Part shown: in pieces, positions 1 to 64,000 of the stretch
Numbering within the stretch: position 1 is the first letter of the stretch
How the letters are laid out: each line of letters starts with the position of its first letter
Virus record (IMG/VR): IMGVR_UViG_3300033144_005525
Location: 63,402-127,401 of that record
Length of the DNA stretch: 64,000 bases
Reading direction: 5' to 3' (one strand)
From: a virus
Program-made: the position numbers and the translations under genes
Notes under the pieces: model-generated
Database searches by the model: none
Seen by the model: only the letters and a program-made list of their open reading frames with translations
Told to the model about the DNA's origin: nothing

Positions 1-13
1 ACTACAGCTCGTC

Positions 14-412
14 ATGCGCTGCAACTTCTACAACTGGAAGCTGTCCGTTCTGAGCGAGCAACGCATCGAAGCCCCCTTCGAAGCTCTGTTCCACACGATA
101 CCGCCACCTGACCCAGGGTACACAGGCAACGACCTAGCCCCTGTCTACTTCGAAGGGTTCCAGAAGGATTGGTGCTTCAACTACTACAGCTTGAATCACC
201 GTAAATGGTCTTGCCAGCTCAACGACAAAAGCTCGCTGTGGACCGTCGTGTTCCTCATCATGAGTTCTCTGGGAGCGCTCCCCACCCTGACGTATTCAAC
301 CCGGAAGGAGCACAGAGCTAAGCTGGATGGATACAGAGAAGAAGGCAGAAAGCATCAAGAGAGAATCGAAGCAGCGGATAACAAAAGCAACACTGAACAG
401 GAACCAGAGTAA
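14..412 (+). CDS. hypothetical protein (frame open to the window edge, probably 5' partial)
   Basis: ORF track; its stop overlaps the next start (TAATG). Confidence 0.5.
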   Translation: MRCNFYNWKLSVLSEQRIEAPFEALFHTIPPPDPGYTGNDLAPVYFEGFQKDWCFNYYSLNHRKWSCQLNDKSSLWTVVFLIMSSLGALPTLTYSTRKEHRAKLDGYREEGRKHQERIEAADNKSNTEQEPE

Positions 413-807
413 TGAGCAAGCAAACCCGACGTAGCATCAGCATCTCCGGAGCGACCTACAATCTCGTCAAGAAGAACTGCGAGAAACGAGGGATCTCCAT
501 GAGCACCCTCACCGAGGCCCTCATCCTCGAGCACATCAACCCGGACGAGCGTTCTCTGAGTTCGAAGTCCGCCATCCCGGTGGTGGTCATCTCGATGAAC
601 GAGATCGAGCGCTCCCTTCTCACAGTCTTGAAGGGGAACCGCAAAGCCGTCACCCTCAAGGACATCGAGGCCGCCGATGGCATCAGCTACCTGCAGGCCA
701 AGAACGCTGTTCGTCGTCCCCGCACTCTGGGCCTGGTCAACAGTCCGAAGCCCGGTACCTTCGAGCTCACCGCCAAGGGCAAGAAAGTCACTGCCCAGAT
801 GAAGTAG
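412..807 (+). CDS. putative DNA-binding protein (N-terminal ribbon-helix-helix, C-terminal winged helix)
   Basis: RRSISIS..YNLVKKNCEKRGISMSTL (RHH-like); GLVNSPKPGTFELTAKG (Mrr-N-like wHTH). Confidence 0.5.
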   Translation: MSKQTRRSISISGATYNLVKKNCEKRGISMSTLTEALILEHINPDERSLSSKSAIPVVVISMNEIERSLLTVLKGNRKAVTLKDIEAADGISYLQAKNAVRRPRTLGLVNSPKPGTFELTAKGKKVTAQMK

Positions 808-810
808 CTC

Positions 811-1398
811 TCAGCAATCGACGAGCTCTCCGTTCGTCAACCAGGCGTGGTAGTACTCCGGCGTCCCGGCCTCGCCCATTCCGATCGATGGGCGGGCCGT
901 GATGTTCGGGGGCTCCCCGCTCCTAGTCCACCCAGGTACCTTCTTACTGTTGGTAGCCGGCCCATCGATAGGCCAGTCTCCTCCCGGAGTGCGGACGATG
1001 AGGGTGCGTCCATCTGGACCCCTCCACACCTTAGGCATCCAATCCGCATACCACATGGACCCTAACGGAGAATCCCCAATCGTAGTGAACTCTCCGTTGT
1101 CTGATCTCCCATACAGTCGATTGCGATTTTGTTGCCAGTTGTCTTCCTCATCGAATTCGTAGCCACATTCGCAGTGAGTAGGCCATTGAGGATCATCATG
1201 AGGGAAGTCGTCGGCGCCCATCCCTTCATCCTCGCTCCATTGGATGACTCCAATAGGAATAGAGGCGTTGTGGTAGCTCATCTTTCCAGGACACTTGCGA
1301 ACTTCATCCGACTTATTGAATCCACAGTACCGACGCAAAGAAACCTGTGCTTTTCCTATGGGTTCCAGAAATAGACACTGGATACGGCGTTTCGACAT
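811..1398 (-). CDS. Cys/His-rich protein with C-terminal DUF6527-like domain
   Basis: C-terminal GWTRSGEPPNITARPSI...YHAWLTNGELVDC matches the WxxxGxxxxxTxxPSI...H..x.xG pattern of DUF6527. Confidence 0.5.
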   Translation of the reverse strand: MSKRRIQCLFLEPIGKAQVSLRRYCGFNKSDEVRKCPGKMSYHNASIPIGVIQWSEDEGMGADDFPHDDPQWPTHCECGYEFDEEDNWQQNRNRLYGRSDNGEFTTIGDSPLGSMWYADWMPKVWRGPDGRTLIVRTPGGDWPIDGPATNSKKVPGWTRSGEPPNITARPSIGMGEAGTPEYYHAWLTNGELVDC

Positions 1399-1487
1399 AC
1401 CCAATCGTAGCTCTCTGTTTGATCCGAACAAAGAAAACGGATGTAAGGTGATTTCGAGGCCTCGCACCCCGCTTCACTAAGGAGACG

Positions 1488-1709
1488 ATGTCCAATCTAA
1501 ACGTAATTGAATCTGTCCTACGCAACGCTGGTGAACCCCTCCGTGTTCCTCAGATCATCGAACGTGCGGGAGACAGACTACCCACTCAATCCAGAACACC
1601 GAGGGATGTAGTCGCTCGAGACCTGTCCATCGACATACGAGACAACGACCAGTCGAAGTTCAAGAGGGTAGAGACTGGTCTGTATTGCTTGGTGGACGGC
1701 AATGAGTGA
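1488..1709 (+). CDS. HARE-HTH (RNAP delta-like winged helix) protein
   Basis: VLRNAGEPL..QII...SRTP...ARDL..DI....SKFKRV..GLY; strong RBS AAGGAG. Confidence 0.7.
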   Translation: MSNLNVIESVLRNAGEPLRVPQIIERAGDRLPTQSRTPRDVVARDLSIDIRDNDQSKFKRVETGLYCLVDGNE

Positions 1710-2208
1710 GTTCGTCGATATCGTATTCGACGGCCCACCCGGAGTTCCGAGCTTCAATGCTGGTCAGTTCGTAGAGATCGAGAACGATCGAGGTGAGAGC
1801 ATCAGGTTCGGTAGCATGATGGTCCGCAAAGACGGACAACATGTGATTCGGATAACTCGGGATGATGTTCAACAAACGCTCTCGGTATCTCGCGGAACCC
1901 TACGAACTGTGTTGGCAGAGAAAGCCCTGAAGGCCCTCTGCAGCGATAGTGTGTGGGAGGGACTACAAGTCTACCGTCGCCAGTGCTGGAGAGTGATGGA
2001 CAAGGTAGACGAGCTCGCCAGCGACTTCGACAGTATTGCCAACTTCACTAGGGAGCAGATGCCGAAGGTGGCAAACTACGCTATGGAGGCTGCTTCTCGT
2101 GCCCGCGGAAACCAGCCCCCTCCCAACTGCATCTGCCACGAAACCACAGTTGGAAAAGGCGACTGTCCTGCCTGTGGTCCTCGACCCCAACTGTCAACGA
2201 CTGCGTAA
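1702..2208 (+). CDS. phage hypothetical protein with C-terminal Cys cluster
   Basis: IVFDGPPG..GQFVEIE motif; CIC...CPACG; overlaps the upstream stop. Confidence 0.55.
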   Translation: MSEFVDIVFDGPPGVPSFNAGQFVEIENDRGESIRFGSMMVRKDGQHVIRITRDDVQQTLSVSRGTLRTVLAEKALKALCSDSVWEGLQVYRRQCWRVMDKVDELASDFDSIANFTREQMPKVANYAMEAASRARGNQPPPNCICHETTVGKGDCPACGPRPQLSTTA

Positions 2209-2213
2209 GTAAA

Positions 2214-2321
2214 GTGCTCTGGATCTTCTTAGCGGTTCTGATAGGCTTCTGGGTGCTCCTCATGTTGGGGCTCTCTGCAGCATTCGATGCCGCTAAGAAG
2301 TTCAGAGATCTTGATAAATGA
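2214..2321 (+). CDS. small membrane peptide (35 aa)
   Basis: GTG start, MLWIFLAVLIGFWVLLMLGLSAAFDAAKKFRDLDK; below ORF-track cutoff. Confidence 0.4.
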   Translation: MLWIFLAVLIGFWVLLMLGLSAAFDAAKKFRDLDK

Positions 2322-2324
2322 ATA

Positions 2325-2684
2325 GGGCGTGAATTGGTTTCGACGGGGGTAGAAGAGTTCGAGTTGCGTGTCGAGGTTGGTCGGCTGGCCTCGTTAAAAG
2401 CCGTCCAAACAACAGTTGCCAACGACAACGTTGACTCTGTTGAGCTCGTCGCTCAGGCGGCGTAGTTCATGGGCTTCTGGAGAGCCTCGAAACAGAATGG
2501 GAGCTTGCTCCTGCTCCAGTGGTGGAGGCGCCTTCGGGCGTCCTTGCCCCTCCCGAGGGTTTAAACCGGGCGTAACAAAACACGATACGTATGAGCCATG
2601 TTGTCGGTGAACGGAAACCGAATACACACGTAGACACTTGAACAACGCTACTTTCGGACTGGAGTTCGATTCTCCACACGTCCA
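2325..2684 (+). ncRNA. ssrA: tmRNA; tag peptide ANDNVDSVELVAQAA* at 2418-2465
   Basis: 5' GGGCGTGAATTGGTTTCGACGGG; acceptor stem GGGCGTG/CACGTCC with G3:U70; T-arm TGGAG-TTCGATT-CTCCA; discriminator A; typical AND...AA tag. Confidence 0.95.
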
Positions 2685-2701
2685 CTACTTTAGGAAACCT
2701 C

Positions 2702-2881
2702 GTGTACACGATCTGGAAGAAATGCCCGAATCCAGATTGCGGGGCCAAGTCTCTTCTGTACTTCCCTACATGGCAGCGCACAACGCTCGTGCTCTGCACC
2801 GTCTGCGATCGGCTGTACCAAGTAGACGAGTTTCTGAAGAAAGCGATAAGGATCGGAACAGGTACTCCCGGTCCTTACTAG
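2702..2881 (+). CDS. small zinc-ribbon protein (59 aa)
   Basis: GTG start after AGGAAACC; CPNPDC...CTVC; below ORF-track cutoff. Confidence 0.55.
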   Translation: MYTIWKKCPNPDCGAKSLLYFPTWQRTTLVLCTVCDRLYQVDEFLKKAIRIGTGTPGPY

Positions 2882-3070
2882 ATCATCTCCAGCTGTGGAA
2901 ACAGATGGCGCAGATCTTCATAGCTTTCCTGCGAAATATTCGATCCCAAAGAGTCCTCTTCGCTTTGAAGACTCGGTGGCGATCACAACGAGGACAATGC
3001 TTTAACCGTCTGATCGGTCTGCGTTGGTTCGTCGGTGTGTCATCGCCGAAGGACATGAGATCAGACTACC

Positions 3071-3490
3071 ATGATAGGTTTACAAACGATGATCCGACTC
3101 GAGTCGAGCCCAATCCTTGCTATTGATTTCGATGGGACTTGCGTAAGCAACATCAATGACTACCCAAAGGTCGGTTCAGATATCGGTGCTGCTCCATGGT
3201 TAAAGGCCTTCGTGTCCGCAGGGGCTCGCCTCATACTCTGGACAGTCCGCAGCGGGGATGGACTGAAGCCGGCCGTCAAGTGGTTCAAAGACAACAAGAT
3301 CCCTCTGTGGGGGATCAACGAGAACATAGACTACTCTCAGCCCAAATCCCCCAAAGCTCATGCTCATCTCTTCATCGACGATCGAGCCTTCGGAGCTCCT
3401 GTCATCAAACAGGAGAACGGACAAGCGCACATCGACTGGAACAAAGTCGGTCCCGCTGTTCTAGCTGAGCTGCTGAAGAAGAAGGACTAG
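3071..3490 (+). CDS. HAD-superfamily phosphatase (BT0820-like)
   Basis: AIDFDGT motif I, LWTVR motif II, K..AHLFIDDRA motifs III/IV. Confidence 0.85.
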   Translation: MIGLQTMIRLESSPILAIDFDGTCVSNINDYPKVGSDIGAAPWLKAFVSAGARLILWTVRSGDGLKPAVKWFKDNKIPLWGINENIDYSQPKSPKAHAHLFIDDRAFGAPVIKQENGQAHIDWNKVGPAVLAELLKKKD

Positions 3491-3675
3491 CTCACTAGCT
3501 CGAGCTTAGGAGGACACTTGTGGTTGTTCCTCATGTCCTCGACGGTGGAAGCGATACCGCAGATCAAGTCTCCTGCAGGAGCTGGTGGGTCTTTGAGAAC
3601 CATCACCTTGCCATTTCCGCAATCGGGACAGATCAAGATGACCTTGGTCCCTTCTCCGATGACTGGTTCAGGCAC
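3487..3675 (-). CDS. small Zn-binding hypothetical protein
   Basis: CPDC...HKC. Confidence 0.4.
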   Translation of the reverse strand: MPEPVIGEGTKVILICPDCGNGKVMVLKDPPAPAGDLICGIASTVEDMRNNHKCPPKLELVS

Positions 3676-3875
3676 CAGACACTTGAGTCAGTTCTACTGC
3701 GTCTGGGACATCGATGACCCTGATTTGAGACAGGTTCTCTACTTTGGTGACCTTGTTCCAGATCACCTTGTCACCTCTCCAGGTGTAAGCGTTGGCTGCA
3801 CCTTCCGCCATCAGTACGCCTCTCAGGAACACCATCTTCATAGAGAGAATCTAACCCAAACGGAGGGAGAGCTAC

Positions 3876-4130
3876 TTGCCGAAGGACAATATTCCTCAGT
3901 TCCACATACTCACCCCAGTCAAGAAAGGCAGCGGAACATTCTGGTACCGAATCGGAGCTGGGTGGGAGAAGACCACCCAATACGGGAAATCGATGGTGTC
4001 ATGCGCCATCGATCTACCTGTGCAAGGTGGCCGTATCATCATGGTACCCAACCCTCAGTTCAAAGACAGCAAGGCCGAAGTACAGGACGAGCCTGTCTCC
4101 AGCAAGGAGTACGATGACCTCCCCTTCTAG
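3876..4130 (+). CDS. small OB-fold/SSB-like protein with acidic DDLPF tail
   Basis: WYRIGAGWEK core (DUF736-like); C-terminal EYDDLPF; RBS GGAGGGAG. Confidence 0.55.
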   Translation: MPKDNIPQFHILTPVKKGSGTFWYRIGAGWEKTTQYGKSMVSCAIDLPVQGGRIIMVPNPQFKDSKAEVQDEPVSSKEYDDLPF

Positions 4131-4362
4131 GAAGTTCGAAGTCGGGGACAGGGTCATGCGCTCCGATGTGACGGAGGACTCTATCCCTTCGTACCGGAAC
4201 ATGCGTGGGGCTGTCGAAGGATTCGACTGGACCTACGTACTAGTCCAGTGGGACGACGACAAACCCAAATGTTGTGAGGACATCTCTCACTGTGGTCCCA
4301 CCAGGCACCAACCCGAAGCGATCAAACTCGCAGACGAAAATACTCAGTCTGTCGAGGGATAA
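4114..4362 (+). CDS. SH3/KOW-like hypothetical protein
   Basis: KFEVGDRV...GAV....VLVQWD; RBS AAGGAG. Confidence 0.5.
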   Translation: MTSPSRKFEVGDRVMRSDVTEDSIPSYRNMRGAVEGFDWTYVLVQWDDDKPKCCEDISHCGPTRHQPEAIKLADENTQSVEG

Positions 4363-4363
4363 G
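4356..4363 (+). promoter_or_regulatory. GGGATAAG promoter-like motif (also at 5767, 12659, 14305, 20610, 21742, 58703)
   Basis: exact 8-mer recurring upstream of + strand transcription units. Confidence 0.6.
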
Positions 4364-4366
4364 TAA

Positions 4367-4512
4367 GTGGTGAAAGAGTGACGTTCATTCGATACTCGCC
4401 CACCAAACACCGCTAGATCTCCCCTGGTCCTGGGTACTCGGTCAAAAGCTCTAGTGGTGGGACGGCATCTCAGGCATAGCCGAGGCTGAAGGACACCGAT
4501 GCCGTCCTTTTA
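4367..4512 (+). ncRNA. candidate structured small RNA (three hairpins, ending in a U-run)
   Basis: stems GGTG..GAGT/ACTC..CACC, CACCGCTAGA/TCTAGTGGTG, GGACGGCAT/ATGCCGTCC then TTTT; immediately downstream of GGGATAAG. Confidence 0.35.
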
Positions 4513-4522
4513 GCTATCCGTG

Positions 4523-5230
4523 TCACGCACTGCCAGTGTGTACTACGGTGAAGTGCATGCCATCACAAATCGTGATGGACATTCCCTTGTACATGGTTCC
4601 CGATTCCCCACTGACACCATTGTGGTAGGCGATGGTCGGGTACCCACTCTCTCCAGCAAGCTCGACCAGTTTCTGGTATGGGAGCTCATCCAAGGTCAGA
4701 AGGTGATCGGTCCCATTGATGGATACCTTCTTGGTCTTGGGGACCTCTTTGACCACGTCTCCATCGTAGGATCTGGCCGGTATACGTCTGTCGAGTTCAG
4801 CGAGCTTCGACTCGACTATCTCATGCGTACGTGCCTGCACTGAACCATCAGGGGATTGCCACCCAAAGACGTATCGCAGCAAAGACGATGTTGATTCTCT
4901 GGAGTGGTCCTCCGTGATCTTCTCAGAAAACACGGTTCCTACTCTGAGTTGATCGATCATGGCACGTCCCCGTCGAGTCACCTCGTCGAGCATATTGACT
5001 CCGTACTCAACGAAACCTCGTTTGTTGTCTGGGACTTCCTCAGGTGTGGGCACGTAGCACATCAACCTGGTTATCAACCAAAGCAGATCGAGTCGATGTT
5101 CTCGAGTCATCGATCCTGTAATTGAATCCATATTCAACGTCCCACACTCAGAGCATGACTGCGTAGGTCCGCCTTGCAAGTGCTTCGGAATGTCTGGGAT
5201 ATCTATCCAGACATGTTTGTGACATCTCAT
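4523..5230 (-). CDS. protein with C-terminal ubiquitin-like (Multi_ubiq-type beta-grasp) domain
   Basis: VSING...LPYQKLVELAG...TIAY....GTM..G.SI.I.DGMHFTVVHTGSA. Confidence 0.6.
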   Translation of the reverse strand: MRCHKHVWIDIPDIPKHLQGGPTQSCSECGTLNMDSITGSMTREHRLDLLWLITRLMCYVPTPEEVPDNKRGFVEYGVNMLDEVTRRGRAMIDQLRVGTVFSEKITEDHSRESTSSLLRYVFGWQSPDGSVQARTHEIVESKLAELDRRIPARSYDGDVVKEVPKTKKVSINGTDHLLTLDELPYQKLVELAGESGYPTIAYHNGVSGESGTMYKGMSITICDGMHFTVVHTGSA

Positions 5231-5355
5231 CTAACGCCTCCCTGATTTGTGGTGCCAGCCCGACACCCGCCCATACTACCTGGGTCGTCCTCTCTGTGCG
5301 ACAGCGGAGTACTGGTTTAGGTCCCTAGTCGGTTCCTGCCAGACGTCTCCTGGAT

Positions 5356-5670
5356 TTAGGCTCGGTCCATGTTCAGCTGAGCCTTCTGGCTATCATCGAG
5401 CTCGTCTTCCCAACACCAGTAGAACCCATGCGCTGGTTGAAGGGTCTTGTGGACCACCGAGGTCTCTCGTTCAGTCTGCCGACCACACGAGTCGTCTCGA
5501 CTTGGATCCCCAGAGATGAAGGCCAGATTGCACCCAGGCTCTCCTGTGTCGTTCAGGTACTCGCTGATCTCCCTGCCGCCTGTCCACCAGATGGTGATCA
5601 AAGCGTCCCTCGGAATTCCGAACTTGTCCACGTAGATGACGTTCTCTCCGATTCTGTACTGCCTCTCCAT
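5356..5670 (-). CDS. phage hypothetical protein
   Basis: start after AAAGG RBS; IGENVIYVD...CNL...RETSVVH. Confidence 0.55.
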   Translation of the reverse strand: MERQYRIGENVIYVDKFGIPRDALITIWWTGGREISEYLNDTGEPGCNLAFISGDPSRDDSCGRQTERETSVVHKTLQPAHGFYWCWEDELDDSQKAQLNMDRA

Positions 5671-5791
5671 TTGCTGTCTGCCTTTCTGCGGCTCCGTTGC
5701 CGCACAGAAAGGACAACCCTCCACTAGTTTAACTGGTAAGCCCACCGGCCCCACAAGATTTTTCCTGGGATAAGAAAAGTGAAGGAGAACC

Positions 5792-6007
5792 ATGAGCCTT
5801 ATCGATCTCTTAGTCTCACTATCTATCGCTTTGTTCTGCATCTGGAGTGCAATCGCTATGTCTTTTGAATGGAACATCCACAATCCGAAACCCCCTCAGT
5901 GTCATTTTTGCTCGAACCCAGATGGCCTTGGTGGTGCGTGTCCAAACAATTGCAAACCTGAACTACCGAGAGCTGTAGTCCAACCAAGGAAGAGAAATGC
6001 CGATTAG
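5792..6007 (+). CDS. small membrane protein with Cys cluster
   Basis: RBS GAAGGAG; N-terminal TM segment; CHFC..CPNNC. Confidence 0.5.
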   Translation: MSLIDLLVSLSIALFCIWSAIAMSFEWNIHNPKPPQCHFCSNPDGLGGACPNNCKPELPRAVVQPRKRNAD

Positions 6008-6443
6008 CGACGTAGAGAAATACATGCGAGAGCATCTACATGATGAGGAGCGGATCCTACTGGACGTAATCCTGTCTGCACGGAAAGTACAGACGGCTCT
6101 CTGGGGAGGTGCAAATGGTGAGTGGGGGATGGAGGAATGGAGGCGGATGTTCCGCAAACGTGTAGCCAAGATAGACGAGGTCGACACCAACAACCCGTAC
6201 GCCCATGTCGAAGTGAAGAAACGACTACTGCAGACGGCTGCTCTGTCCGTAGCTCTCATCCGAATCATCGACGAACTGGATGGTCTACCCACCACATCAA
6301 ACAAAGACAGACCGTCCAACCTACCTACCTTCGCTGAGGAATTGAGCGGTTTTGAGAAAGAGAACAAGGACACCTGTATCAACTACGGTTGTACCTCCCT
6401 CTCGCACTCCGCTAGTTGTCCCCGTCGAGTAAGGACCATCTGA
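5997..6443 (+). CDS. degenerate MazG/NTP-PPase-like helical protein
   Basis: R..Q...WG...W....+KRLLQTAALSVA pattern; acidic catalytic residues absent. Confidence 0.35.
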   Translation: MPISDVEKYMREHLHDEERILLDVILSARKVQTALWGGANGEWGMEEWRRMFRKRVAKIDEVDTNNPYAHVEVKKRLLQTAALSVALIRIIDELDGLPTTSNKDRPSNLPTFAEELSGFEKENKDTCINYGCTSLSHSASCPRRVRTI

Positions 6444-6862
6444 TGATGAGCCTCGAACAGATGCCTAGTCTGGGTGTCTTCGGAGATCTTGTTCCTGAAC
6501 TCAGCAACATGGATACCTACCGACTCTGGCTACTGCTCCACACTGATCGCTACCGTCTCTTGATTACCGAGAGGCTACTGAAGAAACTGCAGGCGGGGTG
6601 TCTCCCAGAAGGAGACGATCTGGAGTTCACCTGCGAAGCCGAGGAACCATGGCCCTGATTTAGCGGCTCGTTCCCGCTTGAGTTTTCTCTGAATCTCCGC
6701 TACTGCTTTTTGTCATAGCGACGTTGTAGCTTAGCTTTACTGGCCAAGGTCACAGGTTGGCTGAGGCGTTTTTGCCGGGTCTGTTCTAGTGGAACTGATC
6801 CTCATATCACTCACTTCGTTCACCTCACTTCGTTCACCTCTAATAAGAAAGGCATCAATACG

Positions 6863-7939
6863 ATGCGCAATACAGTTACGTTCGGTGGAGGAATTCAACC
6901 TCCCGAGAAGAGTCCCAGACCTCAGGGTCCTGACTCAGACCCCTACCAAAAGTTCATCAGCAGTGTGCGGAAGAACTTCATCATTGGGTACGCGAACCTC
7001 GAGATCTTGGATGAGGCACTCGAAGGTACCTACCTCAAGGGTGCGAAAAGAAAGAGTGCCAAGAACTCTGCCACCATGATAATGGATGCCCTCAGGGAAG
7101 TTGGAGGGCTCCCAATACCGAAGAACTGGAAAGAGATCGGTGACCACGCCCAGACCATGGTCGAAACGGCCATAGAGGCAGAGAAACGGCTCTCGGCTCC
7201 CGTCCCTCTGGTCCTCCCTCCGACTCTGCCGGCATCGGTCCCAGCAGCAATCGCTCCGGTGATGACTGCTCCATTCATCCCTGGTACTCCTGTGGCAGCT
7301 GCTCCGTTGCAGCCTCCTCCTCAGCAGCCACAGCCTCCTCAAGTCTCTCCCGCTCCCACACAACCCTCCAGCGTCGTCTCTGCATTCCAGCAGCAGGAGG
7401 AGGTGAGGAGCTTCGAACGGAGTGCTCATGACAGGGCCGTCGCTATGGTCAAGCACGTGAGCACTCTCGACCTGAACGACCCCGGGAACTTCCCGTTCCA
7501 TGAGGTGTTTCGGTACGTCACCGACGACGGAGTTCCGAACTACTCCTACATCTACACGACAGCTCGAACTCCAGCCAACCAGTGGTACGACAAAGAAAGG
7601 CAGGCAAACAAGTCGGTCACTTTCGAGTACAACAACAAGGTCAACGGCGAGCTCGTTCACCACACCAGTCCGAAGTTGGTGAAGCTGAATGGAGTCCCCA
7701 TCCTCCGATCTGAGAAAGGTCGCAGAGCTGACGGACACCAATGCGAACACTGGACTCGGGCCTACCTTCTTCTGCCCGAGGACACTCTCTACGTCCGTGC
7801 CTACATCTACAACAAGGACGACGGAGTAGAGGCCGTGAACATGGTCAGGTACTTCATGATCACGGTCCATGGCATCCAGGACATCTGCAAAGATGACTAC
7901 GATGCAGGGATAGCTGCCCTGCAGCTCCCCTGGCAGTAG
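6863..7939 (+). CDS. hypothetical protein with central Pro/Gln-rich linker
   Basis: 358-aa ORF with RBS and downstream terminator. Confidence 0.7.
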   Translation: MRNTVTFGGGIQPPEKSPRPQGPDSDPYQKFISSVRKNFIIGYANLEILDEALEGTYLKGAKRKSAKNSATMIMDALREVGGLPIPKNWKEIGDHAQTMVETAIEAEKRLSAPVPLVLPPTLPASVPAAIAPVMTAPFIPGTPVAAAPLQPPPQQPQPPQVSPAPTQPSSVVSAFQQQEEVRSFERSAHDRAVAMVKHVSTLDLNDPGNFPFHEVFRYVTDDGVPNYSYIYTTARTPANQWYDKERQANKSVTFEYNNKVNGELVHHTSPKLVKLNGVPILRSEKGRRADGHQCEHWTRAYLLLPEDTLYVRAYIYNKDDGVEAVNMVRYFMITVHGIQDICKDDYDAGIAALQLPWQ

Positions 7940-7954
7940 CAAGCAACAATAGTA

Positions 7955-7994
7955 AAAGAGGCCCTCTCCCTTCACCGGGAGGGGGCTTCTTCTC
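7955..7994. terminator. intrinsic terminator between convergent genes
   Basis: GCCCTCTCCC/GGGAGGGGGC stem flanked by A-run and TTCTTCT. Confidence 0.7.
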
Positions 7995-8001
7995 GTTCTA
8001 C

Positions 8002-8334
8002 CTAGTTGCGGGTGCTGGTCGATATCCAGTTGCTGGCCATACACATGTAGTCGGCACCAGAACTGGCTTGGATGCGGCCGCGGCGATGTAGGAAGGAAAC
8101 CACTACAAAGCGTTCTTCCTCCAGCTCCCTCTTCGCCATCAAAGCGGCCTGAATGATTCCTGGAAACTGGATGTCCAGATCCTCGACGCGCAGCTTGTCG
8201 CTCTCATTGAGGACGGTAGCCAGCTTCTTGTTGTCGGTGTAGAGCTTCGCCCCCATCAATCGGGCCGAGTACATCCCTGGCTCGAGGTCTACTTTCTCTG
8301 CCTCCAAGACTCCACCAATCAGTCGGTTTTCCAT
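8002..8334 (-). CDS. hypothetical protein
   Basis: ORF; shares DLD..FPGI..A motif with 10938-11297. Confidence 0.55.
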   Translation of the reverse strand: MENRLIGGVLEAEKVDLEPGMYSARLMGAKLYTDNKKLATVLNESDKLRVEDLDIQFPGIIQAALMAKRELEEERFVVVSFLHRRGRIQASSGADYMCMASNWISTSTRN

Positions 8335-8538
8335 CCCTCACCATACTCGAACGTACGAGCTCCACCAACCGGTCAAGGGGACGATAGGGCCGATGACGTC
8401 CCAGGACAGGTGCTTCCCATCATCGACGTCTACTGTCTCCTGCAGGCGGAATAGCAGCCACTGCAGGACGAAGAAGTTCAGTAGACCCAGCCAGCTCTTG
8501 AACATGTACACGACCTCACCGTACCAATGGAAACTCCA

Positions 8539-9384
8539 ATGAGCAAAATGAAGACAACGAAACACGATCGAGACATCTGGCGTGATCTCTTGTCCTCGGA
8601 CGACTTTGCCCCTGAAGGTCACTGGAGGAAGAACACACTGAAGCTCCTCGACGACATCGACACACTACAGACGTTAACCGCGAGGGCCGCACATGTGCTC
8701 GACGGAATATGTGCAGTCGGTTACGACGAGGATGAGCACGGGGAGTACGCCAATATCCGGGATGACTTGTTCACTGCCACCGGCAGAACACCGCCAAAGC
8801 CGACGTGCGATGAAGGCGCTGCAGAGACAGGATTCACGCCCGTCGGCTTGGACAAGCACGGCGAACTCGAGATCAAGATCGACATCGATGGCAAGTCCGC
8901 CAGCATCTTCCTGTCCAGGGGCTTCTGGAAGGCTGTCACTGAAAAGTACTTCCCTCGTACCGATGGACATAGCAAACACCGAGCGCTCTACTTCGGGTGC
9001 ACGACCGGTGGACACTTCCTGCAGAGCGACGGCAGAGAGAGGGACACCCTGGATCCCAAAGAGACCTACCCGGGCTTTCCCTGGGAGATGCGTCATCTGG
9101 ATTCGACCTTGCTCAAGAACGGCGAGATCAAGGACAATCCCGATGGTCGTGTCTACTGGACCTGCGGCGGGAGGCCTGATCTGTGGTTCGCCTTCTTCTG
9201 GTGGGACCGCTCCGGAGACAAACGCCCCGCTTCGAACTCCGGGCTCTACGTCCGAGGCTTCGAGTTTGGGGAGGAGGAAGATGCCTTCATCTACGCCTGC
9301 GCCAAGTGGCCAAAGGTCGTCAAGCGCCAGGCCTTCCCACTACGGCTCGTCAAGAGGGGCCCAGCCCACGGAGTACTGTCGTGA
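8539..9384 (+). CDS. phage hypothetical multidomain protein
   Basis: LYFGC..GGHFL and WWDRSGDKRPASNS motifs. Confidence 0.6.
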   Translation: MSKMKTTKHDRDIWRDLLSSDDFAPEGHWRKNTLKLLDDIDTLQTLTARAAHVLDGICAVGYDEDEHGEYANIRDDLFTATGRTPPKPTCDEGAAETGFTPVGLDKHGELEIKIDIDGKSASIFLSRGFWKAVTEKYFPRTDGHSKHRALYFGCTTGGHFLQSDGRERDTLDPKETYPGFPWEMRHLDSTLLKNGEIKDNPDGRVYWTCGGRPDLWFAFFWWDRSGDKRPASNSGLYVRGFEFGEEEDAFIYACAKWPKVVKRQAFPLRLVKRGPAHGVLS

Positions 9385-9652
9385 TCAAAGCAAGAGCTGG
9401 AGAACTACGCATCCTCGGACTGACCGATGAGAACCTACAACGCCTAAGAGAAGGTCAGCCCATCTTGTTCGATAACGACTGGGAAGGTGAGACTGGAAAA
9501 ACAGCCATCATCTATGGAAAGGACGAACAAGCTCTCACCGATACTCTGGGCACCATGGCAAAGTTCCCTACGGTGAAAGACGAGGAGAAACACTGATGAG
9601 CAGGACACAACACCGAACCAGAGAGGGCTTCCCTCTCCTAAGGAGATACTCA

Positions 9653-9907
9653 ATGAACAAGATTACCGTAACGACACTCGACGACACAGATGCCACGTAC
9701 TGTGTGATGGGAGGGCGCAGGTTTGTTTGCGTGGACATTCACCCAGCAAAGATAGGTCGCGCTGCCGTGATGACGGAAACCGGACATGATTGGTTCCCTA
9801 TCGGGACCGTCACTAACATCGATCCGACGAAGAACACGTTTCGAGTGGCAGTTCCCAAGAGCGATCTGTCTTGGTGGCTCGAGAGCTTCGAAGATTCCGA
9901 TGAGTAG
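9653..9907 (+). CDS. hypothetical protein
   Basis: RBS AAGGAG before ATG 9653. Confidence 0.55.
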   Translation: MNKITVTTLDDTDATYCVMGGRRFVCVDIHPAKIGRAAVMTETGHDWFPIGTVTNIDPTKNTFRVAVPKSDLSWWLESFEDSDE

Positions 9908-10184
9908 GACACGACATCGAACGAGAGACGACAGCAAACGTACCTCCCCTCGCAGCAGGCTCACGATAGGCAAAGGCTCCGGTGAGTACTCCAAGAGCGA
10001 GTTCGACTACCACGACGGCGGAGGCAACCACAACTGGTACCTCTGGCTCCACAGCTACGTCGGCTATGGCAAGCAGAAGAAGCGCCGGCGAGTTAGGAAG
10101 CTGATGAAGAGGTTTGGGCGTCGGCTGTTCCGTCGACGTGGAGATCAGGAGCTTCGGACCCTGGTCGAGGATGCCAATGAGTAG
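9900..10184 (+). CDS. basic hypothetical protein
   Basis: overlaps the upstream stop; Arg/Lys-rich. Confidence 0.5.
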   Translation: MSRTRHRTRDDSKRTSPRSRLTIGKGSGEYSKSEFDYHDGGGNHNWYLWLHSYVGYGKQKKRRRVRKLMKRFGRRLFRRRGDQELRTLVEDANE

Positions 10185-10937
10185 CGATCTGCACGGGTTC
10201 TGGTACCGGCGAATCGAGGTCCGTGGGCACCCCTCTCAGATCGAGCTAGACAAGAAAGAGGATCTGGAGAAGAGGTTCAGCAGATACCTACCCGACAGAC
10301 CTAGTAGATTTGGCCGATCCGTCATCAACCCAGATTCGGTAGCAAAGCTCATACTCTCCGAGAGAGAGGAATAGCTAAGAGATTTTTATTGAGGCTCTGA
10401 GAGCGGCTGTGGGAGACGGGCCTGGGATCGCCTGGGGTCAAGTCTGGTGTGCTAAGGCCGCATCATCGACTAAGCGGGCTCGTCTCCCTTTTCTTCCGTA
10501 GTCCTTCATCGCTTTGATCTGCTCTGGAGTACCTGGGTAGACGATTGTGAAGGGGAGCCTGAAGAGGTTGTGTAGTCGTCCGTGGACACCATCACAGAGA
10601 GTATCGATGCGCCGCTCGTGTCCTCCGTCCCCCAGGACCCACTCCCTGCAGCGCTCGCACCAGACCTTGCACCAGGGGATGACTCGCTGCAATTCTGGGG
10701 ATCTTATCGGCATAAGCCTCTCGATGGAGAACAACGCTTCATCTTCTCTAACCAGGAGGGATCATGGGCATCCTCGCACTTAGAATCGTCGTCGGCTTGG
10801 GAGTAACCATCGGACTGTTCGGAGCTGGATACGGTCTGTACGCACGCGGACACCGAACAGGAATCCGGGAAGCTATGGAGATGCTGGAAGACATCTAGCA
10901 CTCCAAGAGAAGTAGGGCCCTATGCCCGTTCTCTTAG

Positions 10938-11297
10938 CTATTTCCCGAGGGCTTCGTTCAGCAGCTCTTTGTCCACGTGGACACTCTTCTCTTCGTACAA
11001 GCTCGTGGCGTACCAGGCGCTGGTCTTGCCATCGTAGGTAGCTCGGACCATCCCATCCGTGAAGTCCAGGTGGGCGTCTCCAGGACTCCAAGTACGGCGG
11101 TCCGTGATCTCTCGTGTAGCAGCCATCATGGCTCCATGAATCCCCGGGAACTTGCTGTCTAGGTCGAGGGCCATATCGGGGATCTTCGGAGCATCGGGCT
11201 CACACAGCCCCTTCATATAGCTGTAGAACTCGTAGCTATCCGTCGTCGTAGGGATACCGAAGAACATAAAGATCTCGTACGTGTCTTTGTCTGCCAT
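10938..11297 (-). CDS. hypothetical protein
   Basis: ORF; motif shared with 8002-8334. Confidence 0.5.
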   Translation of the reverse strand: MADKDTYEIFMFFGIPTTTDSYEFYSYMKGLCEPDAPKIPDMALDLDSKFPGIHGAMMAATREITDRRTWSPGDAHLDFTDGMVRATYDGKTSAWYATSLYEEKSVHVDKELLNEALGK

Positions 11298-11755
11298 GAG
11301 CCAAACCCTACCACAGCCTCTCTCGTGCCTAGTTACGGTATACCCCAAGAAAAAATAAGAAACGTCGCCCACAGTCTCTCTCACGGACGGGTTCCCTAGG
11401 CCTAACCAAAAATCCAGAAACGTCGCACTACGCACTGTCCCCCTCTTAATCCCAACGGGTCCCCTATTCGATAGCCCTAGGCGTATACGATGCAAGACGA
11501 GCTTCGCTTCAGGAGATAAGTCTTATGAGCAGAGAATCTCTCTTTGTTCAACCTGTAGCGCCCCACCTGTGCACAAGCGTGCATTGGATCCACCTTCCTG
11601 GGACTGGAGTTGGGTGGGGTAAATGCACAGGCCCATCCGACTGCCAGATACTGCCGGTCGGTCTACACAGCCAAGGCTCATGGTGCCGCTCAGCTGTTAG
11701 ACCGCACCATGAGAAGCAGGCAATCGTTGGGGACGAAGGGACAGGGCTGTGTGGT

Positions 11756-11989
11756 CTACTGTCTCTTGCCCTTCGTTTTGCTATCTGGAAGCTCGATGAG
11801 TTGCCCTGCTTTGAGCTCTAGCTGTGCCAGGCGTATTCCGCAGAATGGGCAGTACCTGATCTCTGAGATCTCCAGTGTTGGGCTAACCGCCACATAGCTC
11901 CCATCATCAGGCTTGCCATAGATCCACTTGCCCAGCGCTTCGATAAGTCTGGTGCATGGTGAGCGATCACAGAAGTCCCAGCTCTTCAT
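11756..11989 (-). CDS. small zinc-finger protein
   Basis: IRYCPFCG. Confidence 0.55.
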   Translation of the reverse strand: MKSWDFCDRSPCTRLIEALGKWIYGKPDDGSYVAVSPTLEISEIRYCPFCGIRLAQLELKAGQLIELPDSKTKGKRQ

Positions 11990-12279
11990 CCTCTGCCCAT
12001 CCTAGCATCGCGACCCTTGAGGTATTCCTCCAGCCGGGCATCATCGTAGCCTCGGTCAACCAGCTCCTTGATAGCCATCTGTTCGGGCAAAGCATCGAGC
12101 GTAATCTCCCCTGGGTCGGCAAGCAGAACGTAGCCTTGCTTGTCTAGGAAGAGAGTGACGACTCCGAACTCCAACAACCTGGATATAGCGTTTAGCCCCA
12201 CAGCGGCTGTGGCTTCAGTGGAGACTAGCTGGCTCTTATGTAGCGAAGCTCCATCTTCCTTATTTTTACTATCTGCCAT
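11986..12279 (-). CDS. hypothetical protein
   Basis: ORF with AAGGA RBS; 4-nt overlap with the next gene. Confidence 0.5.
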   Translation of the reverse strand: MADSKNKEDGASLHKSQLVSTEATAAVGLNAISRLLEFGVVTLFLDKQGYVLLADPGEITLDALPEQMAIKELVDRGYDDARLEEYLKGRDARMGRG

Positions 12280-12603
12280 AGCTATAATCCTTAATCGGCT
12301 CTGAGGGAGCCTGTGGGAGGTAGTTAGCTATTTTAGCTATCTCTTATATGTAGCGGACCCTGTGGCCTCGTTGGGTAGCCCCTTCTTGGGGGGTTGAGAC
12401 CACTACCTGTCGCAGTTGACACGACTTACCCTACTCTCTCCCTGCCTATGGTGTCCAGTGAGGGGTCTTTGTATGTAGGTCTACCTATGTCCAGGTATGT
12501 CTTTAACCCTCTAGAAAATACGCGTCGCCCTTCGAGAGAGACCTCTCTTGGGGGTGTGTATTGGGGTCTCTAGCTACTGGTTGAATAGGGGTAAGAGTAG
12601 CCC

Positions 12604-12625
12604 ATTGCTCAACCGCTTTGCGCCG
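12604..12625 (+). repeat. 22-bp direct repeat ATTGCTCAAYCGCTTTGCGCCG (second copy 14345-14366)
   Basis: 21/22 identity between the two copies. Confidence 0.85.
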
Positions 12626-12716
12626 GATCTATCCACGAGAAAGACGAGAGCTGGGGGTGGGATAAGAGGGATGACACGGCAGACACACTTACCTTAGGAG
12701 AACCTTAGGAGATGAG

Positions 12717-14279
12717 ATGGACCAAGAAGAAGAGCTGGTGCTGGGTAGCTTTGCGATCAAGGTCAATAGCGGCGATACCTTGGTGATTCAGCACCATGGC
12801 TCGAAGGGAGACGCAGGGCAGGAGGTGAGTGCCTTACTGTCCAATGTGTCCATGGATTGGCTCAGTAAAGAGCGCCATCCAGAAGACAAGGATCCGTTGG
12901 TTGCCTTCCTCAACACGTCTCGGATAATCGCCATCTTTTGGGAAGAGCCGACTCAGATCAACAGACTATTGGCCACGCGGCCTGTCTTCCTGAGCTCAGA
13001 CCACAATGACTACGCTGGCCTGACATCCAAAGGAAGGACCTATCTCCAGAACGGCCTGGAGCTGTCGAAGAACATACACATAATCGAGGATGGTCCTGGT
13101 GAAGGGCCTCTAAAGATCCACATCCAGGCCTCCGATACTCGCTCTGCTCATAGGAAGCTTGCCAAGACTCGCGATATCGTCGCAAGAGAGGTGGACAAAA
13201 GGGAGGATGAACCACTGGACGGGGTGATGGACGACTTGCTGGATAGCATCCCCTACATCATCCGAATAGAGACCCTGAGGCCATTCCCCGAGGCAGAGGG
13301 TGGTGATGTAAAGCTGTGGGTTCCGGTGTACCAGAGACTCGCCCCCTGGCCAGAGAAGCCCTCAGAAGGCCTCACAGATGAGCAGCTGATCCTCTATCGA
13401 GGGCGCCTAGCTCTAGAGCTATTGGGACCGCCACTTGGAATCAACGAGCTCGAGGACTGGATAGCTCCCAACGTAGGGTTGCATGACCAGCTCCTAGAGA
13501 ACTACGAGGACTTCAACAAGGCTGCGTTAGACAGGTGGATGGCAGCCCGATGGGTGCAGGGAGGGCCGAACGTGATGAAGATCTCCAAGGCTCTGGGAGC
13601 TTCTCTCATCCTCACGGACTTCCCTGAGAGATCTGATCTACCTCAGCAGGATCTCCCTTATCCGTCCGTTCTTCTACGTATTCCCCCAGGGCTTCTTCCG
13701 TACCCACTTAAAGATGGAGGACATGAGTGGGTGACTACTTTGTCTTTAAGCTCGTTCACAGACGAGGGAGAAAGGCTTGTGTCCGTAGCCCTACGTATTC
13801 GAGGAGAGGTGGACGGCAACATGGCGTTGTCTCTGGACAAGCCTGGATCAATGGTAGATCCCAGAACACCGTCCTACTCCAAAAGCGAGTACGCGCTGGG
13901 GCACCAGACCGCCAACCTCATCCACAACTTCCTTGCTTGGCTGGACATGGCGGGAGAAGCGCCTCAAAGAGAGTATCCACCGAAGAAGAGTAGAAGCTCA
14001 GCCAAGAAGCATGGCTGGCCTACGATGTGGCTGATTGGCGGTACCGTAAAGCTCTCTCAATCGATGATGGACGTAGCCAAGGACTACGCTCTCGGAGTCT
14101 CTGGGAAACAGGGAGCAGAGGGGTGGAAGCTCCGCATGCAGCACATTGTTCGAGGGCACTGGAAGCTGCAGTCCCATGGACCTAATCGATCACTCCGCAA
14201 GAGAGTGTGGATTGAGCCCTACATGCGTGGACCAGAAGGCAAGGTCGCTTGGTCTCACATGTACGAAGCCGAAGAATAG
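12717..14279 (+). CDS. phage protein with C-terminal HxVRGHW motif (paralog of 15756-16763)
   Basis: GWKLRMQHIVRGHWKLQ...WIEPYMRGPEG. Confidence 0.7.
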   Translation: MDQEEELVLGSFAIKVNSGDTLVIQHHGSKGDAGQEVSALLSNVSMDWLSKERHPEDKDPLVAFLNTSRIIAIFWEEPTQINRLLATRPVFLSSDHNDYAGLTSKGRTYLQNGLELSKNIHIIEDGPGEGPLKIHIQASDTRSAHRKLAKTRDIVAREVDKREDEPLDGVMDDLLDSIPYIIRIETLRPFPEAEGGDVKLWVPVYQRLAPWPEKPSEGLTDEQLILYRGRLALELLGPPLGINELEDWIAPNVGLHDQLLENYEDFNKAALDRWMAARWVQGGPNVMKISKALGASLILTDFPERSDLPQQDLPYPSVLLRIPPGLLPYPLKDGGHEWVTTLSLSSFTDEGERLVSVALRIRGEVDGNMALSLDKPGSMVDPRTPSYSKSEYALGHQTANLIHNFLAWLDMAGEAPQREYPPKKSRSSAKKHGWPTMWLIGGTVKLSQSMMDVAKDYALGVSGKQGAEGWKLRMQHIVRGHWKLQSHGPNRSLRKRVWIEPYMRGPEGKVAWSHMYEAEE

Positions 14280-14385
14280 AGCTGAAACGTAGGGTCTGAA
14301 AGCTGGGATAAGGGGTTTGGTAGTCGTGGATGACCAGACTATCTATTGCTCAATCGCTTTGCGCCGCAACAACGAGGAGGAAACC

Positions 14386-14752
14386 ATGGACAAAGACCTG
14401 CAAGACACCTGGAACTACATGATGGAGCGCTACGAGCACGTCATAGGACTGCTCAACCACTTCGAGAATCGAGAAGGCTCTGCTGAAGAGCAACATCGCT
14501 GAGGCGGCCCTACGCATCCACACGATCAACGACGAGGTTAGGGACATGTCGGCCGAATTGCAGCCCCTGGTGGAGGCCCACGCTGCCAGTCTGTCCAACC
14601 AGGAGTTGGGCACTGGACACGTAGAGCGCACCCTCAGGATCAGCACCATGACAGGCATGCTCAACTCGATCGTGGCCTTGTCGGAGGTGTACCTCACGGG
14701 ATTAGAGAGAGTAGTGGATACCGCCCAGAACATAGCGACAGCAAAGGCCTAA
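14386..14752 (+). pseudogene. 119-aa helical protein frameshifted by a 7-bp tandem duplication
   Basis: TCGAGAA x2 at 14462-14475; removing one copy joins both ORF halves in frame; strong RBS GAGGAGG. Confidence 0.7.
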
Positions 14753-14763
14753 AGGAGAAGACC

Positions 14764-15054
14764 ATGGAGACCATGAGACTGCTGAAGTTCTGGGGATATC
14801 GAGGAGCCATGACCGTAGGCAACCGAACCATCCTACCTAGGGGCAGTGTCGTTGATATGGAGAATGCGTTGTTCGAGGCCGCTGATCAGAAGACCGACAA
14901 CAAGTGCACCTTCAAGATCAAAGACGCCGACCACAACGTTCGCTACATCACCTTTACTGACTTCGTCTGCATCATCGGAGATGCAGTCGAGGAACGGGAC
15001 TCTGGGTGCCTGACGAACACGTACGACAACGTGCTCGTGCTGCAGCTGATCTGA
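14764..15054 (+). CDS. hypothetical protein
   Basis: RBS AAGGAG. Confidence 0.6.
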   Translation: METMRLLKFWGYRGAMTVGNRTILPRGSVVDMENALFEAADQKTDNKCTFKIKDADHNVRYITFTDFVCIIGDAVEERDSGCLTNTYDNVLVLQLI

Positions 15055-15353
15055 TGCCTGACTACAAGACGCACGATCCCAAGGGTTGGTGCGGAGACCC
15101 CAAGCGTGGAGCTGCTCTTGGTAGACCTACCATCAAGGGAGATTCTAGTTACTCCGGTCCGCTGGCTTTGCGCCGTATACGCCTGGACGACGGTGGGTAT
15201 GACCCCAATGGCACCTACTTCGGACGAGGATCTCCCTTGTATTGGTACGCCTCCGATGGAGGGGATATCGATGGGATGCTGAGAGCTCGATCACGGGGAT
15301 TGGCCAGAGCTCAGGTGCTCGAGCTCTACCCCGGTGCCAAGGTGAGACGATGA
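15054..15353 (+). CDS. phage hypothetical protein
   Basis: LRRIRLDDGGYDPNGTYFG..LYW motif; TGATG coupling. Confidence 0.6.
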   Translation: MPDYKTHDPKGWCGDPKRGAALGRPTIKGDSSYSGPLALRRIRLDDGGYDPNGTYFGRGSPLYWYASDGGDIDGMLRARSRGLARAQVLELYPGAKVRR

Positions 15354-15562
15354 CAGGCAGGTTGGATACAGGCTGGAGGGTTTGCGACTCCTGTGAGGGA
15401 TCAGGTAAAGACCCCTGCAAGAGGAGCCGGAAGTGTCCTGGGTGCAATGGCTCTGGGCGGGTCGAGTACTGCTTGTGCTGTCTCGACACCATGCCTTGTC
15501 GAGGAGACAAACCCGACGTACTCGACCAAAGCTACTGCGCTGATATCGTATTCGGACCCTGA
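15350..15562 (+). CDS. DnaJ-type CxxCxGxG zinc-finger protein
   Basis: CDSCEGSG...CPGCNGSG. Confidence 0.55.
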   Translation: MTGRLDTGWRVCDSCEGSGKDPCKRSRKCPGCNGSGRVEYCLCCLDTMPCRGDKPDVLDQSYCADIVFGP

Positions 15563-15755
15563 TGAGCAGATACCGCCGGCGAGCTCGAGAGCGTAGAAGG
15601 CTCAGGGTCAAGGGGAGGAGGAAGCAGATGAAGAGAGAAGAGCTGGCCTATCGACCTGGCCTGTTCCTGAGGATGCGTTCGTTCTTCAGGTTGATACGGC
15701 TACGTCTACGGGGTTGGTAGGAGATCACATAAGACAAACAAAGAGGGAACCATTG

Positions 15756-16763
15756 ATGGACTTCGACACCAGTCCCAAAGCCAGGCTCAAGCTGATGGCA
15801 GAGCCAGGCCACATATTGAGAAACATCGACCCAGCCGATCCATCTCACCTCAGCTCGTTCTACAAGACTGGTATAGCTGAGCATCCACAGCTCTTCTCCC
15901 AAGATCCAGGGTCAACCAAAGAGGAGTACTCCCACATACTCCACCTTCTGCATCTGGCCTATCGCTGGACTGTAGCCAAACGACCGATCTACGAGCTCAC
16001 CCACAGCTTGGCCGCGGCGCTCATGCTCACCGAGCCGCCCAAGATGGCTGAAGGTGAAGAGATAGAGCTCCCCACACCGGCATTCGTCATCAGAGTGCCT
16101 GAAGGGTTGATTCCGGTGTTTGGTCCCGAAGGGCAAGGATGGGCTGAACTGATCTGGGTCCACTCCTTCAAGGCCCACCACATGAAGCTCAAGACCACCG
16201 AGAGGTTCCTTCGCTGGACCACGGAATGGAACATGGTCTCTGTGTGGAGAGATAGGCGCCCCAACGACCTCTACGTTGGAGACGAGCGTGTGTATGTCCT
16301 GAGACCAGATACTGATGTGCTTCCACAGGAAGATGACGAGATCACCATGTCAGGCTCCCTGCGGCTCTTACGCAACCTCTGCTCCTGGTTGGCTGCCACG
16401 GAGAGGGAGAGCACTGAAAAGCCTGTAGAGAGGCGGAGGAAGCTCAGGAAGAGTGGCAAGAAGGACAAGCTGCGGTTCTCCACCATCAAGCTTGGGCATG
16501 GAGTCCATCTAGGCCCCGAGCTCCGGAGAATGGCCGCCGAGGTGGCCTTGGGTTCCAGCAAGAACGCTCGAGAGGGCTGGCAGCTACGAACCAAGCATGT
16601 CGTACAAGGTCACTGGAAGATGCAGGCCTACGGAGAGGGTCTCAAGCTGCGTAAACGCATCTGGATCACTCCCTACTGGCGTGGTCCTGAAGGAGAGGCA
16701 GCCTGGGCAGAAGTCCTGGATGCCGTTGAAGGGAAAGATCATGAAAGTCAAAGTACTGTTTGA
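15756..16763 (+). CDS. phage protein with C-terminal HxVxGHW motif
   Basis: GWQLRTKHVVQGHWKMQ...WITPYWRGPEG. Confidence 0.7.
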   Translation: MDFDTSPKARLKLMAEPGHILRNIDPADPSHLSSFYKTGIAEHPQLFSQDPGSTKEEYSHILHLLHLAYRWTVAKRPIYELTHSLAAALMLTEPPKMAEGEEIELPTPAFVIRVPEGLIPVFGPEGQGWAELIWVHSFKAHHMKLKTTERFLRWTTEWNMVSVWRDRRPNDLYVGDERVYVLRPDTDVLPQEDDEITMSGSLRLLRNLCSWLAATERESTEKPVERRRKLRKSGKKDKLRFSTIKLGHGVHLGPELRRMAAEVALGSSKNAREGWQLRTKHVVQGHWKMQAYGEGLKLRKRIWITPYWRGPEGEAAWAEVLDAVEGKDHESQSTV

Positions 16764-19655
16764 ACCAACTACAGATGTGATGGATCAGATCCGTAAAGGC
16801 TCTGCTAATTGCAGCGAGAAGAGCCCGGAGTTTCAGAAGGCTTTGACCATCCTCACTCGCCACGTCGCCTTCTGGAAGAACCTGACTATGGAGATCGACA
16901 CCGATAAGGAAACCATGACGGCTTGTCGAGTGGAGCCGAGCGACATCTTCAAGAAAGGAAGCTGATGCGAAAGGATGAGGAGGGCAACGAGTGTCCACAC
17001 ACGCTAGGCGAGTATCGCAAGCTGTGTGTTTCCATCGGAGGTGTGGATTGTCCAGCAGTGGCATGGCTGGACCAACAGATCTCTGAGAACAAGGAGAAAG
17101 GAGAAGACGAGCTGGTCATCGTGTCCGACAGTCAGATGCGCTTCGTGTTGATGCCTCTGCTGTTGCCTCCGCCAAGTACAGGACAGGACAGCGCAGGACG
17201 GCCTCTATCTATAGGCTCCAAGGTGAGATTCAGGGGCCACAACTACACCATCAAGTCCTTCCTCCCCGGACAAGGTACTGGTGGGTGTGCTGGGCTGCTA
17301 TTCGAAGAGAGCGAGATCCACACCAACGAGAAGCCTACCGAGATCTCTGTGGACTTGGTGTCGGAGGAGAGCTGATGGCACTGAAGCAATACATGGTGAC
17401 CCTCGATGGTAAACGCAGCATCGTCTATGCCAGGAATATGGACGACGCCTGTTTCCAGGTCACGGGCAAGTCCATAAACGTGATTGGGGCCGAGGTGAAA
17501 GACTCCGATCTCAGTAGCAAGGATATCGCCCGGATGCTCATGAAGGGAGGGAAGTACTACTCATGATGAGCTTCATAAAGAAACCCCACAGCACTAGACC
17601 AGGTGTGTACGTGATGGAGGTCTTCGACAGCGGAAACAACCTAATCGCCACAATAGTGCCTGGTGGCACAGTTCATGAGATCGAGGATGTCGTTGAATCT
17701 CTGTTCAACTCTGGTCCCGTACCTGAAACAGTCGTGGCGTACGACGAACACATGAGACAGGGAACGACCAAAGCCCTCAATGCTTTGTCCGACCGACATC
17801 TCAACGGGAGCAGGTCCTGTGTGATTTGCAACTTCAACATCACAAAAGAAATGATGGAGTGTCAGGGAGGCTGTCCGGCCAACACCCTGCGCAAGTTCTT
17901 CGAGACCACACTCATCGGGGATTTGGTAGAGATCCCCAACAAAGTCTGAACATGACCAAGAAGAAGGTCAGTTTCGTACAACTCACTAAAGCGAACCACC
18001 TACTAGGCGAGGGCTACTACCAGGTATCTAGGCGACACCGCATCTTGGCGAAGTTCCCAGAAGGTCTCACCGGTACTGAGGCTCTCCTCCAAGATGGACA
18101 ACATCCCTACAATCCCAAGTGGGCTGAAGACATGGGGGAGGGTGCTGCAGGTGATCACTGGCTACGTTGTTACGCTGAGGCTGCTGGCTACTGGCTTCGA
18201 GTAAACAAGGCCATCTTCACCGCCTTTCGCATCCTCGGAGGTGACACCTATGCTTGGACATACGAGTTGAAGCAGAAAGGCACTACCCCTCTAGAGCATA
18301 GGAACGCTGATGTAGCGTCTCTACCAAACCTCCCACAACACGGAGAGAAGTGATGCCTGGACCTGTATCCGATTCCTACGACGTCGAGTTCGGCACCGGA
18401 AACAACGTACACGACGTTCGAGAAGCTATCGATGAGGTGCGAGAGCTGATAACCAACACCCTCGGTGAAGAGCTCAAGTACATCGTGGACGTAGCTCAAA
18501 GCAAAGACGGTGGAAAACCGTATGACCTACAACTGTCGGAGAAGAAACTCCGCATCATCCGGTTCTGTCTAGACAGAGCCCAGGAGTCGATATGAGTGAC
18601 GTCCACAAAGCCGTTAGTCCCTTCTACATCGTGAAGAAGCATCCAGCCGATCGACGAAACAACAAGATGGCTGAGGGAGAAACCGACACCTACAACGAGG
18701 TGGAACGGGCTATCGAACGGGCAAAGAGGAACGCCAGTCAAGATCGAGTCCGCTACGTGGTTATGAAGGCCATCAGGTGTTACGGGCCTGTCGCTGATGT
18801 CGTCGAGATCCCCGTCAGAGAGGATGGGTACCAGGGCTGATGTCGATCGACAATAGAGGTGAAATCGAAGCATCTGGATTCGACAGCTCCAACGTGCCTG
18901 TCAATCTATTCATCGAGAAACTCACCAAGCCGAAACCTCTGCCTGAAAACGCAGAGGAGATGGACATCGAAGAACACAAAGAGAACATGGATATCTGGGA
19001 CGCAGGCTACAGGTGGAAGCTCGCCGCCGACGCCTTCATGCCTCGCAAGGGGCTGTGGGAAGACAACGTTCTACTGGTGTACACCAGCACCAGGAGAGAG
19101 GTTTCTGAGCTACTCGAAGAGCACATCCTCCCCTTCTACCAACTGGCTCACCGCAAGATCATTGAGATGGTTGAAGGCACGACAGACAGTCTCTACTACT
19201 GGGAGGAGTGATGACCGGTGTCCGTCTCTAAGAAGCGTGATTGGGAGAAAGGTAAGTGGGCCTTCGGCATCAAGGTCTTCATGCCTAACGGAACCATGAT
19301 CGAGTCCGACCTGGTGAAAGTCCCTATTGAGAGAGGGGAGAAGGTTTGGAAGGCAATCAAGCAGGTCATAGGACTGACCAAACTAGATGAGGAAGACGAG
19401 GATAGCGGAGTAGACGAAGGACTCTGCTACGCCTGCGACAAGATGCAGAGACACATCAACGATGGAGGCTCTGCATGGGTGGCGTACAGAGACGTGATTG
19501 ATGCCAGAACTGAGGAGTCGGTAAGCATCACCACCTTCTACTGCAACACACCAGAGTGCAGTGAGGACATCTTGCACTGCTGTGACTTAGACATAGTGAT
19601 GGGATCCACATGTCCAAGCTGTGGAAGAAAGATGCGTCAACAACCACCGCCATAG
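16741..19655 (+). other. run of about nine small coupled hypothetical genes (16741, 16965, 17375, 17563, 17952, 18350, 18592, 18840, 19218)
   Basis: overlapping stop/start junctions typical of phage early operons. Confidence 0.6.
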
Positions 19656-19674
19656 GCGGAGAAAAGAGCGAGCA

Positions 19675-20427
19675 ATGAAGACACTGTTGACAACAACTAT
19701 CCTGATCATCCTAGCTGCTTGCGCCGCAGAACAAGGAGAGTCTGGAGACCTCGGGCAAGAAGGTCGAGTCGGTCCGGCCGGACCTGCAGGTCCCCAAGGA
19801 GTACAGGGAGTAGCTGGCTCTCAGGGAGTGCAAGGGTCCCAAGGAGTCACGGGTCCCAAAGGAGACACAGGAGCTGGCACTCCCGGTGTTGACGGAGAGA
19901 ACGGACCTCAAGGAGTACAAGGAGTACAAGGCATCCGTGGACTCACTGGGTACACGGGTCCACAAGGACTGCAGGGGCCTGCTGGATCAGACCGCATGAT
20001 GTTCGTCAGCAATACTGGAGACACTCTTGGAACGATGGTCTCTCCAACGATGGTGTACTCCGAAGGGTCAGTGTTCCCTGCCGGTTACATCGTAGATGCC
20101 ATGCCCAGCATGATCTTCTGGACGGATGTCGCCTGCAGTGTTGGAACTCCTTACATCGCAGCGGCGTACGAAATGAGGGTTAGCAACAGGCTGTACTGGA
20201 ACCCAGGCACGGGATCATCTGCCAAAATGTTCGAGTGGGCTGGAACTGACATGGAAGATGGGGTGCTAATCAGATCGGTTCAAAAGGCGAAAGGGATTTG
20301 CACTTCCTACGCATCGCCTGGAGAAGTCATGGACTTCAAGATCAGACTAGACGTCACTCCGGTTGCAACATTCCCGATAGAGGACACATTCCCCTGGACT
20401 GTGGTGCCGGAGAGCGCACTGCCGTGA
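19675..20427 (+). CDS. collagen-like lipoprotein
   Basis: [16 protein letters not shown] lipobox; uninterrupted runs of G-X-Y triplets. Confidence 0.75.
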
Positions 20428-20646
20428 GGTGGTCTGAGTTCAAAGAGGAAGTAGACAAGAGGCTGAAGATGCTCGGTGATAAAGATCCTCCAATCTTCGT
20501 CATCGACATCTCTGGCTTTGGGGCTGATGGTAATGCAGAGGACATCAACGTGAGTCTCAGCAATAGCTGTAAGACCCTCTACATTGACTGCTAAATATGG
20601 GTCTATTCGGGGATAAGCCTTTCGAGTAAACAACGAAAGGAAAACC

Positions 20647-20919
20647 ATGACCATTCGTGACCTGAATAAAATCTTCTTCGTAGCTGTGTTCGCCAACCTA
20701 TTGGTGTTCTACCGATGCAACCCCGCTCGTTTCATCCTGTGGGCAGCTGTGATGCCATTGAGTTTTCTGGTCCACCTCTACGCAATGGCCAGCAGCGTAG
20801 AGAACAGGGAGGCTTTGGGATTGGCGATGGCGAAGAGTTCTCTGGCTAACAAAGAGATACCGAACTGGAGTAAGAGGCTCATCCACGGATGGGCCGCTCC
20901 GTACGTACCACCGCAGTAA
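20647..20919 (+). CDS. membrane protein
   Basis: two hydrophobic segments; RBS; upstream GGGATAAG. Confidence 0.55.
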   Translation: MTIRDLNKIFFVAVFANLLVFYRCNPARFILWAAVMPLSFLVHLYAMASSVENREALGLAMAKSSLANKEIPNWSKRLIHGWAAPYVPPQ

Positions 20920-20934
20920 ACTATCGAGGAAACC

Positions 20935-21453
20935 ATGAAAACCGACGGACAGTTCCTTCTGGAACTAGCAGATGTACTTAGAAAGAAAGGCATCGAAGGC
21001 AGCGCCAGGGTCTGGGACATAGCCTACAGGCTTCCTTCGCAGAAGCCTCCGATCCTTATCGGCACTCGTGTCTGGAGAGCGGTGATCACTGATGGAGATC
21101 AGTTGATCATTCGCGAGTACTCCACCAACACCAAGACCACCAACACTAAGCACGACGACTTCAACTTCGAGTTGGATGGAAAAGGGGGAGTGGTGTTCCG
21201 GGCATCGCAGGGGGCCTTCAGCTATTACAAGGACAACCTGTGGTGTGTCTTAGGCTCCAGTGCTCGAGGGCTGGTCTGCATCAGCAAAGAGATTCCCGAT
21301 ACCAACTGGACTCACTTCGAAGTCACCGGACTCTCGAAGAAGCAGAACGTAGCCTTTGGGAAGTTCGTGGTGGGTCCGGTGGAGGAGTTGGCTGCTCAGT
21401 ATTCTCCACCCGACTCCAAATTCAGAAACTCCAAACCCCAGGAGGCGGCATGA
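20935..21453 (+). CDS. hypothetical protein
   Basis: RBS GAGG. Confidence 0.6.
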   Translation: MKTDGQFLLELADVLRKKGIEGSARVWDIAYRLPSQKPPILIGTRVWRAVITDGDQLIIREYSTNTKTTNTKHDDFNFELDGKGGVVFRASQGAFSYYKDNLWCVLGSSARGLVCISKEIPDTNWTHFEVTGLSKKQNVAFGKFVVGPVEELAAQYSPPDSKFRNSKPQEAA

Positions 21454-21785
21454 GTCCTAGGACTGCGATCACAGTGGCATTGATAGCCGCAACTATCCTG
21501 GAAGGCGTTTACAATTACTGTAAACGGCGCAAGATCAGGATGAAGCTTGATGAGATATCTGGAGAGGTCCTACGTCGGGACTACTTCATTGCCCAATCCG
21601 TCATCAATGACGACGACCTCAACGACAACCAACTGAAACTCAGAGAGATGCTGATCGGCGCCGGCAAGTACTCGTACAATACAGCAGGGTAGCTGATCCG
21701 TGCTCCTCCGAATGCCTGGTGGTACTCCATCAGGTGTTCGGGGGATAAGCATGTTGAGCAGAACTCTAGCTATTAGGAGAAAACC

Positions 21786-22601
21786 ATGGGCAAGCACGCC
21801 CGACTAAAGAGAGAGCGGAAAGCTGCTCTCCAGTCGGCTGGTCTCAAGAAGCTACCGAGAGGTGAGCTCATAGGGACCCTAGATGAGCTGACCGACCACA
21901 TCGAGAAGTTCATACGTCGCCTAGAGCAACAAGTGCGACATAGGATCAATCTGGACATCGCTAACCCACCCAGCTTGAAACGCACCTCTGAAGACAGCAA
22001 TCCGACAGGGATCACGGACAGGGAGATCAAACTCATATCCACTGGGGTCTCTTGTGGCAGCTGCACCAAAACCAAAGGGTGTTGTCACTTGGCTATCTCT
22101 GCAAACCTGTTCGAAGTGCTCCCCATCGTACGTCGTTTGAGAGGTGATGGTAGGAACACACCAGAGCTCATAGAGCAGCTGTGGGATGTGGGTACTGAGA
22201 TGGAGGACACTGCTCAGGAAGAGTGGTTCGACAAGAGAAGGCCATGTGTCTTCTTGAGTGAGAATGAGAAATGCACCATCTACGGAGTGCGTCCTACAGC
22301 TTGCAGACACCACGTGGTGTTCACTCCTCCAGAACAGTGCAGCAACTTTGGAGCAGAGAACGATCCTCGAACACGTACTCTGCAATACAGCTCCGAACCA
22401 GAGCTAATGCAGTGCTTGCTGTGGAACAGAAGCCTTTGTAAGACCTACTTCAGACTGCCTGATGTAGACGAGACAATGTACGCTGGCTCTTTCCCTAAAC
22501 TACTCGCAAGGGTATTGAAGGCGTTCAACACCGATGACTGGAGGGCTGATCTAGCAGAGCAAGATTGGCCTACCCTGTCGAACCCCCCAAACATGAGATA
22601 G
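21786..22601 (+). CDS. YkgJ/FliB-like cysteine-cluster (Fe-S/Zn) protein
   Basis: CGSCTKTKGCC...CVFL....CTIYGVRPTACR. Confidence 0.8.
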   Translation: MGKHARLKRERKAALQSAGLKKLPRGELIGTLDELTDHIEKFIRRLEQQVRHRINLDIANPPSLKRTSEDSNPTGITDREIKLISTGVSCGSCTKTKGCCHLAISANLFEVLPIVRRLRGDGRNTPELIEQLWDVGTEMEDTAQEEWFDKRRPCVFLSENEKCTIYGVRPTACRHHVVFTPPEQCSNFGAENDPRTRTLQYSSEPELMQCLLWNRSLCKTYFRLPDVDETMYAGSFPKLLARVLKAFNTDDWRADLAEQDWPTLSNPPNMR

Positions 22602-22610
22602 GAAGAGAAG

Positions 22611-22883
22611 ATGGACGCTAAGATTATCGAAGTTGGAGACATCGTAGAGTGGTCTTCGCAAGCGTCGGGAACCGTACGCACCAAGCGAGGAGAAGTCATC
22701 GAAGTGGTACGTGCTGGACAACGACCGACCAAGAAGCTCAAGGATATGGGTTGGTCACGCCGCCACGATAGTTACGTGGTTAGAGCCAGCGTCATCGACG
22801 GAAGCGAGAGCCAGAAGAACAGGTTTCGAATGTACTGGCCCATGGCCTCCAAACTCGAAAAGGTGGTAGATGCCACCAAGTGA
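22611..22883 (+). CDS. SH3-like phage hypothetical protein
   Basis: VGDIVEWSSQA.G...K.GEV...R.HDSYVV...YWP. Confidence 0.6.
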   Translation: MDAKIIEVGDIVEWSSQASGTVRTKRGEVIEVVRAGQRPTKKLKDMGWSRRHDSYVVRASVIDGSESQKNRFRMYWPMASKLEKVVDATK

Positions 22884-23091
22884 CGAGAAGATGTCCGGCC
22901 CTCTGTTCCGTATAGGACCTGACGGAGCTTCCAAGAAGGTAGGAACTCTAACTCTGGAGAGGGATGATCCAGGGGAAACCGTCTACGAAGCCCCTGACAC
23001 CTGCAGCAGTATTGGGTACTCAGCCTCATACGCTGCCTCATTCGACAGAGTCTTCAGGAAACCGAGTCCTGAAGAGCTCAACTAGGAACCC

Positions 23092-23730
23092 ATGCACAAC
23101 GAACACCCCATAGTTCACTTCACGTACCACAACGTAGACGAGTTCATCGAAGAACTCGGGAGGAGAGGAGTGGATACGCTGTTTCGTAGCAGGAACAACA
23201 AGCGTATTCACTTCCGAGGGATCACCGAAGACTGCAGACGCATGTTCAGCTTCGTAGAGGACATGCCTGGGTTCGAAGGAAACCACAGCTACGGAAGCTC
23301 TCGGTGGAAAGTGGACGACAATGGCTATGCAGTCTACGAAACCTCAGATCGCAGAACCCTCAGCGACGAGCTCGTACGTCTCAAAGTGAACGGCGACCAG
23401 CTGGCCACATTCCGCAGGAGTGGCAAGAGCTCTCTGGAGAAGAAGGTAGCTGTTGCCTGCACCCACACATCCAATTCAGATGAGGATGTCGAAGAGAAGT
23501 CGATCAAGAAGACCAACCAGAAGATCTGCTTCACGTTCGACAGAGAGGGTGAAGAGAAGCCTGTACTCCTTCACATCAGCATGAGCGACAAGTCATACGG
23601 GGAACCGAGTCTGAGCTACAAGATCAAGATAGCTCCTCTGGACTCCAGTCAGATCGCCAAACTCGACGAACTACTCAGAGAGGCCGGCATCAAACTCATC
23701 AAGGGCTCAGTGGACATCAAACGCTTCTAG
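23092..23730 (+). CDS. hypothetical protein
   Basis: 212-aa ORF followed by a terminator. Confidence 0.6.
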   Translation: MHNEHPIVHFTYHNVDEFIEELGRRGVDTLFRSRNNKRIHFRGITEDCRRMFSFVEDMPGFEGNHSYGSSRWKVDDNGYAVYETSDRRTLSDELVRLKVNGDQLATFRRSGKSSLEKKVAVACTHTSNSDEDVEEKSIKKTNQKICFTFDREGEEKPVLLHISMSDKSYGEPSLSYKIKIAPLDSSQIAKLDELLREAGIKLIKGSVDIKRF

Positions 23731-23748
23731 AGCAACCACTACAGATCT

Positions 23749-23818
23749 GAGGGACCGGCTGTCGGGGAGTGGCAATCACGCCGCTCTCTCTGACTCCCAC
23801 GCCGGTCCCTCTCTTTTT
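23749..23818 (+). terminator. long-stem intrinsic terminator
   Basis: GAGGGACCGGC/GCCGGTCCCTC with inner GGGAGT/ACTCCC, then TCTTTTT. Confidence 0.6.
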
Positions 23819-23829
23819 GGAGACTACGA

Positions 23830-24057
23830 GTGATTCCAGGAGAAACGAAAGACGGGGCAGCTGCAATTGCCTGCAGTGACTGTGATGCCTTACTCAAACT
23901 GAAGGTGTGCTTCAGCACCATGTACTACTTAGGGTATCAGTGCGATGAGTGTGGACCTTACGCACGAGAAACCGACTACTTCAAGAACCGTGAAGAGGCT
24001 CAAGCAGCTCTAGACAAGTTCAATGAGGCGGGAGTGCTCGAAGGCAAGAGATACTGA
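23830..24057 (+). CDS. small zinc-ribbon protein
   Basis: CSDC...CDECGPY.RE. Confidence 0.6.
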   Translation: MIPGETKDGAAAIACSDCDALLKLKVCFSTMYYLGYQCDECGPYARETDYFKNREEAQAALDKFNEAGVLEGKRY

Positions 24058-24593
24058 TGAAAGAAAGTCTCTTGATTGACGCAAGGACGCCCTCTGGGGG
24101 TGATTTATCGTCTGTACTCCTGTCCTGGATGCAGCAGTGCACAGACATCATCAAAAATAGCCCGAAGGAGTACTACAGATGCTTCGAGGACTACGTTCTG
24201 ACTCATGGGAAGACCTACGAGAGCTGTGAACTGACCAAAGAAGAGTCGGATCATGTCAAGCAGGTACTGAAGACCCCTGCTATGTCTGAACCACGACCAA
24301 AGATGTGCTTCTTCAACTCCCAGATGGTTGTGCTGGCTGACAGAAAGAGGAAGTTGAGATACGTGGAAGGGTTTTCACTGGAGATCATCCCAATCCACCA
24401 TGGCTGGGTCACTCTCAACGGCAAAGTAGTAGATGTCACCTTCAGACCGCAGAGAATGGGGGTATTCGAAGGCGCCTACTACGGAGTGGAGTTCAGTCGG
24501 AACCAAATTCTGAACTACATGAACGAAACAGATTGTCTCGGATCCCTCATCGACGATCCAGTTCGTAGATTTCCTCTTATGAGAAAGACATGA
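24057..24593 (+). CDS. transglutaminase/papain-like Cys-His-Asp fold protein
   Basis: CFFNS...YVEG...HHGW...VVDVT...YYGV. Confidence 0.5.
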   Translation: MKESLLIDARTPSGGDLSSVLLSWMQQCTDIIKNSPKEYYRCFEDYVLTHGKTYESCELTKEESDHVKQVLKTPAMSEPRPKMCFFNSQMVVLADRKRKLRYVEGFSLEIIPIHHGWVTLNGKVVDVTFRPQRMGVFEGAYYGVEFSRNQILNYMNETDCLGSLIDDPVRRFPLMRKT

Positions 24594-24858
24594 CCATTTC
24601 TGGAGATTGGAAGTCTACCTAACTACAATCTCCGTGAGGTGGCCGGCGCCCTACTGGGTCCCTGTCCCCCGACACCCCCCTGGGGTGCTGGCCTGCCTCG
24701 CTAAAAGTATCGCACACAGCGGTATAAGAGTTCTAGCGGACTCGGGAGCCGTCATACCGACAAGGATGACGAACCTGAGGACCCGGAGGACTGAAAAGCC
24801 ACCTGCAACAGCAGTGATGGAGAGCCTCCATCTTTTAACCAAGTACAGAAGGACATCA

Positions 24859-25896
24859 ATGATCGATTGGCTACCTGCTAACAGTCACGTACATCGAAAA
24901 CGGAAAGAGTTGCATCGAGCTCTACCGAACGAGACGACAGAAGACAAGCCATTCGTCTACATCGGCTGCTGCGTCGACTTCGAAGGCAAAGACATCAATG
25001 AAATGACCGAGTCTGGGAAAAAACTAGACTGGCCTCCTCAAGGAGAACACGCACTCGACGAGATCCGACGGTTCTGTATCGGTATCAAAGAGTGGTCAGA
25101 GGTCATGGGCTATGTCGAGAATGCCTCAGAAGGACTCACACTTGAGAACGACTGGCATCTGGTCTACGGCAAAGGGGAGTTCTATGGGATCTCCTGCTAC
25201 TGGATCAGCCATTCAGGTATCGAGTACATCTGGATTGACACCTCTCGATACTACCGGTTCAACACGGCGGGGTTGAAGACAGGCAGGATATTCTGTGACA
25301 AGCCCAACATGGCCAACATCCCCCGCACAGACCTGACTCCAGAGGAGAAGAAGGCGAACTTCGCGAAGGCGAAGAAGCTGCTGGAGCTCCTCAAGATAGG
25401 TCACAACTTCAACTACAAGATGCCTAAGACGGACTATGCCTCGCTGGAAAAGCTCACAATGGAGCAGCTCACTCCGGCAGAGAGAGTAAGACTTCGTGTA
25501 CTAAGTCGATTGCGTAAGACCGTTCCTGTTCTTGTATCTGACCACTCACTCAAAGAGATGGCCAAGACCACTCTAGGATTCGACGACGATCCAGATTCCA
25601 TGAAAGTGGTTCCGCTAGCCATCGACATGCTCGACATAGCGAAGTGGGGATGTCCGTACTGCGGGTTTCACAAAGGTCAGATACCCACTTCGGCCCAAGG
25701 AACCTTCTTGTGGCAATGCTTGGATTGCCGGAAGATCTGCCACACCCTCATTACTGGCTTGAAGGTATCAGCCATCGGCCACGGAGGAGGGGAGATCGAC
25801 GGGTTGGAGATGACTGCGGTCTATCCAAAGTTGTCTGAGCACCCCCTCAAAGGACAACCTCCGAGAACTGAGACAAAACACGTCGTAGGGAAATGA
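24859..25896 (+). CDS. hypothetical multidomain protein with C-terminal zinc ribbon
   Basis: RBS AAGGA; DWH...HSGIEYIW; CPYC...CLDC. Confidence 0.6.
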   Translation: MIDWLPANSHVHRKRKELHRALPNETTEDKPFVYIGCCVDFEGKDINEMTESGKKLDWPPQGEHALDEIRRFCIGIKEWSEVMGYVENASEGLTLENDWHLVYGKGEFYGISCYWISHSGIEYIWIDTSRYYRFNTAGLKTGRIFCDKPNMANIPRTDLTPEEKKANFAKAKKLLELLKIGHNFNYKMPKTDYASLEKLTMEQLTPAERVRLRVLSRLRKTVPVLVSDHSLKEMAKTTLGFDDDPDSMKVVPLAIDMLDIAKWGCPYCGFHKGQIPTSAQGTFLWQCLDCRKICHTLITGLKVSAIGHGGGEIDGLEMTAVYPKLSEHPLKGQPPRTETKHVVGK

Positions 25897-26095
25897 TACA
25901 AAGAACCATGCGAACTACTGCAGCAGTGAAGGCGGCCGCGGCCAAAGTGTCCCAGACCGCCCAGAAGGTGAATGACCCAGAATCGTGTGCTGCCCTTACA
26001 CACCTCACTGCTCATCCACACATCTGCGCAGCTTCTATCACCGCAATGGTCTGCGCAGCATTCTTCTTCATACTCAAACTCTTCAGGAAATCGGC

Positions 26096-26587
26096 ATGAG
26101 AACGATCGCCACCAAGGATCGACCCAATTGGGACGACTACTTCATGACCCTGGCCTACGTTGCAGCCACTAGAGCAACATGTGACAGGAAGCATGTCGGA
26201 TGTGTACTAGTGACTCAAGAGAACCATGTCCTGGCTACAGGGTACAACGGGAGTCCTCCAAACAAGCCTCACTGTGATGACGTAGGGCACGAGATCGTGG
26301 ATGAGCACTGTGTTCGAACGGTGCATGCAGAAGCCAACGCAGTGGCACAAGCTGCCCGAATCGGTAGGTCCATAGACAATGCCATCTGCTACTCAACGAC
26401 CATCCCCTGCTACGACTGCGCGAAGATGCTGTTGACCGCAGGTGTTACTGGGGTGGTGTTCCATGGGTTCTATCAATCCCGATACAACAAGTCGGACAAG
26501 GTAACTCAGTTCCTAGAGGGACCTATGTCTGTTCGACAGATGCACAACTACCGACCGAACAACGTCATCTCCTCCATCGAGATCTAA
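26096..26587 (+). CDS. dCMP deaminase (ComEB family)
   Basis: RPNWDDYFM..A...ATRATC.R..VG; TGYNG; HAEANA; PCYDC. Confidence 0.92.
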   Translation: MRTIATKDRPNWDDYFMTLAYVAATRATCDRKHVGCVLVTQENHVLATGYNGSPPNKPHCDDVGHEIVDEHCVRTVHAEANAVAQAARIGRSIDNAICYSTTIPCYDCAKMLLTAGVTGVVFHGFYQSRYNKSDKVTQFLEGPMSVRQMHNYRPNNVISSIEI

Positions 26588-26611
26588 AAATGGACTTCTC
26601 CTAGGTGATAA

Positions 26612-26905
26612 GTGGGTAGACCGAAACCCAACACCTTTTGGAGGAAACCATTGCTGACACGGTTGTTCGATAATGAGGACAGAGAGTCCTGGAGCAAAGC
26701 TAGTAGAGCCATCAACAAGGACATCGGGAATCTGCCCGAATGTGATAGGAACGCCCTAATGAGGGATCCCGACTTGATGGAGAAGTTCGAGACCTATCGA
26801 GACAATCATGAGGACGACAGAGCCTACGCGGATTACGTGCTGAGTCTCGACTTCGCTCTGCACAAACACACGGACGCTGAGCCTCGTACCTTCCGACTAC
26901 GGTAG
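26612..26905 (+). CDS. hypothetical protein
   Basis: ORF track. Confidence 0.45.
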   Translation: MGRPKPNTFWRKPLLTRLFDNEDRESWSKASRAINKDIGNLPECDRNALMRDPDLMEKFETYRDNHEDDRAYADYVLSLDFALHKHTDAEPRTFRLR

Positions 26906-27011
26906 GAAATACGGCCCTGGGGGTTGCTGCACCTCGCAGCCTCCAGGTCCGTTTCTTTGCTCACTAAATCAAGTCTCCCCACTATCTATCTTCGAGGAGT
27001 ATCCTTGTTGA

Positions 27012-27530
27012 ATGACGGGGGATACAAAGAAGAAGATTCTACTGGCCGTAATCGCAATAGTTCCTGCGATGATCAGTGGAGTTCTATCCAACTGCCAAGC
27101 TCGCTACGAAGCCAAGCTCAAGGATCAGAGGGTGGCGATAAAGGCAGAGGAGAATTCGAACGCGGTGCTCGAGGGATACAAGCCTGCCATCGCAGAGCTG
27201 CAGAAGATCCTCAAGCAGAGCCGGATATGGTCCTCCAAAGCAGACGAAGAGTTGAAGAAACTGCAAGAGGATGTGAAATCACTACGAGAAGGTGTGGCCT
27301 ACTGCAGAGCCTACGTTCAGTTCGACAGCAGAGGCAGGTACCACTATGAGACGGAGCCAGAGGAGCCCGACAACCCTATAAGCGTCCTGTGGAACAACCC
27401 TCCAGTGGCAAACAGACCCAAAGCCAAGCTTCCAGACAACGTGAAGAAGGCCAAGATCTACGTCGACGCTCGACAACAGATGAAGTGTGATCCAGCGGAC
27501 CCGCTCTGTGGAATATCCGCTCTAGAGTAG
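27012..27530 (+). CDS. membrane-anchored coiled-coil protein (spanin-like)
   Basis: N-terminal TM segment followed by coiled coil and Cys residues. Confidence 0.4.
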   Translation: MTGDTKKKILLAVIAIVPAMISGVLSNCQARYEAKLKDQRVAIKAEENSNAVLEGYKPAIAELQKILKQSRIWSSKADEELKKLQEDVKSLREGVAYCRAYVQFDSRGRYHYETEPEEPDNPISVLWNNPPVANRPKAKLPDNVKKAKIYVDARQQMKCDPADPLCGISALE

Positions 27531-27617
27531 TCCATCAAAGCCCCGCCTTCCTGAGAGATAAGCAGAGTGTAAGCCTAGACCGGGTTTGCACATGAACTCT
27601 TTCCAGGAAGGTGAACG

Positions 27618-28421
27618 TTGAACGAGAAAGACAGAGCTAGGAAACTCGATTTCCAACAACGCAAAAGGGGAGGGCGACGGAAGGACGGCCCTGTCCAAAC
27701 CGAAGGTCGCATCGAATCGGACATCCAGGAGATTGTCGATTCGCACACCTTCTACGACAAGAGCGCTCGGCCGAACGATACCCGGGCCATCTGCCAGGTG
27801 GAGTATGTCCCAGACATCGGTAAGGGGGATGTACCTGCTCTCCATGCTAGATGGCAGGAAGAAGGGTGGATCAGACATTCTTTGAGCAGAATGGAGGCTG
27901 AGCAACTCCACCGGCTCGGTTTTCGTACGATCCACAACAAGGACCTTAACTGCGAAGACATGTACTGGCGCAAACGAGGCATCACCCACCTGTGGATAGG
28001 GATGCTGGCCCGTACGGGCGACGACAGAGAAGACTACAGTGCGTGCTGGGCAGCAAGCCAGGTGAGCAAGTCCTCGCAGCTGGTACAACGGCAACAGAAG
28101 TGGGAGATATTGGCCAAGATCGATGAGCCTATCTTGCCTTTCTTCGAGGAATACGACGTATCTCACAAGACCATGGTGAAAGAGTCTCTGGTTGAGGCCT
28201 GGGTGAAGATCCAATACACCATGCAGATACCGGATTTCGTGGTGACCAACGACTTCTGGCAAGTGCTGAAAATGGTCTGCGATGACGGAGTAGAGAGGTT
28301 CGACATGCAGTACGACCCAAGTAACAACGGGTTCGTACTTCAATCTGTCGAAGTGCAGAACACATCCGAGCACATTCGTAGCGGTACTCATCGAGAGCTA
28401 CTGAACAAGACACAGTCGTAA
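27618..28421 (+). CDS. hypothetical protein
   Basis: 267-aa ORF; RBS AGGAAGG; terminator follows. Confidence 0.6.
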   Translation: MNEKDRARKLDFQQRKRGGRRKDGPVQTEGRIESDIQEIVDSHTFYDKSARPNDTRAICQVEYVPDIGKGDVPALHARWQEEGWIRHSLSRMEAEQLHRLGFRTIHNKDLNCEDMYWRKRGITHLWIGMLARTGDDREDYSACWAASQVSKSSQLVQRQQKWEILAKIDEPILPFFEEYDVSHKTMVKESLVEAWVKIQYTMQIPDFVVTNDFWQVLKMVCDDGVERFDMQYDPSNNGFVLQSVEVQNTSEHIRSGTHRELLNKTQS

Positions 28422-28432
28422 GTGTTCCCTAC

Positions 28433-28464
28433 GCACCGCCTCCACTTGGGGGCGGTGTTTTTTT
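28433..28464 (+). terminator. intrinsic terminator
   Basis: GCACCGCCTCC/GGGGGCGGTGT stem followed by T7. Confidence 0.85.
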
Positions 28465-28482
28465 CGTACTTAGGAGAAAACC

Positions 28483-29532
28483 ATGACCGCAATGAATCCG
28501 TGGGGAGACTGGATCGATAGCCTTGAGGACGTGCAAGTCAAACTGCTTGCAAACATGATGGTCCAAAAGAAGCTAGCCTCTCCTTACCAGAACGGACACA
28601 ACTCCGTACAGAACTCTGGAGAGCTCAAGATCGTACGCCAGTCGATAGAAGACTGCATGGTCACCGATTGCCCGTCCTTCGAGGACGTGTGCAACTTGAT
28701 CCCCCTGTACAACAGCCTGGCTTTCAGAGAGAACCTCCTGATCAAAGGACCGAAGGGAACTGGAAAAACCCTGTCGGTGTTCTACTACGCCAAAGAGAGC
28801 CAAACTCCTCTGGTCATCCTCGAGTGCAGTGAAGACACGAAGAAGAGGGACCTGTTCGGGTCATTTTATATGGCTGGAGACGAGACCCCTTTCGTGTTGG
28901 GGGCGATACCTACCGCCATCGACATTGCCAACGAATTCGGGAGAGTGATCCTGGCGTTCGAGGAGATCAACGCTCTCACTCCCCAGGTCCAGAAGGAGCT
29001 CAACGCCATACTGGACTTCAGATCGATGGTGTCAATGCCACAAATAGGCAAGACCTACCGACTGAACGAAGGAGCGAAGATCTGGCCTGTGGCCTCGATG
29101 AACCCTTCGGTCTACGGAGGTACCTACGACCTGAATGAGGACCTACGTTCTCGTTGGGACGAGGTAGACATCGGATACCCAAACGCAGCCGGAGAGAAAA
29201 GGATCATCAAGTCCAACGTGGACATCGACGGATGGATCTCAGCTCAGAACCTCAATCCAGCGGATGAGCTGAGCGCCAGGCAAGCTATCGAAACAGCCAT
29301 CGACGGCTGCATTCGCCTCGGAGTCGAGTCCAGACAACAGGGTACTCAATACGCTCTGTCCTCCAGAGATCTGGTGCGTTTGGTACGGGACATCCAAATC
29401 CTCGGACCCGAGGGTGCTCTGCAGCTGTGTGCTTGCAAGTTCGAAGGAGATGACCGGGTCACCATGATCGAGCGAATCAAGTCCATCTTCAAAGGAGTCT
29501 CACCGAAGAAGACCTGGGGAGCTCTTAAGTGA
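28483..29532 (+). CDS. MoxR/CbbQ-NorQ/CobS-type AAA+ ATPase
   Basis: Walker A GPKGTGKT; Walker B LAFEEIN; ASMNP; LRSRW. Confidence 0.88.
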   Translation: MTAMNPWGDWIDSLEDVQVKLLANMMVQKKLASPYQNGHNSVQNSGELKIVRQSIEDCMVTDCPSFEDVCNLIPLYNSLAFRENLLIKGPKGTGKTLSVFYYAKESQTPLVILECSEDTKKRDLFGSFYMAGDETPFVLGAIPTAIDIANEFGRVILAFEEINALTPQVQKELNAILDFRSMVSMPQIGKTYRLNEGAKIWPVASMNPSVYGGTYDLNEDLRSRWDEVDIGYPNAAGEKRIIKSNVDIDGWISAQNLNPADELSARQAIETAIDGCIRLGVESRQQGTQYALSSRDLVRLVRDIQILGPEGALQLCACKFEGDDRVTMIERIKSIFKGVSPKKTWGALK

Positions 29533-31748
29533 GGAACTCGGTCAGTGCAGGGGAACCAGTCATCAACTCCGTGGACAAAGACCCCTTCTACAAGACCAAC
29601 GGCATCCTGAAGGGAGCCTTCCAGAAGAACATCCGCTTGATGGCTGGTCAGATCTCGATGACCAACTGTCGTGGAATCATCTGGGTCAACTTCAATCCAA
29701 AACGCTTCAGCAACATAAAGGAAGAAGACAGCTTCCGGGACGGGCACACAGTTTACCTACTGGAGTGCGGTCATTTGTTCAAAGCGGGGAAGAGTACGAC
29801 CCACGATGTCGGGAAGTGCATCCCCTGCAACCACTGTGGGGGAGAAGATGCCTACCGTAGCTTCGAGCACGAGTGGAGCCACATCATCTTCAAGTCCAAT
29901 CCACATCTATGGCAGATGTTCATCACCAACTACCTGAAGACCCTAGAACAAGAAGGGTACGAGGTAAGCAATATCCCAGGACTCAGGAACTTCCTGCACC
30001 TGGTGATCAACTCCTTCGACGACATCAGATCCAACAGCCTGTGGGAACGGGTCTATGCCGGGTCAGCCGACTTCATCTGGAAGAAGTGGAAGAGGTTGTG
30101 CGAAGAGGACAGTGATCTAAACGAGAACTTCATCTCCTGGATCTTCGGTGTTGCCTTGGACACCGACAACCTCAACACCCAGGACGGCCCTTTCTCAGAC
30201 CTCATACCCGTCATGATAGAGGCCACAGATCGAGTCCGCGGCAAGGGCACCACCAACATGCTCACGATAGTTAGGTGGGCTCTGGACAGGTGTGTTAAAA
30301 GACTGCTTCGAAATCCACCCCCGCAAGGGAAACAAGGTGGAGACGACGAGCAGGGGGGACAGGATGCTGCGGATGCTGCTACGGATGATGAGTCCGAAGG
30401 CTCGAGCTCGGGAAAAAGCGGAGAGAGCGAGTCAAGCGATTCAGAATCTGAAGATCAAGGTCAAGATCCAGGAAGTGCGGGATCTGATTCGGGAGAGGGA
30501 CAACAGGATGATGGATGTTCGGGCACAGATGCGTCCGAAGACAGCCCGCCCTTCGACCAGACCCGTGCTCTGAAGGGATTGACCTTCGGTTCAGGTCCAT
30601 TGCAAGAGGACCAAGACCACCATGTCCCTGACTCCACAGATAGAGACCCAAGCTCACAGGCAAACAGAGCTGCCGTCGGTAAGGCCTTGTCCGCCAACCT
30701 AGAAGAGGAAGACCAACAAACAGTGGTCTTGGGTGATGTGGACGACGACATGCAGCAGCAGGTCACCAGGCTGCTGAATTCTGTGAGGCCACAGAACGCC
30801 CAGTACTTCCTTCTTGCAGATGCCAAAGCGAAGATCCTCTTGGTTGATGTGGATCCAGAGAACATCAGCAAGGAGGAGGAGATAGAGATCTCCCCAGAGA
30901 ACAAGATAGCCATCAACAGGATGAGGGCTGCGTTCTCTAGAGTGATGGGTAGACAGAGCAACAAGATGTCTGACTCTGGGCTCATCGTGGACCCACAGAC
31001 TGCCATCCAGCACCGTATCAACCCGAACGAGATAGATCTCTTCGAGGAGGAAGTACTCAACAAGGGTTTTGCCTACCTCACTCTCTGCGACATGTCTGGG
31101 TCCATGCAGGGAAATAGGTTCCATCAGGTGTGCGTCGGCTCTCAGATGCTCAAGTCCGCTCTGGACTATCCGTTCGTGGAAGACCACCTGTGGGGATTCC
31201 GAGGAGCTATCGACGAAGGCAGACACCACCACAGCTACGGATCGCAGCAGAGTATCAAGCTCCTTCTGAGAGGAGGAGAGATCTGGATCTACAAGTACGA
31301 CAGGAACTGCAAGGGCTATATCGGTAGAGCTCGAGGACGCTACCAAGACGGACGTAGTCACGATGTCAAGGTTGAGTGTGGTGGACTAACCCCCATGAAC
31401 TCAGCCATCCATGTGGCTGCCAAGTTCATGCTAACGAAAGTCCCTGCAGGAATGGCCAAGAGGATCTTCCTCCTGACTGATGGCTACCCGACACACGTAA
31501 AGACCAGTGGGCGTGACATGGGCAAGAAGATGCTCATCGACTTCACTGCCAAAGAAGTTAGAAACGCACGACAGAAGGGGGTGCAGATCTACACGTTCGT
31601 CATGGGTAATGACATCGATGATACCGCCGCTCTGCAGATGTTTGGGCCCAAGAGGTACTGGGAGAGGATCGACGATAAGCAATCCATCGACAAAGCGTTG
31701 ATGTCCATTGTCCTTCGAGAGTTCACCAAATACTTGAGGAGCAAGTAA
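29529..31748 (+). CDS. VWA (MIDAS) partner protein with N-terminal HExxH and acidic linker (CobT/NorD-like)
   Basis: FEHEWSH; CDMSGSM; GLTP; LLTDGYP. Confidence 0.85.
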   Translation: MRNSVSAGEPVINSVDKDPFYKTNGILKGAFQKNIRLMAGQISMTNCRGIIWVNFNPKRFSNIKEEDSFRDGHTVYLLECGHLFKAGKSTTHDVGKCIPCNHCGGEDAYRSFEHEWSHIIFKSNPHLWQMFITNYLKTLEQEGYEVSNIPGLRNFLHLVINSFDDIRSNSLWERVYAGSADFIWKKWKRLCEEDSDLNENFISWIFGVALDTDNLNTQDGPFSDLIPVMIEATDRVRGKGTTNMLTIVRWALDRCVKRLLRNPPPQGKQGGDDEQGGQDAADAATDDESEGSSSGKSGESESSDSESEDQGQDPGSAGSDSGEGQQDDGCSGTDASEDSPPFDQTRALKGLTFGSGPLQEDQDHHVPDSTDRDPSSQANRAAVGKALSANLEEEDQQTVVLGDVDDDMQQQVTRLLNSVRPQNAQYFLLADAKAKILLVDVDPENISKEEEIEISPENKIAINRMRAAFSRVMGRQSNKMSDSGLIVDPQTAIQHRINPNEIDLFEEEVLNKGFAYLTLCDMSGSMQGNRFHQVCVGSQMLKSALDYPFVEDHLWGFRGAIDEGRHHHSYGSQQSIKLLLRGGEIWIYKYDRNCKGYIGRARGRYQDGRSHDVKVECGGLTPMNSAIHVAAKFMLTKVPAGMAKRIFLLTDGYPTHVKTSGRDMGKKMLIDFTAKEVRNARQKGVQIYTFVMGNDIDDTAALQMFGPKRYWERIDDKQSIDKALMSIVLREFTKYLRSK

Positions 31749-32839
31749 TGGATATCGAGATGGGCAAACTACGGTGTGACAGGAACCAGCTAATCAAACT
31801 GGTCAAAGCCGTAGTGGAGATCGAACCAGAGAGAGTTCACGTCATGGCTCGAGCACACACTCTCACTCTGCATGCGTCCAACGATGCAGTTGGCTATGGC
31901 GAGAGCAATGCAATAGACCACATCCTAGTTCGGATCCCGTACCTCGGTCCTGATTACCAAGCCTTCGTGGATTCCGACAAGATAGTGGAAGCCTTCAAGA
32001 AGGTCGGCAAGATCACCACACTGCCGACAGGCGGGAAGCCCTTGTCCTTCGTGGATGCTCCATCCCCCATAAAGAAGGAGGTGAAGGTTCAGTATGATCC
32101 AGAGGAGCTGGTCGATGTTCTGAAGTTCCTCCTGGCTGTGGACATCTCAAGTTGCGGGCTACTCAAGTACAAAGGGGTTGTCTTCAACTGCGGTGAGATG
32201 CTGACCACATGTGGCCACGTCATACACGTCCAGGAGAACATGCCCCACCTGACAGAGGAACCAATGCTGCTGGGCATGTATGGGGCAAAGAGCTTCTACA
32301 AGGCCATGAAGGCTTTGGAGTCTTTCTGTGTTCGTGGGGTCTTCAAACAGAGAAAGAGTTCCCTGGGGACTCTGTACTTCGAGGCAGAGGACGAGAGTGG
32401 AATAGACGTGCGTCTGTACAGCGCTCCACGCACCCAAACGGACAGGATGGGGGAGGTACGGGACACATTACCCATCACGGGGGACTCCATAACCTTCGTT
32501 GTTCACGAGCCCTTCATCAAAGAAGTGGCCAAGCACATCTGCAAGAAGGACGAAGAAGATGCGTACCTACACCTAAAGACAGGAACGTCTCTGCACTACT
32601 ACTCGGAGGGGCGGTCGTACAAAGGTGAGTTGCCGATGATCCGCTCTATGTCTAACCCGACTGACGTGGATCTTTGCATCTCTGCAAAGTACCTACTGGA
32701 GGCATTAAATAGGTCCGACGCCACCGTGCAGTTCATCGTGCCACGTCCCAATAGCCTGTCCCCTATCTACGTGAACTGCAGAGAAGGGCGGTTTGCCATC
32801 ATAGCTATTGTGGCTCCGAAGGAAGTGGATCCAGAATGA
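31748..32839 (+). CDS. DNA polymerase III beta-clamp-like protein
   Basis: 363 aa; LTTCGHV; C-terminal ISAKYLLEAL...SPIYV...IIAIVAP resembles the DnaN end. Confidence 0.55.
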   Translation: MDIEMGKLRCDRNQLIKLVKAVVEIEPERVHVMARAHTLTLHASNDAVGYGESNAIDHILVRIPYLGPDYQAFVDSDKIVEAFKKVGKITTLPTGGKPLSFVDAPSPIKKEVKVQYDPEELVDVLKFLLAVDISSCGLLKYKGVVFNCGEMLTTCGHVIHVQENMPHLTEEPMLLGMYGAKSFYKAMKALESFCVRGVFKQRKSSLGTLYFEAEDESGIDVRLYSAPRTQTDRMGEVRDTLPITGDSITFVVHEPFIKEVAKHICKKDEEDAYLHLKTGTSLHYYSEGRSYKGELPMIRSMSNPTDVDLCISAKYLLEALNRSDATVQFIVPRPNSLSPIYVNCREGRFAIIAIVAPKEVDPE

Positions 32840-32950
32840 TGGCATGGACATCCTAGACAAGCTGGCGGACTGGTTCCTGGCTTTCCTCAGGCTCCTGGCC
32901 CACCTAGTGGGTGGGGAGTAACTCTTCAAGCGGCTTCGGCCGCTTCTTAG

Positions 32951-33310
32951 CTAGCTGGGGAGATTGAAATCTCCCGTGTCCTCTTCTTCGAAGTCCTTGC
33001 GTCTCCCGTTGTTGTTGGTGGGAGCTCGACGAGCATTTGGGAAGGCTTTGCTCTGCCACTTGAAGCAAAGATAGAAATTCCCAAGGATTAGAGCATTTGC
33101 TCCTGCAAGGATCCCGGCGATCCACTGCGGATCGTTACGTAGGAAAAGAAAAGTGCTCGCATTGGTGTAAATCGGAAACCCAACCAACCCACAGATAGCG
33201 AGACTCAAAGGAGCTCCTCGCCTACGCCAAGAGAGCCAGAAGTAAATTCCTACTGGCACCCATCCGACTACCAACACGGCGGTGATGGCTACAGCTATCC
33301 AGTTGAACAC
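32951..33310 (-). CDS. three-TM membrane protein
   Basis: hydrophobic segments. Confidence 0.6.
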   Translation of the reverse strand: MFNWIAVAITAVLVVGWVPVGIYFWLSWRRRGAPLSLAICGLVGFPIYTNASTFLFLRNDPQWIAGILAGANALILGNFYLCFKWQSKAFPNARRAPTNNNGRRKDFEEEDTGDFNLPS

Positions 33311-33319
33311 TAGAACAGT

Positions 33320-33547
33320 TTACTTGATGGCCTTCAGAGCGGGAAATTCTCTCTCCAACTCTGTGGATGGCCTACCGTATTTGACCTTGTGCATTTCGTT
33401 TGCACACTCTGCCCCAACGGCTACATGACGTTCTGATTCGTCATGCCACTCTTTGCTGCGATGGCGGCTGCGGTACTCGTGGTAGATCAGGAGAGACAGG
33501 AGCACTACAACGGGAATCAGGGAGCCAAGAAGTTGCCACGGCATCAA
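33320..33547 (-). CDS. single-TM membrane protein
   Basis: N-terminal TM segment. Confidence 0.55.
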   Translation of the reverse strand: MMPWQLLGSLIPVVVLLSLLIYHEYRSRHRSKEWHDESERHVAVGAECANEMHKVKYGRPSTELEREFPALKAIK

Positions 33548-33774
33548 TCATCCTCCTGTGGATCTACTACACCGGATACTTCATCTACTATATGTGATGG
33601 AACGGCCACCCCGTTGTCGGAAGTTAGCACCTTTACCAGAACAGCAAGCACCACGTTAGTTCGCTTGTGTGCTTCGTAGATGAGGTCACTCTTCTTATCT
33701 TGCCTGTACATCAGCCACAGACAAACAAAGATCGGAAACCCTAGAGCCTGGATTATCTGAACAGCCGATTCCAT
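33544..33774 (-). CDS. YvrJ/BhlA-like holin-type membrane protein
   Basis: IIQALGFPIFVCLWLMYRQDKK. Confidence 0.55.
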   Translation of the reverse strand: MESAVQIIQALGFPIFVCLWLMYRQDKKSDLIYEAHKRTNVVLAVLVKVLTSDNGVAVPSHIVDEVSGVVDPQEDD

Positions 33775-33785
33775 AACTCGTCCCC

Positions 33786-33829
33786 CAAAAAGAGTGGCCC
33801 GACCCGGGGGCTGGTCCGAGCCGGGCCGG
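33786..33829 (-). terminator. intrinsic terminator
   Basis: GGCCCGGCTCGG/CCGGGTCGGGCC then CTCTTTTT on the minus strand. Confidence 0.55.
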
Positions 33830-33880
33830 TTACCTTCGTGCCATCCGGGAGGTCCGAAGCGGCGGGAAGGTGACTGCCTA

Positions 33881-35215
33881 TCAAGGCATGAAGGCGCGAG
33901 CTAGAGCGACCTTCTCCTGAGCTGGAGCTGGCTGCCCCTGCTGCTGTTGTCCTTGCTGATCCTTCTGTTGATCTGCAGGACTCTTGGCGTTGGGTGAGTT
34001 CGGATTCGTGGGCTTGTTGAACGGCTGCGGGGTGTTCATGGCCTTGATGGCCTCGTCCAGAGTGGCCGAATCCGCCTTCTGCATCTCTGCGACGAACTTC
34101 TGCACCTGAGCAGGGTCGTTCATCTGAATACCTGTCTGCTGCTCGATCTCCTCGAGCTTCGGGGCCCAGCGAGCCATGGTCTCCGGATCCACGCTCGGGT
34201 CGACTTGCTGGATCTTCTGGTCGGGAGGCACTGGGGGCTGAGCTTCGCCCATTGGGCCAGACTCGGGGCCCATTCCACCAGCTTCGGGGCCCATGCCGCC
34301 CATGCCCATCTCTGAGCCTGCGTCCGGATGCCTGGCAGCCTCCACGAGCTCCATCATGTTGCCCTGGGCCGACGGAGGTGTCTGGGAAGGCGCCATGGGA
34401 GACGGCTTGTAGCGGTTGGCAGGAGACTGCTGGACGGCGGCTCCGGGCATGGGAGCCATCCCACCCTGAGCTGGGTCCGGGGGAGGCATGGCAGGCATAG
34501 CGGCGTCCTGAGCCCCTCCCATACCACCAGCCGCTGGGTTGCCTCCACCAGCACCCATCAAAGCAACCTTGACCAGCTCCAGGTCGGGCACCCAGTTGCG
34601 CTCAGCCAGCTTGCGGAGCACCAGATCCTGGATGTCAATGTGAAAAGAGCTAGCCGTCTTGACAAGCTCAGCTGGCCCATGACCCGCGGCACAAGAATAG
34701 AGAGACAGGGTGTCCTCGTCCAACCGGTGACCTGCAGCTACCTTCTGCAGGTCGTGGTCCAGGAGAGTGTAGAACCGGGCCTCTAGCAGAGCGTCATCTG
34801 CATTGAGGCCTAGTACTCCCGCCGCCTTGTGAAACACGGTCTCATCGACAGGAAGGCTGCCGCCCCAGCGAGAGAATACGGCAGTTGCTAGTTCTTGATC
34901 CATGATTCCAGCCCTCTTTTCCTTCTGGCTGATTCGTCCGGCTGCGAGTCCTGCTCCACCAGCTCCTACAGAACCTACAGCGATACCTTTACGGTAACCC
35001 TTGCCTATTCTGTACTTCTCATTACTCCAAGCATCCATCTGCTCCATCTTCTTCTTGATGGATGCTATCGCGGACGGATCGTTAGTAGCTGCCTCAACAC
35101 TCTCCCTCACACCGATGGGATGAGGCTTCTTGGCAGCTGGAGGAGGTGGACCAACTACTCGCTTTGCCTTGCCAACAACTGTTCGGAGACCTTGCGCGAA
35201 AGGTTTAATGTCCAT
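33881..35215 (-). CDS. putative head/internal protein with KxA motifs and Pro/Met/Gln-rich C-terminus
   Basis: KRA, KAA, KVA, KTA, KLA motifs; Gly-zipper N-terminal module. Confidence 0.6.
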   Translation of the reverse strand: MDIKPFAQGLRTVVGKAKRVVGPPPPAAKKPHPIGVRESVEAATNDPSAIASIKKKMEQMDAWSNEKYRIGKGYRKGIAVGSVGAGGAGLAAGRISQKEKRAGIMDQELATAVFSRWGGSLPVDETVFHKAAGVLGLNADDALLEARFYTLLDHDLQKVAAGHRLDEDTLSLYSCAAGHGPAELVKTASSFHIDIQDLVLRKLAERNWVPDLELVKVALMGAGGGNPAAGGMGGAQDAAMPAMPPPDPAQGGMAPMPGAAVQQSPANRYKPSPMAPSQTPPSAQGNMMELVEAARHPDAGSEMGMGGMGPEAGGMGPESGPMGEAQPPVPPDQKIQQVDPSVDPETMARWAPKLEEIEQQTGIQMNDPAQVQKFVAEMQKADSATLDEAIKAMNTPQPFNKPTNPNSPNAKSPADQQKDQQGQQQQGQPAPAQEKVALARAFMP

Positions 35216-35284
35216 CGATTCCAGCCCCTTGCAGGTAGTGAGTTACTAAATTAGTACCAACTAGTAACTAATTAGTAATCGGAC

Positions 35285-36004
35285 CTAGAAGCCCGAGACG
35301 GGGTTGAAGTCACCGCTGACGAGAGCCAGCGAGCTCACTGCGACCGGAACACCACGCTCGAACTGCATGGCAGCGTTCTCCTGGATCACAGTCCCGCCGG
35401 CGTCGGTGGCGATGGTGTGGGAGGGGATGTAGGCCTCTTCCAGGTAGATGGCCCCAACCGTGTCCTCGTTGGTGTCCCGGAAGTACATCAGGAGGCCGAT
35501 CGGCTGAGAGAACAGGTCCGAAGCGAGGTTCAGGAAGATGTTCTCGTAGCCTGCCGGGATCTTGACGTTGTGTGGGTTGGCGACAGTCGCCGGCGCCACG
35601 TTCTGGAAGACGAACGGGACGATGGTGGGCGGAAGGAGGTCCTGGTAGTAGGCGTAGAGCATCCGGAGGAGACTCGGCCCGTGATACATGACCCTGGACA
35701 GGGACACCTGGCCGACTGTACGACCAGAGATGAAGTAGGACCGCTCCGACCCAACTTCCCAGAACCGAGCAAACGACCGGTTGTGGGAGAGGTTGATGTT
35801 CTGGACCACGCCGATGGGCATGGCGAAGTCTTTGCCTGAGCCCTCCACCGACAGTGCTGCCGCAACCCCTGTAGCACCGCCTACATTGGCCAACCGAGGA
35901 GGCCCGGCTGCCAACATGGTGAATGCGGCGGACATGAACTGACCGTCCACCAGACCGCCTTGAACGTAGCGGTTGTATGGCTGCCATTCGCTGAGCTTTG
36001 CCAT
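35285..36004 (-). CDS. tail tube protein
   Basis: directly after the sheath; IGVVQNINLS.NR....WEVGS.RSYFI.G. Confidence 0.75.
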   Translation of the reverse strand: MAKLSEWQPYNRYVQGGLVDGQFMSAAFTMLAAGPPRLANVGGATGVAAALSVEGSGKDFAMPIGVVQNINLSHNRSFARFWEVGSERSYFISGRTVGQVSLSRVMYHGPSLLRMLYAYYQDLLPPTIVPFVFQNVAPATVANPHNVKIPAGYENIFLNLASDLFSQPIGLLMYFRDTNEDTVGAIYLEEAYIPSHTIATDAGGTVIQENAAMQFERGVPVAVSSLALVSGDFNPVSGF

Positions 36005-36023
36005 TGCTTGTCTCCTTCGGGCC

Positions 36024-39000
36024 TCAGATGACCAGAGTCAGTCGGATGTAGTTTGCCGGGAATGGGACATCCAAGGTCACGTCGACCAGCACGGTGTCCG
36101 GATTGTCTCGGTCCTGGATGAGGTTGTTCAGATCACCTCCCAGGATAACACCACCCTCAGTGAGGAACTGCAGCATTCCCTGAATGACCGTCGAGAGGGT
36201 GTCCAGGAAGGGCTGGGTGATGTTGAACGTACCGATGAAGTTCCGCAGACCTGTCCGCATGAACTTCGCCACGAAATCGACCACCTTGGTGATCGACAGC
36301 TCTCGGGACTCGATGGACGTGATGTCCGTGGAGAGCTGGTGCCGGCTGATGAGAGGGGTGCCGTCGGCATCCTGCATCAGGACGTAGGTGCCACCGGCCG
36401 CCATGATGTTGAGCTGGCGGACGGAGAACGTGTCGTTGGAGCCCTGGACCCCGGTGAACCCGGTCATGGGCAGGTTGGTGAAGCCCTGCTGTGGGGGATT
36501 GAATGCGATCATCCCCGACATGGCTGCACAGGCGTAGTAGGCGTCGATGACCTCATCGAGCCCACTGAGGGAGGCGATGACAGTATCCGGGAAGACCGAG
36601 AAGACCCTCCGGTTCTGGATTCCACCATTCCTGGCAGCAACGCTCGAGGCGACAGCATCCTTGTCCTGGAGCGTAGAGCCGGCGATGAGCAGCTGAGCAC
36701 CACGGACCTTCAGGGACCAGTCCGCATTCAGCACCGTCTCCGTGAGCGGAGTGAGGGTGTAGAAGGCGTCATCGTTGAAGCCCGAGGAGAACGAGACCCT
36801 GAGTGTGGCCAGAGACCCACTGAACGCGGCGACGCTGTACCGACGCAAGGAGCCCGACACAGTGACTTCGATGAACAGGTTTTCGTCTTCGTCGATGGCT
36901 TCGGCCGGGTTGATGCCATTCTCGACCAGAGACGATGACGGATTGACATCCAGCAGAAGCTGGTTGTCCGTGGCTGTGGAGTCCGAGGACAGGCCTGAGG
37001 AGACCACAGTATCGACGGCACGATCTGGGACCGTCGGGTTCTGGAGGAGGATCCTCTCACCCTTCTGATCTGCCCCCGACATGAAGTCGATGTGAGTGCG
37101 GAAGATCTGGAAGACCGTCTCATCGTGCGTGAGAGGCGCAATGGCGTAGACCTCTTGGCTCTCGATGAAGTTGGTGACCTCTGCGTACCCGATTGCTGTT
37201 CCTTCCGGAGCAGCCGCAGTGGCCTCACCCACACCCAGGCCCTTGCAGGCAATTCCTGGAGCGTTGATGAGCTGGAAGAACATCGCCAGACCCAGCGGGT
37301 TGCCCGAATTGATCGGATTGAGAACCGACTGGAGGGTAGTGACGTCACTCAGGGTGATGACTCCCGGAGCGGCTGCACGAGGGGACACATCCAGACGAAG
37401 GGCCGTGTACTGGATGTAGACGTCTGCATCACCGGGACCAAATGGGTCACCTGTGACTGCACTGCGCAGGATCTCCGCACCCACCAGGGCATTGCCCGAC
37501 TGGTCGATCTGGAAGTCTGCGTTGGGACGACCGGAACCGCTGTCGTCCATGTTGCCTGTCGAGAGACCCAAGGCAGAGTATGCCTGGATGTTCACAGTGT
37601 CGTCGATGACCTCGACCCTCGAAGCAGCCCCCTCGAGCGGACTGGTGAGGACCATCCTGTCAAGTAGACCGCCGCCAATGGCGGCCACAGTGAAGCCAAC
37701 AGTGGCGTTGATCTCATCAACAGCGTCATCGAGAGAGTCACTGGTGAACACGACCGTGTAGATCTGGGGACGGTCGTTGAAGCGGAGCTTGAGGATCTGA
37801 GCGGCCAGATTCTCCTCACCGAGGTCCTCGTCCAAAGAGACGAACAGAATATCGGCGTCGTCTACAACCCCAATCGCCGTGGAGGCAGCTCCGATTCGGA
37901 TACCGACCAATGAACCAGAGGCAACAGTGGTGAAGACGAGCTTGTCTACGTTGTTGCTGACGAGGAACGTGGTGGGTAGCGTAGCTCCGTCCCAGTCGGC
38001 GGCGGTGTTGATAGCTGCCAACAGAGTTGCGATGTCTGCGTAGGCTGAGCCGGTGGTGGAGAACGTGAAGGTACGTGTACCAGCCGTCCATGTGACTCCA
38101 CCATCATTGGTCTGCTCAATGACGATGGTTTCGCCAGTGGTCTCGTTGAACGGGAACATCTGCGTGCCACCAGTAATGGCAGCGACGATATCGACGAACT
38201 CGACATCTGAGCCTGTGTCGGAGGCAGCAGCGATCCCCAGAGCAGTGAGTGCAGTGGACGAGGCCTTCAGCTGCAGAACGTGGGAGGCACCAGTGGTATC
38301 CACCGTGAGGCGAAGCTCTCCACCGTCATCCGTGGGAACCACACCAGCGATGTTGGTTCCGATGGCCGATACCACATCGGACATGGCGGCAAAGGGACCA
38401 CCGGTGAAGGTGAATGTGTCCTCACCCTGAGACACACCGTCGATCGTGACCTCGGTGATGAGAGTGAGTCCGGCCAGGGCGAACGGACCACCAGGAGACG
38501 TGGTGCCAACAAGAGTAGCTGCAGTCGCTACTTCTCCACCGATGGAACCTGTGAGTGTGGCTGCAGTCGCTGCGACGTTGTCTTCAGCGATGTTCCGGGC
38601 CTTGAACCAGCCGTAGCGGGGGGCGAACGGAACTCCTGCGAAGAGGGTGTTGAGGTCGCTGTCGTCGTAGACCGCCGTGAGGACGTTGCCATCATCATCG
38701 AAGGTGGACAGGGACGTGTTGATGATGCCGAGCTTGAAGCGACTGGCCTCGACACGCTGAACCTCTGCTGTCGAGTTGGGTCGGGTACCGTCTGCAACGT
38801 AGTAGTCCCCTACCTGAAGATCGATGGACCCAGCACCCGTGAAGATGATGTCCGCAGCGACTGCCTCTGCGTAGAGGTCTGCACTGTTGGAGTCCAGGCC
38901 AATCTGACCGAAGGACATCTCGGTGGTTCCGGACGTCAGGAACGACGCAGATACCGAGTCCTCGAGGTAGACGCCCTGGCTGAAGACGATGAAGGGGGAC

Positions 39001-39737
39001 AGCGTGGTGTTGTTGGACTGGTCTTCCGGGTGGAAGCCTGCGGCCGTGACCCGGTACTCGACGCTATCGCTGATTGCACCGAGGTCCGTGTTGGCAGAAC
39101 CACCAGGACGGACAGTCACCGAAGATGAAGCCCCCCAGATCAGGGAAGCGATCTGTACTCGATCGACGGCTCCGTTGTTGATGAGAGTCGCAACGGTTGA
39201 ACCAACTGCGGCGTTGATTTGGTCGGCGATCTGCTGTGCAGTGAGGAAACCACCACCCACTGTAGCGAACGTGACGATGACATCGTCCGACGTGTTCAGT
39301 GGTGCACGCTCATCGATAGCGAAGACGAGGATCTTGCCATCCAGGTCCAGACCAGCACCGCTGATCTCCAACGTGCGGAAAGCAGCCCGACGTGCTTCGT
39401 TGTGGGCTGTGAGGAAAGCAGAACCAGGATCTCTGTCGAGCTCCGACAGCGAACCGCCAAACAGAAGGGCCAGACGAATCGTGGCCTCTTCGACATCGAC
39501 TTCCTGGATGTTCCCTCGAGGGGACGGGAAGGCACTCTGCCCGATGGTCTGTGGGAGCTGGTTGTAAGCCCCCTGTCGAGCATCTGTGTTGATGAGACCA
39601 TCGGAGTCTACGAACTCCACGATCTCTTTTGCCGGGCCAGTGACGAAAGGAACCAGGGTGGGCTGAACGATTGTCGGGGCGGCTGCCTCGAATTCCTGGA
39701 TGACTTGTACGCCTGGACGTGGAAGCTCGGCTGCCAT
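36024..39737 (-). CDS. tail sheath protein with multiple inserted domains
   Basis: N-terminal RPGVQVIQE; C-terminal ELSITKVVDFVAK...V.VTLDVPFPANYIRLTLVI. Confidence 0.88.
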   Translation of the reverse strand: MAAELPRPGVQVIQEFEAAAPTIVQPTLVPFVTGPAKEIVEFVDSDGLINTDARQGAYNQLPQTIGQSAFPSPRGNIQEVDVEEATIRLALLFGGSLSELDRDPGSAFLTAHNEARRAAFRTLEISGAGLDLDGKILVFAIDERAPLNTSDDVIVTFATVGGGFLTAQQIADQINAAVGSTVATLINNGAVDRVQIASLIWGASSSVTVRPGGSANTDLGAISDSVEYRVTAAGFHPEDQSNNTTLSPFIVFSQGVYLEDSVSASFLTSGTTEMSFGQIGLDSNSADLYAEAVAADIIFTGAGSIDLQVGDYYVADGTRPNSTAEVQRVEASRFKLGIINTSLSTFDDDGNVLTAVYDDSDLNTLFAGVPFAPRYGWFKARNIAEDNVAATAATLTGSIGGEVATAATLVGTTSPGGPFALAGLTLITEVTIDGVSQGEDTFTFTGGPFAAMSDVVSAIGTNIAGVVPTDDGGELRLTVDTTGASHVLQLKASSTALTALGIAAASDTGSDVEFVDIVAAITGGTQMFPFNETTGETIVIEQTNDGGVTWTAGTRTFTFSTTGSAYADIATLLAAINTAADWDGATLPTTFLVSNNVDKLVFTTVASGSLVGIRIGAASTAIGVVDDADILFVSLDEDLGEENLAAQILKLRFNDRPQIYTVVFTSDSLDDAVDEINATVGFTVAAIGGGLLDRMVLTSPLEGAASRVEVIDDTVNIQAYSALGLSTGNMDDSGSGRPNADFQIDQSGNALVGAEILRSAVTGDPFGPGDADVYIQYTALRLDVSPRAAAPGVITLSDVTTLQSVLNPINSGNPLGLAMFFQLINAPGIACKGLGVGEATAAAPEGTAIGYAEVTNFIESQEVYAIAPLTHDETVFQIFRTHIDFMSGADQKGERILLQNPTVPDRAVDTVVSSGLSSDSTATDNQLLLDVNPSSSLVENGINPAEAIDEDENLFIEVTVSGSLRRYSVAAFSGSLATLRVSFSSGFNDDAFYTLTPLTETVLNADWSLKVRGAQLLIAGSTLQDKDAVASSVAARNGGIQNRRVFSVFPDTVIASLSGLDEVIDAYYACAAMSGMIAFNPPQQGFTNLPMTGFTGVQGSNDTFSVRQLNIMAAGGTYVLMQDADGTPLISRHQLSTDITSIESRELSITKVVDFVAKFMRTGLRNFIGTFNITQPFLDTLSTVIQGMLQFLTEGGVILGGDLNNLIQDRDNPDTVLVDVTLDVPFPANYIRLTLVI

Positions 39738-39747
39738 GGTTCTTCTC

Positions 39748-40533
39748 CTAGGTCTTCACCGTGATATCGATTGTACCGACGGGCTCCGGTGTAGTTCCAT
39801 CTATAGGCACAGAGGTACCAGCTATGGGAACACCTCTGATGGTGGGTATTTTCGAATAGACCTCTCTCACTCGAGCTGAGGTGATGTGTGCCTCTTGAGC
39901 AGAGATCTCCAAAGACATATGTGCTTCGATTCCCTGCACTAACGGGGCATTCGTAGCAACAATTCTCTCAGTCCATTGAAAGAAAAATGGGCTGGCCACT
40001 ACCACATTAACCAGCTCAGAGTCGGCTTCTGGATTCACCAAAGCTCCGGGAGGGGACTCTGAACTGATGGAGATTTCGTCTCCGATCTTGTGAATACGGT
40101 TTCTCTGCAACAGACGTTTGAACGTCCGGATGTGCCGCATCACGATCCAGGCGACTTTCTGAGCCTCCAGACCTTCCCTAGCCATGCAGTTGATGGTCAT
40201 CGTGCATGGGATGAGATCGGTATGTTCTCTCTGCCCAGTGCTCCCATTGACCGAACGTACGTTGTCCAGAGATAGATTGGCGAATTGTGCAGGACCTCTA
40301 GTGACTACGATGGCAGGACGCTGATCGATAGTGTCTCGAGGGATCGGCGCCTGCGCCGTAATCATAATCTCAGAGTCCACCTCGTTGGTGTCCCATCGAT
40401 AACACCCAGAGGGGAACTGCTGGAAGAGTCCCTGTAGGAACAGTAAGTACACCTTCGTGAAGTGCAGGAAGGGGTCTTCTCCTATTCCTTGTGGGAGAGG
40501 AACTCCTGGTGGTGCACTTCGTTCAGCGGTCAT
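39748..40533 (-). CDS. putative tail completion/terminator protein
   Basis: position upstream of the sheath; RPAIVVTRG, TINC..REGLEA. Confidence 0.55.
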   Translation of the reverse strand: MTAERSAPPGVPLPQGIGEDPFLHFTKVYLLFLQGLFQQFPSGCYRWDTNEVDSEIMITAQAPIPRDTIDQRPAIVVTRGPAQFANLSLDNVRSVNGSTGQREHTDLIPCTMTINCMAREGLEAQKVAWIVMRHIRTFKRLLQRNRIHKIGDEISISSESPPGALVNPEADSELVNVVVASPFFFQWTERIVATNAPLVQGIEAHMSLEISAQEAHITSARVREVYSKIPTIRGVPIAGTSVPIDGTTPEPVGTIDITVKT

Positions 40534-40874
40534 TGGGGAGATTTGGCAGAAAGGCCTTCATCGACCTTCTTCCTGTACTTGCTCCCAAGTATCGCAGCAA
40601 GACCCCCAGCTATGGGAAGACCCCATCGAACAAGCCGTAACTTTGAGGTTGTGATAGGTGGTTTGGCTCGCATAAAGCGGTTCAAACCTTTGTGCCGCAT
40701 CAGCAGTTCAGAAGCCCCGACGCCGACGCCTGTACCTAAAGCAGCAGGCCCTACGGTCTTCAAAGCACGGAGCACTCGCTGTTTGTTGGACTCCCCCTCG
40801 GCCGCGGCGCCGATCTTGGAGAGCTCATCCAACAGTGCCGCGGGGGCGGTATCCGTAGACAGCCAAGAGGGCAT
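40530..40874 (-). CDS. small Gly-zipper cargo-like protein
   Basis: RBS GGAG; LLDELSKIG leader; two hydrophobic Gly-rich helices. Confidence 0.55.
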   Translation of the reverse strand: MPSWLSTDTAPAALLDELSKIGAAAEGESNKQRVLRALKTVGPAALGTGVGVGASELLMRHKGLNRFMRAKPPITTSKLRLVRWGLPIAGGLAAILGSKYRKKVDEGLSAKSPQ

Positions 40875-41727
40875 TTTCGTCTTCTCCATGATCATCGGTG
40901 TGTTGAGGATTGGTGAAGTTGCGCTCTTCTGCAAACTGTTGATTCGCCAGATCCGTCAAGTTGATGGGGAGCTTGTACTCTACATCGCCTTTCGGGATGT
41001 GGTGAATAGAGAGCTCTTGTCGTACCACCGAACGTAGTCTCTCCGTACCCGACCTTGTCACCACCCTCCATCTCTTGTTCTCCGGCTCTACGATGATGTC
41101 TTTGGGCTTGATCGGAGGATAGGAGATGAGACGAGCAGAGGTGTTCTTCGGCTGCTGCTCTCCCTTGATGGCAGTATTCGATGGAGAATCCGGCTCTGGA
41201 TCGATCTGGATGTAAGTCTCAATGGGAGAGAGGAACCCACCGAGATAGCCAGTGTCGAAGCATGTGATGCACATCGACCTAGTTCTTCGATTCATCGTGA
41301 CGTCGAAGCAACCACACTTAGGACCAAAGGTACGAACAGGAAACAGCCAACACCTACGTCCGATGAGTTGCCGGAAGAGGACATCCTCTTGTCGTTGAAT
41401 CTCCAGAGAGATTAGGTCAGGCTCCGCCATCAGAGAGGCGGCTCCGATGACCTCCTCACTACTGGTTGGGATGTGGACGATCTTCAGCTTGTAGAAGATC
41501 TTGCGCCACTTGTGGAGCAAGTTGACACTGAAGTCACGGAACGAGTACTGGTCCTGAAAAGGCCCGGCGATCTGATCAAAGGGACCTTCAGGAGACTCGG
41601 ATCGTAGAACGAAGAAGTTGTAGGCCGTGATGACGTCCTGAGCATCACCGAAGTCGGAGATTTCCCAGAACAGATCGATGTGGTCCAGGTCGAAGCTTCG
41701 AGCTACGAACTTTGTGACCGTGAGCAT
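40825..41727 (-). CDS. putative neck/head-closure protein with Zn finger
   Basis: CGC...CITCFDTGYLGGF; DIIVE...RWRV. Confidence 0.6.
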   Translation of the reverse strand: MLTVTKFVARSFDLDHIDLFWEISDFGDAQDVITAYNFFVLRSESPEGPFDQIAGPFQDQYSFRDFSVNLLHKWRKIFYKLKIVHIPTSSEEVIGAASLMAEPDLISLEIQRQEDVLFRQLIGRRCWLFPVRTFGPKCGCFDVTMNRRTRSMCITCFDTGYLGGFLSPIETYIQIDPEPDSPSNTAIKGEQQPKNTSARLISYPPIKPKDIIVEPENKRWRVVTRSGTERLRSVVRQELSIHHIPKGDVEYKLPINLTDLANQQFAEERNFTNPQHTDDHGEDENALLAVYGYRPRGTVG

Positions 41728-41730
41728 GTT

Positions 41731-42693
41731 CTAAGCATACCCTCGGTCGCCCACAGATCTGGAATAACCCTCGACACCAGCCTTCTTGGTTTTCCTGGAC
41801 CGTTTATCGGTCTTCTTCTTGCGGCGAGCTCTCCACAATATAGATCCTCCCATAACACCCAGATAAGCGCCGGGAAAGATTAACTTCCTACTAGGGAAAT
41901 GCTTGGCGAAATGCTTGGCTTTGGATACTGCTCCCACAGCAGCTTGTTCAACTTGAAGAGCTGCTTGATGCTTGTTTTTGAGGGCAGATCCTATTGATCT
42001 ATCGAAGGAAGAGGGAAGAGCTGGTCCTGATGAATGTCCCAAACTATTGGACCACGCCTTGAATCGTGCATCTTTCGCATCTCGTAGAGCCTTCTTGGCT
42101 CTTCGTTGCATGACTGCTCCAGCCAGTTCACCAGAGCTCCCACCTACCAGAGCTCCCGCTGCGGCTCCTCCAAGTATATGTCTGCCGGCAGAGTTTTTCT
42201 TCGGCTTCTTCCTGGCCGCTACTTTGGTTTGAATCGGTTGGGTCATCTGCGCCGTGCTGGCGATGATGGGACTGGGAGTTTGCGTGACGTGAGGCTTTGG
42301 TGGACGCCCACGAAAGGACTGCTGGATCTCAGGAGGCTTCGGTTGCTTTGGAATAGGGATAGGCACCATGGCTGCCTTGCCCATCATCCCAGCTACACCA
42401 CGACGAGCCTTCTGCGCTCCCCAACCCGCTGCTCCACCGACTAGAGCTCCCTTGGCTGCTCCACCCATGGCACCTTGAAGTCTCTCACCAGGACGAGCCT
42501 TTGCTGCTCCGAGACCTGCTCCAGCCACAGCTCCGTACCCTGCCATGCGCATGGGCTTGAGCTTGTTCATCAACGAAGGAGCTGACTTCGCTTTTGGAGT
42601 GAACTTGAGTCCAGCCTTGATAGCAGAACCAATATTCCCGATAACTCCGGCCGTCTTATCCGCGTGAGGTTCGGCGTTGTCCCCAGCGGTTAG
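41731..42693 (-). CDS. -1 frame extension of 42690-43907 (Gly-zipper/basic modules)
   Basis: frame open from the slippery site; contains DKTA|GVIGNIGSAIKAG upstream of the first start codon. Confidence 0.7.
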   Translation of the reverse strand, partial: LTAGDNAEPHADKTAGVIGNIGSAIKAGLKFTPKAKSAPSLMNKLKPMRMAGYGAVAGAGLGAAKARPGERLQGAMGGAAKGALVGGAAGWGAQKARRGVAGMMGKAAMVPIPIPKQPKPPEIQQSFRGRPPKPHVTQTPSPIIASTAQMTQPIQTKVAARKKPKKNSAGRHILGGAAAGALVGGSSGELAGAVMQRRAKKALRDAKDARFKAWSNSLGHSSGPALPSSFDRSIGSALKNKHQAALQVEQAAVGAVSKAKHFAKHFPSRKLIFPGAYLGVMGGSILWRARRKKKTDKRSRKTKKAGVEGYSRSVGDRGYA

Positions 42694-42699
42694 AAAGGG
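42650..42699 (-). other. programmed -1 ribosomal frameshift signal (C CCU UUC plus pseudoknot)
   Basis: X XXY YYZ heptamer just before UAA; stems UGGGG/CCUCA and GCCG/CGGC. Confidence 0.7.
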
Positions 42700-43907
42700 A
42701 GTACTACCGACGATGCCTTCTTACTCATCACGGTGGGCTTCTTGACTACAGTCTTCTTCCCAGCTTGCGAGGCTCTAGTAGCTGCCCTGCGTACTTGTGC
42801 AGAGATGAAGGCGCGAGAGTAAGCTTCCTTGATCTCCTCAGCAGTCTTACCAAGCACAAACTTGGATCCAGGAGCTCTTCCCTGAATCGAGGCGGAAGAC
42901 AGCCTCCTGGCAGCCGCATCAGCTGGGATGGGTGGAGGTGTTTTGAGTAGACCGGCCGACCTCATCGCTTTGGAGGTACCTGAGCGAGTGACCTTGGTCC
43001 CTCCCTTACCGACTGAGCTCCCTATGGTTCGTAGGATGCTCTGCGTCGCGGGGGACATGGCATTTTTGGACATGGCCTGCCTTGCCGAAAGGATCCCAGG
43101 ATGCTTGGACCTGTTCATGGCCTTGGCTATTCCGGCTCCTCCAGCGGCTCCAACCGCTCCACCTATGAGAGCCCCTTTTGCAGCTCCTCCTGCAGCTCCT
43201 CGAAGTCTGTTGCCTTCTCCCCCACGTATGGCTCCTCCGACGGCACCTATTCCTCCACCCACTAGCGCTGTGTTTCCTGCACCTCTCAAGGCCATCTTCC
43301 CGACATTGATTAGAGGAACTCCAGCGAACTTGGTCATGGTCTTCTTCAGACCACTCTGCAACATCTTGCCCCCACCAAATCGTCCAGCACCGTAACCAGC
43401 CATGGCGCCTGTAGCGAAGTCTCCACCCGTGGCCTTATTGGCAACACCACCACCAATTGCCAAAGCAGCATTGGGGTTCTTCATCGCCTTGGACATGACT
43501 TTGGATCCTGCGCCGCTCGTCATGACCTTTTTGGCTACACCGCTAAGCAGCTTGCCCACGAAGGCTTCCTTCTCCAGGTAGTCACCCAAGGACCCACCGT
43601 TCTCCAGAATGAAGGCCATCTTGATGGCATCATCATCTGACATGTCGGCTACGGCCTGGGTGAGTTCGTTCTGCTCCAACACAGCTTGCTCAGCTGCTTC
43701 AGCTGGAACAGATCCTTGCTCCTGAGCAAGCTCGCGACCCATCTGAGTGGCATCGGCGATCTTTTCTTGTAGAGCGTCGAGTGCCGCTGTGGGATGGGGC
43801 TGCTCTGCTTCACGGATCTCATTGATCGTGAGCTGCTCGAGCTGCTGAGCAACGTTTTCTTCTTGCCTCGGCTGATCGGCGCAGAGTTTCACTAGCCAGT
43901 TGTGCAT
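42690..43907 (-). CDS. acidic leader plus cationic Gly-zipper polyprotein (putative head cargo)
   Basis: KEA|FVGKLLSGVAKKV; GxxxG arrays; RBS GAGG. Confidence 0.7.
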   Translation of the reverse strand: MHNWLVKLCADQPRQEENVAQQLEQLTINEIREAEQPHPTAALDALQEKIADATQMGRELAQEQGSVPAEAAEQAVLEQNELTQAVADMSDDDAIKMAFILENGGSLGDYLEKEAFVGKLLSGVAKKVMTSGAGSKVMSKAMKNPNAALAIGGGVANKATGGDFATGAMAGYGAGRFGGGKMLQSGLKKTMTKFAGVPLINVGKMALRGAGNTALVGGGIGAVGGAIRGGEGNRLRGAAGGAAKGALIGGAVGAAGGAGIAKAMNRSKHPGILSARQAMSKNAMSPATQSILRTIGSSVGKGGTKVTRSGTSKAMRSAGLLKTPPPIPADAAARRLSSASIQGRAPGSKFVLGKTAEEIKEAYSRAFISAQVRRAATRASQAGKKTVVKKPTVMSKKASSVVLPF

Positions 43908-43916
43908 GATTTCCTC

Positions 43917-45503
43917 TTAGTTCTTCAGTGCGCCTAGAACTTTGGCGAACATAAGCCCCATACCACCACCAACTGCCGCTCCTGTTGCTGCAGCCGCTCC
44001 TGGGTGCTTACGTTTTTCCACAGCAAGACCGTGCTGGAATTGGGTCATCAGCTTACCGATACCAGAAGAGTATCCTGTGTCTCCCCTGGTCTTGTTGGCT
44101 TTGACGTCGGCCTCGAAAGCCACTTCGGATTTGCTCTTCCCACCCAAGCTCTTCTGAGGACGACTACCCAGATACGTCGACAGTCCGAGCATGGCAGCTC
44201 CGGCACCTGCAAGAGCTAGAGTTCCTGGATCTGTGATTCCCTTGGGAATAGCCTGCCTGATCGACGATGCAATCGAAGCCTGTTTAGTGAGGGGTCCAGG
44301 CAAGGTCACAGCCTTCTTAGGACCTTCTGTACGATCTATTAGATCGAGTCGAGCTTTCTTGTAGTTGGTGTACTTCTTCTTGAGGGAGCCCCACACGTCT
44401 TCAGCATTTTCGATGATGGCTGAATCCTCTTGCTGTGGGTATCTCTCTGCTGCTCTCTGTTTGACCTCAGCCAAAGAGAGAGCGGGCATGGGAGCCGCCA
44501 CTGCGGACTTCATGAACTTGCTGACACCAACTTGAGAACGTCCTGCTAGAGCTCCACCAATAGCTCCGGCACCAAGTCCTTTGAGTCCTGCAGCGACACG
44601 ACTCTCTCCAGGCTTGGCGAGGATGGCATTGATGGCACCCGTGCCTGCTCCCCAACCAGCAGCATTACCAATCGTGGATTTCCAAGCAGGGCTCAGCTTC
44701 TGAGCTGCTTGTCCAACGGCACCGAGAACACTAGCGTTCTTGCCCATGGGCTTTTTGACGATGGAGGGCATAACCCCAGCCTGTGGGATCTTCTTTGCCA
44801 CTTCACGAGTTGCTTGTCCCTTAGCTAATGCCTTAGCCAGGTCGTCGGTGGCATTAGATTTCGCTATGACTCCACCAGGACCGTGAATACTTTTGAAAGT
44901 ATCCATGCTTCGGGCGAGTTGTCGCTGGCCAATAACCCTGCTGGTGCTGTGCATACCTCCAAAACCACCACCGAAAGCACCGCCTATCAAGGCACCCTTC
45001 AAGGCACCTTTGGCACGCTTGCCCTTCTTGCTGCCTGCTGCACCTACTAGGGCTCCAGGAACTGCACCAAGTACGGACCCTCTGCCTGCAAAGCTCAGTG
45101 CGCGTAGAGCAGCGTTGGCCTTCTTCTCTTTTGGCTTTCTCTTCTTCCTTCTCTTGAAAAGAGATACGGCAGCCATAGACCCTAAGACTCCGCCTGCAGT
45201 AAGAACAGCCAAATTGGGCTTATAGGTATAGGGAGCGGGGAATGGGCTGTAGGCTTGTTTTTTCAGATCTGAATTGTCGGCAGTTACGACGGCATTCTTG
45301 GACTTCTTCGGGATGTCCGTGAGCTTGCTGAACCCTCGGTCAGACAGAAGAGGTCCACCTGTTCCATGCTCGTCTTCAAAGTCCGCCTTCTTGATCAGAG
45401 CCGGTTGGCCCTTCAACAAGAGATAGTGAGCTGCGCAATCATTGAACTCATCAGAACGCTGGGAAGCGCTCTTCATCAGTTCATAGAAATCAGCCCGCTT
45501 CAT
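43917..45503 (-). CDS. KxA-punctuated cationic Gly-zipper polyprotein (putative head cargo)
   Basis: modules begin after KQA, KKA, KNA, KSA, KQA. Confidence 0.7.
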   Translation of the reverse strand: MKRADFYELMKSASQRSDEFNDCAAHYLLLKGQPALIKKADFEDEHGTGGPLLSDRGFSKLTDIPKKSKNAVVTADNSDLKKQAYSPFPAPYTYKPNLAVLTAGGVLGSMAAVSLFKRRKKRKPKEKKANAALRALSFAGRGSVLGAVPGALVGAAGSKKGKRAKGALKGALIGGAFGGGFGGMHSTSRVIGQRQLARSMDTFKSIHGPGGVIAKSNATDDLAKALAKGQATREVAKKIPQAGVMPSIVKKPMGKNASVLGAVGQAAQKLSPAWKSTIGNAAGWGAGTGAINAILAKPGESRVAAGLKGLGAGAIGGALAGRSQVGVSKFMKSAVAAPMPALSLAEVKQRAAERYPQQEDSAIIENAEDVWGSLKKKYTNYKKARLDLIDRTEGPKKAVTLPGPLTKQASIASSIRQAIPKGITDPGTLALAGAGAAMLGLSTYLGSRPQKSLGGKSKSEVAFEADVKANKTRGDTGYSSGIGKLMTQFQHGLAVEKRKHPGAAAATGAAVGGGMGLMFAKVLGALKN

Positions 45504-45507
45504 GGCT

Positions 45508-46038
45508 CTACACCGTGTAGACGAGAATGAAGGCACCGTTGTCATCCAACAGCAAATGCTCCACCGTCAGCAAACCAACAGATCCTTTATTGCCGACAGC
45601 AGATGCACCTTCTGAGAATAGAAGGTCTTCATCTGTTGTGGCGCCAATGGCAGATGACCCTGGAGCAATACGCAAGGCATACCCTGGGTCGATCAGAGCG
45701 TGAGTGATGGTGAGCCTGTCTCCTGTGTTGGAGATGACGAACTCGGTAGGCAAGACGGCCCCATCCCAGCGAGCTCCTGTGTTGAGCTCGGCCAGGAGTG
45801 CAGCGATATTGGCATGAGGTCCCGCAGCACCCACCGTGAACGTTCTGCGAAACGCAGTCCAGGTATTCCCTCCGTCGGCGCTGCCCTCGACAACCAATAT
45901 CTCATTGACACTACCGAAAGTGAATCCGAAGGTCTGAACGCCACCTAGCAGTACGGCAGCGGCTGCAGCCGTCGTGATGAACTGCTCTAGATCAGCAGCA
46001 TTCTGGAAGACTCGGATTCTATGATCTGCGAGAGCCAT
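45508..46038 (-). CDS. virion decoration-like protein carrying a sheath-type inserted domain
   Basis: paralog of 46048-46194; insert similar to sheath 37840-38190. Confidence 0.65.
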   Translation of the reverse strand: MALADHRIRVFQNAADLEQFITTAAAAAVLLGGVQTFGFTFGSVNEILVVEGSADGGNTWTAFRRTFTVGAAGPHANIAALLAELNTGARWDGAVLPTEFVISNTGDRLTITHALIDPGYALRIAPGSSAIGATTDEDLLFSEGASAVGNKGSVGLLTVEHLLLDDNGAFILVYTV

Positions 46039-46047
46039 CGTTGTCTC

Positions 46048-46194
46048 CTAGGTGACATCGTAGAGCAGGATGAAGTATCCATTGTCGTCAGTGATGATCG
46101 TGATGATGGACGTAATCGCACCGTCCGTCCTGATGAACTGCTCCAACGAATTGACGTCCGGAAAGATCCTAATCCTGTGGTTCGGTTTCGCCAT
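46048..46194 (-). CDS. small virion protein (48 aa)
   Basis: MAKPNHRIRIF...DDNGYFILLY; TAATG-coupled start. Confidence 0.65.
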   Translation of the reverse strand: MAKPNHRIRIFPDVNSLEQFIRTDGAITSIITIITDDNGYFILLYDVT

Positions 46195-46217
46195 TACCAA
46201 CCCCCATAGAAGCCATT

Positions 46218-47030
46218 TTACCACCCCCCATAAAACCCGTTGGTCCAGCCATAGAGTGCCTCGGCAGCACGCACTTTGGGAAGGACATGTGAGAATTCCT
46301 CTTCGGTCATCTGTCCCGAATCGTAGACCCTGTGGTGGGTGGGACAAAGAACGAGGCAGTTCTCTTTTTCGATCGAACCGCCTTCTTTGACTGATTTGAT
46401 GTGAGCAAAGTCGAGAGTACGGTCTTCTCCACAGATCTCACAGCCATCAATGTTGAGTTCTTGGAAGACCTTGCGCTTCTTAGTGGAATGAGTCGAGAAA
46501 CGAAGATCTTTGGTGCGCCTCCAAGGAGCCTCGTGACCAACATCCTTCATGCGTCGGCAGATGACTCCATAGGAGACGTCATAGAGACGAGACAACTCTT
46601 CATAGGTCTTGCCTGCGTTGGAGAGTTGGACGGCCTCTTCAATGGGAATCTCTTGACGACGCCCATGATTGCGAGGACCGTTCGTCCACCTGTCTCTAGG
46701 GATGCTGAACCTCTCCATCCAGTCAATCCAGGTAGCGTAAGGGACCTTGTAGTGGCGGGCAGCAGAAGCAGCAGAGTCGAAGGCTGGGAGTGCTTCGAGC
46801 ATCCATTCACGAGTGGGCATGAACCCGGCGACTTTCTTCGTCCGCACCCCACCACTTCCTCGGCGCGGTACCTCATGTCGCTTGAGTAGTTGACGAACAC
46901 CTGGAATGGAGCAGCTCTCTTCCTTGGCAATCTCCAACGTCGACATCTCCCGATTCACATAGAAATCGATGATGCGTTCCGCATTGAGGCGTTGTTTTGG
47001 CATGACCCCTATGTTAGCACCAATTGCCAT
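46218..47030 (-). mobile_element. free-standing HNH homing endonuclease with N-terminal HTH repeats
   Basis: CEICG...AHI....GG....N.LVLCPTHHR; flanked by recoded copies of the host gene 3' end. Confidence 0.85.
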
Positions 47031-47039
47031 AGTAACAGG

Positions 47040-47555
47040 TCACCAACCTCCATAAAATCCATTGGTCCACAAATATTCTGAGTGTACTCCACCTCCCCAG
47101 GCCTGCTCGATGTTGATGGCTACCTTGAGACGTAGCTTCTTCGATTCGTAGTCATTCCGGAACAGCTGGATCCAGGCATGGTACAGCGGTGTCTTGTCGC
47201 TGATCCCTACCTGAATACCACCATCGGAGAAGGTGAGATGGTTACGAGTCATCAGCAAGCCCGCGGACTCGAGCAAGTTGATGACCGTGCCTCGAAGCAA
47301 GAGACGCCTCGAGGGGAAGTTGGTGATGCCTACCGGACCGATGAGGGGAGGAGTCGTGTTCCAGTCATCGATACAATCAGCAATCGCCCAGAGTACGAGT
47401 CTGGGCGAATGCTCGACGCCTTGGATCAGACGGTTTAGCTCGGCGTGGTCCCTCATGAACTCACGGACGAGACCTGCCATCTGCTCGAACGCTAACTGCT
47501 CAGCCGGTCGGAACCCTCCAAAGATATCGGAGCTGGTGCCTACAGTTGTTGACAC
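47040..47555 (-). CDS. putative head-tail adaptor (neck) protein
   Basis: position between capsid and neck genes; WNTTPP, RNHLTFSDGG. Confidence 0.6.
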   Translation of the reverse strand: MSTTVGTSSDIFGGFRPAEQLAFEQMAGLVREFMRDHAELNRLIQGVEHSPRLVLWAIADCIDDWNTTPPLIGPVGITNFPSRRLLLRGTVINLLESAGLLMTRNHLTFSDGGIQVGISDKTPLYHAWIQLFRNDYESKKLRLKVAINIEQAWGGGVHSEYLWTNGFYGGW

Positions 47556-47558
47556 TGG

Positions 47559-48020
47559 CTACCTCCGCTTCTTTTTTCGTCCTTTGGAATCTTCCTTGGT
47601 GTCGATCTCGACCACGTCCTTCGGCACAGACACCGTATCGGAGAAGCCCAAAGACACGACCTGCTTCGGCTGCTTGGAGACGACAGGGGCAGGAGTGGTT
47701 CCGATACCCAGTTCCCTCATGGCAGCCTCTTTGGCAGCGGTCTTCGCTCGAGCTGTCTTGAGGTTGGCCTGGATGTCTTCTGCAGAGAGAGTGACTCTGC
47801 CGCGCCGACGCTCCTTGTAGTCCTGGTACCAGGTGGGAACTTTGCCGATGGAGATGTATCCAGCCTCCTCGAGCTTGCGCATCTTGGCGTCGACGTACCT
47901 GGCGTCCACACGAAGACTCAGCCCTGGCCGGAGCTCCTTGTTGAAGATACGGACTCCAGAAGGTCGGAACTTCTCCTCATCCTTCGGGACATCCGTAATG
48001 TTGGTGATCAGAACGATCAT
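47559..48020 (-). CDS. hypothetical virion-associated protein
   Basis: ORF in the structural operon; basic C-terminus. Confidence 0.55.
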   Translation of the reverse strand: MIVLITNITDVPKDEEKFRPSGVRIFNKELRPGLSLRVDARYVDAKMRKLEEAGYISIGKVPTWYQDYKERRRGRVTLSAEDIQANLKTARAKTAAKEAAMRELGIGTTPAPVVSKQPKQVVSLGFSDTVSVPKDVVEIDTKEDSKGRKKKRR

Positions 48021-48030
48021 GAGGGGCCCC

Positions 48031-48435
48031 CTATCTTTTCCCTCTTTTGGACTTCTTCCCCTTCGGTCGCTCGACCTGGGTAACATCCTCAGAGGGCTGG
48101 AACTCCGGAACTGGTTCCGGTAGCGGAGGTGGCTCTGGTGTGGTCTCTGGCTCCTCGGGAGCCTCCACAGGTGCCTCCGGCGTCGGGGCGACCGGAGCCG
48201 TAGATTCTTGTTTGGGTGCTTGAGAGCCGGACCGCTTAGCTGTCAGGACTCCCTGCTTCACACAGAGATCGATGCGGACCTTGTTGGTCGCATAGGATTC
48301 ATCACTGATGGTGAGCTTCTGTCGCAGCCGGATCCGGACACCCGCAATTGTGGGCTCCATCTCCATACGAGGCGCCACACGACGCTTCATGGCGTGCGTT
48401 GGGTTTAACGCTACGTTTTCCAGTTCCCAAGGCAT
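48031..48435 (-). CDS. hypothetical virion-associated protein, Pro/Glu-rich
   Basis: RBS GGAGG; downstream of the MCP. Confidence 0.6.
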   Translation of the reverse strand: MPWELENVALNPTHAMKRRVAPRMEMEPTIAGVRIRLRQKLTISDESYATNKVRIDLCVKQGVLTAKRSGSQAPKQESTAPVAPTPEAPVEAPEEPETTPEPPPLPEPVPEFQPSEDVTQVERPKGKKSKRGKR

Positions 48436-48466
48436 CCGAACCTCCAGTACGACGAAGAAAGCATGG

Positions 48467-48498
48467 AAGAAAACCCGGGGCCCGTGAGGGCCCCAGGC
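48467..48498 (-). terminator. terminator after the major capsid gene
   Basis: CCTGGGGCCC/GGGCCCCGGG then TTTTCTT. Confidence 0.75.
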
Positions 48499-48513
48499 AT
48501 TCAGTTTCGACGA

Positions 48514-49635
48514 CTAGAACTGCGAGACGTCCGGGAACTTCAGCCCGTCGTCCACACGGTTGTTCACCGCTCCGAGCTCATCCTCTGCCACCGGCAGCTT
48601 GGCTGCGAAGCCCGTGTCCGTTGCGGTCGGGGTGACCGAACCGGCGTAGAGCTCCAGCTTCCGCACCGAGGCCACGTTGATGATCGAAATGGCGATGTCC
48701 ATCCAGGACTGCCACGTGATCATGTTGGCGACTTTGTCGATGTAGAACTTGGTGTTGTTGAGGATGTAGTTCTTGCCCAGGAACTCCGGGGCCGTGAAGA
48801 CGTAGACATTTCCCGTGCGGAGGATGTCGGTCTTGATGGTCCGGATGAGCTTGCGGCCGAGGAGGACGTTGTACTTGTAGCCGTCGACCATCGTCTCCGA
48901 CTGCATCTTGTCACCCATGTCCTGGAGGGTCCAAGACAGGATGTCGTCGTAGTCTGGCTCGGTCATGAGGAACCGCTCCGAGCGCAGACGGTTGCCGTCT
49001 AGCAGCTTGAAGAGGTTGACCAGGTCCGGCCGCAGGATCGGCTGCACCGTGAAGGTGATGCCACCCAGAGTGAGGGCACCGGTGCCCTTGATGACTGCCG
49101 ACTGCACGACTCCGCCACTGTTGACGTCGTCGGCCCGGAGAGCCGTCGCTGAGCCACCGTTGGCTTCGGTCTGGAGACCCTGACACGCCGACTCGATGTG
49201 GCGTGTGAACTCACGGTCCTTGATCTCCTGCAGATCCTTCACCGAGTTGTCCTCGATGATCTTGGTGATCGGCATCTCGTAGGCGAGGAGCTCCTGCTCC
49301 GTCTTCTCGAACTTCTCCGAGCTGACGGTGTAGAAAGGCACCTCTGCCCTCGGGGCACGGATGAACCGAGCCGTCGGCTGACCACGGAAGGTCAGGGTCA
49401 TCGCACGAGACTGGGGCTCGATGTCGACGATCTTGACCAGGGTGTCGTGGTTCACCGACCGCTGGCAGTCGGCCCGGGTGACCGGGTCGGGCGGGATGAT
49501 CTTGTCCACGTAGCAGACCTCACGGAGGCGGTCACGGATGTAGACGCTGCCCAGGGCAGCGACCTTCTCCTTGCCTTCGGAGGTGTCGAGGTTTTGCGCG
49601 AACATGTCGTTGAGAACTCGTGCCGGAACGCTCAT
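48514..49635 (-). CDS. major capsid protein
   Basis: 373 aa; strongly biased codon use; IRDRLRE...IIPP N-arm, DLQEIKD.EF spine helix; order protease-scaffold-decoration-MCP-terminator. Confidence 0.8.
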   Translation of the reverse strand: MSVPARVLNDMFAQNLDTSEGKEKVAALGSVYIRDRLREVCYVDKIIPPDPVTRADCQRSVNHDTLVKIVDIEPQSRAMTLTFRGQPTARFIRAPRAEVPFYTVSSEKFEKTEQELLAYEMPITKIIEDNSVKDLQEIKDREFTRHIESACQGLQTEANGGSATALRADDVNSGGVVQSAVIKGTGALTLGGITFTVQPILRPDLVNLFKLLDGNRLRSERFLMTEPDYDDILSWTLQDMGDKMQSETMVDGYKYNVLLGRKLIRTIKTDILRTGNVYVFTAPEFLGKNYILNNTKFYIDKVANMITWQSWMDIAISIINVASVRKLELYAGSVTPTATDTGFAAKLPVAEDELGAVNNRVDDGLKFPDVSQF

Positions 49636-49687
49636 GGTTGCTTCCTTTCTCTATCTCTTCTGTCAGGTTGCTAAATCAGCGCCCGAA

Positions 49688-50158
49688 CTAGATGGTGATC
49701 TGGAATCCACCGGTGTGGATGAAACGGACCTTGCCACCGCCCGGAAGGCGTGTGACCTGCCCAACCACGAAGTGCTGACCGGCGCCAGCAGCCTCGAGGA
49801 GACCCTGCTTGGTCAACGTGTCGATGGTGACATCGTCGACGACCAGGAAGTCACCGACGACGAGGCCAGTGAGATCTGCGATCGTGGTCTCTGCCTCATA
49901 GGTCCCACCGAACAGGACGATCGACTTCTCGATGGCCTGGGTGTCGTAGCGGCCTCGCTCGGCGAAGACCGGCCACGTGAGGGAAGCGGCTGCTCCGGAG
50001 CCACGGGCCAGCTGGTAGCTGGCGTTGAGACCCAACCACTCACCGTCGAGCAGCGGGTTGGCGTTGTTTGGGTTGAGCAGAGCAGGTACTGCGAGGGAGA
50101 AGTCCCGCCGGGCGACCGGCAGAAGCTCTGAAACCAAGTTGAAGTTCGGTGCGGACAT
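49688..50158 (-). CDS. capsid decoration/cement protein
   Basis: 156-aa beta-rich protein immediately upstream of the MCP. Confidence 0.55.
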   Translation of the reverse strand: MSAPNFNLVSELLPVARRDFSLAVPALLNPNNANPLLDGEWLGLNASYQLARGSGAAASLTWPVFAERGRYDTQAIEKSIVLFGGTYEAETTIADLTGLVVGDFLVVDDVTIDTLTKQGLLEAAGAGQHFVVGQVTRLPGGGKVRFIHTGGFQITI

Positions 50159-50198
50159 TGCGTTATTCTCCTATCGAAGTCGTGTGGTCCGGGGTGAA

Positions 50199-50549
50199 TT
50201 ACCCGTCGAGGAGGCCCGAGGCGAATGCAGAAGCTGCATCCGATGGGTTCCCCACGTGGTCCGAGACCGCCGCCAGTTTGATCTGAGGCGCGGACATGTC
50301 TATGGCCTTCTCGACCACATCGAGATCGTCGTGTTCCAGGAGGGAAGCGACTTTCTCTGCATGAGTGGTGGTGGTGTCGAGTTGCTTCGCCTCCATGTTG
50401 GATGCGATCTTCTCGACTCGGGCTGTCCGCTCGTAAGCGGCAACCTTCTCCTTCAGGCCCTGATTCTCTTCGGACAGAGCTCGAAGAGCCGGCCCCACCT
50501 GAGCGATGGTGGCCGCCACTTGGTCACTGGCCAGTTTGGTCTTCGACAT
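50199..50549 (-). CDS. scaffold-like coiled-coil protein
   Basis: five KxA motifs; helical. Confidence 0.55.
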   Translation of the reverse strand: MSKTKLASDQVAATIAQVGPALRALSEENQGLKEKVAAYERTARVEKIASNMEAKQLDTTTTHAEKVASLLEHDDLDVVEKAIDMSAPQIKLAAVSDHVGNPSDAASAFASGLLDG

Positions 50550-50596
50550 TTGTGCTCCTTCTTCCCGTCTGTCCTTGTGAGGTCCTGAAGAGGGCC

Positions 50597-52054
50597 TTAG
50601 TAGGCCCCACCGCCGCCCATGCCGCCCGGCATATCACCCATGGAGTTCTTCTCGGCCGCAGCCTTCAGCTTGCACACCTTGCAGGTGCCCTCGCCTCCGC
50701 ACTCACAGCCTTCCATGGCTACTTTGCCCGTCTGAGCGAACTGGTTGACAGTCTCTTGGGTGATGCGACCTTCAGCAGCTGCCTGCTTGATAATCGCGCT
50801 TGCACTTGCCTCTGCGATCTTCACCCCGGCCTGGCCGGCATTACGCAGTTGCTCTCGCAGTTTGGAATCCGTCGAAGGATTGAATGCCGGCTCGGTCAGG
50901 ACTTCCTTCATCTGCTTGCCCTGAGGCTTCTTGGCATCTGCCTTCGTGTAGTCGATGGCTGCCTGGTTGCCCTGCACGTGAGTGCGTTGTGGGTTCCCGT
51001 AGCCGGAGCCATCGGTAGCATTGCTGGGCACCTGCTCGGCCTGGTGGGCGTCCATCACACCATCACCGACCAGAGGGCCGCCGCCCTTGTCACCGCTGAT
51101 CTTCGCCTTCATGACGTCTTCACCGGCGAGCTTGCGTAGGATCTTGTCCCTGGCGATTTCGGCGGCTGTCTTTTCTTTGGAGCCTTCGCCTCCGGCAGTC
51201 TTGTTCTTCTTACCGCCACCCATGATGGCACTTGCACCTGCTGCACCACCTGCGACGCCGGCAGCGGGAACTCCGTAGCCGATGGCACGTGCAGTGTTGG
51301 GATTCATCCTGGTTGCAGCACCCTTTCCAGCTCGGGTGACTCCCTCGGTGACCTTGCGGCCCAATCCCTGGGCAGCGTCATCGACGAACCGAGCGGCGTT
51401 ACCGAGCATTCCTGCAGTCTTGGCACAGGCACACTTCTCGCCGGCCATCTTGCAGTTCCCGCACATGGCTTCCTTCTGAAGAACCTGGCTACCAGCCCTC
51501 TTCAGGAGATCGACCATGGCGGTCTTGCCGCCGGCATGGAACGGCCCGGCCGGTGGGTAGGTGGCTGTGGGAACTGATCCGGAGCCCTGCCCAGGAGCCG
51601 AATCCATGTCGTTCTTCATCTGGGTAGCTCCACCGGGGAGACCGGCGGTGCCTTCGGGAGTGGACGCCTGCGAAGCGGAGGCATCCTCACCCTTCGGGGA
51701 GTCCTTCTTGTACTTCTGGGTGCCCGGCATCGACGCCTGGACAGAGAGCTGCTCCGGAGTCGTGACTGCCGGGGGCATGTCCACACCAGCCATCTTGGCC
51801 ATGGCGTCACCGAGTACTCCACGGTTCGGGGTCTCGATACCGTCGATGTTGCCGGCGATGAAATCGCAAGCAGAAGCCAGCTTCTCGACGAAGGCAGGAT
51901 CGGTCCAGGACTGCTCCTCTTCCTGATCACCTTCATCGGTCTCTGGAGTCTCCGGCTTCTCGGGGAGATCTTGTTGACTGGCCAGCTTCTCGGTTGCCCG
52001 ATTCACTACGCCGGCGATCATCTCCTGAAGGGGAAGGTTGCTGATGGACGACAT
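50597..52054 (-). CDS. scaffold/internal head protein with many KxA motifs
   Basis: more than ten KxA sites; one Gly-zipper module. Confidence 0.6.
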   Translation of the reverse strand: MSSISNLPLQEMIAGVVNRATEKLASQQDLPEKPETPETDEGDQEEEQSWTDPAFVEKLASACDFIAGNIDGIETPNRGVLGDAMAKMAGVDMPPAVTTPEQLSVQASMPGTQKYKKDSPKGEDASASQASTPEGTAGLPGGATQMKNDMDSAPGQGSGSVPTATYPPAGPFHAGGKTAMVDLLKRAGSQVLQKEAMCGNCKMAGEKCACAKTAGMLGNAARFVDDAAQGLGRKVTEGVTRAGKGAATRMNPNTARAIGYGVPAAGVAGGAAGASAIMGGGKKNKTAGGEGSKEKTAAEIARDKILRKLAGEDVMKAKISGDKGGGPLVGDGVMDAHQAEQVPSNATDGSGYGNPQRTHVQGNQAAIDYTKADAKKPQGKQMKEVLTEPAFNPSTDSKLREQLRNAGQAGVKIAEASASAIIKQAAAEGRITQETVNQFAQTGKVAMEGCECGGEGTCKVCKLKAAAEKNSMGDMPGGMGGGGAY

Positions 52055-52063
52055 TGATTCTCC

Positions 52064-52330
52064 TTAGCTCTTCACAACGGGTGGAGCCGACACTGGCTGC
52101 TGGCCGGCCATCGGGCTCGGCGTCGGGACAGAGTGGACCTTTGCGTAGGCAGACGGAGTCTTCGAGAGGACTCCACCCTTCTTCGGCTGTTTCGGACGAA
52201 TCATTCCCAGGCCTGTCGGAGGTGGAGGCGCCATGGTCTGCACCTGCCCGGCCATCGGAGTAGGCATGTTGGCTGTCTTGATCATAGACAGCTCATTTGA
52301 GAATGCTCGTATCTGGTTCACGTTGAACAT
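52064..52330 (-). CDS. small Pro-rich head cargo-like protein
   Basis: AFSNELSMIKTA leader. Confidence 0.55.
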   Translation of the reverse strand: MFNVNQIRAFSNELSMIKTANMPTPMAGQVQTMAPPPPTGLGMIRPKQPKKGGVLSKTPSAYAKVHSVPTPSPMAGQQPVSAPPVVKS

Positions 52331-52339
52331 TTCCGCTAG

Positions 52340-53101
52340 TTAACGTCGTCTACTACTGACCCTCGAGTACATGTCTCGAGCACCGTGGACATAGGCCCGT
52401 CCAAGCTGCTTACGCTCTTTTTTGCGGTGGCCTTTTACAGCACCCTTACCGGCTGTGAGGGCACCAGCACCGGCTGCTGCACGAACTCCAAGGGACCTCA
52501 GAGCTTCAGATCTGGTGGCCTTGTCCTTGATACCGGCAACTCCAAGGTTACCTGGTCGAGGTCCCGCACCTTCGAAGGTCACAGTCTTCTTACCGGGAAC
52601 GTGCTCAGTCACCTTGGATGTTGTGGGCTTCTTGCCAAAGAACTTAGCCAAGGTGCCTGGTTGTTTGGTGACAGTCGTTGTCTTGGGGACCAGCGTCGAG
52701 GTGGTCTGTTTGAGGTTTCCCTTGGCCCCACCCATGAATAGCTGGCCGACACGACGAGCTGCATCACCAGCAGTGCTGGCAATCTTCTGGAATTCATCGC
52801 TGAAGCCGCCTAGCTTGGCCATTTCATAGGAAGTGGGCATGTCAGATAGCTCCATTGCTTTTTTCTCTTTGGCGATCATCTTCGCCCCGATTTTCTTCGG
52901 GTCGGCACCACGTACCCAGGACTTCGTTCCGGTACTGTGCTTGGCTTTGGCGACTCTTTTTCCAAGAGTGGTCCCATACTTCTTGGGACTCTTGCCCATC
53001 GCATGTGACTGCTGAGTGGCGATCGCCCACGACGTGCTCTCTCCCATGTCCGGATTCTTTGCCCGGATGTGAGCTGCTCGGTCGTGTATCCACTTGGGCA
53101 T
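52340..53101 (-). CDS. basic head cargo-like protein
   Basis: WAIATQQ N-domain; GFSDEFQKIA; C-terminal Gly-rich helix. Confidence 0.6.
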   Translation of the reverse strand: MPKWIHDRAAHIRAKNPDMGESTSWAIATQQSHAMGKSPKKYGTTLGKRVAKAKHSTGTKSWVRGADPKKIGAKMIAKEKKAMELSDMPTSYEMAKLGGFSDEFQKIASTAGDAARRVGQLFMGGAKGNLKQTTSTLVPKTTTVTKQPGTLAKFFGKKPTTSKVTEHVPGKKTVTFEGAGPRPGNLGVAGIKDKATRSEALRSLGVRAAAGAGALTAGKGAVKGHRKKERKQLGRAYVHGARDMYSRVSSRRR

Positions 53102-53137
53102 TCATCTTGCTTGTTTACAGTCGTTTACAACTCGGTA

Positions 53138-53163
53138 GGTGGGGGCCCCGAAGAGCCCCCACC
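53138..53163 (-). terminator. stable hairpin with cUUCGg tetraloop (terminator or mRNA stabiliser)
   Basis: GGTGGGGGCTC TTCG GGGCCCCCACC; no U-run. Confidence 0.5.
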
Positions 53164-53176
53164 ATTCCGGGGCGCT

Positions 53177-53794
53177 CTACTTGATGTAGCCGTTCTCGTG
53201 TAGGAACTGGATCGCCATTTCCTGTGCACGGGATTCCGCCAACTTCTCGACGTACTGGGCTGCGTTCTGGGGGATCTCACCACCGGCAGCGGGATCGGCC
53301 TGAGCAGCCTGCTGCTCTTCCGGCGGAACGACGGTACCGCCGAGGGCGGCGATCGCCTGGGTGAGGGGACCCTGTGCCGTCTTCTCGGCTGGCGGGCACT
53401 CACATTTCGCCTTGTCGCACTTGTCGCACTTCTTCTCTTCGGCTGCTGCCGGAGGGAACGGTGGCGGTCCACCCTCAGAAGCGATCTTCGACAGCTCCTG
53501 GGTGTAGGAGTGAGCCATGACCCTACCGAGGAAGTCGGCCTCGGCGAATTTCGCCTGAGCTTCTTCTTCGCCTGCGGGAACCTGTGCTTCAGGAGCGGCC
53601 GTGCCAGGCTGAGCTTCGTTGTCAGAGACAACCTGCTGAGCGAGTGAGTCGAGCTGCTCTTCGTTGAGACCAGAGAGGTCGATCCCCTCCGACTCGGCGA
53701 GCTTCTCGAGCATCATGGCCTGGGCGGTCTTCTCGAGGTCATTTTCGGAACCAGCAGCGTTGGTGCCATAGACGTTTGCGAGCCATTCATCCAT
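53177..53794 (-). CDS. acidic scaffold-like protein with KxA motifs
   Basis: EKTA, EKLA, SKIA; RBS AAGGAG. Confidence 0.65.
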   Translation of the reverse strand: MDEWLANVYGTNAAGSENDLEKTAQAMMLEKLAESEGIDLSGLNEEQLDSLAQQVVSDNEAQPGTAAPEAQVPAGEEEAQAKFAEADFLGRVMAHSYTQELSKIASEGGPPPFPPAAAEEKKCDKCDKAKCECPPAEKTAQGPLTQAIAALGGTVVPPEEQQAAQADPAAGGEIPQNAAQYVEKLAESRAQEMAIQFLHENGYIK

Positions 53795-53852
53795 CGTTTT
53801 TCTCCTTGGAGTAGAGCGCTACCGGAACCATCTTCGAGATGGGATTCCACCT

Positions 53853-55976
53853 CTAAGCAGCCGCTAGTACGCCCGATTGGGCCAGAGCCTCCGAATGGAA
53901 GTCCCTGTCTTCGTAGTGAGCCCCAACCAGGTATGCCAACGACTCGGGGCCCAAGACGTTGACACTAGCAGACTTCGTGATCCCGCCGGCGAAGGCCTGC
54001 ACCATGCTCTCACCCGCCGTAGCGAGCATGAGCTGGGGATCAGAAGCCATGGAACGTTCTACAACGCTGGCCTTCTTTACGAGAGAGCGTCGATAGCCAT
54101 TGTACAGCTCCGCCACCTTCTCCAAGAACTTGTCCCCACGAATCGGAGTGGGGGAACTCATACGAACATTCAACTGAGACACCAACGAAGCCCTCTTCTC
54201 CAGAGCGGGGGCTGCGATGGAACGACCGGGAGCAAACTGCATCAACGACGATTTCAATTCTGGATCCACCGAGGCTTCGTTGATTTCGATGGAGTCGTCA
54301 ATCTCTGTGGAGGGAGCAAAGACCTGATTACGGCCCTCGAGATCCTCTGCTAGAGCTTCCTCGCCGATCTTGGTGAGCACCATGTGCTGGAACTCTTGGG
54401 GCTTGAGAACGATCCCCAACATAGCTGCTGTCGAAGTGGAGACGTCGAACGCATGTTTCGACATCTGCTTGAGGACATTCTTTGGAAGAGTCCCCTCTGC
54501 TCTTTCCAACTTGGGCAACATAGCTTTCCGGAACGGTCCGGCTGGTATACTTTTTATAATCTCGCCAGCCTTCGAGTGGGAAGCGCTTTTTTCTCCGGGG
54601 GTTACCAAGAACGCCTCGGCCAGTTCGTCAAAGCTGCCACAGGAGTTGTCTGAGGCCTTCTTCGAGTGACCCTGCAGATACGAGGAGAAGGCCTGTGGAG
54701 TCATCTCCGTGGCTCCGCCAAACAGCTTGGCAGGGATATGTTTCAGGTACATAAGGGTCGCCGCCTTCTTCGACGAGAAACCCAGCATGACCTTGTCTTC
54801 GTCGTGCGTTCCGTCCTTCTTCAGCTGTCGGACGACGTAAACATCGGATCCTGCCTGCGGCTCTACGGCCAGGTAGATATCTACGGTCTCCCCGTCTTTG
54901 CCCAGGGTCTTGGGGATGTAACCGTAAGCGGCCTTCATCTCCCTCGACCACTTCTTGCCTTTGTCGTCCGTACCGGAACGTGTGTCGCCGGCGTCGACCT
55001 CGATCTTCAGAGTATGCCCATCGAAGGTGGTTTGGCGTTTAACTGCCTTACCAGCGGTCTTTTCGTAGATGGGGAAGCTCTCTGTGGCCACCTTCTGCAT
55101 GGCCCACTGATCCGCTAGATCCTGAGCTCTGAGCTCGGTGGGAGCAGAGAAGGCCTCCCCCACTTCTGCACTGGAGCGGGAAATTGAACAGAACTCCCCA
55201 AGACACTGCTGATTCTCCACACTGGCCAGCTTGGCAAGCATTTTGGCCGACTTGTCGGCGCCGATGAAGACGAAGCTGATGTCGAAGAACCTGGGGGTAT
55301 CGTTGCGGACAGCTACCTTGCGACCGTCCGGCAAGATCTTGTTCATCAGGAGCTTGGCGTCGTCGCAGTAGTCCTTGCGGGTCTTCGACTTGTGCCCACA
55401 TATCGTACATATGTCGTGGGGGACTTTGCAGCCCATCGACACATCCGGGAACTCCCCGTTGTCGATCCGGTTGATGACGTCTTCTGCCAGCCACTTCTTG
55501 CACAGAGCTCGGTCCAGATAGACCACAAGCTCGACGCGGTGCATCATGGGGTTCCACACCGCAATCTTCACCTCGCCGAAGGCCCTGCTCGGGTCCTTGT
55601 TGACGTGGTGCTTGTACGGGTAGGCGTTCATGAAGGAGGGAAAACCGTACTTCCAGGTTTTTCCCACCTTCTTCATCTCCTCCGGGGACATCTCATTCCA
55701 GTTGGGAGGAGAGTGAATCAGAGCGGCCTCAGGGAACAGGTCTCCGTTGACGTTGGATCCCCAGTACTCCCCGGCCCCCAAAGCGCTCACCAGGATGTAG
55801 ACGCCCTTGTCGGTAGGCTTCAGATCCTTGATGTAGCGTCGTACAGCTGGGTGCAGCTTTGAAGGCTTGGATGCAGCTGTCTTCTCAAGACCGTCCAAGA
55901 AGTCATGGCCCCAAAGGGGTTGGCAGAAGACATTCCCTTCGTCGTCCTGCCCTCTGAATTGGATCTGCTTGATCAC
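53853..55976 (-). CDS. prohead maturation protease with inserted inorganic pyrophosphatase-like domain
   Basis: N.NGD.FP, YKHH, DVSMGC (clan SH-like His/Ser); insert R.G.D..GK.W...M.A.YGYI..T.G.DG..VD.Y...DEDKVMLGF. Confidence 0.75.
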   Translation of the reverse strand: MIKQIQFRGQDDEGNVFCQPLWGHDFLDGLEKTAASKPSKLHPAVRRYIKDLKPTDKGVYILVSALGAGEYWGSNVNGDLFPEAALIHSPPNWNEMSPEEMKKVGKTWKYGFPSFMNAYPYKHHVNKDPSRAFGEVKIAVWNPMMHRVELVVYLDRALCKKWLAEDVINRIDNGEFPDVSMGCKVPHDICTICGHKSKTRKDYCDDAKLLMNKILPDGRKVAVRNDTPRFFDISFVFIGADKSAKMLAKLASVENQQCLGEFCSISRSSAEVGEAFSAPTELRAQDLADQWAMQKVATESFPIYEKTAGKAVKRQTTFDGHTLKIEVDAGDTRSGTDDKGKKWSREMKAAYGYIPKTLGKDGETVDIYLAVEPQAGSDVYVVRQLKKDGTHDEDKVMLGFSSKKAATLMYLKHIPAKLFGGATEMTPQAFSSYLQGHSKKASDNSCGSFDELAEAFLVTPGEKSASHSKAGEIIKSIPAGPFRKAMLPKLERAEGTLPKNVLKQMSKHAFDVSTSTAAMLGIVLKPQEFQHMVLTKIGEEALAEDLEGRNQVFAPSTEIDDSIEINEASVDPELKSSLMQFAPGRSIAAPALEKRASLVSQLNVRMSSPTPIRGDKFLEKVAELYNGYRRSLVKKASVVERSMASDPQLMLATAGESMVQAFAGGITKSASVNVLGPESLAYLVGAHYEDRDFHSEALAQSGVLAAA

Positions 55977-55984
55977 AGAGAGTG

Positions 55985-56683
55985 CTACTTCTTCACGCCT
56001 TCATTTTGCCAGTTACGCTCCGCTATGTTGGCCTCGGCCCTGAGCTTCCTATTCTGATGACCTCCGATTTCGAACTGCTGTGTCTGCTGAGCTTGGTCTG
56101 CAGCAGAAGGAGTCTGCTGCCAGGGCATACCACCTAGGGGTCTCGCGCCTCTGGCATCTTTGATGGCCTTCCTAGAAGACACCAAACCCTGCACCGATCC
56201 CAAATCTCCCTCTGGGAACTGGGACTGAGATCGAACGTAGGAACCTGCGACATTTGGATCAGAGGAGAACTCTGGATTGAAGCGATGCAGAGTGTTGAAG
56301 TGGGACTGTATGGCGACTGGATCCTCTTTCTTGAGGTCCGGATTTGCTTCCATCATCGCCTTGTAGTTGCGACTCTTGGTGATTCCTCGATGGGCCGCAT
56401 CGGCCAAATCACCAGCAAGACTGGCAGCTACACCAAGACCTGTGATGGTCGCTCCATACAGAGCTGCATCTCCAGCCTTGCTGCCCATGAATTTACCGAA
56501 ACCACTCTTGATGGCTCCCCCCACGGACGACATAGAGATGGCAGTCTTGATGATGTGGTCGAGCTCTCCAACGATCTGATCCCGGAACGGGCTCGATCTG
56601 ATCTCGGCCGCCGTCTTGAGTAGGAAGTCGTACTTGACCGGTTCGACCTCAGCAACCTTCTGCATCAATTCATGAGTATTCAT
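55985..56683 (-). CDS. head cargo-like protein with KxA leader and hydrophobic helix
   Basis: KVA, KTA, IKTA|ISMSSVGGAIKSG. Confidence 0.6.
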   Translation of the reverse strand: MNTHELMQKVAEVEPVKYDFLLKTAAEIRSSPFRDQIVGELDHIIKTAISMSSVGGAIKSGFGKFMGSKAGDAALYGATITGLGVAASLAGDLADAAHRGITKSRNYKAMMEANPDLKKEDPVAIQSHFNTLHRFNPEFSSDPNVAGSYVRSQSQFPEGDLGSVQGLVSSRKAIKDARGARPLGGMPWQQTPSAADQAQQTQQFEIGGHQNRKLRAEANIAERNWQNEGVKK

Positions 56684-56943
56684 CAGAACTTATGCCCTCG
56701 TAGCTTCAGTTCCTGGATCCGTGGATCGAACCCTCGGCTGTATTCTCTGGACTTACCCAGAGCACTACCAGCCACACCCACAGTGCCCAAAGCTCCGGCT
56801 CCAAACATCATGGGGCCCAATACCGGACCACCCAATCTCTTGGACCCGCGGAACATGGCCCCAACAACACTCGAGCTCTTCTCGAGCTCAGCTACTTGAG
56901 CTCTTAGCGTCGACTGATGCTCTGTAAGCTGCCGGAAGTTCAT
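56683..56943 (-). CDS. small Gly-zipper protein
   Basis: GAGALGTVGVAG; coupled to neighbouring genes. Confidence 0.55.
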   Translation of the reverse strand: MNFRQLTEHQSTLRAQVAELEKSSSVVGAMFRGSKRLGGPVLGPMMFGAGALGTVGVAGSALGKSREYSRGFDPRIQELKLRGHKF

Positions 56944-57962
56944 CGGAGAGACTGCAAGAATCCTTGTGTCTGCTCTCGACTCTTCTGGACCTCATCGAGA
57001 GCCAGAGCTGATTTATCCCGCTCATTTGCAGCCTTGACGATGCCAGAGAACGTTCGGAAGAGGGGATGGTCGGTGTTGACGACTCTGTTCATGGAGGCCG
57101 TCTTGCTCATCTCGCTCGAGCGTACGGCCCCCTCTTTCACCAGACGCTCAGCGACAGGCTTGAGGATCTGGAAGGCGAATCTGTGACTTGGGGCTGCCAG
57201 CTTCACGACCTGAGTGACTCCTGAAAGCCCAGAGCCTTCGGGGTTCAGACACTCGCTCTTGGCCGCCTGATAGAACTCTTCCTCGGCCTGCTTGAGAATC
57301 AGATCGAAGCACTCATGGGCTTCTTTCAGCTTCTCCTCGGTGGCTCGGAGACGCACATCTGCGTCATGTACATCGTGGATCGGGTCGGCGTGTAGCTCAT
57401 GATCCACCACTACCGGCGCCGCGGCCGCAGTCTTGGAAATTGGCTCACCTGTTCCCTCGACGCCAGATGTGTTGTCCTGGCGGCTGAATTCGGTGAAAGC
57501 AGACGAAAGGTCCTGGAAACCTTGGTCTGAGGACGGACTGGACTCGTACCCAGGGGGCTTCCTGTAGTTGCTGCCATCCCCAACCGCTGGGTGCCCAGAG
57601 GTCTTGCCCTGGGATGGTCCGTTGTTGAGGGTCTTCCCATCGTGATTCGGGGATCCTCCATCCTTGAGGTCTCGGATGATGACCCCAGGATCTGCCACAT
57701 CGAAGTGGACGTTCTTGTCCGCGCTGTCGGAATGCATCTTCTGGAATACGGCATTGTTGGCGAACTCGGAAATCCGCTTCACATGCTCGTTCTGTATTCC
57801 TGGGTACTCCGAAGCCAACTTCACGATCGATTCATTGAGAGACGTTTCGTCCTTCAAGAACCGCTGGGCCGCTTGTTTACCCAGTGTCTCCAGCAGCTCG
57901 GGACTCACTCCCTGGTTGCTAGATCCCCCCGTGAGCAATTGCTGCAGGATGTCTGTCGCCAT
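56940..57962 (-). CDS. head-region protein with KxA motifs
   Basis: LNESIVKLA...HVKRISEFAN; RBS GGAGG. Confidence 0.65.
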   Translation of the reverse strand: MATDILQQLLTGGSSNQGVSPELLETLGKQAAQRFLKDETSLNESIVKLASEYPGIQNEHVKRISEFANNAVFQKMHSDSADKNVHFDVADPGVIIRDLKDGGSPNHDGKTLNNGPSQGKTSGHPAVGDGSNYRKPPGYESSPSSDQGFQDLSSAFTEFSRQDNTSGVEGTGEPISKTAAAAPVVVDHELHADPIHDVHDADVRLRATEEKLKEAHECFDLILKQAEEEFYQAAKSECLNPEGSGLSGVTQVVKLAAPSHRFAFQILKPVAERLVKEGAVRSSEMSKTASMNRVVNTDHPLFRTFSGIVKAANERDKSALALDEVQKSREQTQGFLQSLR

Positions 57963-57998
57963 TCGCTAAGGCCTCCGTGTATCTTGGATAGTAGGTAA

Positions 57999-58691
57999 GT
58001 GGGACAGGTCATGGGAAGTACTTTCCAATACGTAACCCTGGAAAAGGCAATGGAGGCCCTCCATGTCTCCAAGAGAACTGTCTACAGACACGTCAAGCGT
58101 GGACTTCTACGTACAGCAAAACAAGGACAGGCGCTACTTGTCAGCCGTGAGGACGTCCAAACCCTCGTAGAGCTGAACAAGCAAAATCCGAACGCACGAC
58201 CTATCCACAAGAAGACGGTGTACCAGCTCGAGGCCCGTATTCATCAACTCGAGACAGAGATGAGAGTGGTGAAGAGGATGCTAGATCTCCACCACGAACC
58301 TCTGGATCTGAGCATAGACGAGCTCTTGTCTCTGTACAGGATGGCTCTCCACCACCTGAAAGAAGATTGGGCTCCCCAAAGCGAAGTTATGTGGGCGGAC
58401 ACCTTTATCCGCCTCAGGCTCGAGGACATCGAGAAGCTAGCATCTGCAGTAGAAGACGATGATCCATGGAGACCATTCCACCAGCTAGCTCGCTGCATGG
58501 TTTCTGAGCCCCACGATATCGACAAGAAGCTGCAGTTCGCTGCAGGTAAAAACAACGTAGAGAAGATCGCCTACATCTGGGTAAAGCGATTCAGCAAGAA
58601 CGCTAAAGAGCTACAACGAACCATCAAAGGAGATGAGAAAGAAGTCCGGAAGATGGTCCGTAAAGTTAGATTTCGCCGTTCGAAAAAATAG
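57999..58691 (+). CDS. HTH_17/excisionase-like DNA-binding regulator, divergent from the head operon
   Basis: TLEKAMEALHVSKRTVYRHVKRGLL. Confidence 0.7.
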   Translation: MGQVMGSTFQYVTLEKAMEALHVSKRTVYRHVKRGLLRTAKQGQALLVSREDVQTLVELNKQNPNARPIHKKTVYQLEARIHQLETEMRVVKRMLDLHHEPLDLSIDELLSLYRMALHHLKEDWAPQSEVMWADTFIRLRLEDIEKLASAVEDDDPWRPFHQLARCMVSEPHDIDKKLQFAAGKNNVEKIAYIWVKRFSKNAKELQRTIKGDEKEVRKMVRKVRFRRSKK

Positions 58692-58784
58692 TCCGTTCTA
58701 CAGGGATAAGGACTGTGATGGAGTAGGTGCTCTTGCCTGTTCCCTAGACCCAGTCCCCTTGAAAGAAGGAACTACTTTAAGACC

Positions 58785-59162
58785 ATGATGCGAAAAATGA
58801 TGAGTCCAGACCAGCAGCAAGGACAAGGAAACGGGACCAACGCCCCTGTCATCCCCGTCCAGGTGGAGCAGGCCTTCAACAAACGATCCATCACGGACGG
58901 GCCCCTCTCCCAGGATCAGATGTCTCGGATCCATGATACGTACGCTGGAGCTGCAGCGGCCGTTGAGGATAACAACGGCAGGCAGGCAACCCTGACTGCC
59001 GAGTACATCCTGGCCGCCTACAAGGAGAACAGCCGCGTTCCTTGGTGGAAGCGTGCTCTGCAGGTCCTCGGTGTCGCCGGTATCTTCGGAGTCGGGTTCG
59101 TGACCCACAAGGCTCTCTCGTCCCCGAAGACGACGGAAACCAACTCGGTCCCCACGGAGTAA
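58785..59162 (+). CDS. membrane protein
   Basis: C-terminal TM segment; upstream GGGATAAG. Confidence 0.55.
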   Translation: MMRKMMSPDQQQGQGNGTNAPVIPVQVEQAFNKRSITDGPLSQDQMSRIHDTYAGAAAAVEDNNGRQATLTAEYILAAYKENSRVPWWKRALQVLGVAGIFGVGFVTHKALSSPKTTETNSVPTE

Positions 59163-59185
59163 CACAGCAACAACGGCTACAAGAA

Positions 59186-59220
59186 GTGGGAGGGGCGTAA
59201 AGCACGCTCCCCCTACTTTT
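59186..59220. terminator. terminator between convergent genes
   Basis: GGGGCGT/ACGCTCC stem extended by GGG/CCC; TTTT follows. Confidence 0.55.
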
Positions 59221-61048
59221 AGCTCTCTGGATGATGTTGCCTGGTATCTCTCATAGGAGCTATGACGTCTGGCCTCGGGTGTTTAATCATCGAAGCCAGG
59301 AAGCAAAGAAGAACGGAGTGGAAAGAGTCATCCGTCGTCATAGGACTCTTCTTGTAGACGTTCTCTCTGCGTTGCTCAGAATACTCAGAGAAGATGTTGA
59401 GGAAATCGGCTGCGAAGGGGGCCTGGAATTCTTCCCAGCATGGGAATCGGAACACGTTACGACGCTTGATAGCGTTGAAGATGTCCGACATGACCTCTGT
59501 GCGGTTAACCAGGAACCTCTTGAGCCCATCTTCCCATTTCACCTTAGCGTTCGGCGTCGAGTACTGATACTTGGCAATGCGTTGCCATCCGAACTTGCTG
59601 ATGAGCTTGTCGTTGGGCCAGAAGCCTCCGCCGTAATCGCACCCAGCTAGCTGCACCTTCCATCGCTCTATCTCTCTACTTACCAACTCGATCATTATCT
59701 TGGGTTCAGACTCTCGACCCTCGAAACGGTTGATGTAGACGATGGTGAACCGTCCCTGCAGGTAGCACCCAAGAGACAGAATTGTGTACGTGTTCTCTCC
59801 AGTTCCCCAATCGATTCCAGCGTAGATAGGAGTAGAGGCACCGAGATGCCTGATCATCTTCTCCTGGAAAGCTGCAGTGAGGTGAATGTTGGGATCACAG
59901 TTGTCCATGATATCTCGACGTGTAAGCGGTCGAGTACCTGTGTCGTAAGACAACCCCAAAACCTCGTTGTAGAACTTGGGACGTGAGTAAGTTTTCTGCT
60001 TCTGTAGGATCTCATCCCAACCAACCCAAGGGACCATGATCTGAGGGATACGGAAACCCTCATAGGGTTTGGGGATGTACTTGATGACGTCTGGATTCAA
60101 AGAGACCCACTGCGAATCGTCATCCATAGAAGCGATAGGCTTCTCGCAACGATCACATACCAAACCCTCTTTTCCGATGTGGTCCTCAGAGAGAATGTTC
60201 CAGTAAGCCTTGCTGAGGTGGGAACCTGTCTGGATAGCATGCCTATGGCAGGGAACTGCCCACTCGTTCTGGGTCGAATACTCAGTCCAGTAATACTCGA
60301 TTGGATTGTCCAGAGACTTCGGAGTCCCTGAGTACATGAAGATCTTAAAGTGCGAGTGCGATGCACACTCTTCGATAATCGGGATGTTGTCTGTGAGAAT
60401 GTCTTGGAGCTCATCAATACAGATGACGTCGGCAGGGATCCCACGAACACGATCAGCAGACATGTAGCAGTAGCGCAGAGTGATCTGACTACGGTTGATG
60501 AACTTCTTGAGGAAGACGTTGTCGGAGAGCTTGGTAGTGGTCCAGGACTTGAGGTACTCCGAGGTCTCGATGGGCTCCTTGAGCCTGTCCTGAGAGAAAA
60601 CCTTGGTCTGCTGATTGGTGGGAGAGACGTACAGAGCGTTGAGCGCCTGAATGATGCAGGCGTAGGACAACAACTTGTTTCCCAGGAGAGTGGACTTCTC
60701 TACCTGACGTCCGCATTTCAGCAAGGTTCTCTTACTGGACGTATCATATATCTGCCGAAGATACCGGCGACCCTCGAAGCTGAACTGCTCGTAGGTTTGC
60801 TTCAGCTTGTTCGGTAAACGAACAGCGAATTCCACGAAGCTAGAGGGGGATACATCTAGAAGCTCTCCCTGCCTCCGAACTACGTAGTCAACGTCGAACG
60901 ACTCTTCTGGCTCATGTTCGAAGTCCCACTCCTCTGGAAAGTCTGATCCAGAGAAGATGCCGTCGATACCATGTTGGACGATGGGTATCTGCTGCTCTCG
61001 CTCGAAGGCAGCTACGTCCTCAATGATTTCAAAGGCCATTGACCACAC
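59219..61048 (-). CDS. terminase large subunit (GpA-like)
   Basis: KCGRQVEKST Walker A; ICIDELQD Walker B; SGTP; Zn finger; GIDWG nuclease; DDSFHS. Confidence 0.88.
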   Translation of the reverse strand: MWSMAFEIIEDVAAFEREQQIPIVQHGIDGIFSGSDFPEEWDFEHEPEESFDVDYVVRRQGELLDVSPSSFVEFAVRLPNKLKQTYEQFSFEGRRYLRQIYDTSSKRTLLKCGRQVEKSTLLGNKLLSYACIIQALNALYVSPTNQQTKVFSQDRLKEPIETSEYLKSWTTTKLSDNVFLKKFINRSQITLRYCYMSADRVRGIPADVICIDELQDILTDNIPIIEECASHSHFKIFMYSGTPKSLDNPIEYYWTEYSTQNEWAVPCHRHAIQTGSHLSKAYWNILSEDHIGKEGLVCDRCEKPIASMDDDSQWVSLNPDVIKYIPKPYEGFRIPQIMVPWVGWDEILQKQKTYSRPKFYNEVLGLSYDTGTRPLTRRDIMDNCDPNIHLTAAFQEKMIRHLGASTPIYAGIDWGTGENTYTILSLGCYLQGRFTIVYINRFEGRESEPKIMIELVSREIERWKVQLAGCDYGGGFWPNDKLISKFGWQRIAKYQYSTPNAKVKWEDGLKRFLVNRTEVMSDIFNAIKRRNVFRFPCWEEFQAPFAADFLNIFSEYSEQRRENVYKKSPMTTDDSFHSVLLCFLASMIKHPRPDVIAPMRDTRQHHPES

Positions 61049-61075
61049 CTTAACAGAGACCTAGCCTTACAGGGG

Positions 61076-61468
61076 ATGAGTGCTCGTATGTCGTGGGTCC
61101 CTCTACTTGGATCAAGTATCGGAGTAGCAGTTGATGGTGGGTTGGAAGGCTTCACTGTCTCCAACACTATCGATCCTCTACAGAAGACCCTCACCATGGT
61201 CTTTAGCTACCCACTACCAGGAGGTAGTTGGAACCCACTACAGGTCTTAGTACATGGGTTCGCTATGGCTAACGACTGCTCAGTTAACAAGATAAAAAGA
61301 GACGGGAAGAGAACCTACGTAGCTCACATCTCTACGAAGAGGAGACTCGGAGCAGAGATAAACAACAACCCCTTCACTATGGAGAAATGGAAGTCTACCT
61401 CTCAGAGAAAGAAGGAGAAATTCATTCAGATGATGAGAGATAAGGCCAAAGAACTCAGAAGAGGTTAG
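61076..61468 (+). CDS. hypothetical protein
   Basis: ORF upstream of the RNase HII gene. Confidence 0.45.
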   Translation: MSARMSWVPLLGSSIGVAVDGGLEGFTVSNTIDPLQKTLTMVFSYPLPGGSWNPLQVLVHGFAMANDCSVNKIKRDGKRTYVAHISTKRRLGAEINNNPFTMEKWKSTSQRKKEKFIQMMRDKAKELRRG

Positions 61469-61472
61469 ATCA

Positions 61473-62099
61473 ATGAATCAATCAGAAAAATATCGAATGT
61501 ATTCTGACTGTCTAGTGTGTGGAATAGATGAAGTAGGGAGAGGTAGTTTAGCTGGACCTCTTCTTGCTGTAGCTGCTCTGTTCAAAACGAAGGAAGTAGG
61601 AGTACCTGGAGTAGATGATTCCAAGAAACTAAGTCCAGGAAGAAGATTGAAATTATTTCGATTGATTCTCTGGAGTCCTCAACTAGTTGACTTCGGAATA
61701 GGGGAGGTAAGTTCTGGAGAGATAGAGAAGGTAGGGATTAACCACGCAAATATCCTGGCCTTCCAACGAGCTGTAGAAGCTCTGCCTCAGAGACCAAACC
61801 TCCTGATCGTAGATGGAGACGTAGGAGTTCCTGGCTGGGGACCAGATAACCAAATAGTCGAACCCAAGGCTGATGGAAACTACCCTGTCGTAAGTGCTGC
61901 CAGTATCCTGGCGAAGGTGATCAGAGACTCCTACATGGAGGAACTAGATTCTCTGGTACCTGGATATCGCTGGAAGAAGAACAAGGGGTACGGAACGAAG
62001 GACCACGTACAGGCTCTACAATCTCTAGGGCCTTCCCGTTTCCACAGACCTCAGTTCATCGGTAAGATAGTTTCACCACAGACAGGATGGAGCCTCTGA
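61473..62099 (+). CDS. rnhB: ribonuclease HII
   Basis: GIDEVGRGSLAGP; DSKKLS; VDG; KAD....VSAASILAKVIRD; NKGYGT..H. Confidence 0.95.
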   Translation: MNQSEKYRMYSDCLVCGIDEVGRGSLAGPLLAVAALFKTKEVGVPGVDDSKKLSPGRRLKLFRLILWSPQLVDFGIGEVSSGEIEKVGINHANILAFQRAVEALPQRPNLLIVDGDVGVPGWGPDNQIVEPKADGNYPVVSAASILAKVIRDSYMEELDSLVPGYRWKKNKGYGTKDHVQALQSLGPSRFHRPQFIGKIVSPQTGWSL

Positions 62100-62527
62100 T
62101 GACTATGCAATACGAGCTGGACGTAGCCCGAACCAAACGACTCGAAGCTGAAAGGGAAGTCCAGAAACTGAGAGAGCGAGTAGGGTTGGGTCGCTCCGAC
62201 GAAGACTTCAAGAAACTGGAGAAGAAGATACAGCGTCAGGAGGCAGAGCTCGATCGTCGAGATCCCAAGAAGATGTTGGCTCTGGTTAGAAGAGTTGGAG
62301 AACTTGAGACAGAGCTCAAGAATACCATCGGAGAGTTCGATACTCAGACCAAGAAGCTCTGGGAAACTGCGGTAGATCTGAAGGCGAAAGAGCTCGAGCT
62401 TCAGGAAGCTCTACTACAAGTGACTCTCTGGAAGGACAAAGCTGAGAACCCACCAGTCCCTCTAACGGCTAGGGAGAGTCACCAGCAGGACATCAGTAGG
62501 ACGAAGATCCGTAAATCTCAGCGTTAG
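62099..62527 (+). CDS. coiled-coil protein
   Basis: heptad-rich; TGATG coupling. Confidence 0.6.
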   Translation: MTMQYELDVARTKRLEAEREVQKLRERVGLGRSDEDFKKLEKKIQRQEAELDRRDPKKMLALVRRVGELETELKNTIGEFDTQTKKLWETAVDLKAKELELQEALLQVTLWKDKAENPPVPLTARESHQQDISRTKIRKSQR

Positions 62528-62718
62528 TTTCCAGGGCTCCACGAGTGCTCTAAGTTCAGAGCTGGGTGTGGACCACGCTTCGGAGTTTTGCTGGCGTTAT
62601 CCAGCTCCTCGACGAAGTGGGTACGGTCCAAGGTCACTTCTCCAGATAGCTTGGGTTTCTTCTCGGCGATTTTGGTGAGCTCGTCCGAGAAGGAGAGCAT
62701 GGCGATCAGATGGATCAC
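62524..62718 (-). CDS. small protein with FSDELTKIA leader
   Basis: motif shared with the head-region proteins. Confidence 0.55.
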   Translation of the reverse strand: MIHLIAMLSFSDELTKIAEKKPKLSGEVTLDRTHFVEELDNASKTPKRGPHPALNLEHSWSPGN

Positions 62719-63215
62719 TGCTCCAATCTTCCCTGAAGGTTAGCGAACACCCTGTCCGACATTTCTTCGGCAAGTGGGTTGTCTCCGAACCCTGTTGCTC
62801 TCACCACCCAGGAGTTCAGCTCCGGGACGAAGTCCCAACAGAGCTTGTCCTCCTGCTTGATTTCGTCGAGGAATGCTTGAGCAAGCGCACTGGAGAAGGC
62901 ATCCCCAAACACCCAGATGTATTCCCTCTTAGTGCCATTCTGAATGGCTTCCTCATCACCCATAGTCATGAGGACGTTGTACTTGTCGTCTGGTGTGGGC
63001 CAGAAGTGGAAGATGAGATCTCCTTCCACTCTTCCGACCTCTCCCGTGTAGGAGGCGTGCTCTATCTTGGAGAACGTGACTCCTACTAGGGGGTGGTCTC
63101 CGCCTTTGGATAGTTCGACATCTAGCTTCGATACTTCGGGTTGCCCTCTATCCACCAGGTCGTCCCACTCAGCTCTCTGCTTCTTTGCCCAGTCGTAGTT
63201 CTCTTCTATCGACAT
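62715..63215 (-). CDS. hypothetical protein
   Basis: 166-aa acidic ORF. Confidence 0.6.
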   Translation of the reverse strand: MSIEENYDWAKKQRAEWDDLVDRGQPEVSKLDVELSKGGDHPLVGVTFSKIEHASYTGEVGRVEGDLIFHFWPTPDDKYNVLMTMGDEEAIQNGTKREYIWVFGDAFSSALAQAFLDEIKQEDKLCWDFVPELNSWVVRATGFGDNPLAEEMSDRVFANLQGRLEQ

Positions 63216-64000
63216 CTATCCAGCCTCTTTTTTTGGTGCAGGTAGCTCTTTGAGATCCATACCGGAATCAGTGAACTCCCCATGCGGGGCCACCTCTTCT
63301 ATGCTCTTAACCACGCCCTGGGAGTGCTTCATACGGAACTGCTCGAACGCTTTGAGGGACTCTCTCAGAGCACTGTCAGCTTCGGACAACCTAACATCCA
63401 CTGAGGTTGCAGCCTTAGCCAACTTAGTCAAAGCGGTGGTTTTGTCCCTTGATCTAGGCTGCTCTTTCCAATCTCTGAAGTCGAAGTAGAGAGCCTCCTG
63501 CATCTCGCGGAGGATTTCCTTAGTCTCCAGGTTCTGTCCGAACCCATTGACGTGTAGGGCCATAGCAGGTCCGTTCTGTAGGACAGCTATGGATTTGGAT
63601 TGGATGGATTTGTCGTACTCCTCGAAGAAATCTACCCAGTCTTGTGTCTTGAGTAGTGGGCAGTTCCAATAGTAGTGCGCGTACGTTTGGATCATGCCTT
63701 CCGTGAAGTAGGCATTCATCCTTCCGTTGACTTTTTTTGCCACATCCTTCGGATCCAAACGACCCAAAAGAAGTTGCTCCACCAATCTTCTCACCCTGAA
63801 ATTGGGGAGGATGGACGAGGCAGCCTTCACCTTGTCATCTGGATTGTGGAGAGACCACACACCTGCATTGCGTAGGAATCGAACGGAGGGACGGTTGTAC
63901 CGATCAATAGGGTCGTAGTTGACTGGAAGATCTACGTACAGGGCTTCTCGTAGGTTGGAGATGTACACCGCGTCTGGTGCAGGGAACCCCAGGGTCTGTA
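63216..64000 (-). CDS. hypothetical protein (5' partial; frame open past the window end)
   Basis: no stop codon upstream of GTG 63968 within the window. Confidence 0.6.
   Translation of the reverse strand, partial: QTLGFPAPDAVYISNLREALYVDLPVNYDPIDRYNRPSVRFLRNAGVWSLHNPDDKVKAASSILPNFRVRRLVEQLLLGRLDPKDVAKKVNGRMNAYFTEGMIQTYAHYYWNCPLLKTQDWVDFFEEYDKSIQSKSIAVLQNGPAMALHVNGFGQNLETKEILREMQEALYFDFRDWKEQPRSRDKTTALTKLAKAATSVDVRLSEADSALRESLKAFEQFRMKHSQGVVKSIEEVAPHGEFTDSGMDLKELPAPKKEAG

Follow-up and report, generated by a model that had tools for sequence, protein, structure and literature searches.

Phage T4 gp21 is a His/Ser protease encoded beside the scaffold and capsid genes, and it cuts after Glu in (L/I)-x-E. 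Its substrates (gp22, gp67, gp68, gp23, gp24 and internal proteins) carry this three-residue motif, repeated in the core and scaffold proteins and also closing short N-terminal propeptides. In the phiKZ-like giant phages, of ~200 kb and with packaged RNA polymerase subunits, many head and ejection proteins are extensively processed: SPN3US gp245 cuts head proteins at multiple sites at a short AXE motif, propeptides of this type contain the motif several times over, and the protease is among its own substrates (PMC10052503). Salmonella phage Arash also packages RNA polymerase subunits (PMC10585845). Herpesvirus cleavage follows a rule of Ala at P1 and Ser or Thr at P1′, as in the predicted sites YLQA-T and VQA-S, and the predicted PrV maturation site removes 37 residues (PMC4498786). 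In the passages of Iyer et al. (2017; PMC5512222) on which we draw, polyvalent proteins are multidomain virion-associated chains, delivered as one and afterwards separated into units; virion-packaged members include an InPase domain class, processing is ascribed to an embedded zincin-like (MPTase) domain, and an InPase fused to portal is reported.

We analyzed a 64,000-nucleotide window of DNA from a 191-kb uncultured phage, and found that in this phage and many relatives the head-assembly proteins carry a hydrophobic-x-Lys-x-Ala signal far above chance (Table 1; ORFs are named by their first coordinate). ORF 53853, which the first-pass annotation had taken for the phage's protease, does begin with a gp21-like domain. 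An AF2 model separates residues 38-238, 309-438 and 477-704 as domains joined by disordered linkers. With VIA-align, the nearest structural match of the first domain is T4 gp21 (5jbl; Z 9.1 over 132 residues, 3.0 Å), and it also matches the VZV (Z 6.7) and HCMV (Z 5.2) proteases; Foldseek likewise returned 5jbl as its best match (probability 0.97). A cluster of Cys190, Cys193 and Cys204 is invariant along with the His and Ser residues. Pfam and PHROG searches of ORF 53853 matched no protease family. Judged by its modeled fold, the N-terminal domain is a capsid-maturation protease domain. The middle domain matches Pfam InPase (residues 306-434, E 2e-35), and a Foldseek search with it recovered pyrophosphatases. 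ORF 53853 has 1,919 homologues; among 74 of them, the N-terminal part spans 234-285 residues and the C-terminal part 229-260, while the middle varies from 44 to 442 residues between conserved sites.

The protease matches no sequence family, and this architecture differs from that of T4 gp21 in that the enzyme is fused to a variable middle part and a C-terminal domain of ~250 residues and contains the Cys cluster as an insert. The proteases phiKZ gp175 and SPN3US gp245 similarly lack a fused enzyme domain. Closer in layout is herpesvirus pUL26, which shares both the fold class and the order of N-terminal protease, linker and C-terminal assembly domain, a scaffold role for the C-terminal domain being a candidate here; however, the herpesvirus precursor has only two to three sites, and its linker carries no enzyme cargo.

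Table 1. Features of the window, with KxA[SAG] counts where compared with composition.
Feature	Positions	Strand	Basis	KxA[SAG], observed vs expected
Precursor, 707 aa: N-terminal capsid-maturation protease, variable middle (here InPase), conserved helical C-terminal domain	53853..55976	-		9 vs 1.6, significant
Protease domain, aa 38-238, gp21/assemblin fold	55263..55865	-	structure matches, invariant residues	
His123/His124	55605-55610	-	invariant in homologues	
DVSMG motif with Ser180	55431-55445	-	Ser invariant in homologues	
InPase domain (type I pyrophosphatase-like), aa 309-438	54663..55052	-	Pfam PF18823	
LEKTAA, K32-A34, ahead of protease domain	55872..55889	-	conservation, pLDDT <50	
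LAKLAS, K249-A251, directly after protease domain	55221..55238	-	disordered segment 239-254	
YEKTAG, K306-A308, immediately ahead of InPase	55050..55067	-	AF2 model	
Post-InPase linker with HSKKAS (K439) and GEKSAS (K463)	54579..54668	-	disordered 439-476	
C-terminal sites LVKKAS (K634) and ITKSAS (K668, 37 residues from C-terminus)	53964..54083	-		
340-aa head protein, Arash gp220 homologue, 5 extended sites	56940..57962	-	BLAST	5 vs 0.5, significant
232-aa protein, Arash gp221 homologue, single candidate sites K23 and K46 only	55985..56683	-		
205-aa acidic protein directly downstream of protease, 6 KxA	53177..53794	-		
485-aa low-complexity head protein, 17 KxA, two Cys-rich knots	50597..52054	-		12 vs 2.1, significant
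116-aa helical protein two genes upstream of MCP, 5 sites 12-30 aa apart	50199..50549	-		5 vs 0.5, significant
Major capsid protein (MCP), one N-terminal candidate site KEKVAA at 49555-49572	48514..49635	-	phrog_2522	
444-aa protein, sites K100, K130, K158 and K186 at ~28-aa spacing	33881..35215	-		4 vs 1.2, p 0.03

We took as the head cluster the 11 minus-strand ORFs between 48514 and 57962 (3,041 residues in total) and compared its motif counts with 500 shuffles of whole proteins, 15-residue windows and 8-residue windows. There are 64 KxA where shuffling gives 27±5; KxA[SGA] occurs 35 times against 7-8 expected, K[TLVIM]A[SGA] 24 times against 2.1 (z ~15), and EKxA 18 times against 2; no shuffle of any type matched any of these counts. 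Of 1,600 gapped pairs of residues scanned, KxA comes out on top (z 7.0); xE pairs show no enrichment. The consensus reads [L/M/F/I]-x-K-[T/L/I/V]-A-[S/A/G...]. The 13 ORFs from 33881 to 48435, pooled, show only mild enrichment (44 vs 30), and GxxxG and PxP lead among their residue pairs. Over the genome as a whole, the extended motif is concentrated in a handful of late proteins. The first-pass annotation's observation that K-x-A recurs mostly before Ser, Gly or Ala is borne out for the head cluster by these counts, but its figure of some 13 head-region proteins shrinks to about six that are clearly enriched. The sites it had quoted in the protease are all present, and those in ORFs 50199, 50597, 53177, 56940 and 33881 likewise stand. 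Five other proteins that it had listed as dense in K-x-A are not: KxA[SAG] counts show no excess over composition in ORFs 42690 (2 vs 2.1 expected), 43917 (3 vs 3.4) and 52340 (1 vs 1.3), ORF 55985 is not significantly enriched (1 vs 0.6), and ORF 52064 has a single KxA (KTAN) and no KxA[SAG]. ORF 41731 also shows no excess (2 vs 2.0). The proposal that sites fall at switches from acidic to cationic composition holds weakly, as a mean charge change of +0.97 across sites (±20 residues; p 0.04), but the absolute size of the change does not exceed that at random positions (p 0.42).

Across 80 related loci, five orthologue families show gene-specific enrichment of 3.1-7.6x, as compared with 0.7x for TerL and 0.9x for the MCP. 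Many sites are 70-100% conserved in alignments of 28-38% mean identity, while many others are lineage-specific. The retention of positions across orthologues of ~30% identity supports a functional, not a compositional, origin of the motif. In the ORF 56940 family (63 orthologues, 29% mean identity), KxA[SGA] is enriched 7.2x, with K29 conserved in 94% and K287 in 87%; the extended motif occurs 5 times in ORF 56940 itself against 0.16 expected. ORF 53177, with a net charge of -22, belongs to a family of 53 orthologues enriched 3.7x, in which K22 is 95%, K31 70% and K82 73% conserved. Orthologues of ORF 50597 (28% mean identity) keep K58 in 100%, K308 in 91%, K412 in 94% and K444 in 83%. The ORF 50199 family is enriched 7.6x, with sites 50-80% conserved. 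Position and composition suggest that ORFs 53177 and 50199 encode scaffold or core proteins. The ORF 55985 family, at 1.5x, is counted as not enriched; K46 is kept in 52% of its orthologues.

Two further proteins carry candidate sites. In ORF 33881, the extended motif occurs 3 times against 0.3 expected (p 0.0025, in a single sequence), which makes this protein a possible further substrate. The N-terminal site proposed for the MCP is indeed present (KVA at residues 24-26), and the Arash and D69 MCPs, 26-29% identical, have LVKEAG and LTKEAG at residue 27. However, most close relatives have K[IV]A-E there, with Glu after Ala, and their whole N-terminus (propeptide) is unusually well conserved, and for these reasons the site is uncertain.

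Within the precursor, 7 of the 11 KxA[SGAT] sites lie where pLDDT is <50, which is true of 22% of its residues, and they flank the folded domains. All 74 homologues retain both K32 and A34; among 38 locus-derived sequences, all retain K32 and at least 90% retain A34. Counterparts of this candidate autoprocessing site are GLTKQAAA at residue 30 of Arash gp222, LEKSAA at 27 in D69 and LVKTAA at 43 of phage G gp19. K249, L250 and A251 are each at least 90% conserved, and the position of K249 resembles that of the herpesvirus release site. Ahead of the InPase, pLDDT is <50 over residues 305-308 and the fold begins at 309. Behind it, conservation is at least 90% at both K463 and A465, and the motif occupies the K463 column in 66 of 73 homologues and the K439 column in 47 of 73. 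Towards the C-terminus, it occupies the K634 column in 71 of 74 homologues and the K668 column in 45 of 74; K668, itself at least 90% conserved and within a disordered stretch (residues 656-671), resembles the herpesvirus maturation site in its distance from the C-terminus. Matches also occur in confidently folded parts of the model (K403/K404 in the InPase, K594 in a helix), and therefore not every motif match can be a cut site.

The same pair scan places KxA first in Arash gp218-226 (z 5.4) and in Vibrio phage D69 (51 vs 22, z 6.0), supporting co-occurrence of the motif with the gp21-like protease family in both phages, which represent independent lineages. Phage G gives a weak KxA signal, with sites flanking the gp19 protease domain. 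KxA is not a top pair (rank 20) in cluster C mycobacteriophages, whose protease homologues are more distant.

From these sequence patterns, we consider it likely that the motif is the recognition and cut signal of the clade's own capsid protease, the N-terminal domain of ORF 53853. The signal, Φ-x-K-x-A, would differ from the T4 (L/I)-x-E, from the A-x-E of phiKZ gp175 and SPN3US gp245, which cut after Glu, and from the herpesvirus (V/L)-x-A|S, in which Lys is not required. The multi-site processing of head proteins would be shared with phiKZ gp175 and SPN3US gp245, for which cleavage was measured, whereas here we infer it. We regard a cut after Ala, as the first-pass annotation proposed, as about twice as likely as one after Lys.

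Alternatively, the motif could be a docking or capsid-targeting signal that binds the procapsid interior, the scaffold or the protease C-terminal domain and loads proteins while staying uncut. Its conservation and gene specificity would suit this role, as would an amphipathic character fit for a binding helix. Moreover, the extended motif is 1.7x commoner at residues 10-40 (27 vs 15.8), the usual place of targeting sequences, although this is also the pattern expected of short propeptides. Docking alone hardly explains why a single protein can hold as many as 17 copies, or why sites in disordered linkers bracket every domain. In addition, an identical scan of T4 gp20-24 as a positive control recovers the gp21 motif that experiment has established for that phage, with IxE first, LxE tenth and KxA 38th. 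T4 targeting peptides terminate in the cleavage motif, so that targeting and cleavage roles coincide, which we also count against docking alone. Overall, we find this explanation unlikely.

A purely structural origin, in which amphipathic or coiled-coil helices rich in Lys, Ala and Glu in scaffold-like proteins give rise to the pattern and nothing recognizes it specifically, seems to us quite improbable. The hydrophobic residues at K-2 and K+1, three positions apart, would fit an amphipathic helix at heptad positions a and d, and several carriers are helical or of low complexity, with one weak Pfam match to the coiled-coil family DivIC in ORF 50199. Yet the enrichment survives the 8-residue shuffles, which preserve local composition, while the control patterns AxK, KxxA, KA and AK are flat or depleted in the 11 head ORFs. 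Moreover, sites are present in the linkers that join globular domains, both K32 and A34 stay invariant although their segment is disordered, and KxA is not in excess in T4 core proteins by the same scan (rank 72). Least probable of all is cutting by another enzyme, whether a protease of the host or the C39-like cysteine peptidase domain that lies on a 758-residue polyprotein just outside the window, itself a carrier of KT[A/S] joints. C39 peptidases cleave after Gly-Gly, a sequence unlike K-x-A; in Arash, D69 and the 80 loci, K-x-A goes together with the gp21-like family, and invariant sites flank the gp21-like domain itself.

If the motif is the capsid protease's cut signal, the precursor would enter the procapsid and would probably be anchored there by the conserved C-terminal domain, in the manner of protease-scaffold fusions. 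The activated protease would cut its own linker sites at K32, K249, K306, K439, K463, K634 and K668, freeing the protease, the InPase domain and C-terminal pieces, and would also reduce four neighbours rich in the motif (56940, 53177, 50597 and 50199) to fragments 10-130 residues long; the MCP N-terminus, ORF 33881 and motif-rich proteins beyond the window may be cut too. Acidic or coiled-coil neighbours would probably act as scaffold or core, with their fragments exiting the head, and folded inserts like the InPase would stay in the head, perhaps to be ejected along with the DNA.

The first-pass annotation had read the whole set as a polyprotein strategy for ejected cargo. The densest proteins look more like chopped-up scaffold or core than cargo, and by analogy with T4 gp22 or SPN3US propeptides, the fragments of ORFs 53177 and 50199 are probably expelled. 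The cargo reading fits only the protease-InPase precursor and the one neighbouring polyprotein beyond the window. As in the polyvalent proteins described in those passages of Iyer et al. (PMC5512222), an InPase of this type sits in a multidomain chain; Pfam found no zincin-like (MPTase) domain here, and the separating enzyme would instead be the capsid protease itself, with the InPase domain as a candidate released cargo domain.

The window covers bases 63402-127401 of a 191,126-bp record that is estimated to be 91% complete, and its late operon is a minus-strand block running from 61048 down to about 33881 (see table). Pfam and PHROGs recognised no portal gene in the head module between the terminase and capsid genes (window 33881-61048). 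In the phage collection, cultured relatives are limited to Salmonella phage Arash (180.8 kb) and Vibrio phages D69, D181 and D148 (~187 kb), with 26-29% identity between major capsid proteins (MCPs) and 36-40% identity between protease domains; a megablast search of the head region against the same collection gave no match. Gene order agrees with Arash gp220, gp221, gp222 and gp226, the counterparts of 56940, 55985, the protease precursor and the MCP (ORFs are named by start coordinate). The large terminase (TerL), protease and MCP genes keep the same order in Arash and in related loci, with the protease in the head module, as is typical of gp21/assemblin-fold capsid maturation proteases. We assembled 80 related IMG/VR loci using the protease alignment as query; a single protease sequence as query returned none.

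Late-operon features and candidate cleavage sites of the protease precursor (sites are named by the Lys of K-x-A)
Feature	Position	Strand	Context
TerL (large terminase)	59219-61048	-	late operon
HTH gene (excisionase-like HTH_17)	57999-58691	+	between terminase and head genes, opposite in strand to the late operon; kept in 26 related loci
340-aa protein	56940-57962	-	late operon
Small proteins, 86 and 232 aa	between 56940-57962 and the 707-aa ORF in listed order	-	late operon
707-aa protease precursor	53853-55976	-	late operon
Acidic 205-aa protein	53177-53794	-	late operon
Proteins of 253, 88, 485, 116 and 156 aa	between 53177-53794 and MCP in listed order	-	late operon
MCP	48514-49635	-	late operon
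Neck and tail genes	after MCP in listed order	-	HNH endonuclease inserted among them
HNH endonuclease gene	46218-47030		amid neck and tail genes
K32	precursor		ahead of protease domain
K249	precursor		directly after protease domain
K295, K306	precursor		ahead of InPase
K439, K463	precursor		after InPase
K668	precursor		37 residues from C-terminus

The first-pass annotation proposed that about 13 head-region proteins are punctuated by K-x-A (KxA) sites that the precursor's protease cuts, as a polyprotein strategy for ejected cargo, a reading that our analysis supports in part. In the 11 ORFs from 48514 to 57962 (3,041 aa), KxA occurs 64 times versus 27±5 in shuffled sequences, KxA[SGA] 35 times versus 7-8 expected, the extended motif K[TLVIM]A[SGA] 24 times versus 2.1 (z about 15), and EKxA 18 times versus 2. 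None of 500 shuffles reached the observed counts, whether whole proteins, 15-aa windows or 8-aa windows were shuffled (the last two keep local composition), and the control patterns AxK, KxxA, KA and AK were flat or slightly depleted. The predicted excess over other window genes was likewise borne out: the 69 remaining ORFs contain four KxA[SGA] sites versus eight expected. An unbiased scan of 1,600 residue pairs at gaps 0-3 ranked KxA first in the head set (z 7.0), with no xE pair, and hence no Glu-ending motif of the T4/phiKZ type, among the top over-represented pairs. As a control, we scanned T4 gp20, 67, 68, 21, 22, 23 and 24. Here IxE ranked first and LxE tenth, and IxE/LxE is the experimentally known gp21 motif; KxA ranked 38th, and 72nd in T4 core proteins alone. 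The scan can therefore detect protease motifs, and head or scaffold proteins do not as a rule show a KxA excess.

Taken gene by gene, enrichment was significant in 56940, 53853 (the precursor), 50597 and 50199, and weaker in 33881 (extended motif, p 0.0025). The claim of about 13 KxA-rich proteins holds for about six: the KxA counts of 42690, 43917, 41731, 52340 and 55985 are explained by composition, and 52064 has a single site. Pooled, the 13 ORFs from 33881 to 48435 show a mild KxA excess (44 versus 30), their top pairs being GxxxG and PxP. We rejected an extension of the system to the glycine-zipper proteins at 41731-45545 because their KxA counts match composition; these are three basic Lys/Ala/Gly-rich proteins with GxxxG as the dominant pair (78 versus 47) and a weak Pfam Gly-zipper match. 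A suggested switch from acidic to cationic composition at the sites is at best marginal, since the mean charge change is +0.97 (p 0.04) but its absolute size does not exceed that at random positions (p 0.42). Across the genome, the extended motif clusters in three ORFs of the window (56940, 53853 and 50597) and in a few beyond it. It is also 1.7x commoner at residues 10-40 of the genome's ORFs (27 versus 15.8), among them an unbroken series of late genes, which is the pattern that short N-terminal propeptides would give.

Across the 80 related loci, the observed/expected ratio for KxA[SGA] was 7.6x in the 50199 family, 7.2x in the 56940 family, 4.8x in the protease (53853) family, 3.7x in the 53177 family and 3.1x in the 50597 family; it was 0.9x in the MCP family and 0.7x in both the TerL and 63216 families. 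The reversed pattern was enriched in none of these families. A logo built from 2,398 KxA occurrences in five orthologue families of these loci reads [M/F/L/I] at K-2, E or V at K-1, K, [T/L/I/V], A, [S/A/E], A. Moreover, site positions are kept in orthologue alignments of just 28-38% mean identity: K29 (94%) and K287 (87%) of 56940, K22 (95%) of 53177, K58 (100%), K308 (91%), K412 (94%) and K444 (83%) of 50597, and K5 and K35 (80% each) of 50199. In the precursor, K32 and A34 are invariant, and K249-L-A251, K463/A465 and K668 are at least 90% conserved. Many positions are thus conserved in homologues (80-100%), but many others are lineage-specific. Overall, the head and core proteins carry an over-represented short motif conserved in orthologues, a feature of protease-processed head systems. 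The MCP site is uncertain because in most close relatives Glu follows the Ala and the 26 N-terminal MCP residues are well conserved.

We next considered the enzyme. The 707-aa protein matches no protease family in Pfam or PHROGs, its only match being InPase (residues 306-434, E 2e-35), and no PDB sequence scored below E 1 in a profile search with the protease domain. Since Foldseek with the whole 707-aa model returned only pyrophosphatases, we folded the N-terminal domain separately (pLDDT 82). Its top Foldseek match is 5jbl (T4 gp21; probability 0.97, E 0.012), followed by several herpesvirus proteases. The three best matches among 48,161 PDB representatives are T4 gp21 (Z 9.1; 132 aa, 3.0 Å), VZV protease (Z 6.7) and HCMV protease (Z 5.2). 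The modelled domain thus shares the fold of gp21/assemblin capsid maturation serine proteases, and the lack of a profile-family match makes it a new sequence family within that fold. Two sets, of 74 and of 38 homologues, show no variation at H123, H124 and S180 (the Ser of DVSMG), which, placed by conservation, are candidate catalytic residues; these residues and the gp21 match support, at the level of fold, the first-pass assignment of the protease and of its Ser. The His-Ser spacing is 56-57 and resembles that of T4 gp21. Just after the predicted catalytic Ser, the invariant Cys190, Cys193 and Cys204 (CxxC...C-x-H, residues 190-206; window 55431-55445 and nearby) suggest a small metal-binding (zinc-type) insert. 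The CxxC...C-x-H pattern is visible in mycobacteriophage Catera gp94 too.

An AlphaFold model of the precursor, built from 74 homologues, has confident parts at residues 38-238, 309-438 (InPase) and 477-704 (helical), and disordered segments at 1-37, 239-308, 439-476 and 656-671. Seven of its 11 KxA[SGAT] sites fall within the 22% of residues with pLDDT below 50, where they flank every folded part; some matches fall within folded regions (K403/K404, K594) and, judging from the model, are probably not cut. Among the 74 homologues, length varies little in the protease part (234-285 aa) and in the C-terminal part (229-260 aa); the middle part spans 44-442 aa with a bimodal distribution. By its precomputed Pfam labels, this middle part holds InPase with or without further domains, different domains in its place, or none. 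In some homologues it contains RRM, cupin or uncharacterised Pfam domains, with InPase or replacing it, and inteins (Hint or LAGLIDADG Pfam domains) are present in the protease gene of several others (intein or other-middle-domain cases: P0023, P0041, P0106 and P0108). Arash gp222, the precursor homologue, was detected in the virion proteome.

On these sequence comparisons, we consider it likely that the motif is the recognition signal of the precursor's protease, which would cut both the precursor and its motif-dense neighbours. After procapsid assembly, the precursor would cut itself at its linker sites, and the folded InPase would come away whole and could remain inside the capsid. The protease would also act on its neighbours, cutting 53177 and 50199 into small pieces. 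Both have the look of scaffold or core proteins destined for fragmentation: 53177 is acidic (net charge -22) and directly follows the protease gene, and 50199, a 116-aa protein encoded two genes ahead of the MCP, carries a site every 12-30 aa. T4 gp22 and the propeptides of SPN3US, with their several motif copies, are fragmented in the same manner (PMC10052503).

A docking or targeting signal that is recognised without cleavage accounts poorly for up to 17 copies in one protein and for sites on both sides of every domain, and we regard it as unlikely. That the motif is a by-product of helix formation or composition is very improbable given that enrichment survives local shuffling, control patterns are flat, K32/A34 is invariant inside a disordered segment, and T4 serves as a negative control. 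Cutting by another enzyme, for which a candidate is the C39-like cysteine peptidase domain at the N-terminus of a 758-aa polyprotein 96 bases past the window end (record positions 127497-129773, minus strand), is hardly credible, as C39 peptidases cleave behind a Gly-Gly pair and the motif accompanies the gp21-like protease family. This polyprotein also contains a second InPase, and (E)KT[A/S] joints separate its parts.

For a signal read by the precursor's protease, the cut bond could follow either Ala or Lys. We favour Ala, with Lys a serious contender. A cut at Ala agrees with the herpesvirus Ala|Ser rule and with the occasional replacement of Ala by Ser at the sites. A cut after Ala would place the information mostly on the non-prime side (A at P1, K at P3, hydrophobic at P5), and a cut after Lys would mimic T4's hydrophobic-x-charged geometry. 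Tryptic proteomics is blind to the latter, since trypsin itself cuts after Lys. Either way, the K-x-A signal differs from the motifs of T4 (L/I-x-E) and phiKZ/SPN3US (A-x-E), which end in Glu; to our knowledge, every characterised large-phage head-processing system (T4, phiKZ, SPN3US) cuts after glutamate. The layout of the precursor recalls that of herpesvirus pUL26, in which a linker joins an N-terminal protease to a C-terminal assembly domain and the protease is followed by a release site. Predicted cuts in PrV follow Ala (YLQA-T, VQA-S), and its predicted maturation site removes 37 C-terminal residues (PMC4498786), a spacing matched by K668. InPase domains are also known from virion-packaged polyvalent proteins (PMC5512222). 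The precursor joins protease, InPase and C-terminal domain in one chain with just one effector-type domain; Pfam found no zincin-like (MPTase) peptidase in the 707-aa protein, and delivery into the host is hypothetical here.

A search with the protease domain retrieved 1,919 homologues (E ≤ 0.001), many of which lie on 180-220 kb contigs. Arash gp218-226 (z 5.4) and the Vibrio D69 head ORFs (51 versus 22, z 6.0) each have KxA as their top pair, and the two phages show an identical extended motif context, with sites that match at MCP residue 27 and at the N-terminus of the protease. Bacillus phage G gp19, annotated as a head maturation protease (PMC12484599), is a more distant homologue; KxA is weak in this phage (rank 4, z 2.8), and LVKTAA, LEKVAS and LLKIAS flank its protease domain. 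Still more distant, at about 30% identity, is the homologue of cluster C mycobacteriophages, which forms the N-terminal part of a 1,369-aa protein encoded two genes upstream of the major head protein (gp94 of Catera, 11833-15942 within Catera 31509-55964). In Catera KxA is not a top pair (rank 20), and QxM is the most over-represented.

Multi-site processing of head proteins at a short motif is known. The features that differ here are the K-x-A code, its tie to a divergent gp21/assemblin-fold family, and the fusion of the protease to a variable middle domain; in the limited literature searched, we found no paper describing a K-x-A phage motif, its link to this protease family or the protease fusion. 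More speculatively, a very large clade of uncultured ~180-220-kb phages, represented by these protease homologues, might share a Φ-x-K-x-A specificity unlike that of any characterised phage enzyme, probably cutting after Ala as assemblin does. Its precursor might double as an exchangeable cargo carrier: the middle domain, which is InPase in this phage and in relatives may be replaced by other Pfam domains or be absent, would be freed in the capsid and then ejected into the host. In that case, sequence would reveal which proteins the whole clade packages and ejects. A K-x-A code tied to a divergent gp21/assemblin-fold enzyme would constitute a new specificity, and would allow mature ends, propeptides and candidate packaged proteins to be predicted for thousands of uncultured ~200 kb phages as well as for cultured Arash, for which a laboratory Salmonella strain serves as host, and the Vibrio D69 group. 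The protease-InPase fusion suggests a simple way for such phages to load exchangeable enzyme domains into the capsid.

Further candidate substrates lie outside the window: a 660-aa protein (record 131259-133241) and a 478-aa protein (148622-150058) contain 12 and 13 KxA, respectively, in the same hydrophobic context (p ≤ 0.002). PHROG and Pfam searches assigned no family to the motif-rich ORFs outside the window. The 660-aa protein, whose gene is flanked by those for an RNAP beta-prime-like protein and a helicase, is a candidate for the portal not recognised in the head module. Within the window, the motif-rich 50597 (485 aa) has a Gly-rich C-terminus and two Cys-rich knots, C-x2-C-x7-C-x-C near residues 198-210 and C-x-C-x6-C-x2-C near residues 450-461; in the ranking of over-represented pairs for the head set, CxxC comes second and CxC third.

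What the first reader, a model, noticed from the sequence alone, without database searches (positions are those of the whole stretch)
46194..47069. HNH endonuclease amid three synonymously recoded copies of its host gene's 3' end
Seen: the adaptor gene ends WTNGFYGGW* (47040-47069, TGG ACC AAT GGA TTT TAT GGA GGT TGG TGA). The HNH ORF also ends WTNGFYGGW* (46218-46247, TGG ACC AAC GGG TTT TAT GGG GGG TGG TAA). A third copy, NGFYGGW*, follows immediately (46194-46217, AAT GGC TTC TAT GGG GGT TGG TAA), and its TAA overlaps the ATG of the next gene. All differences are synonymous. Inference: the last copy is the ancestral end. An intronless homing element inserted within the gene and supplied a recoded, cleavage-immune replacement tail, probably through repeated invasions. 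The structural C-terminal tail on the HNH might even recruit it to the neck.
Basis: partly seen in the sequence, partly recalled or inferred. Interest (0 to 1): 0.75.

Follow-up and report, generated by a model that had tools for sequence, protein, structure and literature searches.

The report
Homing endonuclease duplicating its host gene's tail
A selfish HNH nuclease gene has inserted into the last ten codons of a phage head-to-tail adaptor gene, bringing a replacement ending and leaving two displaced endings behind. This arrangement is well known for mobile endonuclease genes in fungal mitochondria, but I found no description of it in phages.

Summary
Three copies of the adaptor's C-terminal coding tail lie at exactly the stated coordinates, and every nucleotide difference between them is synonymous. 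The pattern matches 3 times against 0.01 expected by chance.

- About 60 HNH-free relatives carry a single tail.
- The closest relative, L016, ends TGGTAATGGCG, the same stop/start overlap that follows copy C. Copy C is therefore the in-place ancestral remnant.
- The HNH (three helix-turn-helix modules plus an intact HNH motif) occurs patchily at this same junction in several diverged phage lineages.
- Many homologues also end in an adaptor-type tail that matches adaptor tail types seen among the relatives.
- An independent contig (L009) has copy A, the HNH and copy B, with B followed by the native intergenic motif.
- The functional tail (copy A) in three HNH-bearing genomes shares the synonymous codons AAT and TTT, which are rare in HNH-free tails (3/3 versus 1/32).

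This is therefore a free-standing homing endonuclease cassette that carries a replacement tail. The window records at least two successive, imprecise invasions.

Three things remain unproven: cleavage immunity, the position of the cut site, and any function for the tail on the HNH. That tail is modelled as disordered, and homologues carry substitutions never seen in real adaptors.

The closest analogue is the C-terminal duplication made by mobile endonuclease ORFs in fungal mitochondria. I rate it a new variant of a known kind, of moderate interest.

The parts
47040..47555 (-). Head-to-tail adaptor-like gene (171 aa), complete with its own stop codon
   Evidence: ORF. Large family, 1615 homologues at E<=1e-5. 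AF2 model mean pLDDT 74. Twelve of the 13 best structural matches are chains from phage portal-tail, connector or neck entries, Z 7.8-10. It lies in the virion module downstream of the major capsid gene.
47040..47069 (-). Copy A: the functional tail WTNGFYGGW + TGA. Probably supplied with the HNH cassette.
   Evidence: GC3 is 0.40 over the last 10 codons against 0.70 in the preceding 100 codons of the gene. AAT+TTT codons are shared with the A tails of the HNH-bearing L009 and L007 but occur in only 1/32 HNH-free tails.
47031..47039 (-). 9-nt spacer CCTGTTACT between the adaptor stop and the first ATG of the HNH ORF. Left part of the cassette.
   Evidence: The spacer ends ACT-ATG in the three HNH-bearing lineages WIN, L009 and L007. 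HNH-free relatives have unrelated sequence here.
46218..47030 (-). HTH-HNH homing endonuclease ORF (270 aa). The biological start may be the second ATG at 47003 (MPKQ...).
   Evidence: PF13391 HNH_2 at 24.1 bits (cut-off 21) and PHROG HNH families. Invariant CxxC...H...N...CxxHH columns. Homologues align from the MP.QK region.
46542..46982 (-). Three helix-turn-helix DNA-binding modules (residues about 17-163)
   Evidence: AF2 model: three three-helix modules separated by low-confidence linkers. Weak HTH_23 hit.
46251..46484 (-). HNH nuclease domain (residues about 183-260), ending in a helix ...AEALY
   Evidence: Weak PDB sequence matches to the HNH domains of TagI, McrA and IscB.
46218..46247 (-). 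Copy B: a displaced adaptor tail WTNGFYGGW + TAA, now the C-terminus of the HNH ORF
   Evidence: Residues 263-270 have pLDDT <50 and no secondary structure. The same kind of tail is present on HNH homologues P0002-P0006, P0009 and the L009 HNH.
46194..46217 (-). Copy C: a truncated in-place ancestral tail NGFYGGW + TAA, untranslated, with its stop overlapping the next gene's ATG
   Evidence: The 11-mer TGGTAATGGCG is identical to the adaptor/next-gene junction of the closest HNH-free relative L016.
46048..46197 (-). Small 49-aa virion-module gene, the conserved downstream neighbour of the adaptor gene
   Evidence: A 45-51-aa gene ending ...ILFY-like follows the adaptor in the HNH-free relatives inspected in detail, L001-L006, L016 and L017.

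Best explanation
A free-standing homing endonuclease gene (three HTH modules plus an HNH nuclease) sits inside the last ~10 codons of a conserved head-to-tail adaptor gene. The mobile cassette consists of a replacement adaptor tail with its stop (copy A), a short leader, and the HNH ORF.

The HNH ORF has no stop of its own and reads into the displaced native tail of the invaded gene (copy B). The adaptor therefore stays intact, and the nuclease acquires a 9-residue passenger tail.

The likely origin is as follows. The nuclease cuts HNH-free alleles in or near the conserved tail-coding DNA. The break is repaired from an HNH-bearing co-infecting genome. The left side resolves by homology within the adaptor gene. 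The right side, where the next gene is poorly conserved, resolves within or next to the tail itself.

In this genome the cassette arrived already carrying copy B from an earlier host. It was joined imprecisely into the resident tail between the T and N codons. That left the truncated resident tail (copy C) still attached to the next gene by its TAATG overlap.

Shown: the anatomy, the empty sites in relatives, the patchy distribution, the family-wide tail, and that C is ancestral and in place.

Inferred: cleavage of empty alleles, the position of the cut, the repair pathway, the order of events, and that A's synonymous variants protect it.
For: 1. The anatomy is confirmed and far exceeds chance.

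2. The HNH motif is intact and there are three HTH modules.

3. Empty sites exist. About 60 distinct relatives carry one tail followed by the small gene. The closest, L016 (83% aa), ends TGGTAATGGCG, the same sequence as copy C plus the next gene.

4. The HNH occurs patchily at the same junction in diverged lineages: WIN, L009/L043, L007, L010/L011, L071, L078 and L079.

5. L009 has A + HNH + B and no C. Its B is followed by the CCCTTCCCA intergenic motif typical of HNH-free relatives, so there B is the native tail.

6. HNH homologues end in tails that match adaptor tail types. Examples are WTNGFYGGW; FRFINNFYGEW (P0023), which is the adaptor tail of the L007 clade; and YG+EW/DW/GW. The distant clade's HNHs end ...KYGKN with no tail.

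7. All differences among A, B and C are synonymous. The copies therefore diverged while each was under selection as coding sequence, that is, in different genomes.

8. The A tails of three HNH-bearing genomes share AAT+TTT, against 1/32 HNH-free tails (Fisher p=6e-4). They also show a GC3 drop relative to the gene body, 0.40 vs 0.70 and 0.50 vs 0.76, and a conserved ...ACT-ATG leader.

9. No group I intron was found. No promoter or terminator match lies inside the adaptor-to-HNH stretch; one weak terminator-like match lies within the 176-aa gene downstream.

10. The same architecture is documented for mobile endonuclease ORFs in fungal mitochondria (PMC3630166).
Against: - No biochemical data exist. 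The target site, nick versus double-strand break, and immunity are all unknown.
- Copy C is seen only in this contig.
- The nearest HNH-free relative is only about 77% identical in DNA, so no co-conversion tract could be delimited.
- The tail-versus-body GC3 contrast across all 7 HNH-bearing loci is only suggestive (p=0.096).
- The AAT/TTT test rests on three HNH-bearing genomes.
- The B/C junction shows no microhomology, so the joining mechanism is unexplained.
- A tail conserved across 30-50%-identical HNH homologues could also mean that the tail is selected for a function.
Confidence: 0.75

Rival explanations
1. The adaptor-type tail on the HNH is a selected, functional peptide. It mimics the adaptor's portal-binding C-terminal arm and docks the nuclease at the portal or neck. 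It co-evolves with the adaptor tail. The DNA duplications are secondary.
For: Tails with the same aromatic spacing (Y-x-[WF]-x4-[YF]-x2-W) persist on HNH homologues only 30-50% identical to this one. The reading frame into the tail is kept in many lineages. The host gene resembles portal adaptors, whose C-terminal arms bind portal (general knowledge, not tested here).
Against: Copy C is untranslated and truncated, which mimicry does not explain. In L009, B is followed by the native intergenic sequence, so it is displaced host DNA. HNH tails carry G->D (P0004) and G->P (P0009) at a position that is G, N or S in 106/106 adaptor tails. Several family members lack any tail (L010, L078, P0011-13). 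The tail is modelled as a disordered appendage.
Confidence: 0.08
2. Local tandem or segmental duplication by replication slippage within this genome, followed by drift. The HNH merely landed between the repeats.
For: B and C are directly tandem with a 24-nt period.
Against: Eleven of 11 pairwise sense-codon differences are synonymous, although C is non-coding and B is dispensable for the adaptor. An independent contig has A/HNH/B. The HNH-borne tail occurs in many homologues. HNH-free relatives never show duplicated tails.
Confidence: 0.04
3. The HNH is not a selfish homing element. It is a resident accessory nuclease, for example a packaging-associated HNH like those that assist terminases, which happens to be encoded after the adaptor gene.
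For: HNH proteins that work with terminase and portal exist in phages (general knowledge). This gene lies in the late structural operon, with no terminator in the adaptor-to-HNH stretch.
Against: It is absent from about 85% of related loci, including the closest relative. It interrupts a conserved stop/start-overlapped gene pair. It has three HTH modules of the kind that read long asymmetric sites. There is one copy in the genome, and it is not next to a terminase.
Confidence: 0.08
4. Copy C, or the whole arrangement, is a metagenome assembly artefact.
For: This is a single metagenomic contig. No public run could be listed to verify the junction.
Against: The three copies differ from one another, so a collapsed or expanded repeat is unlikely. 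A/HNH/B recurs on an independent contig from another sample, recovered from two collections as L009 and L043. It also recurs in six independent protein clusters. Copy C joins seamlessly to the conserved TAATGGCG junction.
Confidence: 0.05

Closest known systems
Mobile endonuclease ORFs (mORFs) of fungal mitochondria that create C-terminal duplications or 'gene hybrids' (Allomyces macrogynus atp6; Glomus atp6, atp9, cox2, nad3; PMC3630166)
   Same: An endonuclease ORF is inserted in the 3' end of a conserved gene. An inserted C-terminal copy completes the host gene upstream of the ORF. The native C-terminal remnant is left downstream. The copies are diverged in DNA but nearly identical in protein. 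[quoted passage not shown]
   Different: The host is a bacteriophage and the target is a virion gene. The nuclease is HTH-HNH rather than LAGLIDADG or GIY-YIG. The duplicated segment is only 7-10 codons. Here the endonuclease ORF reads into the displaced tail rather than being fused to the host gene upstream. Three nested copies record serial events. The trait is shared by a whole HNH family across diverged phages.
Free-standing homing endonucleases of T4-like phages (Seg and Mob proteins; 'intronless homing'; PMC2988022)
   Same: A stand-alone nuclease gene lies between conserved genes and is patchily distributed among relatives. It is presumed to spread by break repair with co-conversion of flanking markers. 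MobE is also an HNH enzyme.
   Different: The T4 review text contains no word beginning 'duplicat'. Those elements lie in intergenic positions and are flanked by homology on both sides. Here the element carries part of the target gene and leaves displaced copies of it.
mobE insertion that splits nrdA of phage Aeh1 into a 'genes-in-pieces' reductase (Friedrich et al. 2007, cited in PMC2988022)
   Same: A free-standing HNH gene is inserted inside the coding sequence of an essential phage gene without destroying its function.
   Different: There the host gene is split into two polypeptides that reassemble. Here the host gene is kept whole by a duplicated, replacement 3' end.

Membership tests
HNH (beta-beta-alpha-Me) endonucleases, Pfam HNH_2 PF13391 / HNH PF01844 | Profile match above the curated cut-off | tested here: met
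   PF13391 scores 24.1 bits against a cut-off of 21. PF01844 scores 20.3 against 21.4, just below. There are several PHROG HNH families, the best at E=2.4e-12.
HNH (beta-beta-alpha-Me) endonucleases, Pfam HNH_2 PF13391 / HNH PF01844 | Catalytic His...Asn...His and Cys zinc ligands conserved | tested here: met
   C197, C200, D207, H210, N224, C229, H232 and H233 are invariant in 13 homologues. The modelled domain has two short strands followed by a helix.
Free-standing homing endonuclease genes (intronless homing) | Presence/absence polymorphism at one locus among related genomes | tested here: met
   The HNH is present in WIN, L009, L007, L010, L071, L078 and L079. It is absent from about 60 other adaptor loci, including the closest relative L016.
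Free-standing homing endonuclease genes (intronless homing) | Not embedded in an intron or intein | tested here: met
   No Rfam family matched at E<=1 in 45500-47800. The adaptor ORF ends with its own stop 9 nt before the HNH ATG.
Free-standing homing endonuclease genes (intronless homing) | Site-specific cleavage of the endonuclease-free allele and resistance of the endonuclease-bearing allele | not testable with these tools
   This needs enzyme assays. The only indirect hint is that AAT+TTT occurs in the A tails of 3/3 HNH-bearing genomes against 1/32 HNH-free.
Free-standing homing endonuclease genes (intronless homing) | Co-conversion of flanking host sequence | tested here: inconclusive
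   Tail A has foreign-looking GC3 (0.40 vs 0.70). The nearest HNH-free relative is only about 77% identical in DNA, so no tract boundary can be seen.
mORF-type C-terminal duplication / gene hybrid (fungal mitochondria) | Inserted C-terminal copy upstream of the endonuclease ORF and native C-terminal remnant downstream | tested here: met
   Copy A lies upstream and copies B and C downstream. C keeps the ancestral TAATGGCG junction.
mORF-type C-terminal duplication / gene hybrid (fungal mitochondria) | Copies diverged in DNA but conserved in protein | tested here: met
   There are 3-4 differences per pair and all are synonymous.
mORF-type C-terminal duplication / gene hybrid (fungal mitochondria) | Foreign origin of the inserted C-terminal copy shown by phylogeny | tested here: inconclusive
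   Twenty-seven nucleotides are too few for a tree. The supporting hints are the shared AAT/TTT codons, the TGA stop and the ACT-ATG leader with L009.
Group I intron-encoded homing endonuclease | Ribozyme core flanking the ORF and an interrupted host reading frame | tested here: not met
   No Rfam match. The host ORF is uninterrupted and complete, as in HNH-free relatives.
Phage head-to-tail (portal) adaptor proteins | Fold resembles solved adaptor or neck proteins | tested here: met
   In VIA-align against 48,161 chains, 12 of the 13 best are chains from phage portal-tail, connector or neck entries (9nwi_A Z 10.0, T4 gp13/gp14 9lu4_D Z 9.3, 7z47_A Z 9.0, 8zkk_B Z 8.6 and others). Caveat: for helical models Z<13 can be a common arrangement, and Foldseek found nothing.

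The most novel reading that the evidence does not exclude
The adaptor-derived tail on the HNH is not just a passenger. It acts as a portal- or neck-docking peptide that co-evolves with the adaptor's own C-terminal arm. That would place a homing nuclease at the packaging vertex, or inside virions, so that it could meet the DNA of co-infecting relatives. This would be a selfish element borrowing a structural protein's address label.

A milder novel reading is that copy B is kept because it serves the element as a portable right-hand homology arm next to a hypervariable downstream gene. I put that at roughly 0.35.
Probability: 0.08. Interest if true: 0.8.

Novelty: new variant of a known kind. 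Interest (0 to 1): 0.5.

Why it matters
It shows that a phage homing endonuclease can live inside an essential structural gene without an intron or intein, by carrying a spare copy of the gene's ending. This is the trick known from fungal mitochondrial mobile ORFs.

The nested tails act as a fossil record. They point to where the enzyme probably cuts, within the last ~30 nt of the adaptor gene, and to how imprecise repair reshapes gene ends.

The locus also offers a clean test bed. The empty, recoded and displaced alleles are all known in sequence, so target-site immunity by synonymous change can be tested directly.

For annotation, it explains why some HNH proteins end in a foreign, aromatic-rich peptide.

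Tried and rejected
The contigs of the closest HNH homologues P0002-P0009 could not be inspected for tail copy number.
- **The look-up of sequencing runs:** none was listed, so no read-level check of copy C and no search for empty-site variants in the source sample.
- **Phage GenBank collection:** no DNA match. There were only distant protein matches of the adaptor, 26-30% identity to Salmonella phage Arash and Vibrio phages.
- **HNH single-protein scan of viral contigs:** nothing. The alignment scan gave 7 loci.
- **Genome-contig scan:** only remote HNH domains, none next to adaptors.
- **Tail-pattern scan of viral contigs:** only loci already known.
- **Foldseek against PDB for the adaptor:** no match at E<=0.001.
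- **Rfam:** none.
- **Promoter scan:** none in 45400-48600. TTGACA-N17-TAnnnT boxes seen by eye just after the adaptor stop in L009 and L007 are degenerate in the window.
- **Degraded HNH remnants:** searched in HNH-free loci with odd tails or extra DNA (L006, L023, L019) with 40 HNH queries at E<=1. Only the shared tail matched.
- **Co-conversion tract:** window against L016 by sliding identity is uninformative at about 77% DNA identity.
- **Microhomology or slippage at the B/C junction:** the AATGGC repeats would give a 22-nt period, not the observed 24-nt period. Rejected.
- **Own-genome pattern search:** failed for technical reasons. The window search was used instead.
Full report
**Observation**

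The window is part of a 191-kb uncultured virus contig, and the genes concerned are on the minus strand.
- The 171-aa ORF 47040-47555 ends WTNGFYGGW-TGA (copy A).
- Nine nucleotides later the 270-aa ORF 46218-47030 begins. It ends ...AEALYG-WTNGFYGGW-TAA (copy B).
- Directly after that stop and in the same frame comes AAT GGC TTC TAT GGG GGT TGG TAA (copy C, NGFYGGW*).
- The TAA of copy C overlaps the ATG of a 49-aa gene, 46048-46197.

A degenerate pattern for FYGGW-stop hits exactly these three sites in 64 kb, against 0.01 expected. A/B differ at 4 sense positions, B/C at 4 and A/C at 3, and all differences are synonymous. Only about 19% of random changes in these codons would be synonymous, so P is about 1e-3 per pair.

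**What the genes are**

The 270-aa protein matches HNH_2 above Pfam's cut-off and several PHROG HNH families.
- In 13 homologues the CxxC...H...N...CxxHH columns are invariant.
- An AlphaFold model shows three three-helix (HTH) modules, flexible linkers, and an HNH domain whose last helix ends at ...AEALY.
- The nine tail residues that follow have pLDDT below 50 and no secondary structure.
- The nearest solved sequences are the HNH domains of TagI, McrA and IscB, all weak matches.

The 171-aa protein has no Pfam or PHROG family, but it belongs to a large family of 1615 proteins. Its model (pLDDT 74) finds no Foldseek match. In an exhaustive alignment against 48,161 chains, 12 of the 13 best hits are chains from phage portal-tail, connector or neck entries: Pa223, T4 gp13/gp14, SU10, VP1, KHP30, A4, P1, P-SCSP1u and others, at Z 7.8-10. 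These Z values are modest for a helical protein. The consistency of the hits and the gene's position just after the capsid gene support the label 'adaptor'.

**Empty sites in relatives**

Relatives of the adaptor were fetched from viral contigs and metagenomes. In about 60 distinct loci the gene ends once, with W[TVA][NSA]GFYGG[WY] or a clade variant such as RF[IV]NNFYGEW or FFVNGWYG[VI]Y. It is followed by the next virion gene.

The closest relative is L016, 83% identical in protein. It ends ...GGC TGG TAA TGG CG, with its stop overlapping the next gene's ATG. The same 11-mer, TGGTAATGGCG, joins copy C to the 49-aa gene in the window. Copy C is therefore the resident, ancestral tail, truncated at its 5' side and still in place.

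**The HNH is a patchy insertion at one junction**

The same HNH family sits immediately after the adaptor gene in WIN, L009 (= L043), L007 (contig end), L010/L011, L071, L078 and L079. Their adaptors are only 45-64% identical to the window's, and each has closer HNH-free relatives.
- There is one HNH_2 gene in the whole contig.
- Rfam finds no intron.
- The consensus scan finds no promoter in 45400-48600 and no terminator match within the adaptor-to-HNH stretch.
- The leader after the adaptor stop ends ...ACT-ATG in WIN, L009 and L007.
- L009 and L007 share a TTGACA-N17-TAnnnT box there, which is degenerate in the window.

**The tail on the HNH is a family trait derived from the host gene**

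Six closer homologues (P0002-P0006, P0009) and the L009 HNH end in W[TA]N[GDP]FYGGW. Others end in YG followed by EW, DW or GW. P0023 ends FRFINNFYGEW, which is exactly the adaptor tail of the L007 clade. More distant representatives keep the same aromatic spacing.

In the most distant clade (L010, L078) the HNH ends ...KYGKN or ...KYGGN with no tail. The native HNH C-terminus is therefore about ...ALYG, and the tail is an addition.

In L009, copy B is followed by CCCTTCCCA, the intergenic motif that follows the single tail in HNH-free relatives. There B is simply the displaced native tail, and A is the copy that came with the element.

In the window, B is followed by C rather than by native downstream DNA. 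B must therefore have travelled with the cassette from an earlier host. This makes at least two successive events the simplest history.

**Is copy A 'recoded'?**

- The A tails of WIN, L009 and L007 all use AAT (Asn) and TTT (Phe). Only 1 of 32 HNH-free tails does (Fisher p=6e-4; p=0.003 when restricted to tails with N and F).
- The last 10 codons of WIN and L009, which contain tail A, have GC3 of 0.40 and 0.50, against 0.70 and 0.76 in the preceding 100 codons of each gene. Across all seven HNH-bearing loci the contrast is only suggestive (p=0.096).
- WIN and L009 also share GGA GGT TGG TGA.

This fits a tail inherited with the element, and possibly selected for resistance. Immunity itself is untested. 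Ordinary divergence between orthologous tails also yields purely synonymous differences.

**Is the tail on the HNH functional?**

The evidence leans against this.
- The tail is outside the modelled fold.
- Some family members lack it.
- P0004 and P0009 carry D and P at a position that is G (94), N (11) or S (1) in 106 adaptor tails.
- P0009 shares a contig length of 15,003 nt with the adaptor P0197. If they lie on the same contig, which I could not verify, P0009's tail differs from that adaptor's tail at two residues.

Persistence of the tail across distant homologues can be explained if B is regularly re-sampled from functional native tails at each homing event. It could also persist because it provides homology next to a poorly conserved downstream gene. 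Both ideas are inferences.

**Mechanism proposed**

The enzyme recognises the conserved tail-coding DNA of empty alleles through its HTH modules and cuts nearby. The left end invades the donor's adaptor gene and copies tail A, the leader and the HNH. The right end is captured within or beside the tail.
- Ancestrally this capture was at the Tyr codon shared by the HNH's ...ALY and the adaptor's ...EY-LWT. That gave the in-frame HNH-tail fusion, seen as ALYL-WTNGFYGGW in L009 and P0005.
- In the window's lineage a later event joined B's stop directly to the resident AAT GGC..., leaving C.
- The B/C junction shows no microhomology, and a slippage origin would give a 22-nt rather than a 24-nt period. 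This step remains unexplained.

**Comparison with known systems**

The closest match is the mobile endonuclease ORF of fungal mitochondria. It inserts in the 3' end of atp6, atp9, cox2 or nad3, brings a foreign C-terminal copy, and leaves the native one downstream, diverged in DNA but conserved in protein (PMC3630166).

The T4 Seg and Mob 'intronless homing' elements share the free-standing life style. The T4 review text contains no word beginning 'duplicat' (PMC2988022). My literature searches found no phage example. That is absence from the held library, not proof of absence.

I therefore rate this as a new variant of a known kind.

**Limits**

- Copy C rests on one contig.
- The statistics on A tails rest on three HNH-bearing genomes.
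- No cleavage data exist.

Noticed in passing
window 45508-46038 (-) and 46048-46197 (-); L016:1688-2374: The 176-aa gene is a paralogue of the 49-aa gene. It has the same MA..HR.R.F start and the same ...DDNG.FIL.Y end, with about 125 aa inserted between them. In the closest relative L016 the order is adaptor, 176-aa, 48-aa. In the window it is adaptor, HNH, 49-aa, 176-aa. L017 has only the small gene directly after the adaptor. The pair may therefore have been reshuffled near the HNH insertion site.
   Followed up: partly
L006:4483-4732 (= L044, L096): An HNH-free relative has about 250 nt of extra DNA between the adaptor stop (TGATG overlap) and the small gene. Its tail has an unusually low GC3 (0.50 vs 0.78), like the HNH-bearing genomes. 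No HNH remnant was detectable. It could be a different insertion or the scar of a lost element.
   Followed up: partly
L047:2992-3609, L049:2966-3502, L034, L040, L042 (just after the adaptor stop): Other relatives carry unrelated extra ORFs (about 180-205 aa, Gly/Ala/Lys-rich) or different genes directly after the adaptor stop. The adaptor 3' junction therefore looks like a general hot spot for insertions.
   Followed up: no
L010, L071, L078, L079, about 45-70 nt after the adaptor stop: In the distant clade, a conserved GGTATAAG box followed by GGAGG and ATG-GG precedes the HNH coding region. L010 and L078 also have TTGACA-N17-TAAAnn formed across the adaptor stop. This suggests the cassette brings its own promoter.
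   Followed up: no
window 48473-48498 (-): A strong GC-rich hairpin followed by a T-run lies just after the major capsid gene (11 pairs, 9 G-C). It is the only convincing terminator-like site in 45400-48600.
   Followed up: no
window 47003 (-): The annotated first ATG of the HNH ORF (47030) may not be the real start. Homologues align from the second ATG (MPKQ...), which is preceded by GGGG.
   Followed up: partly
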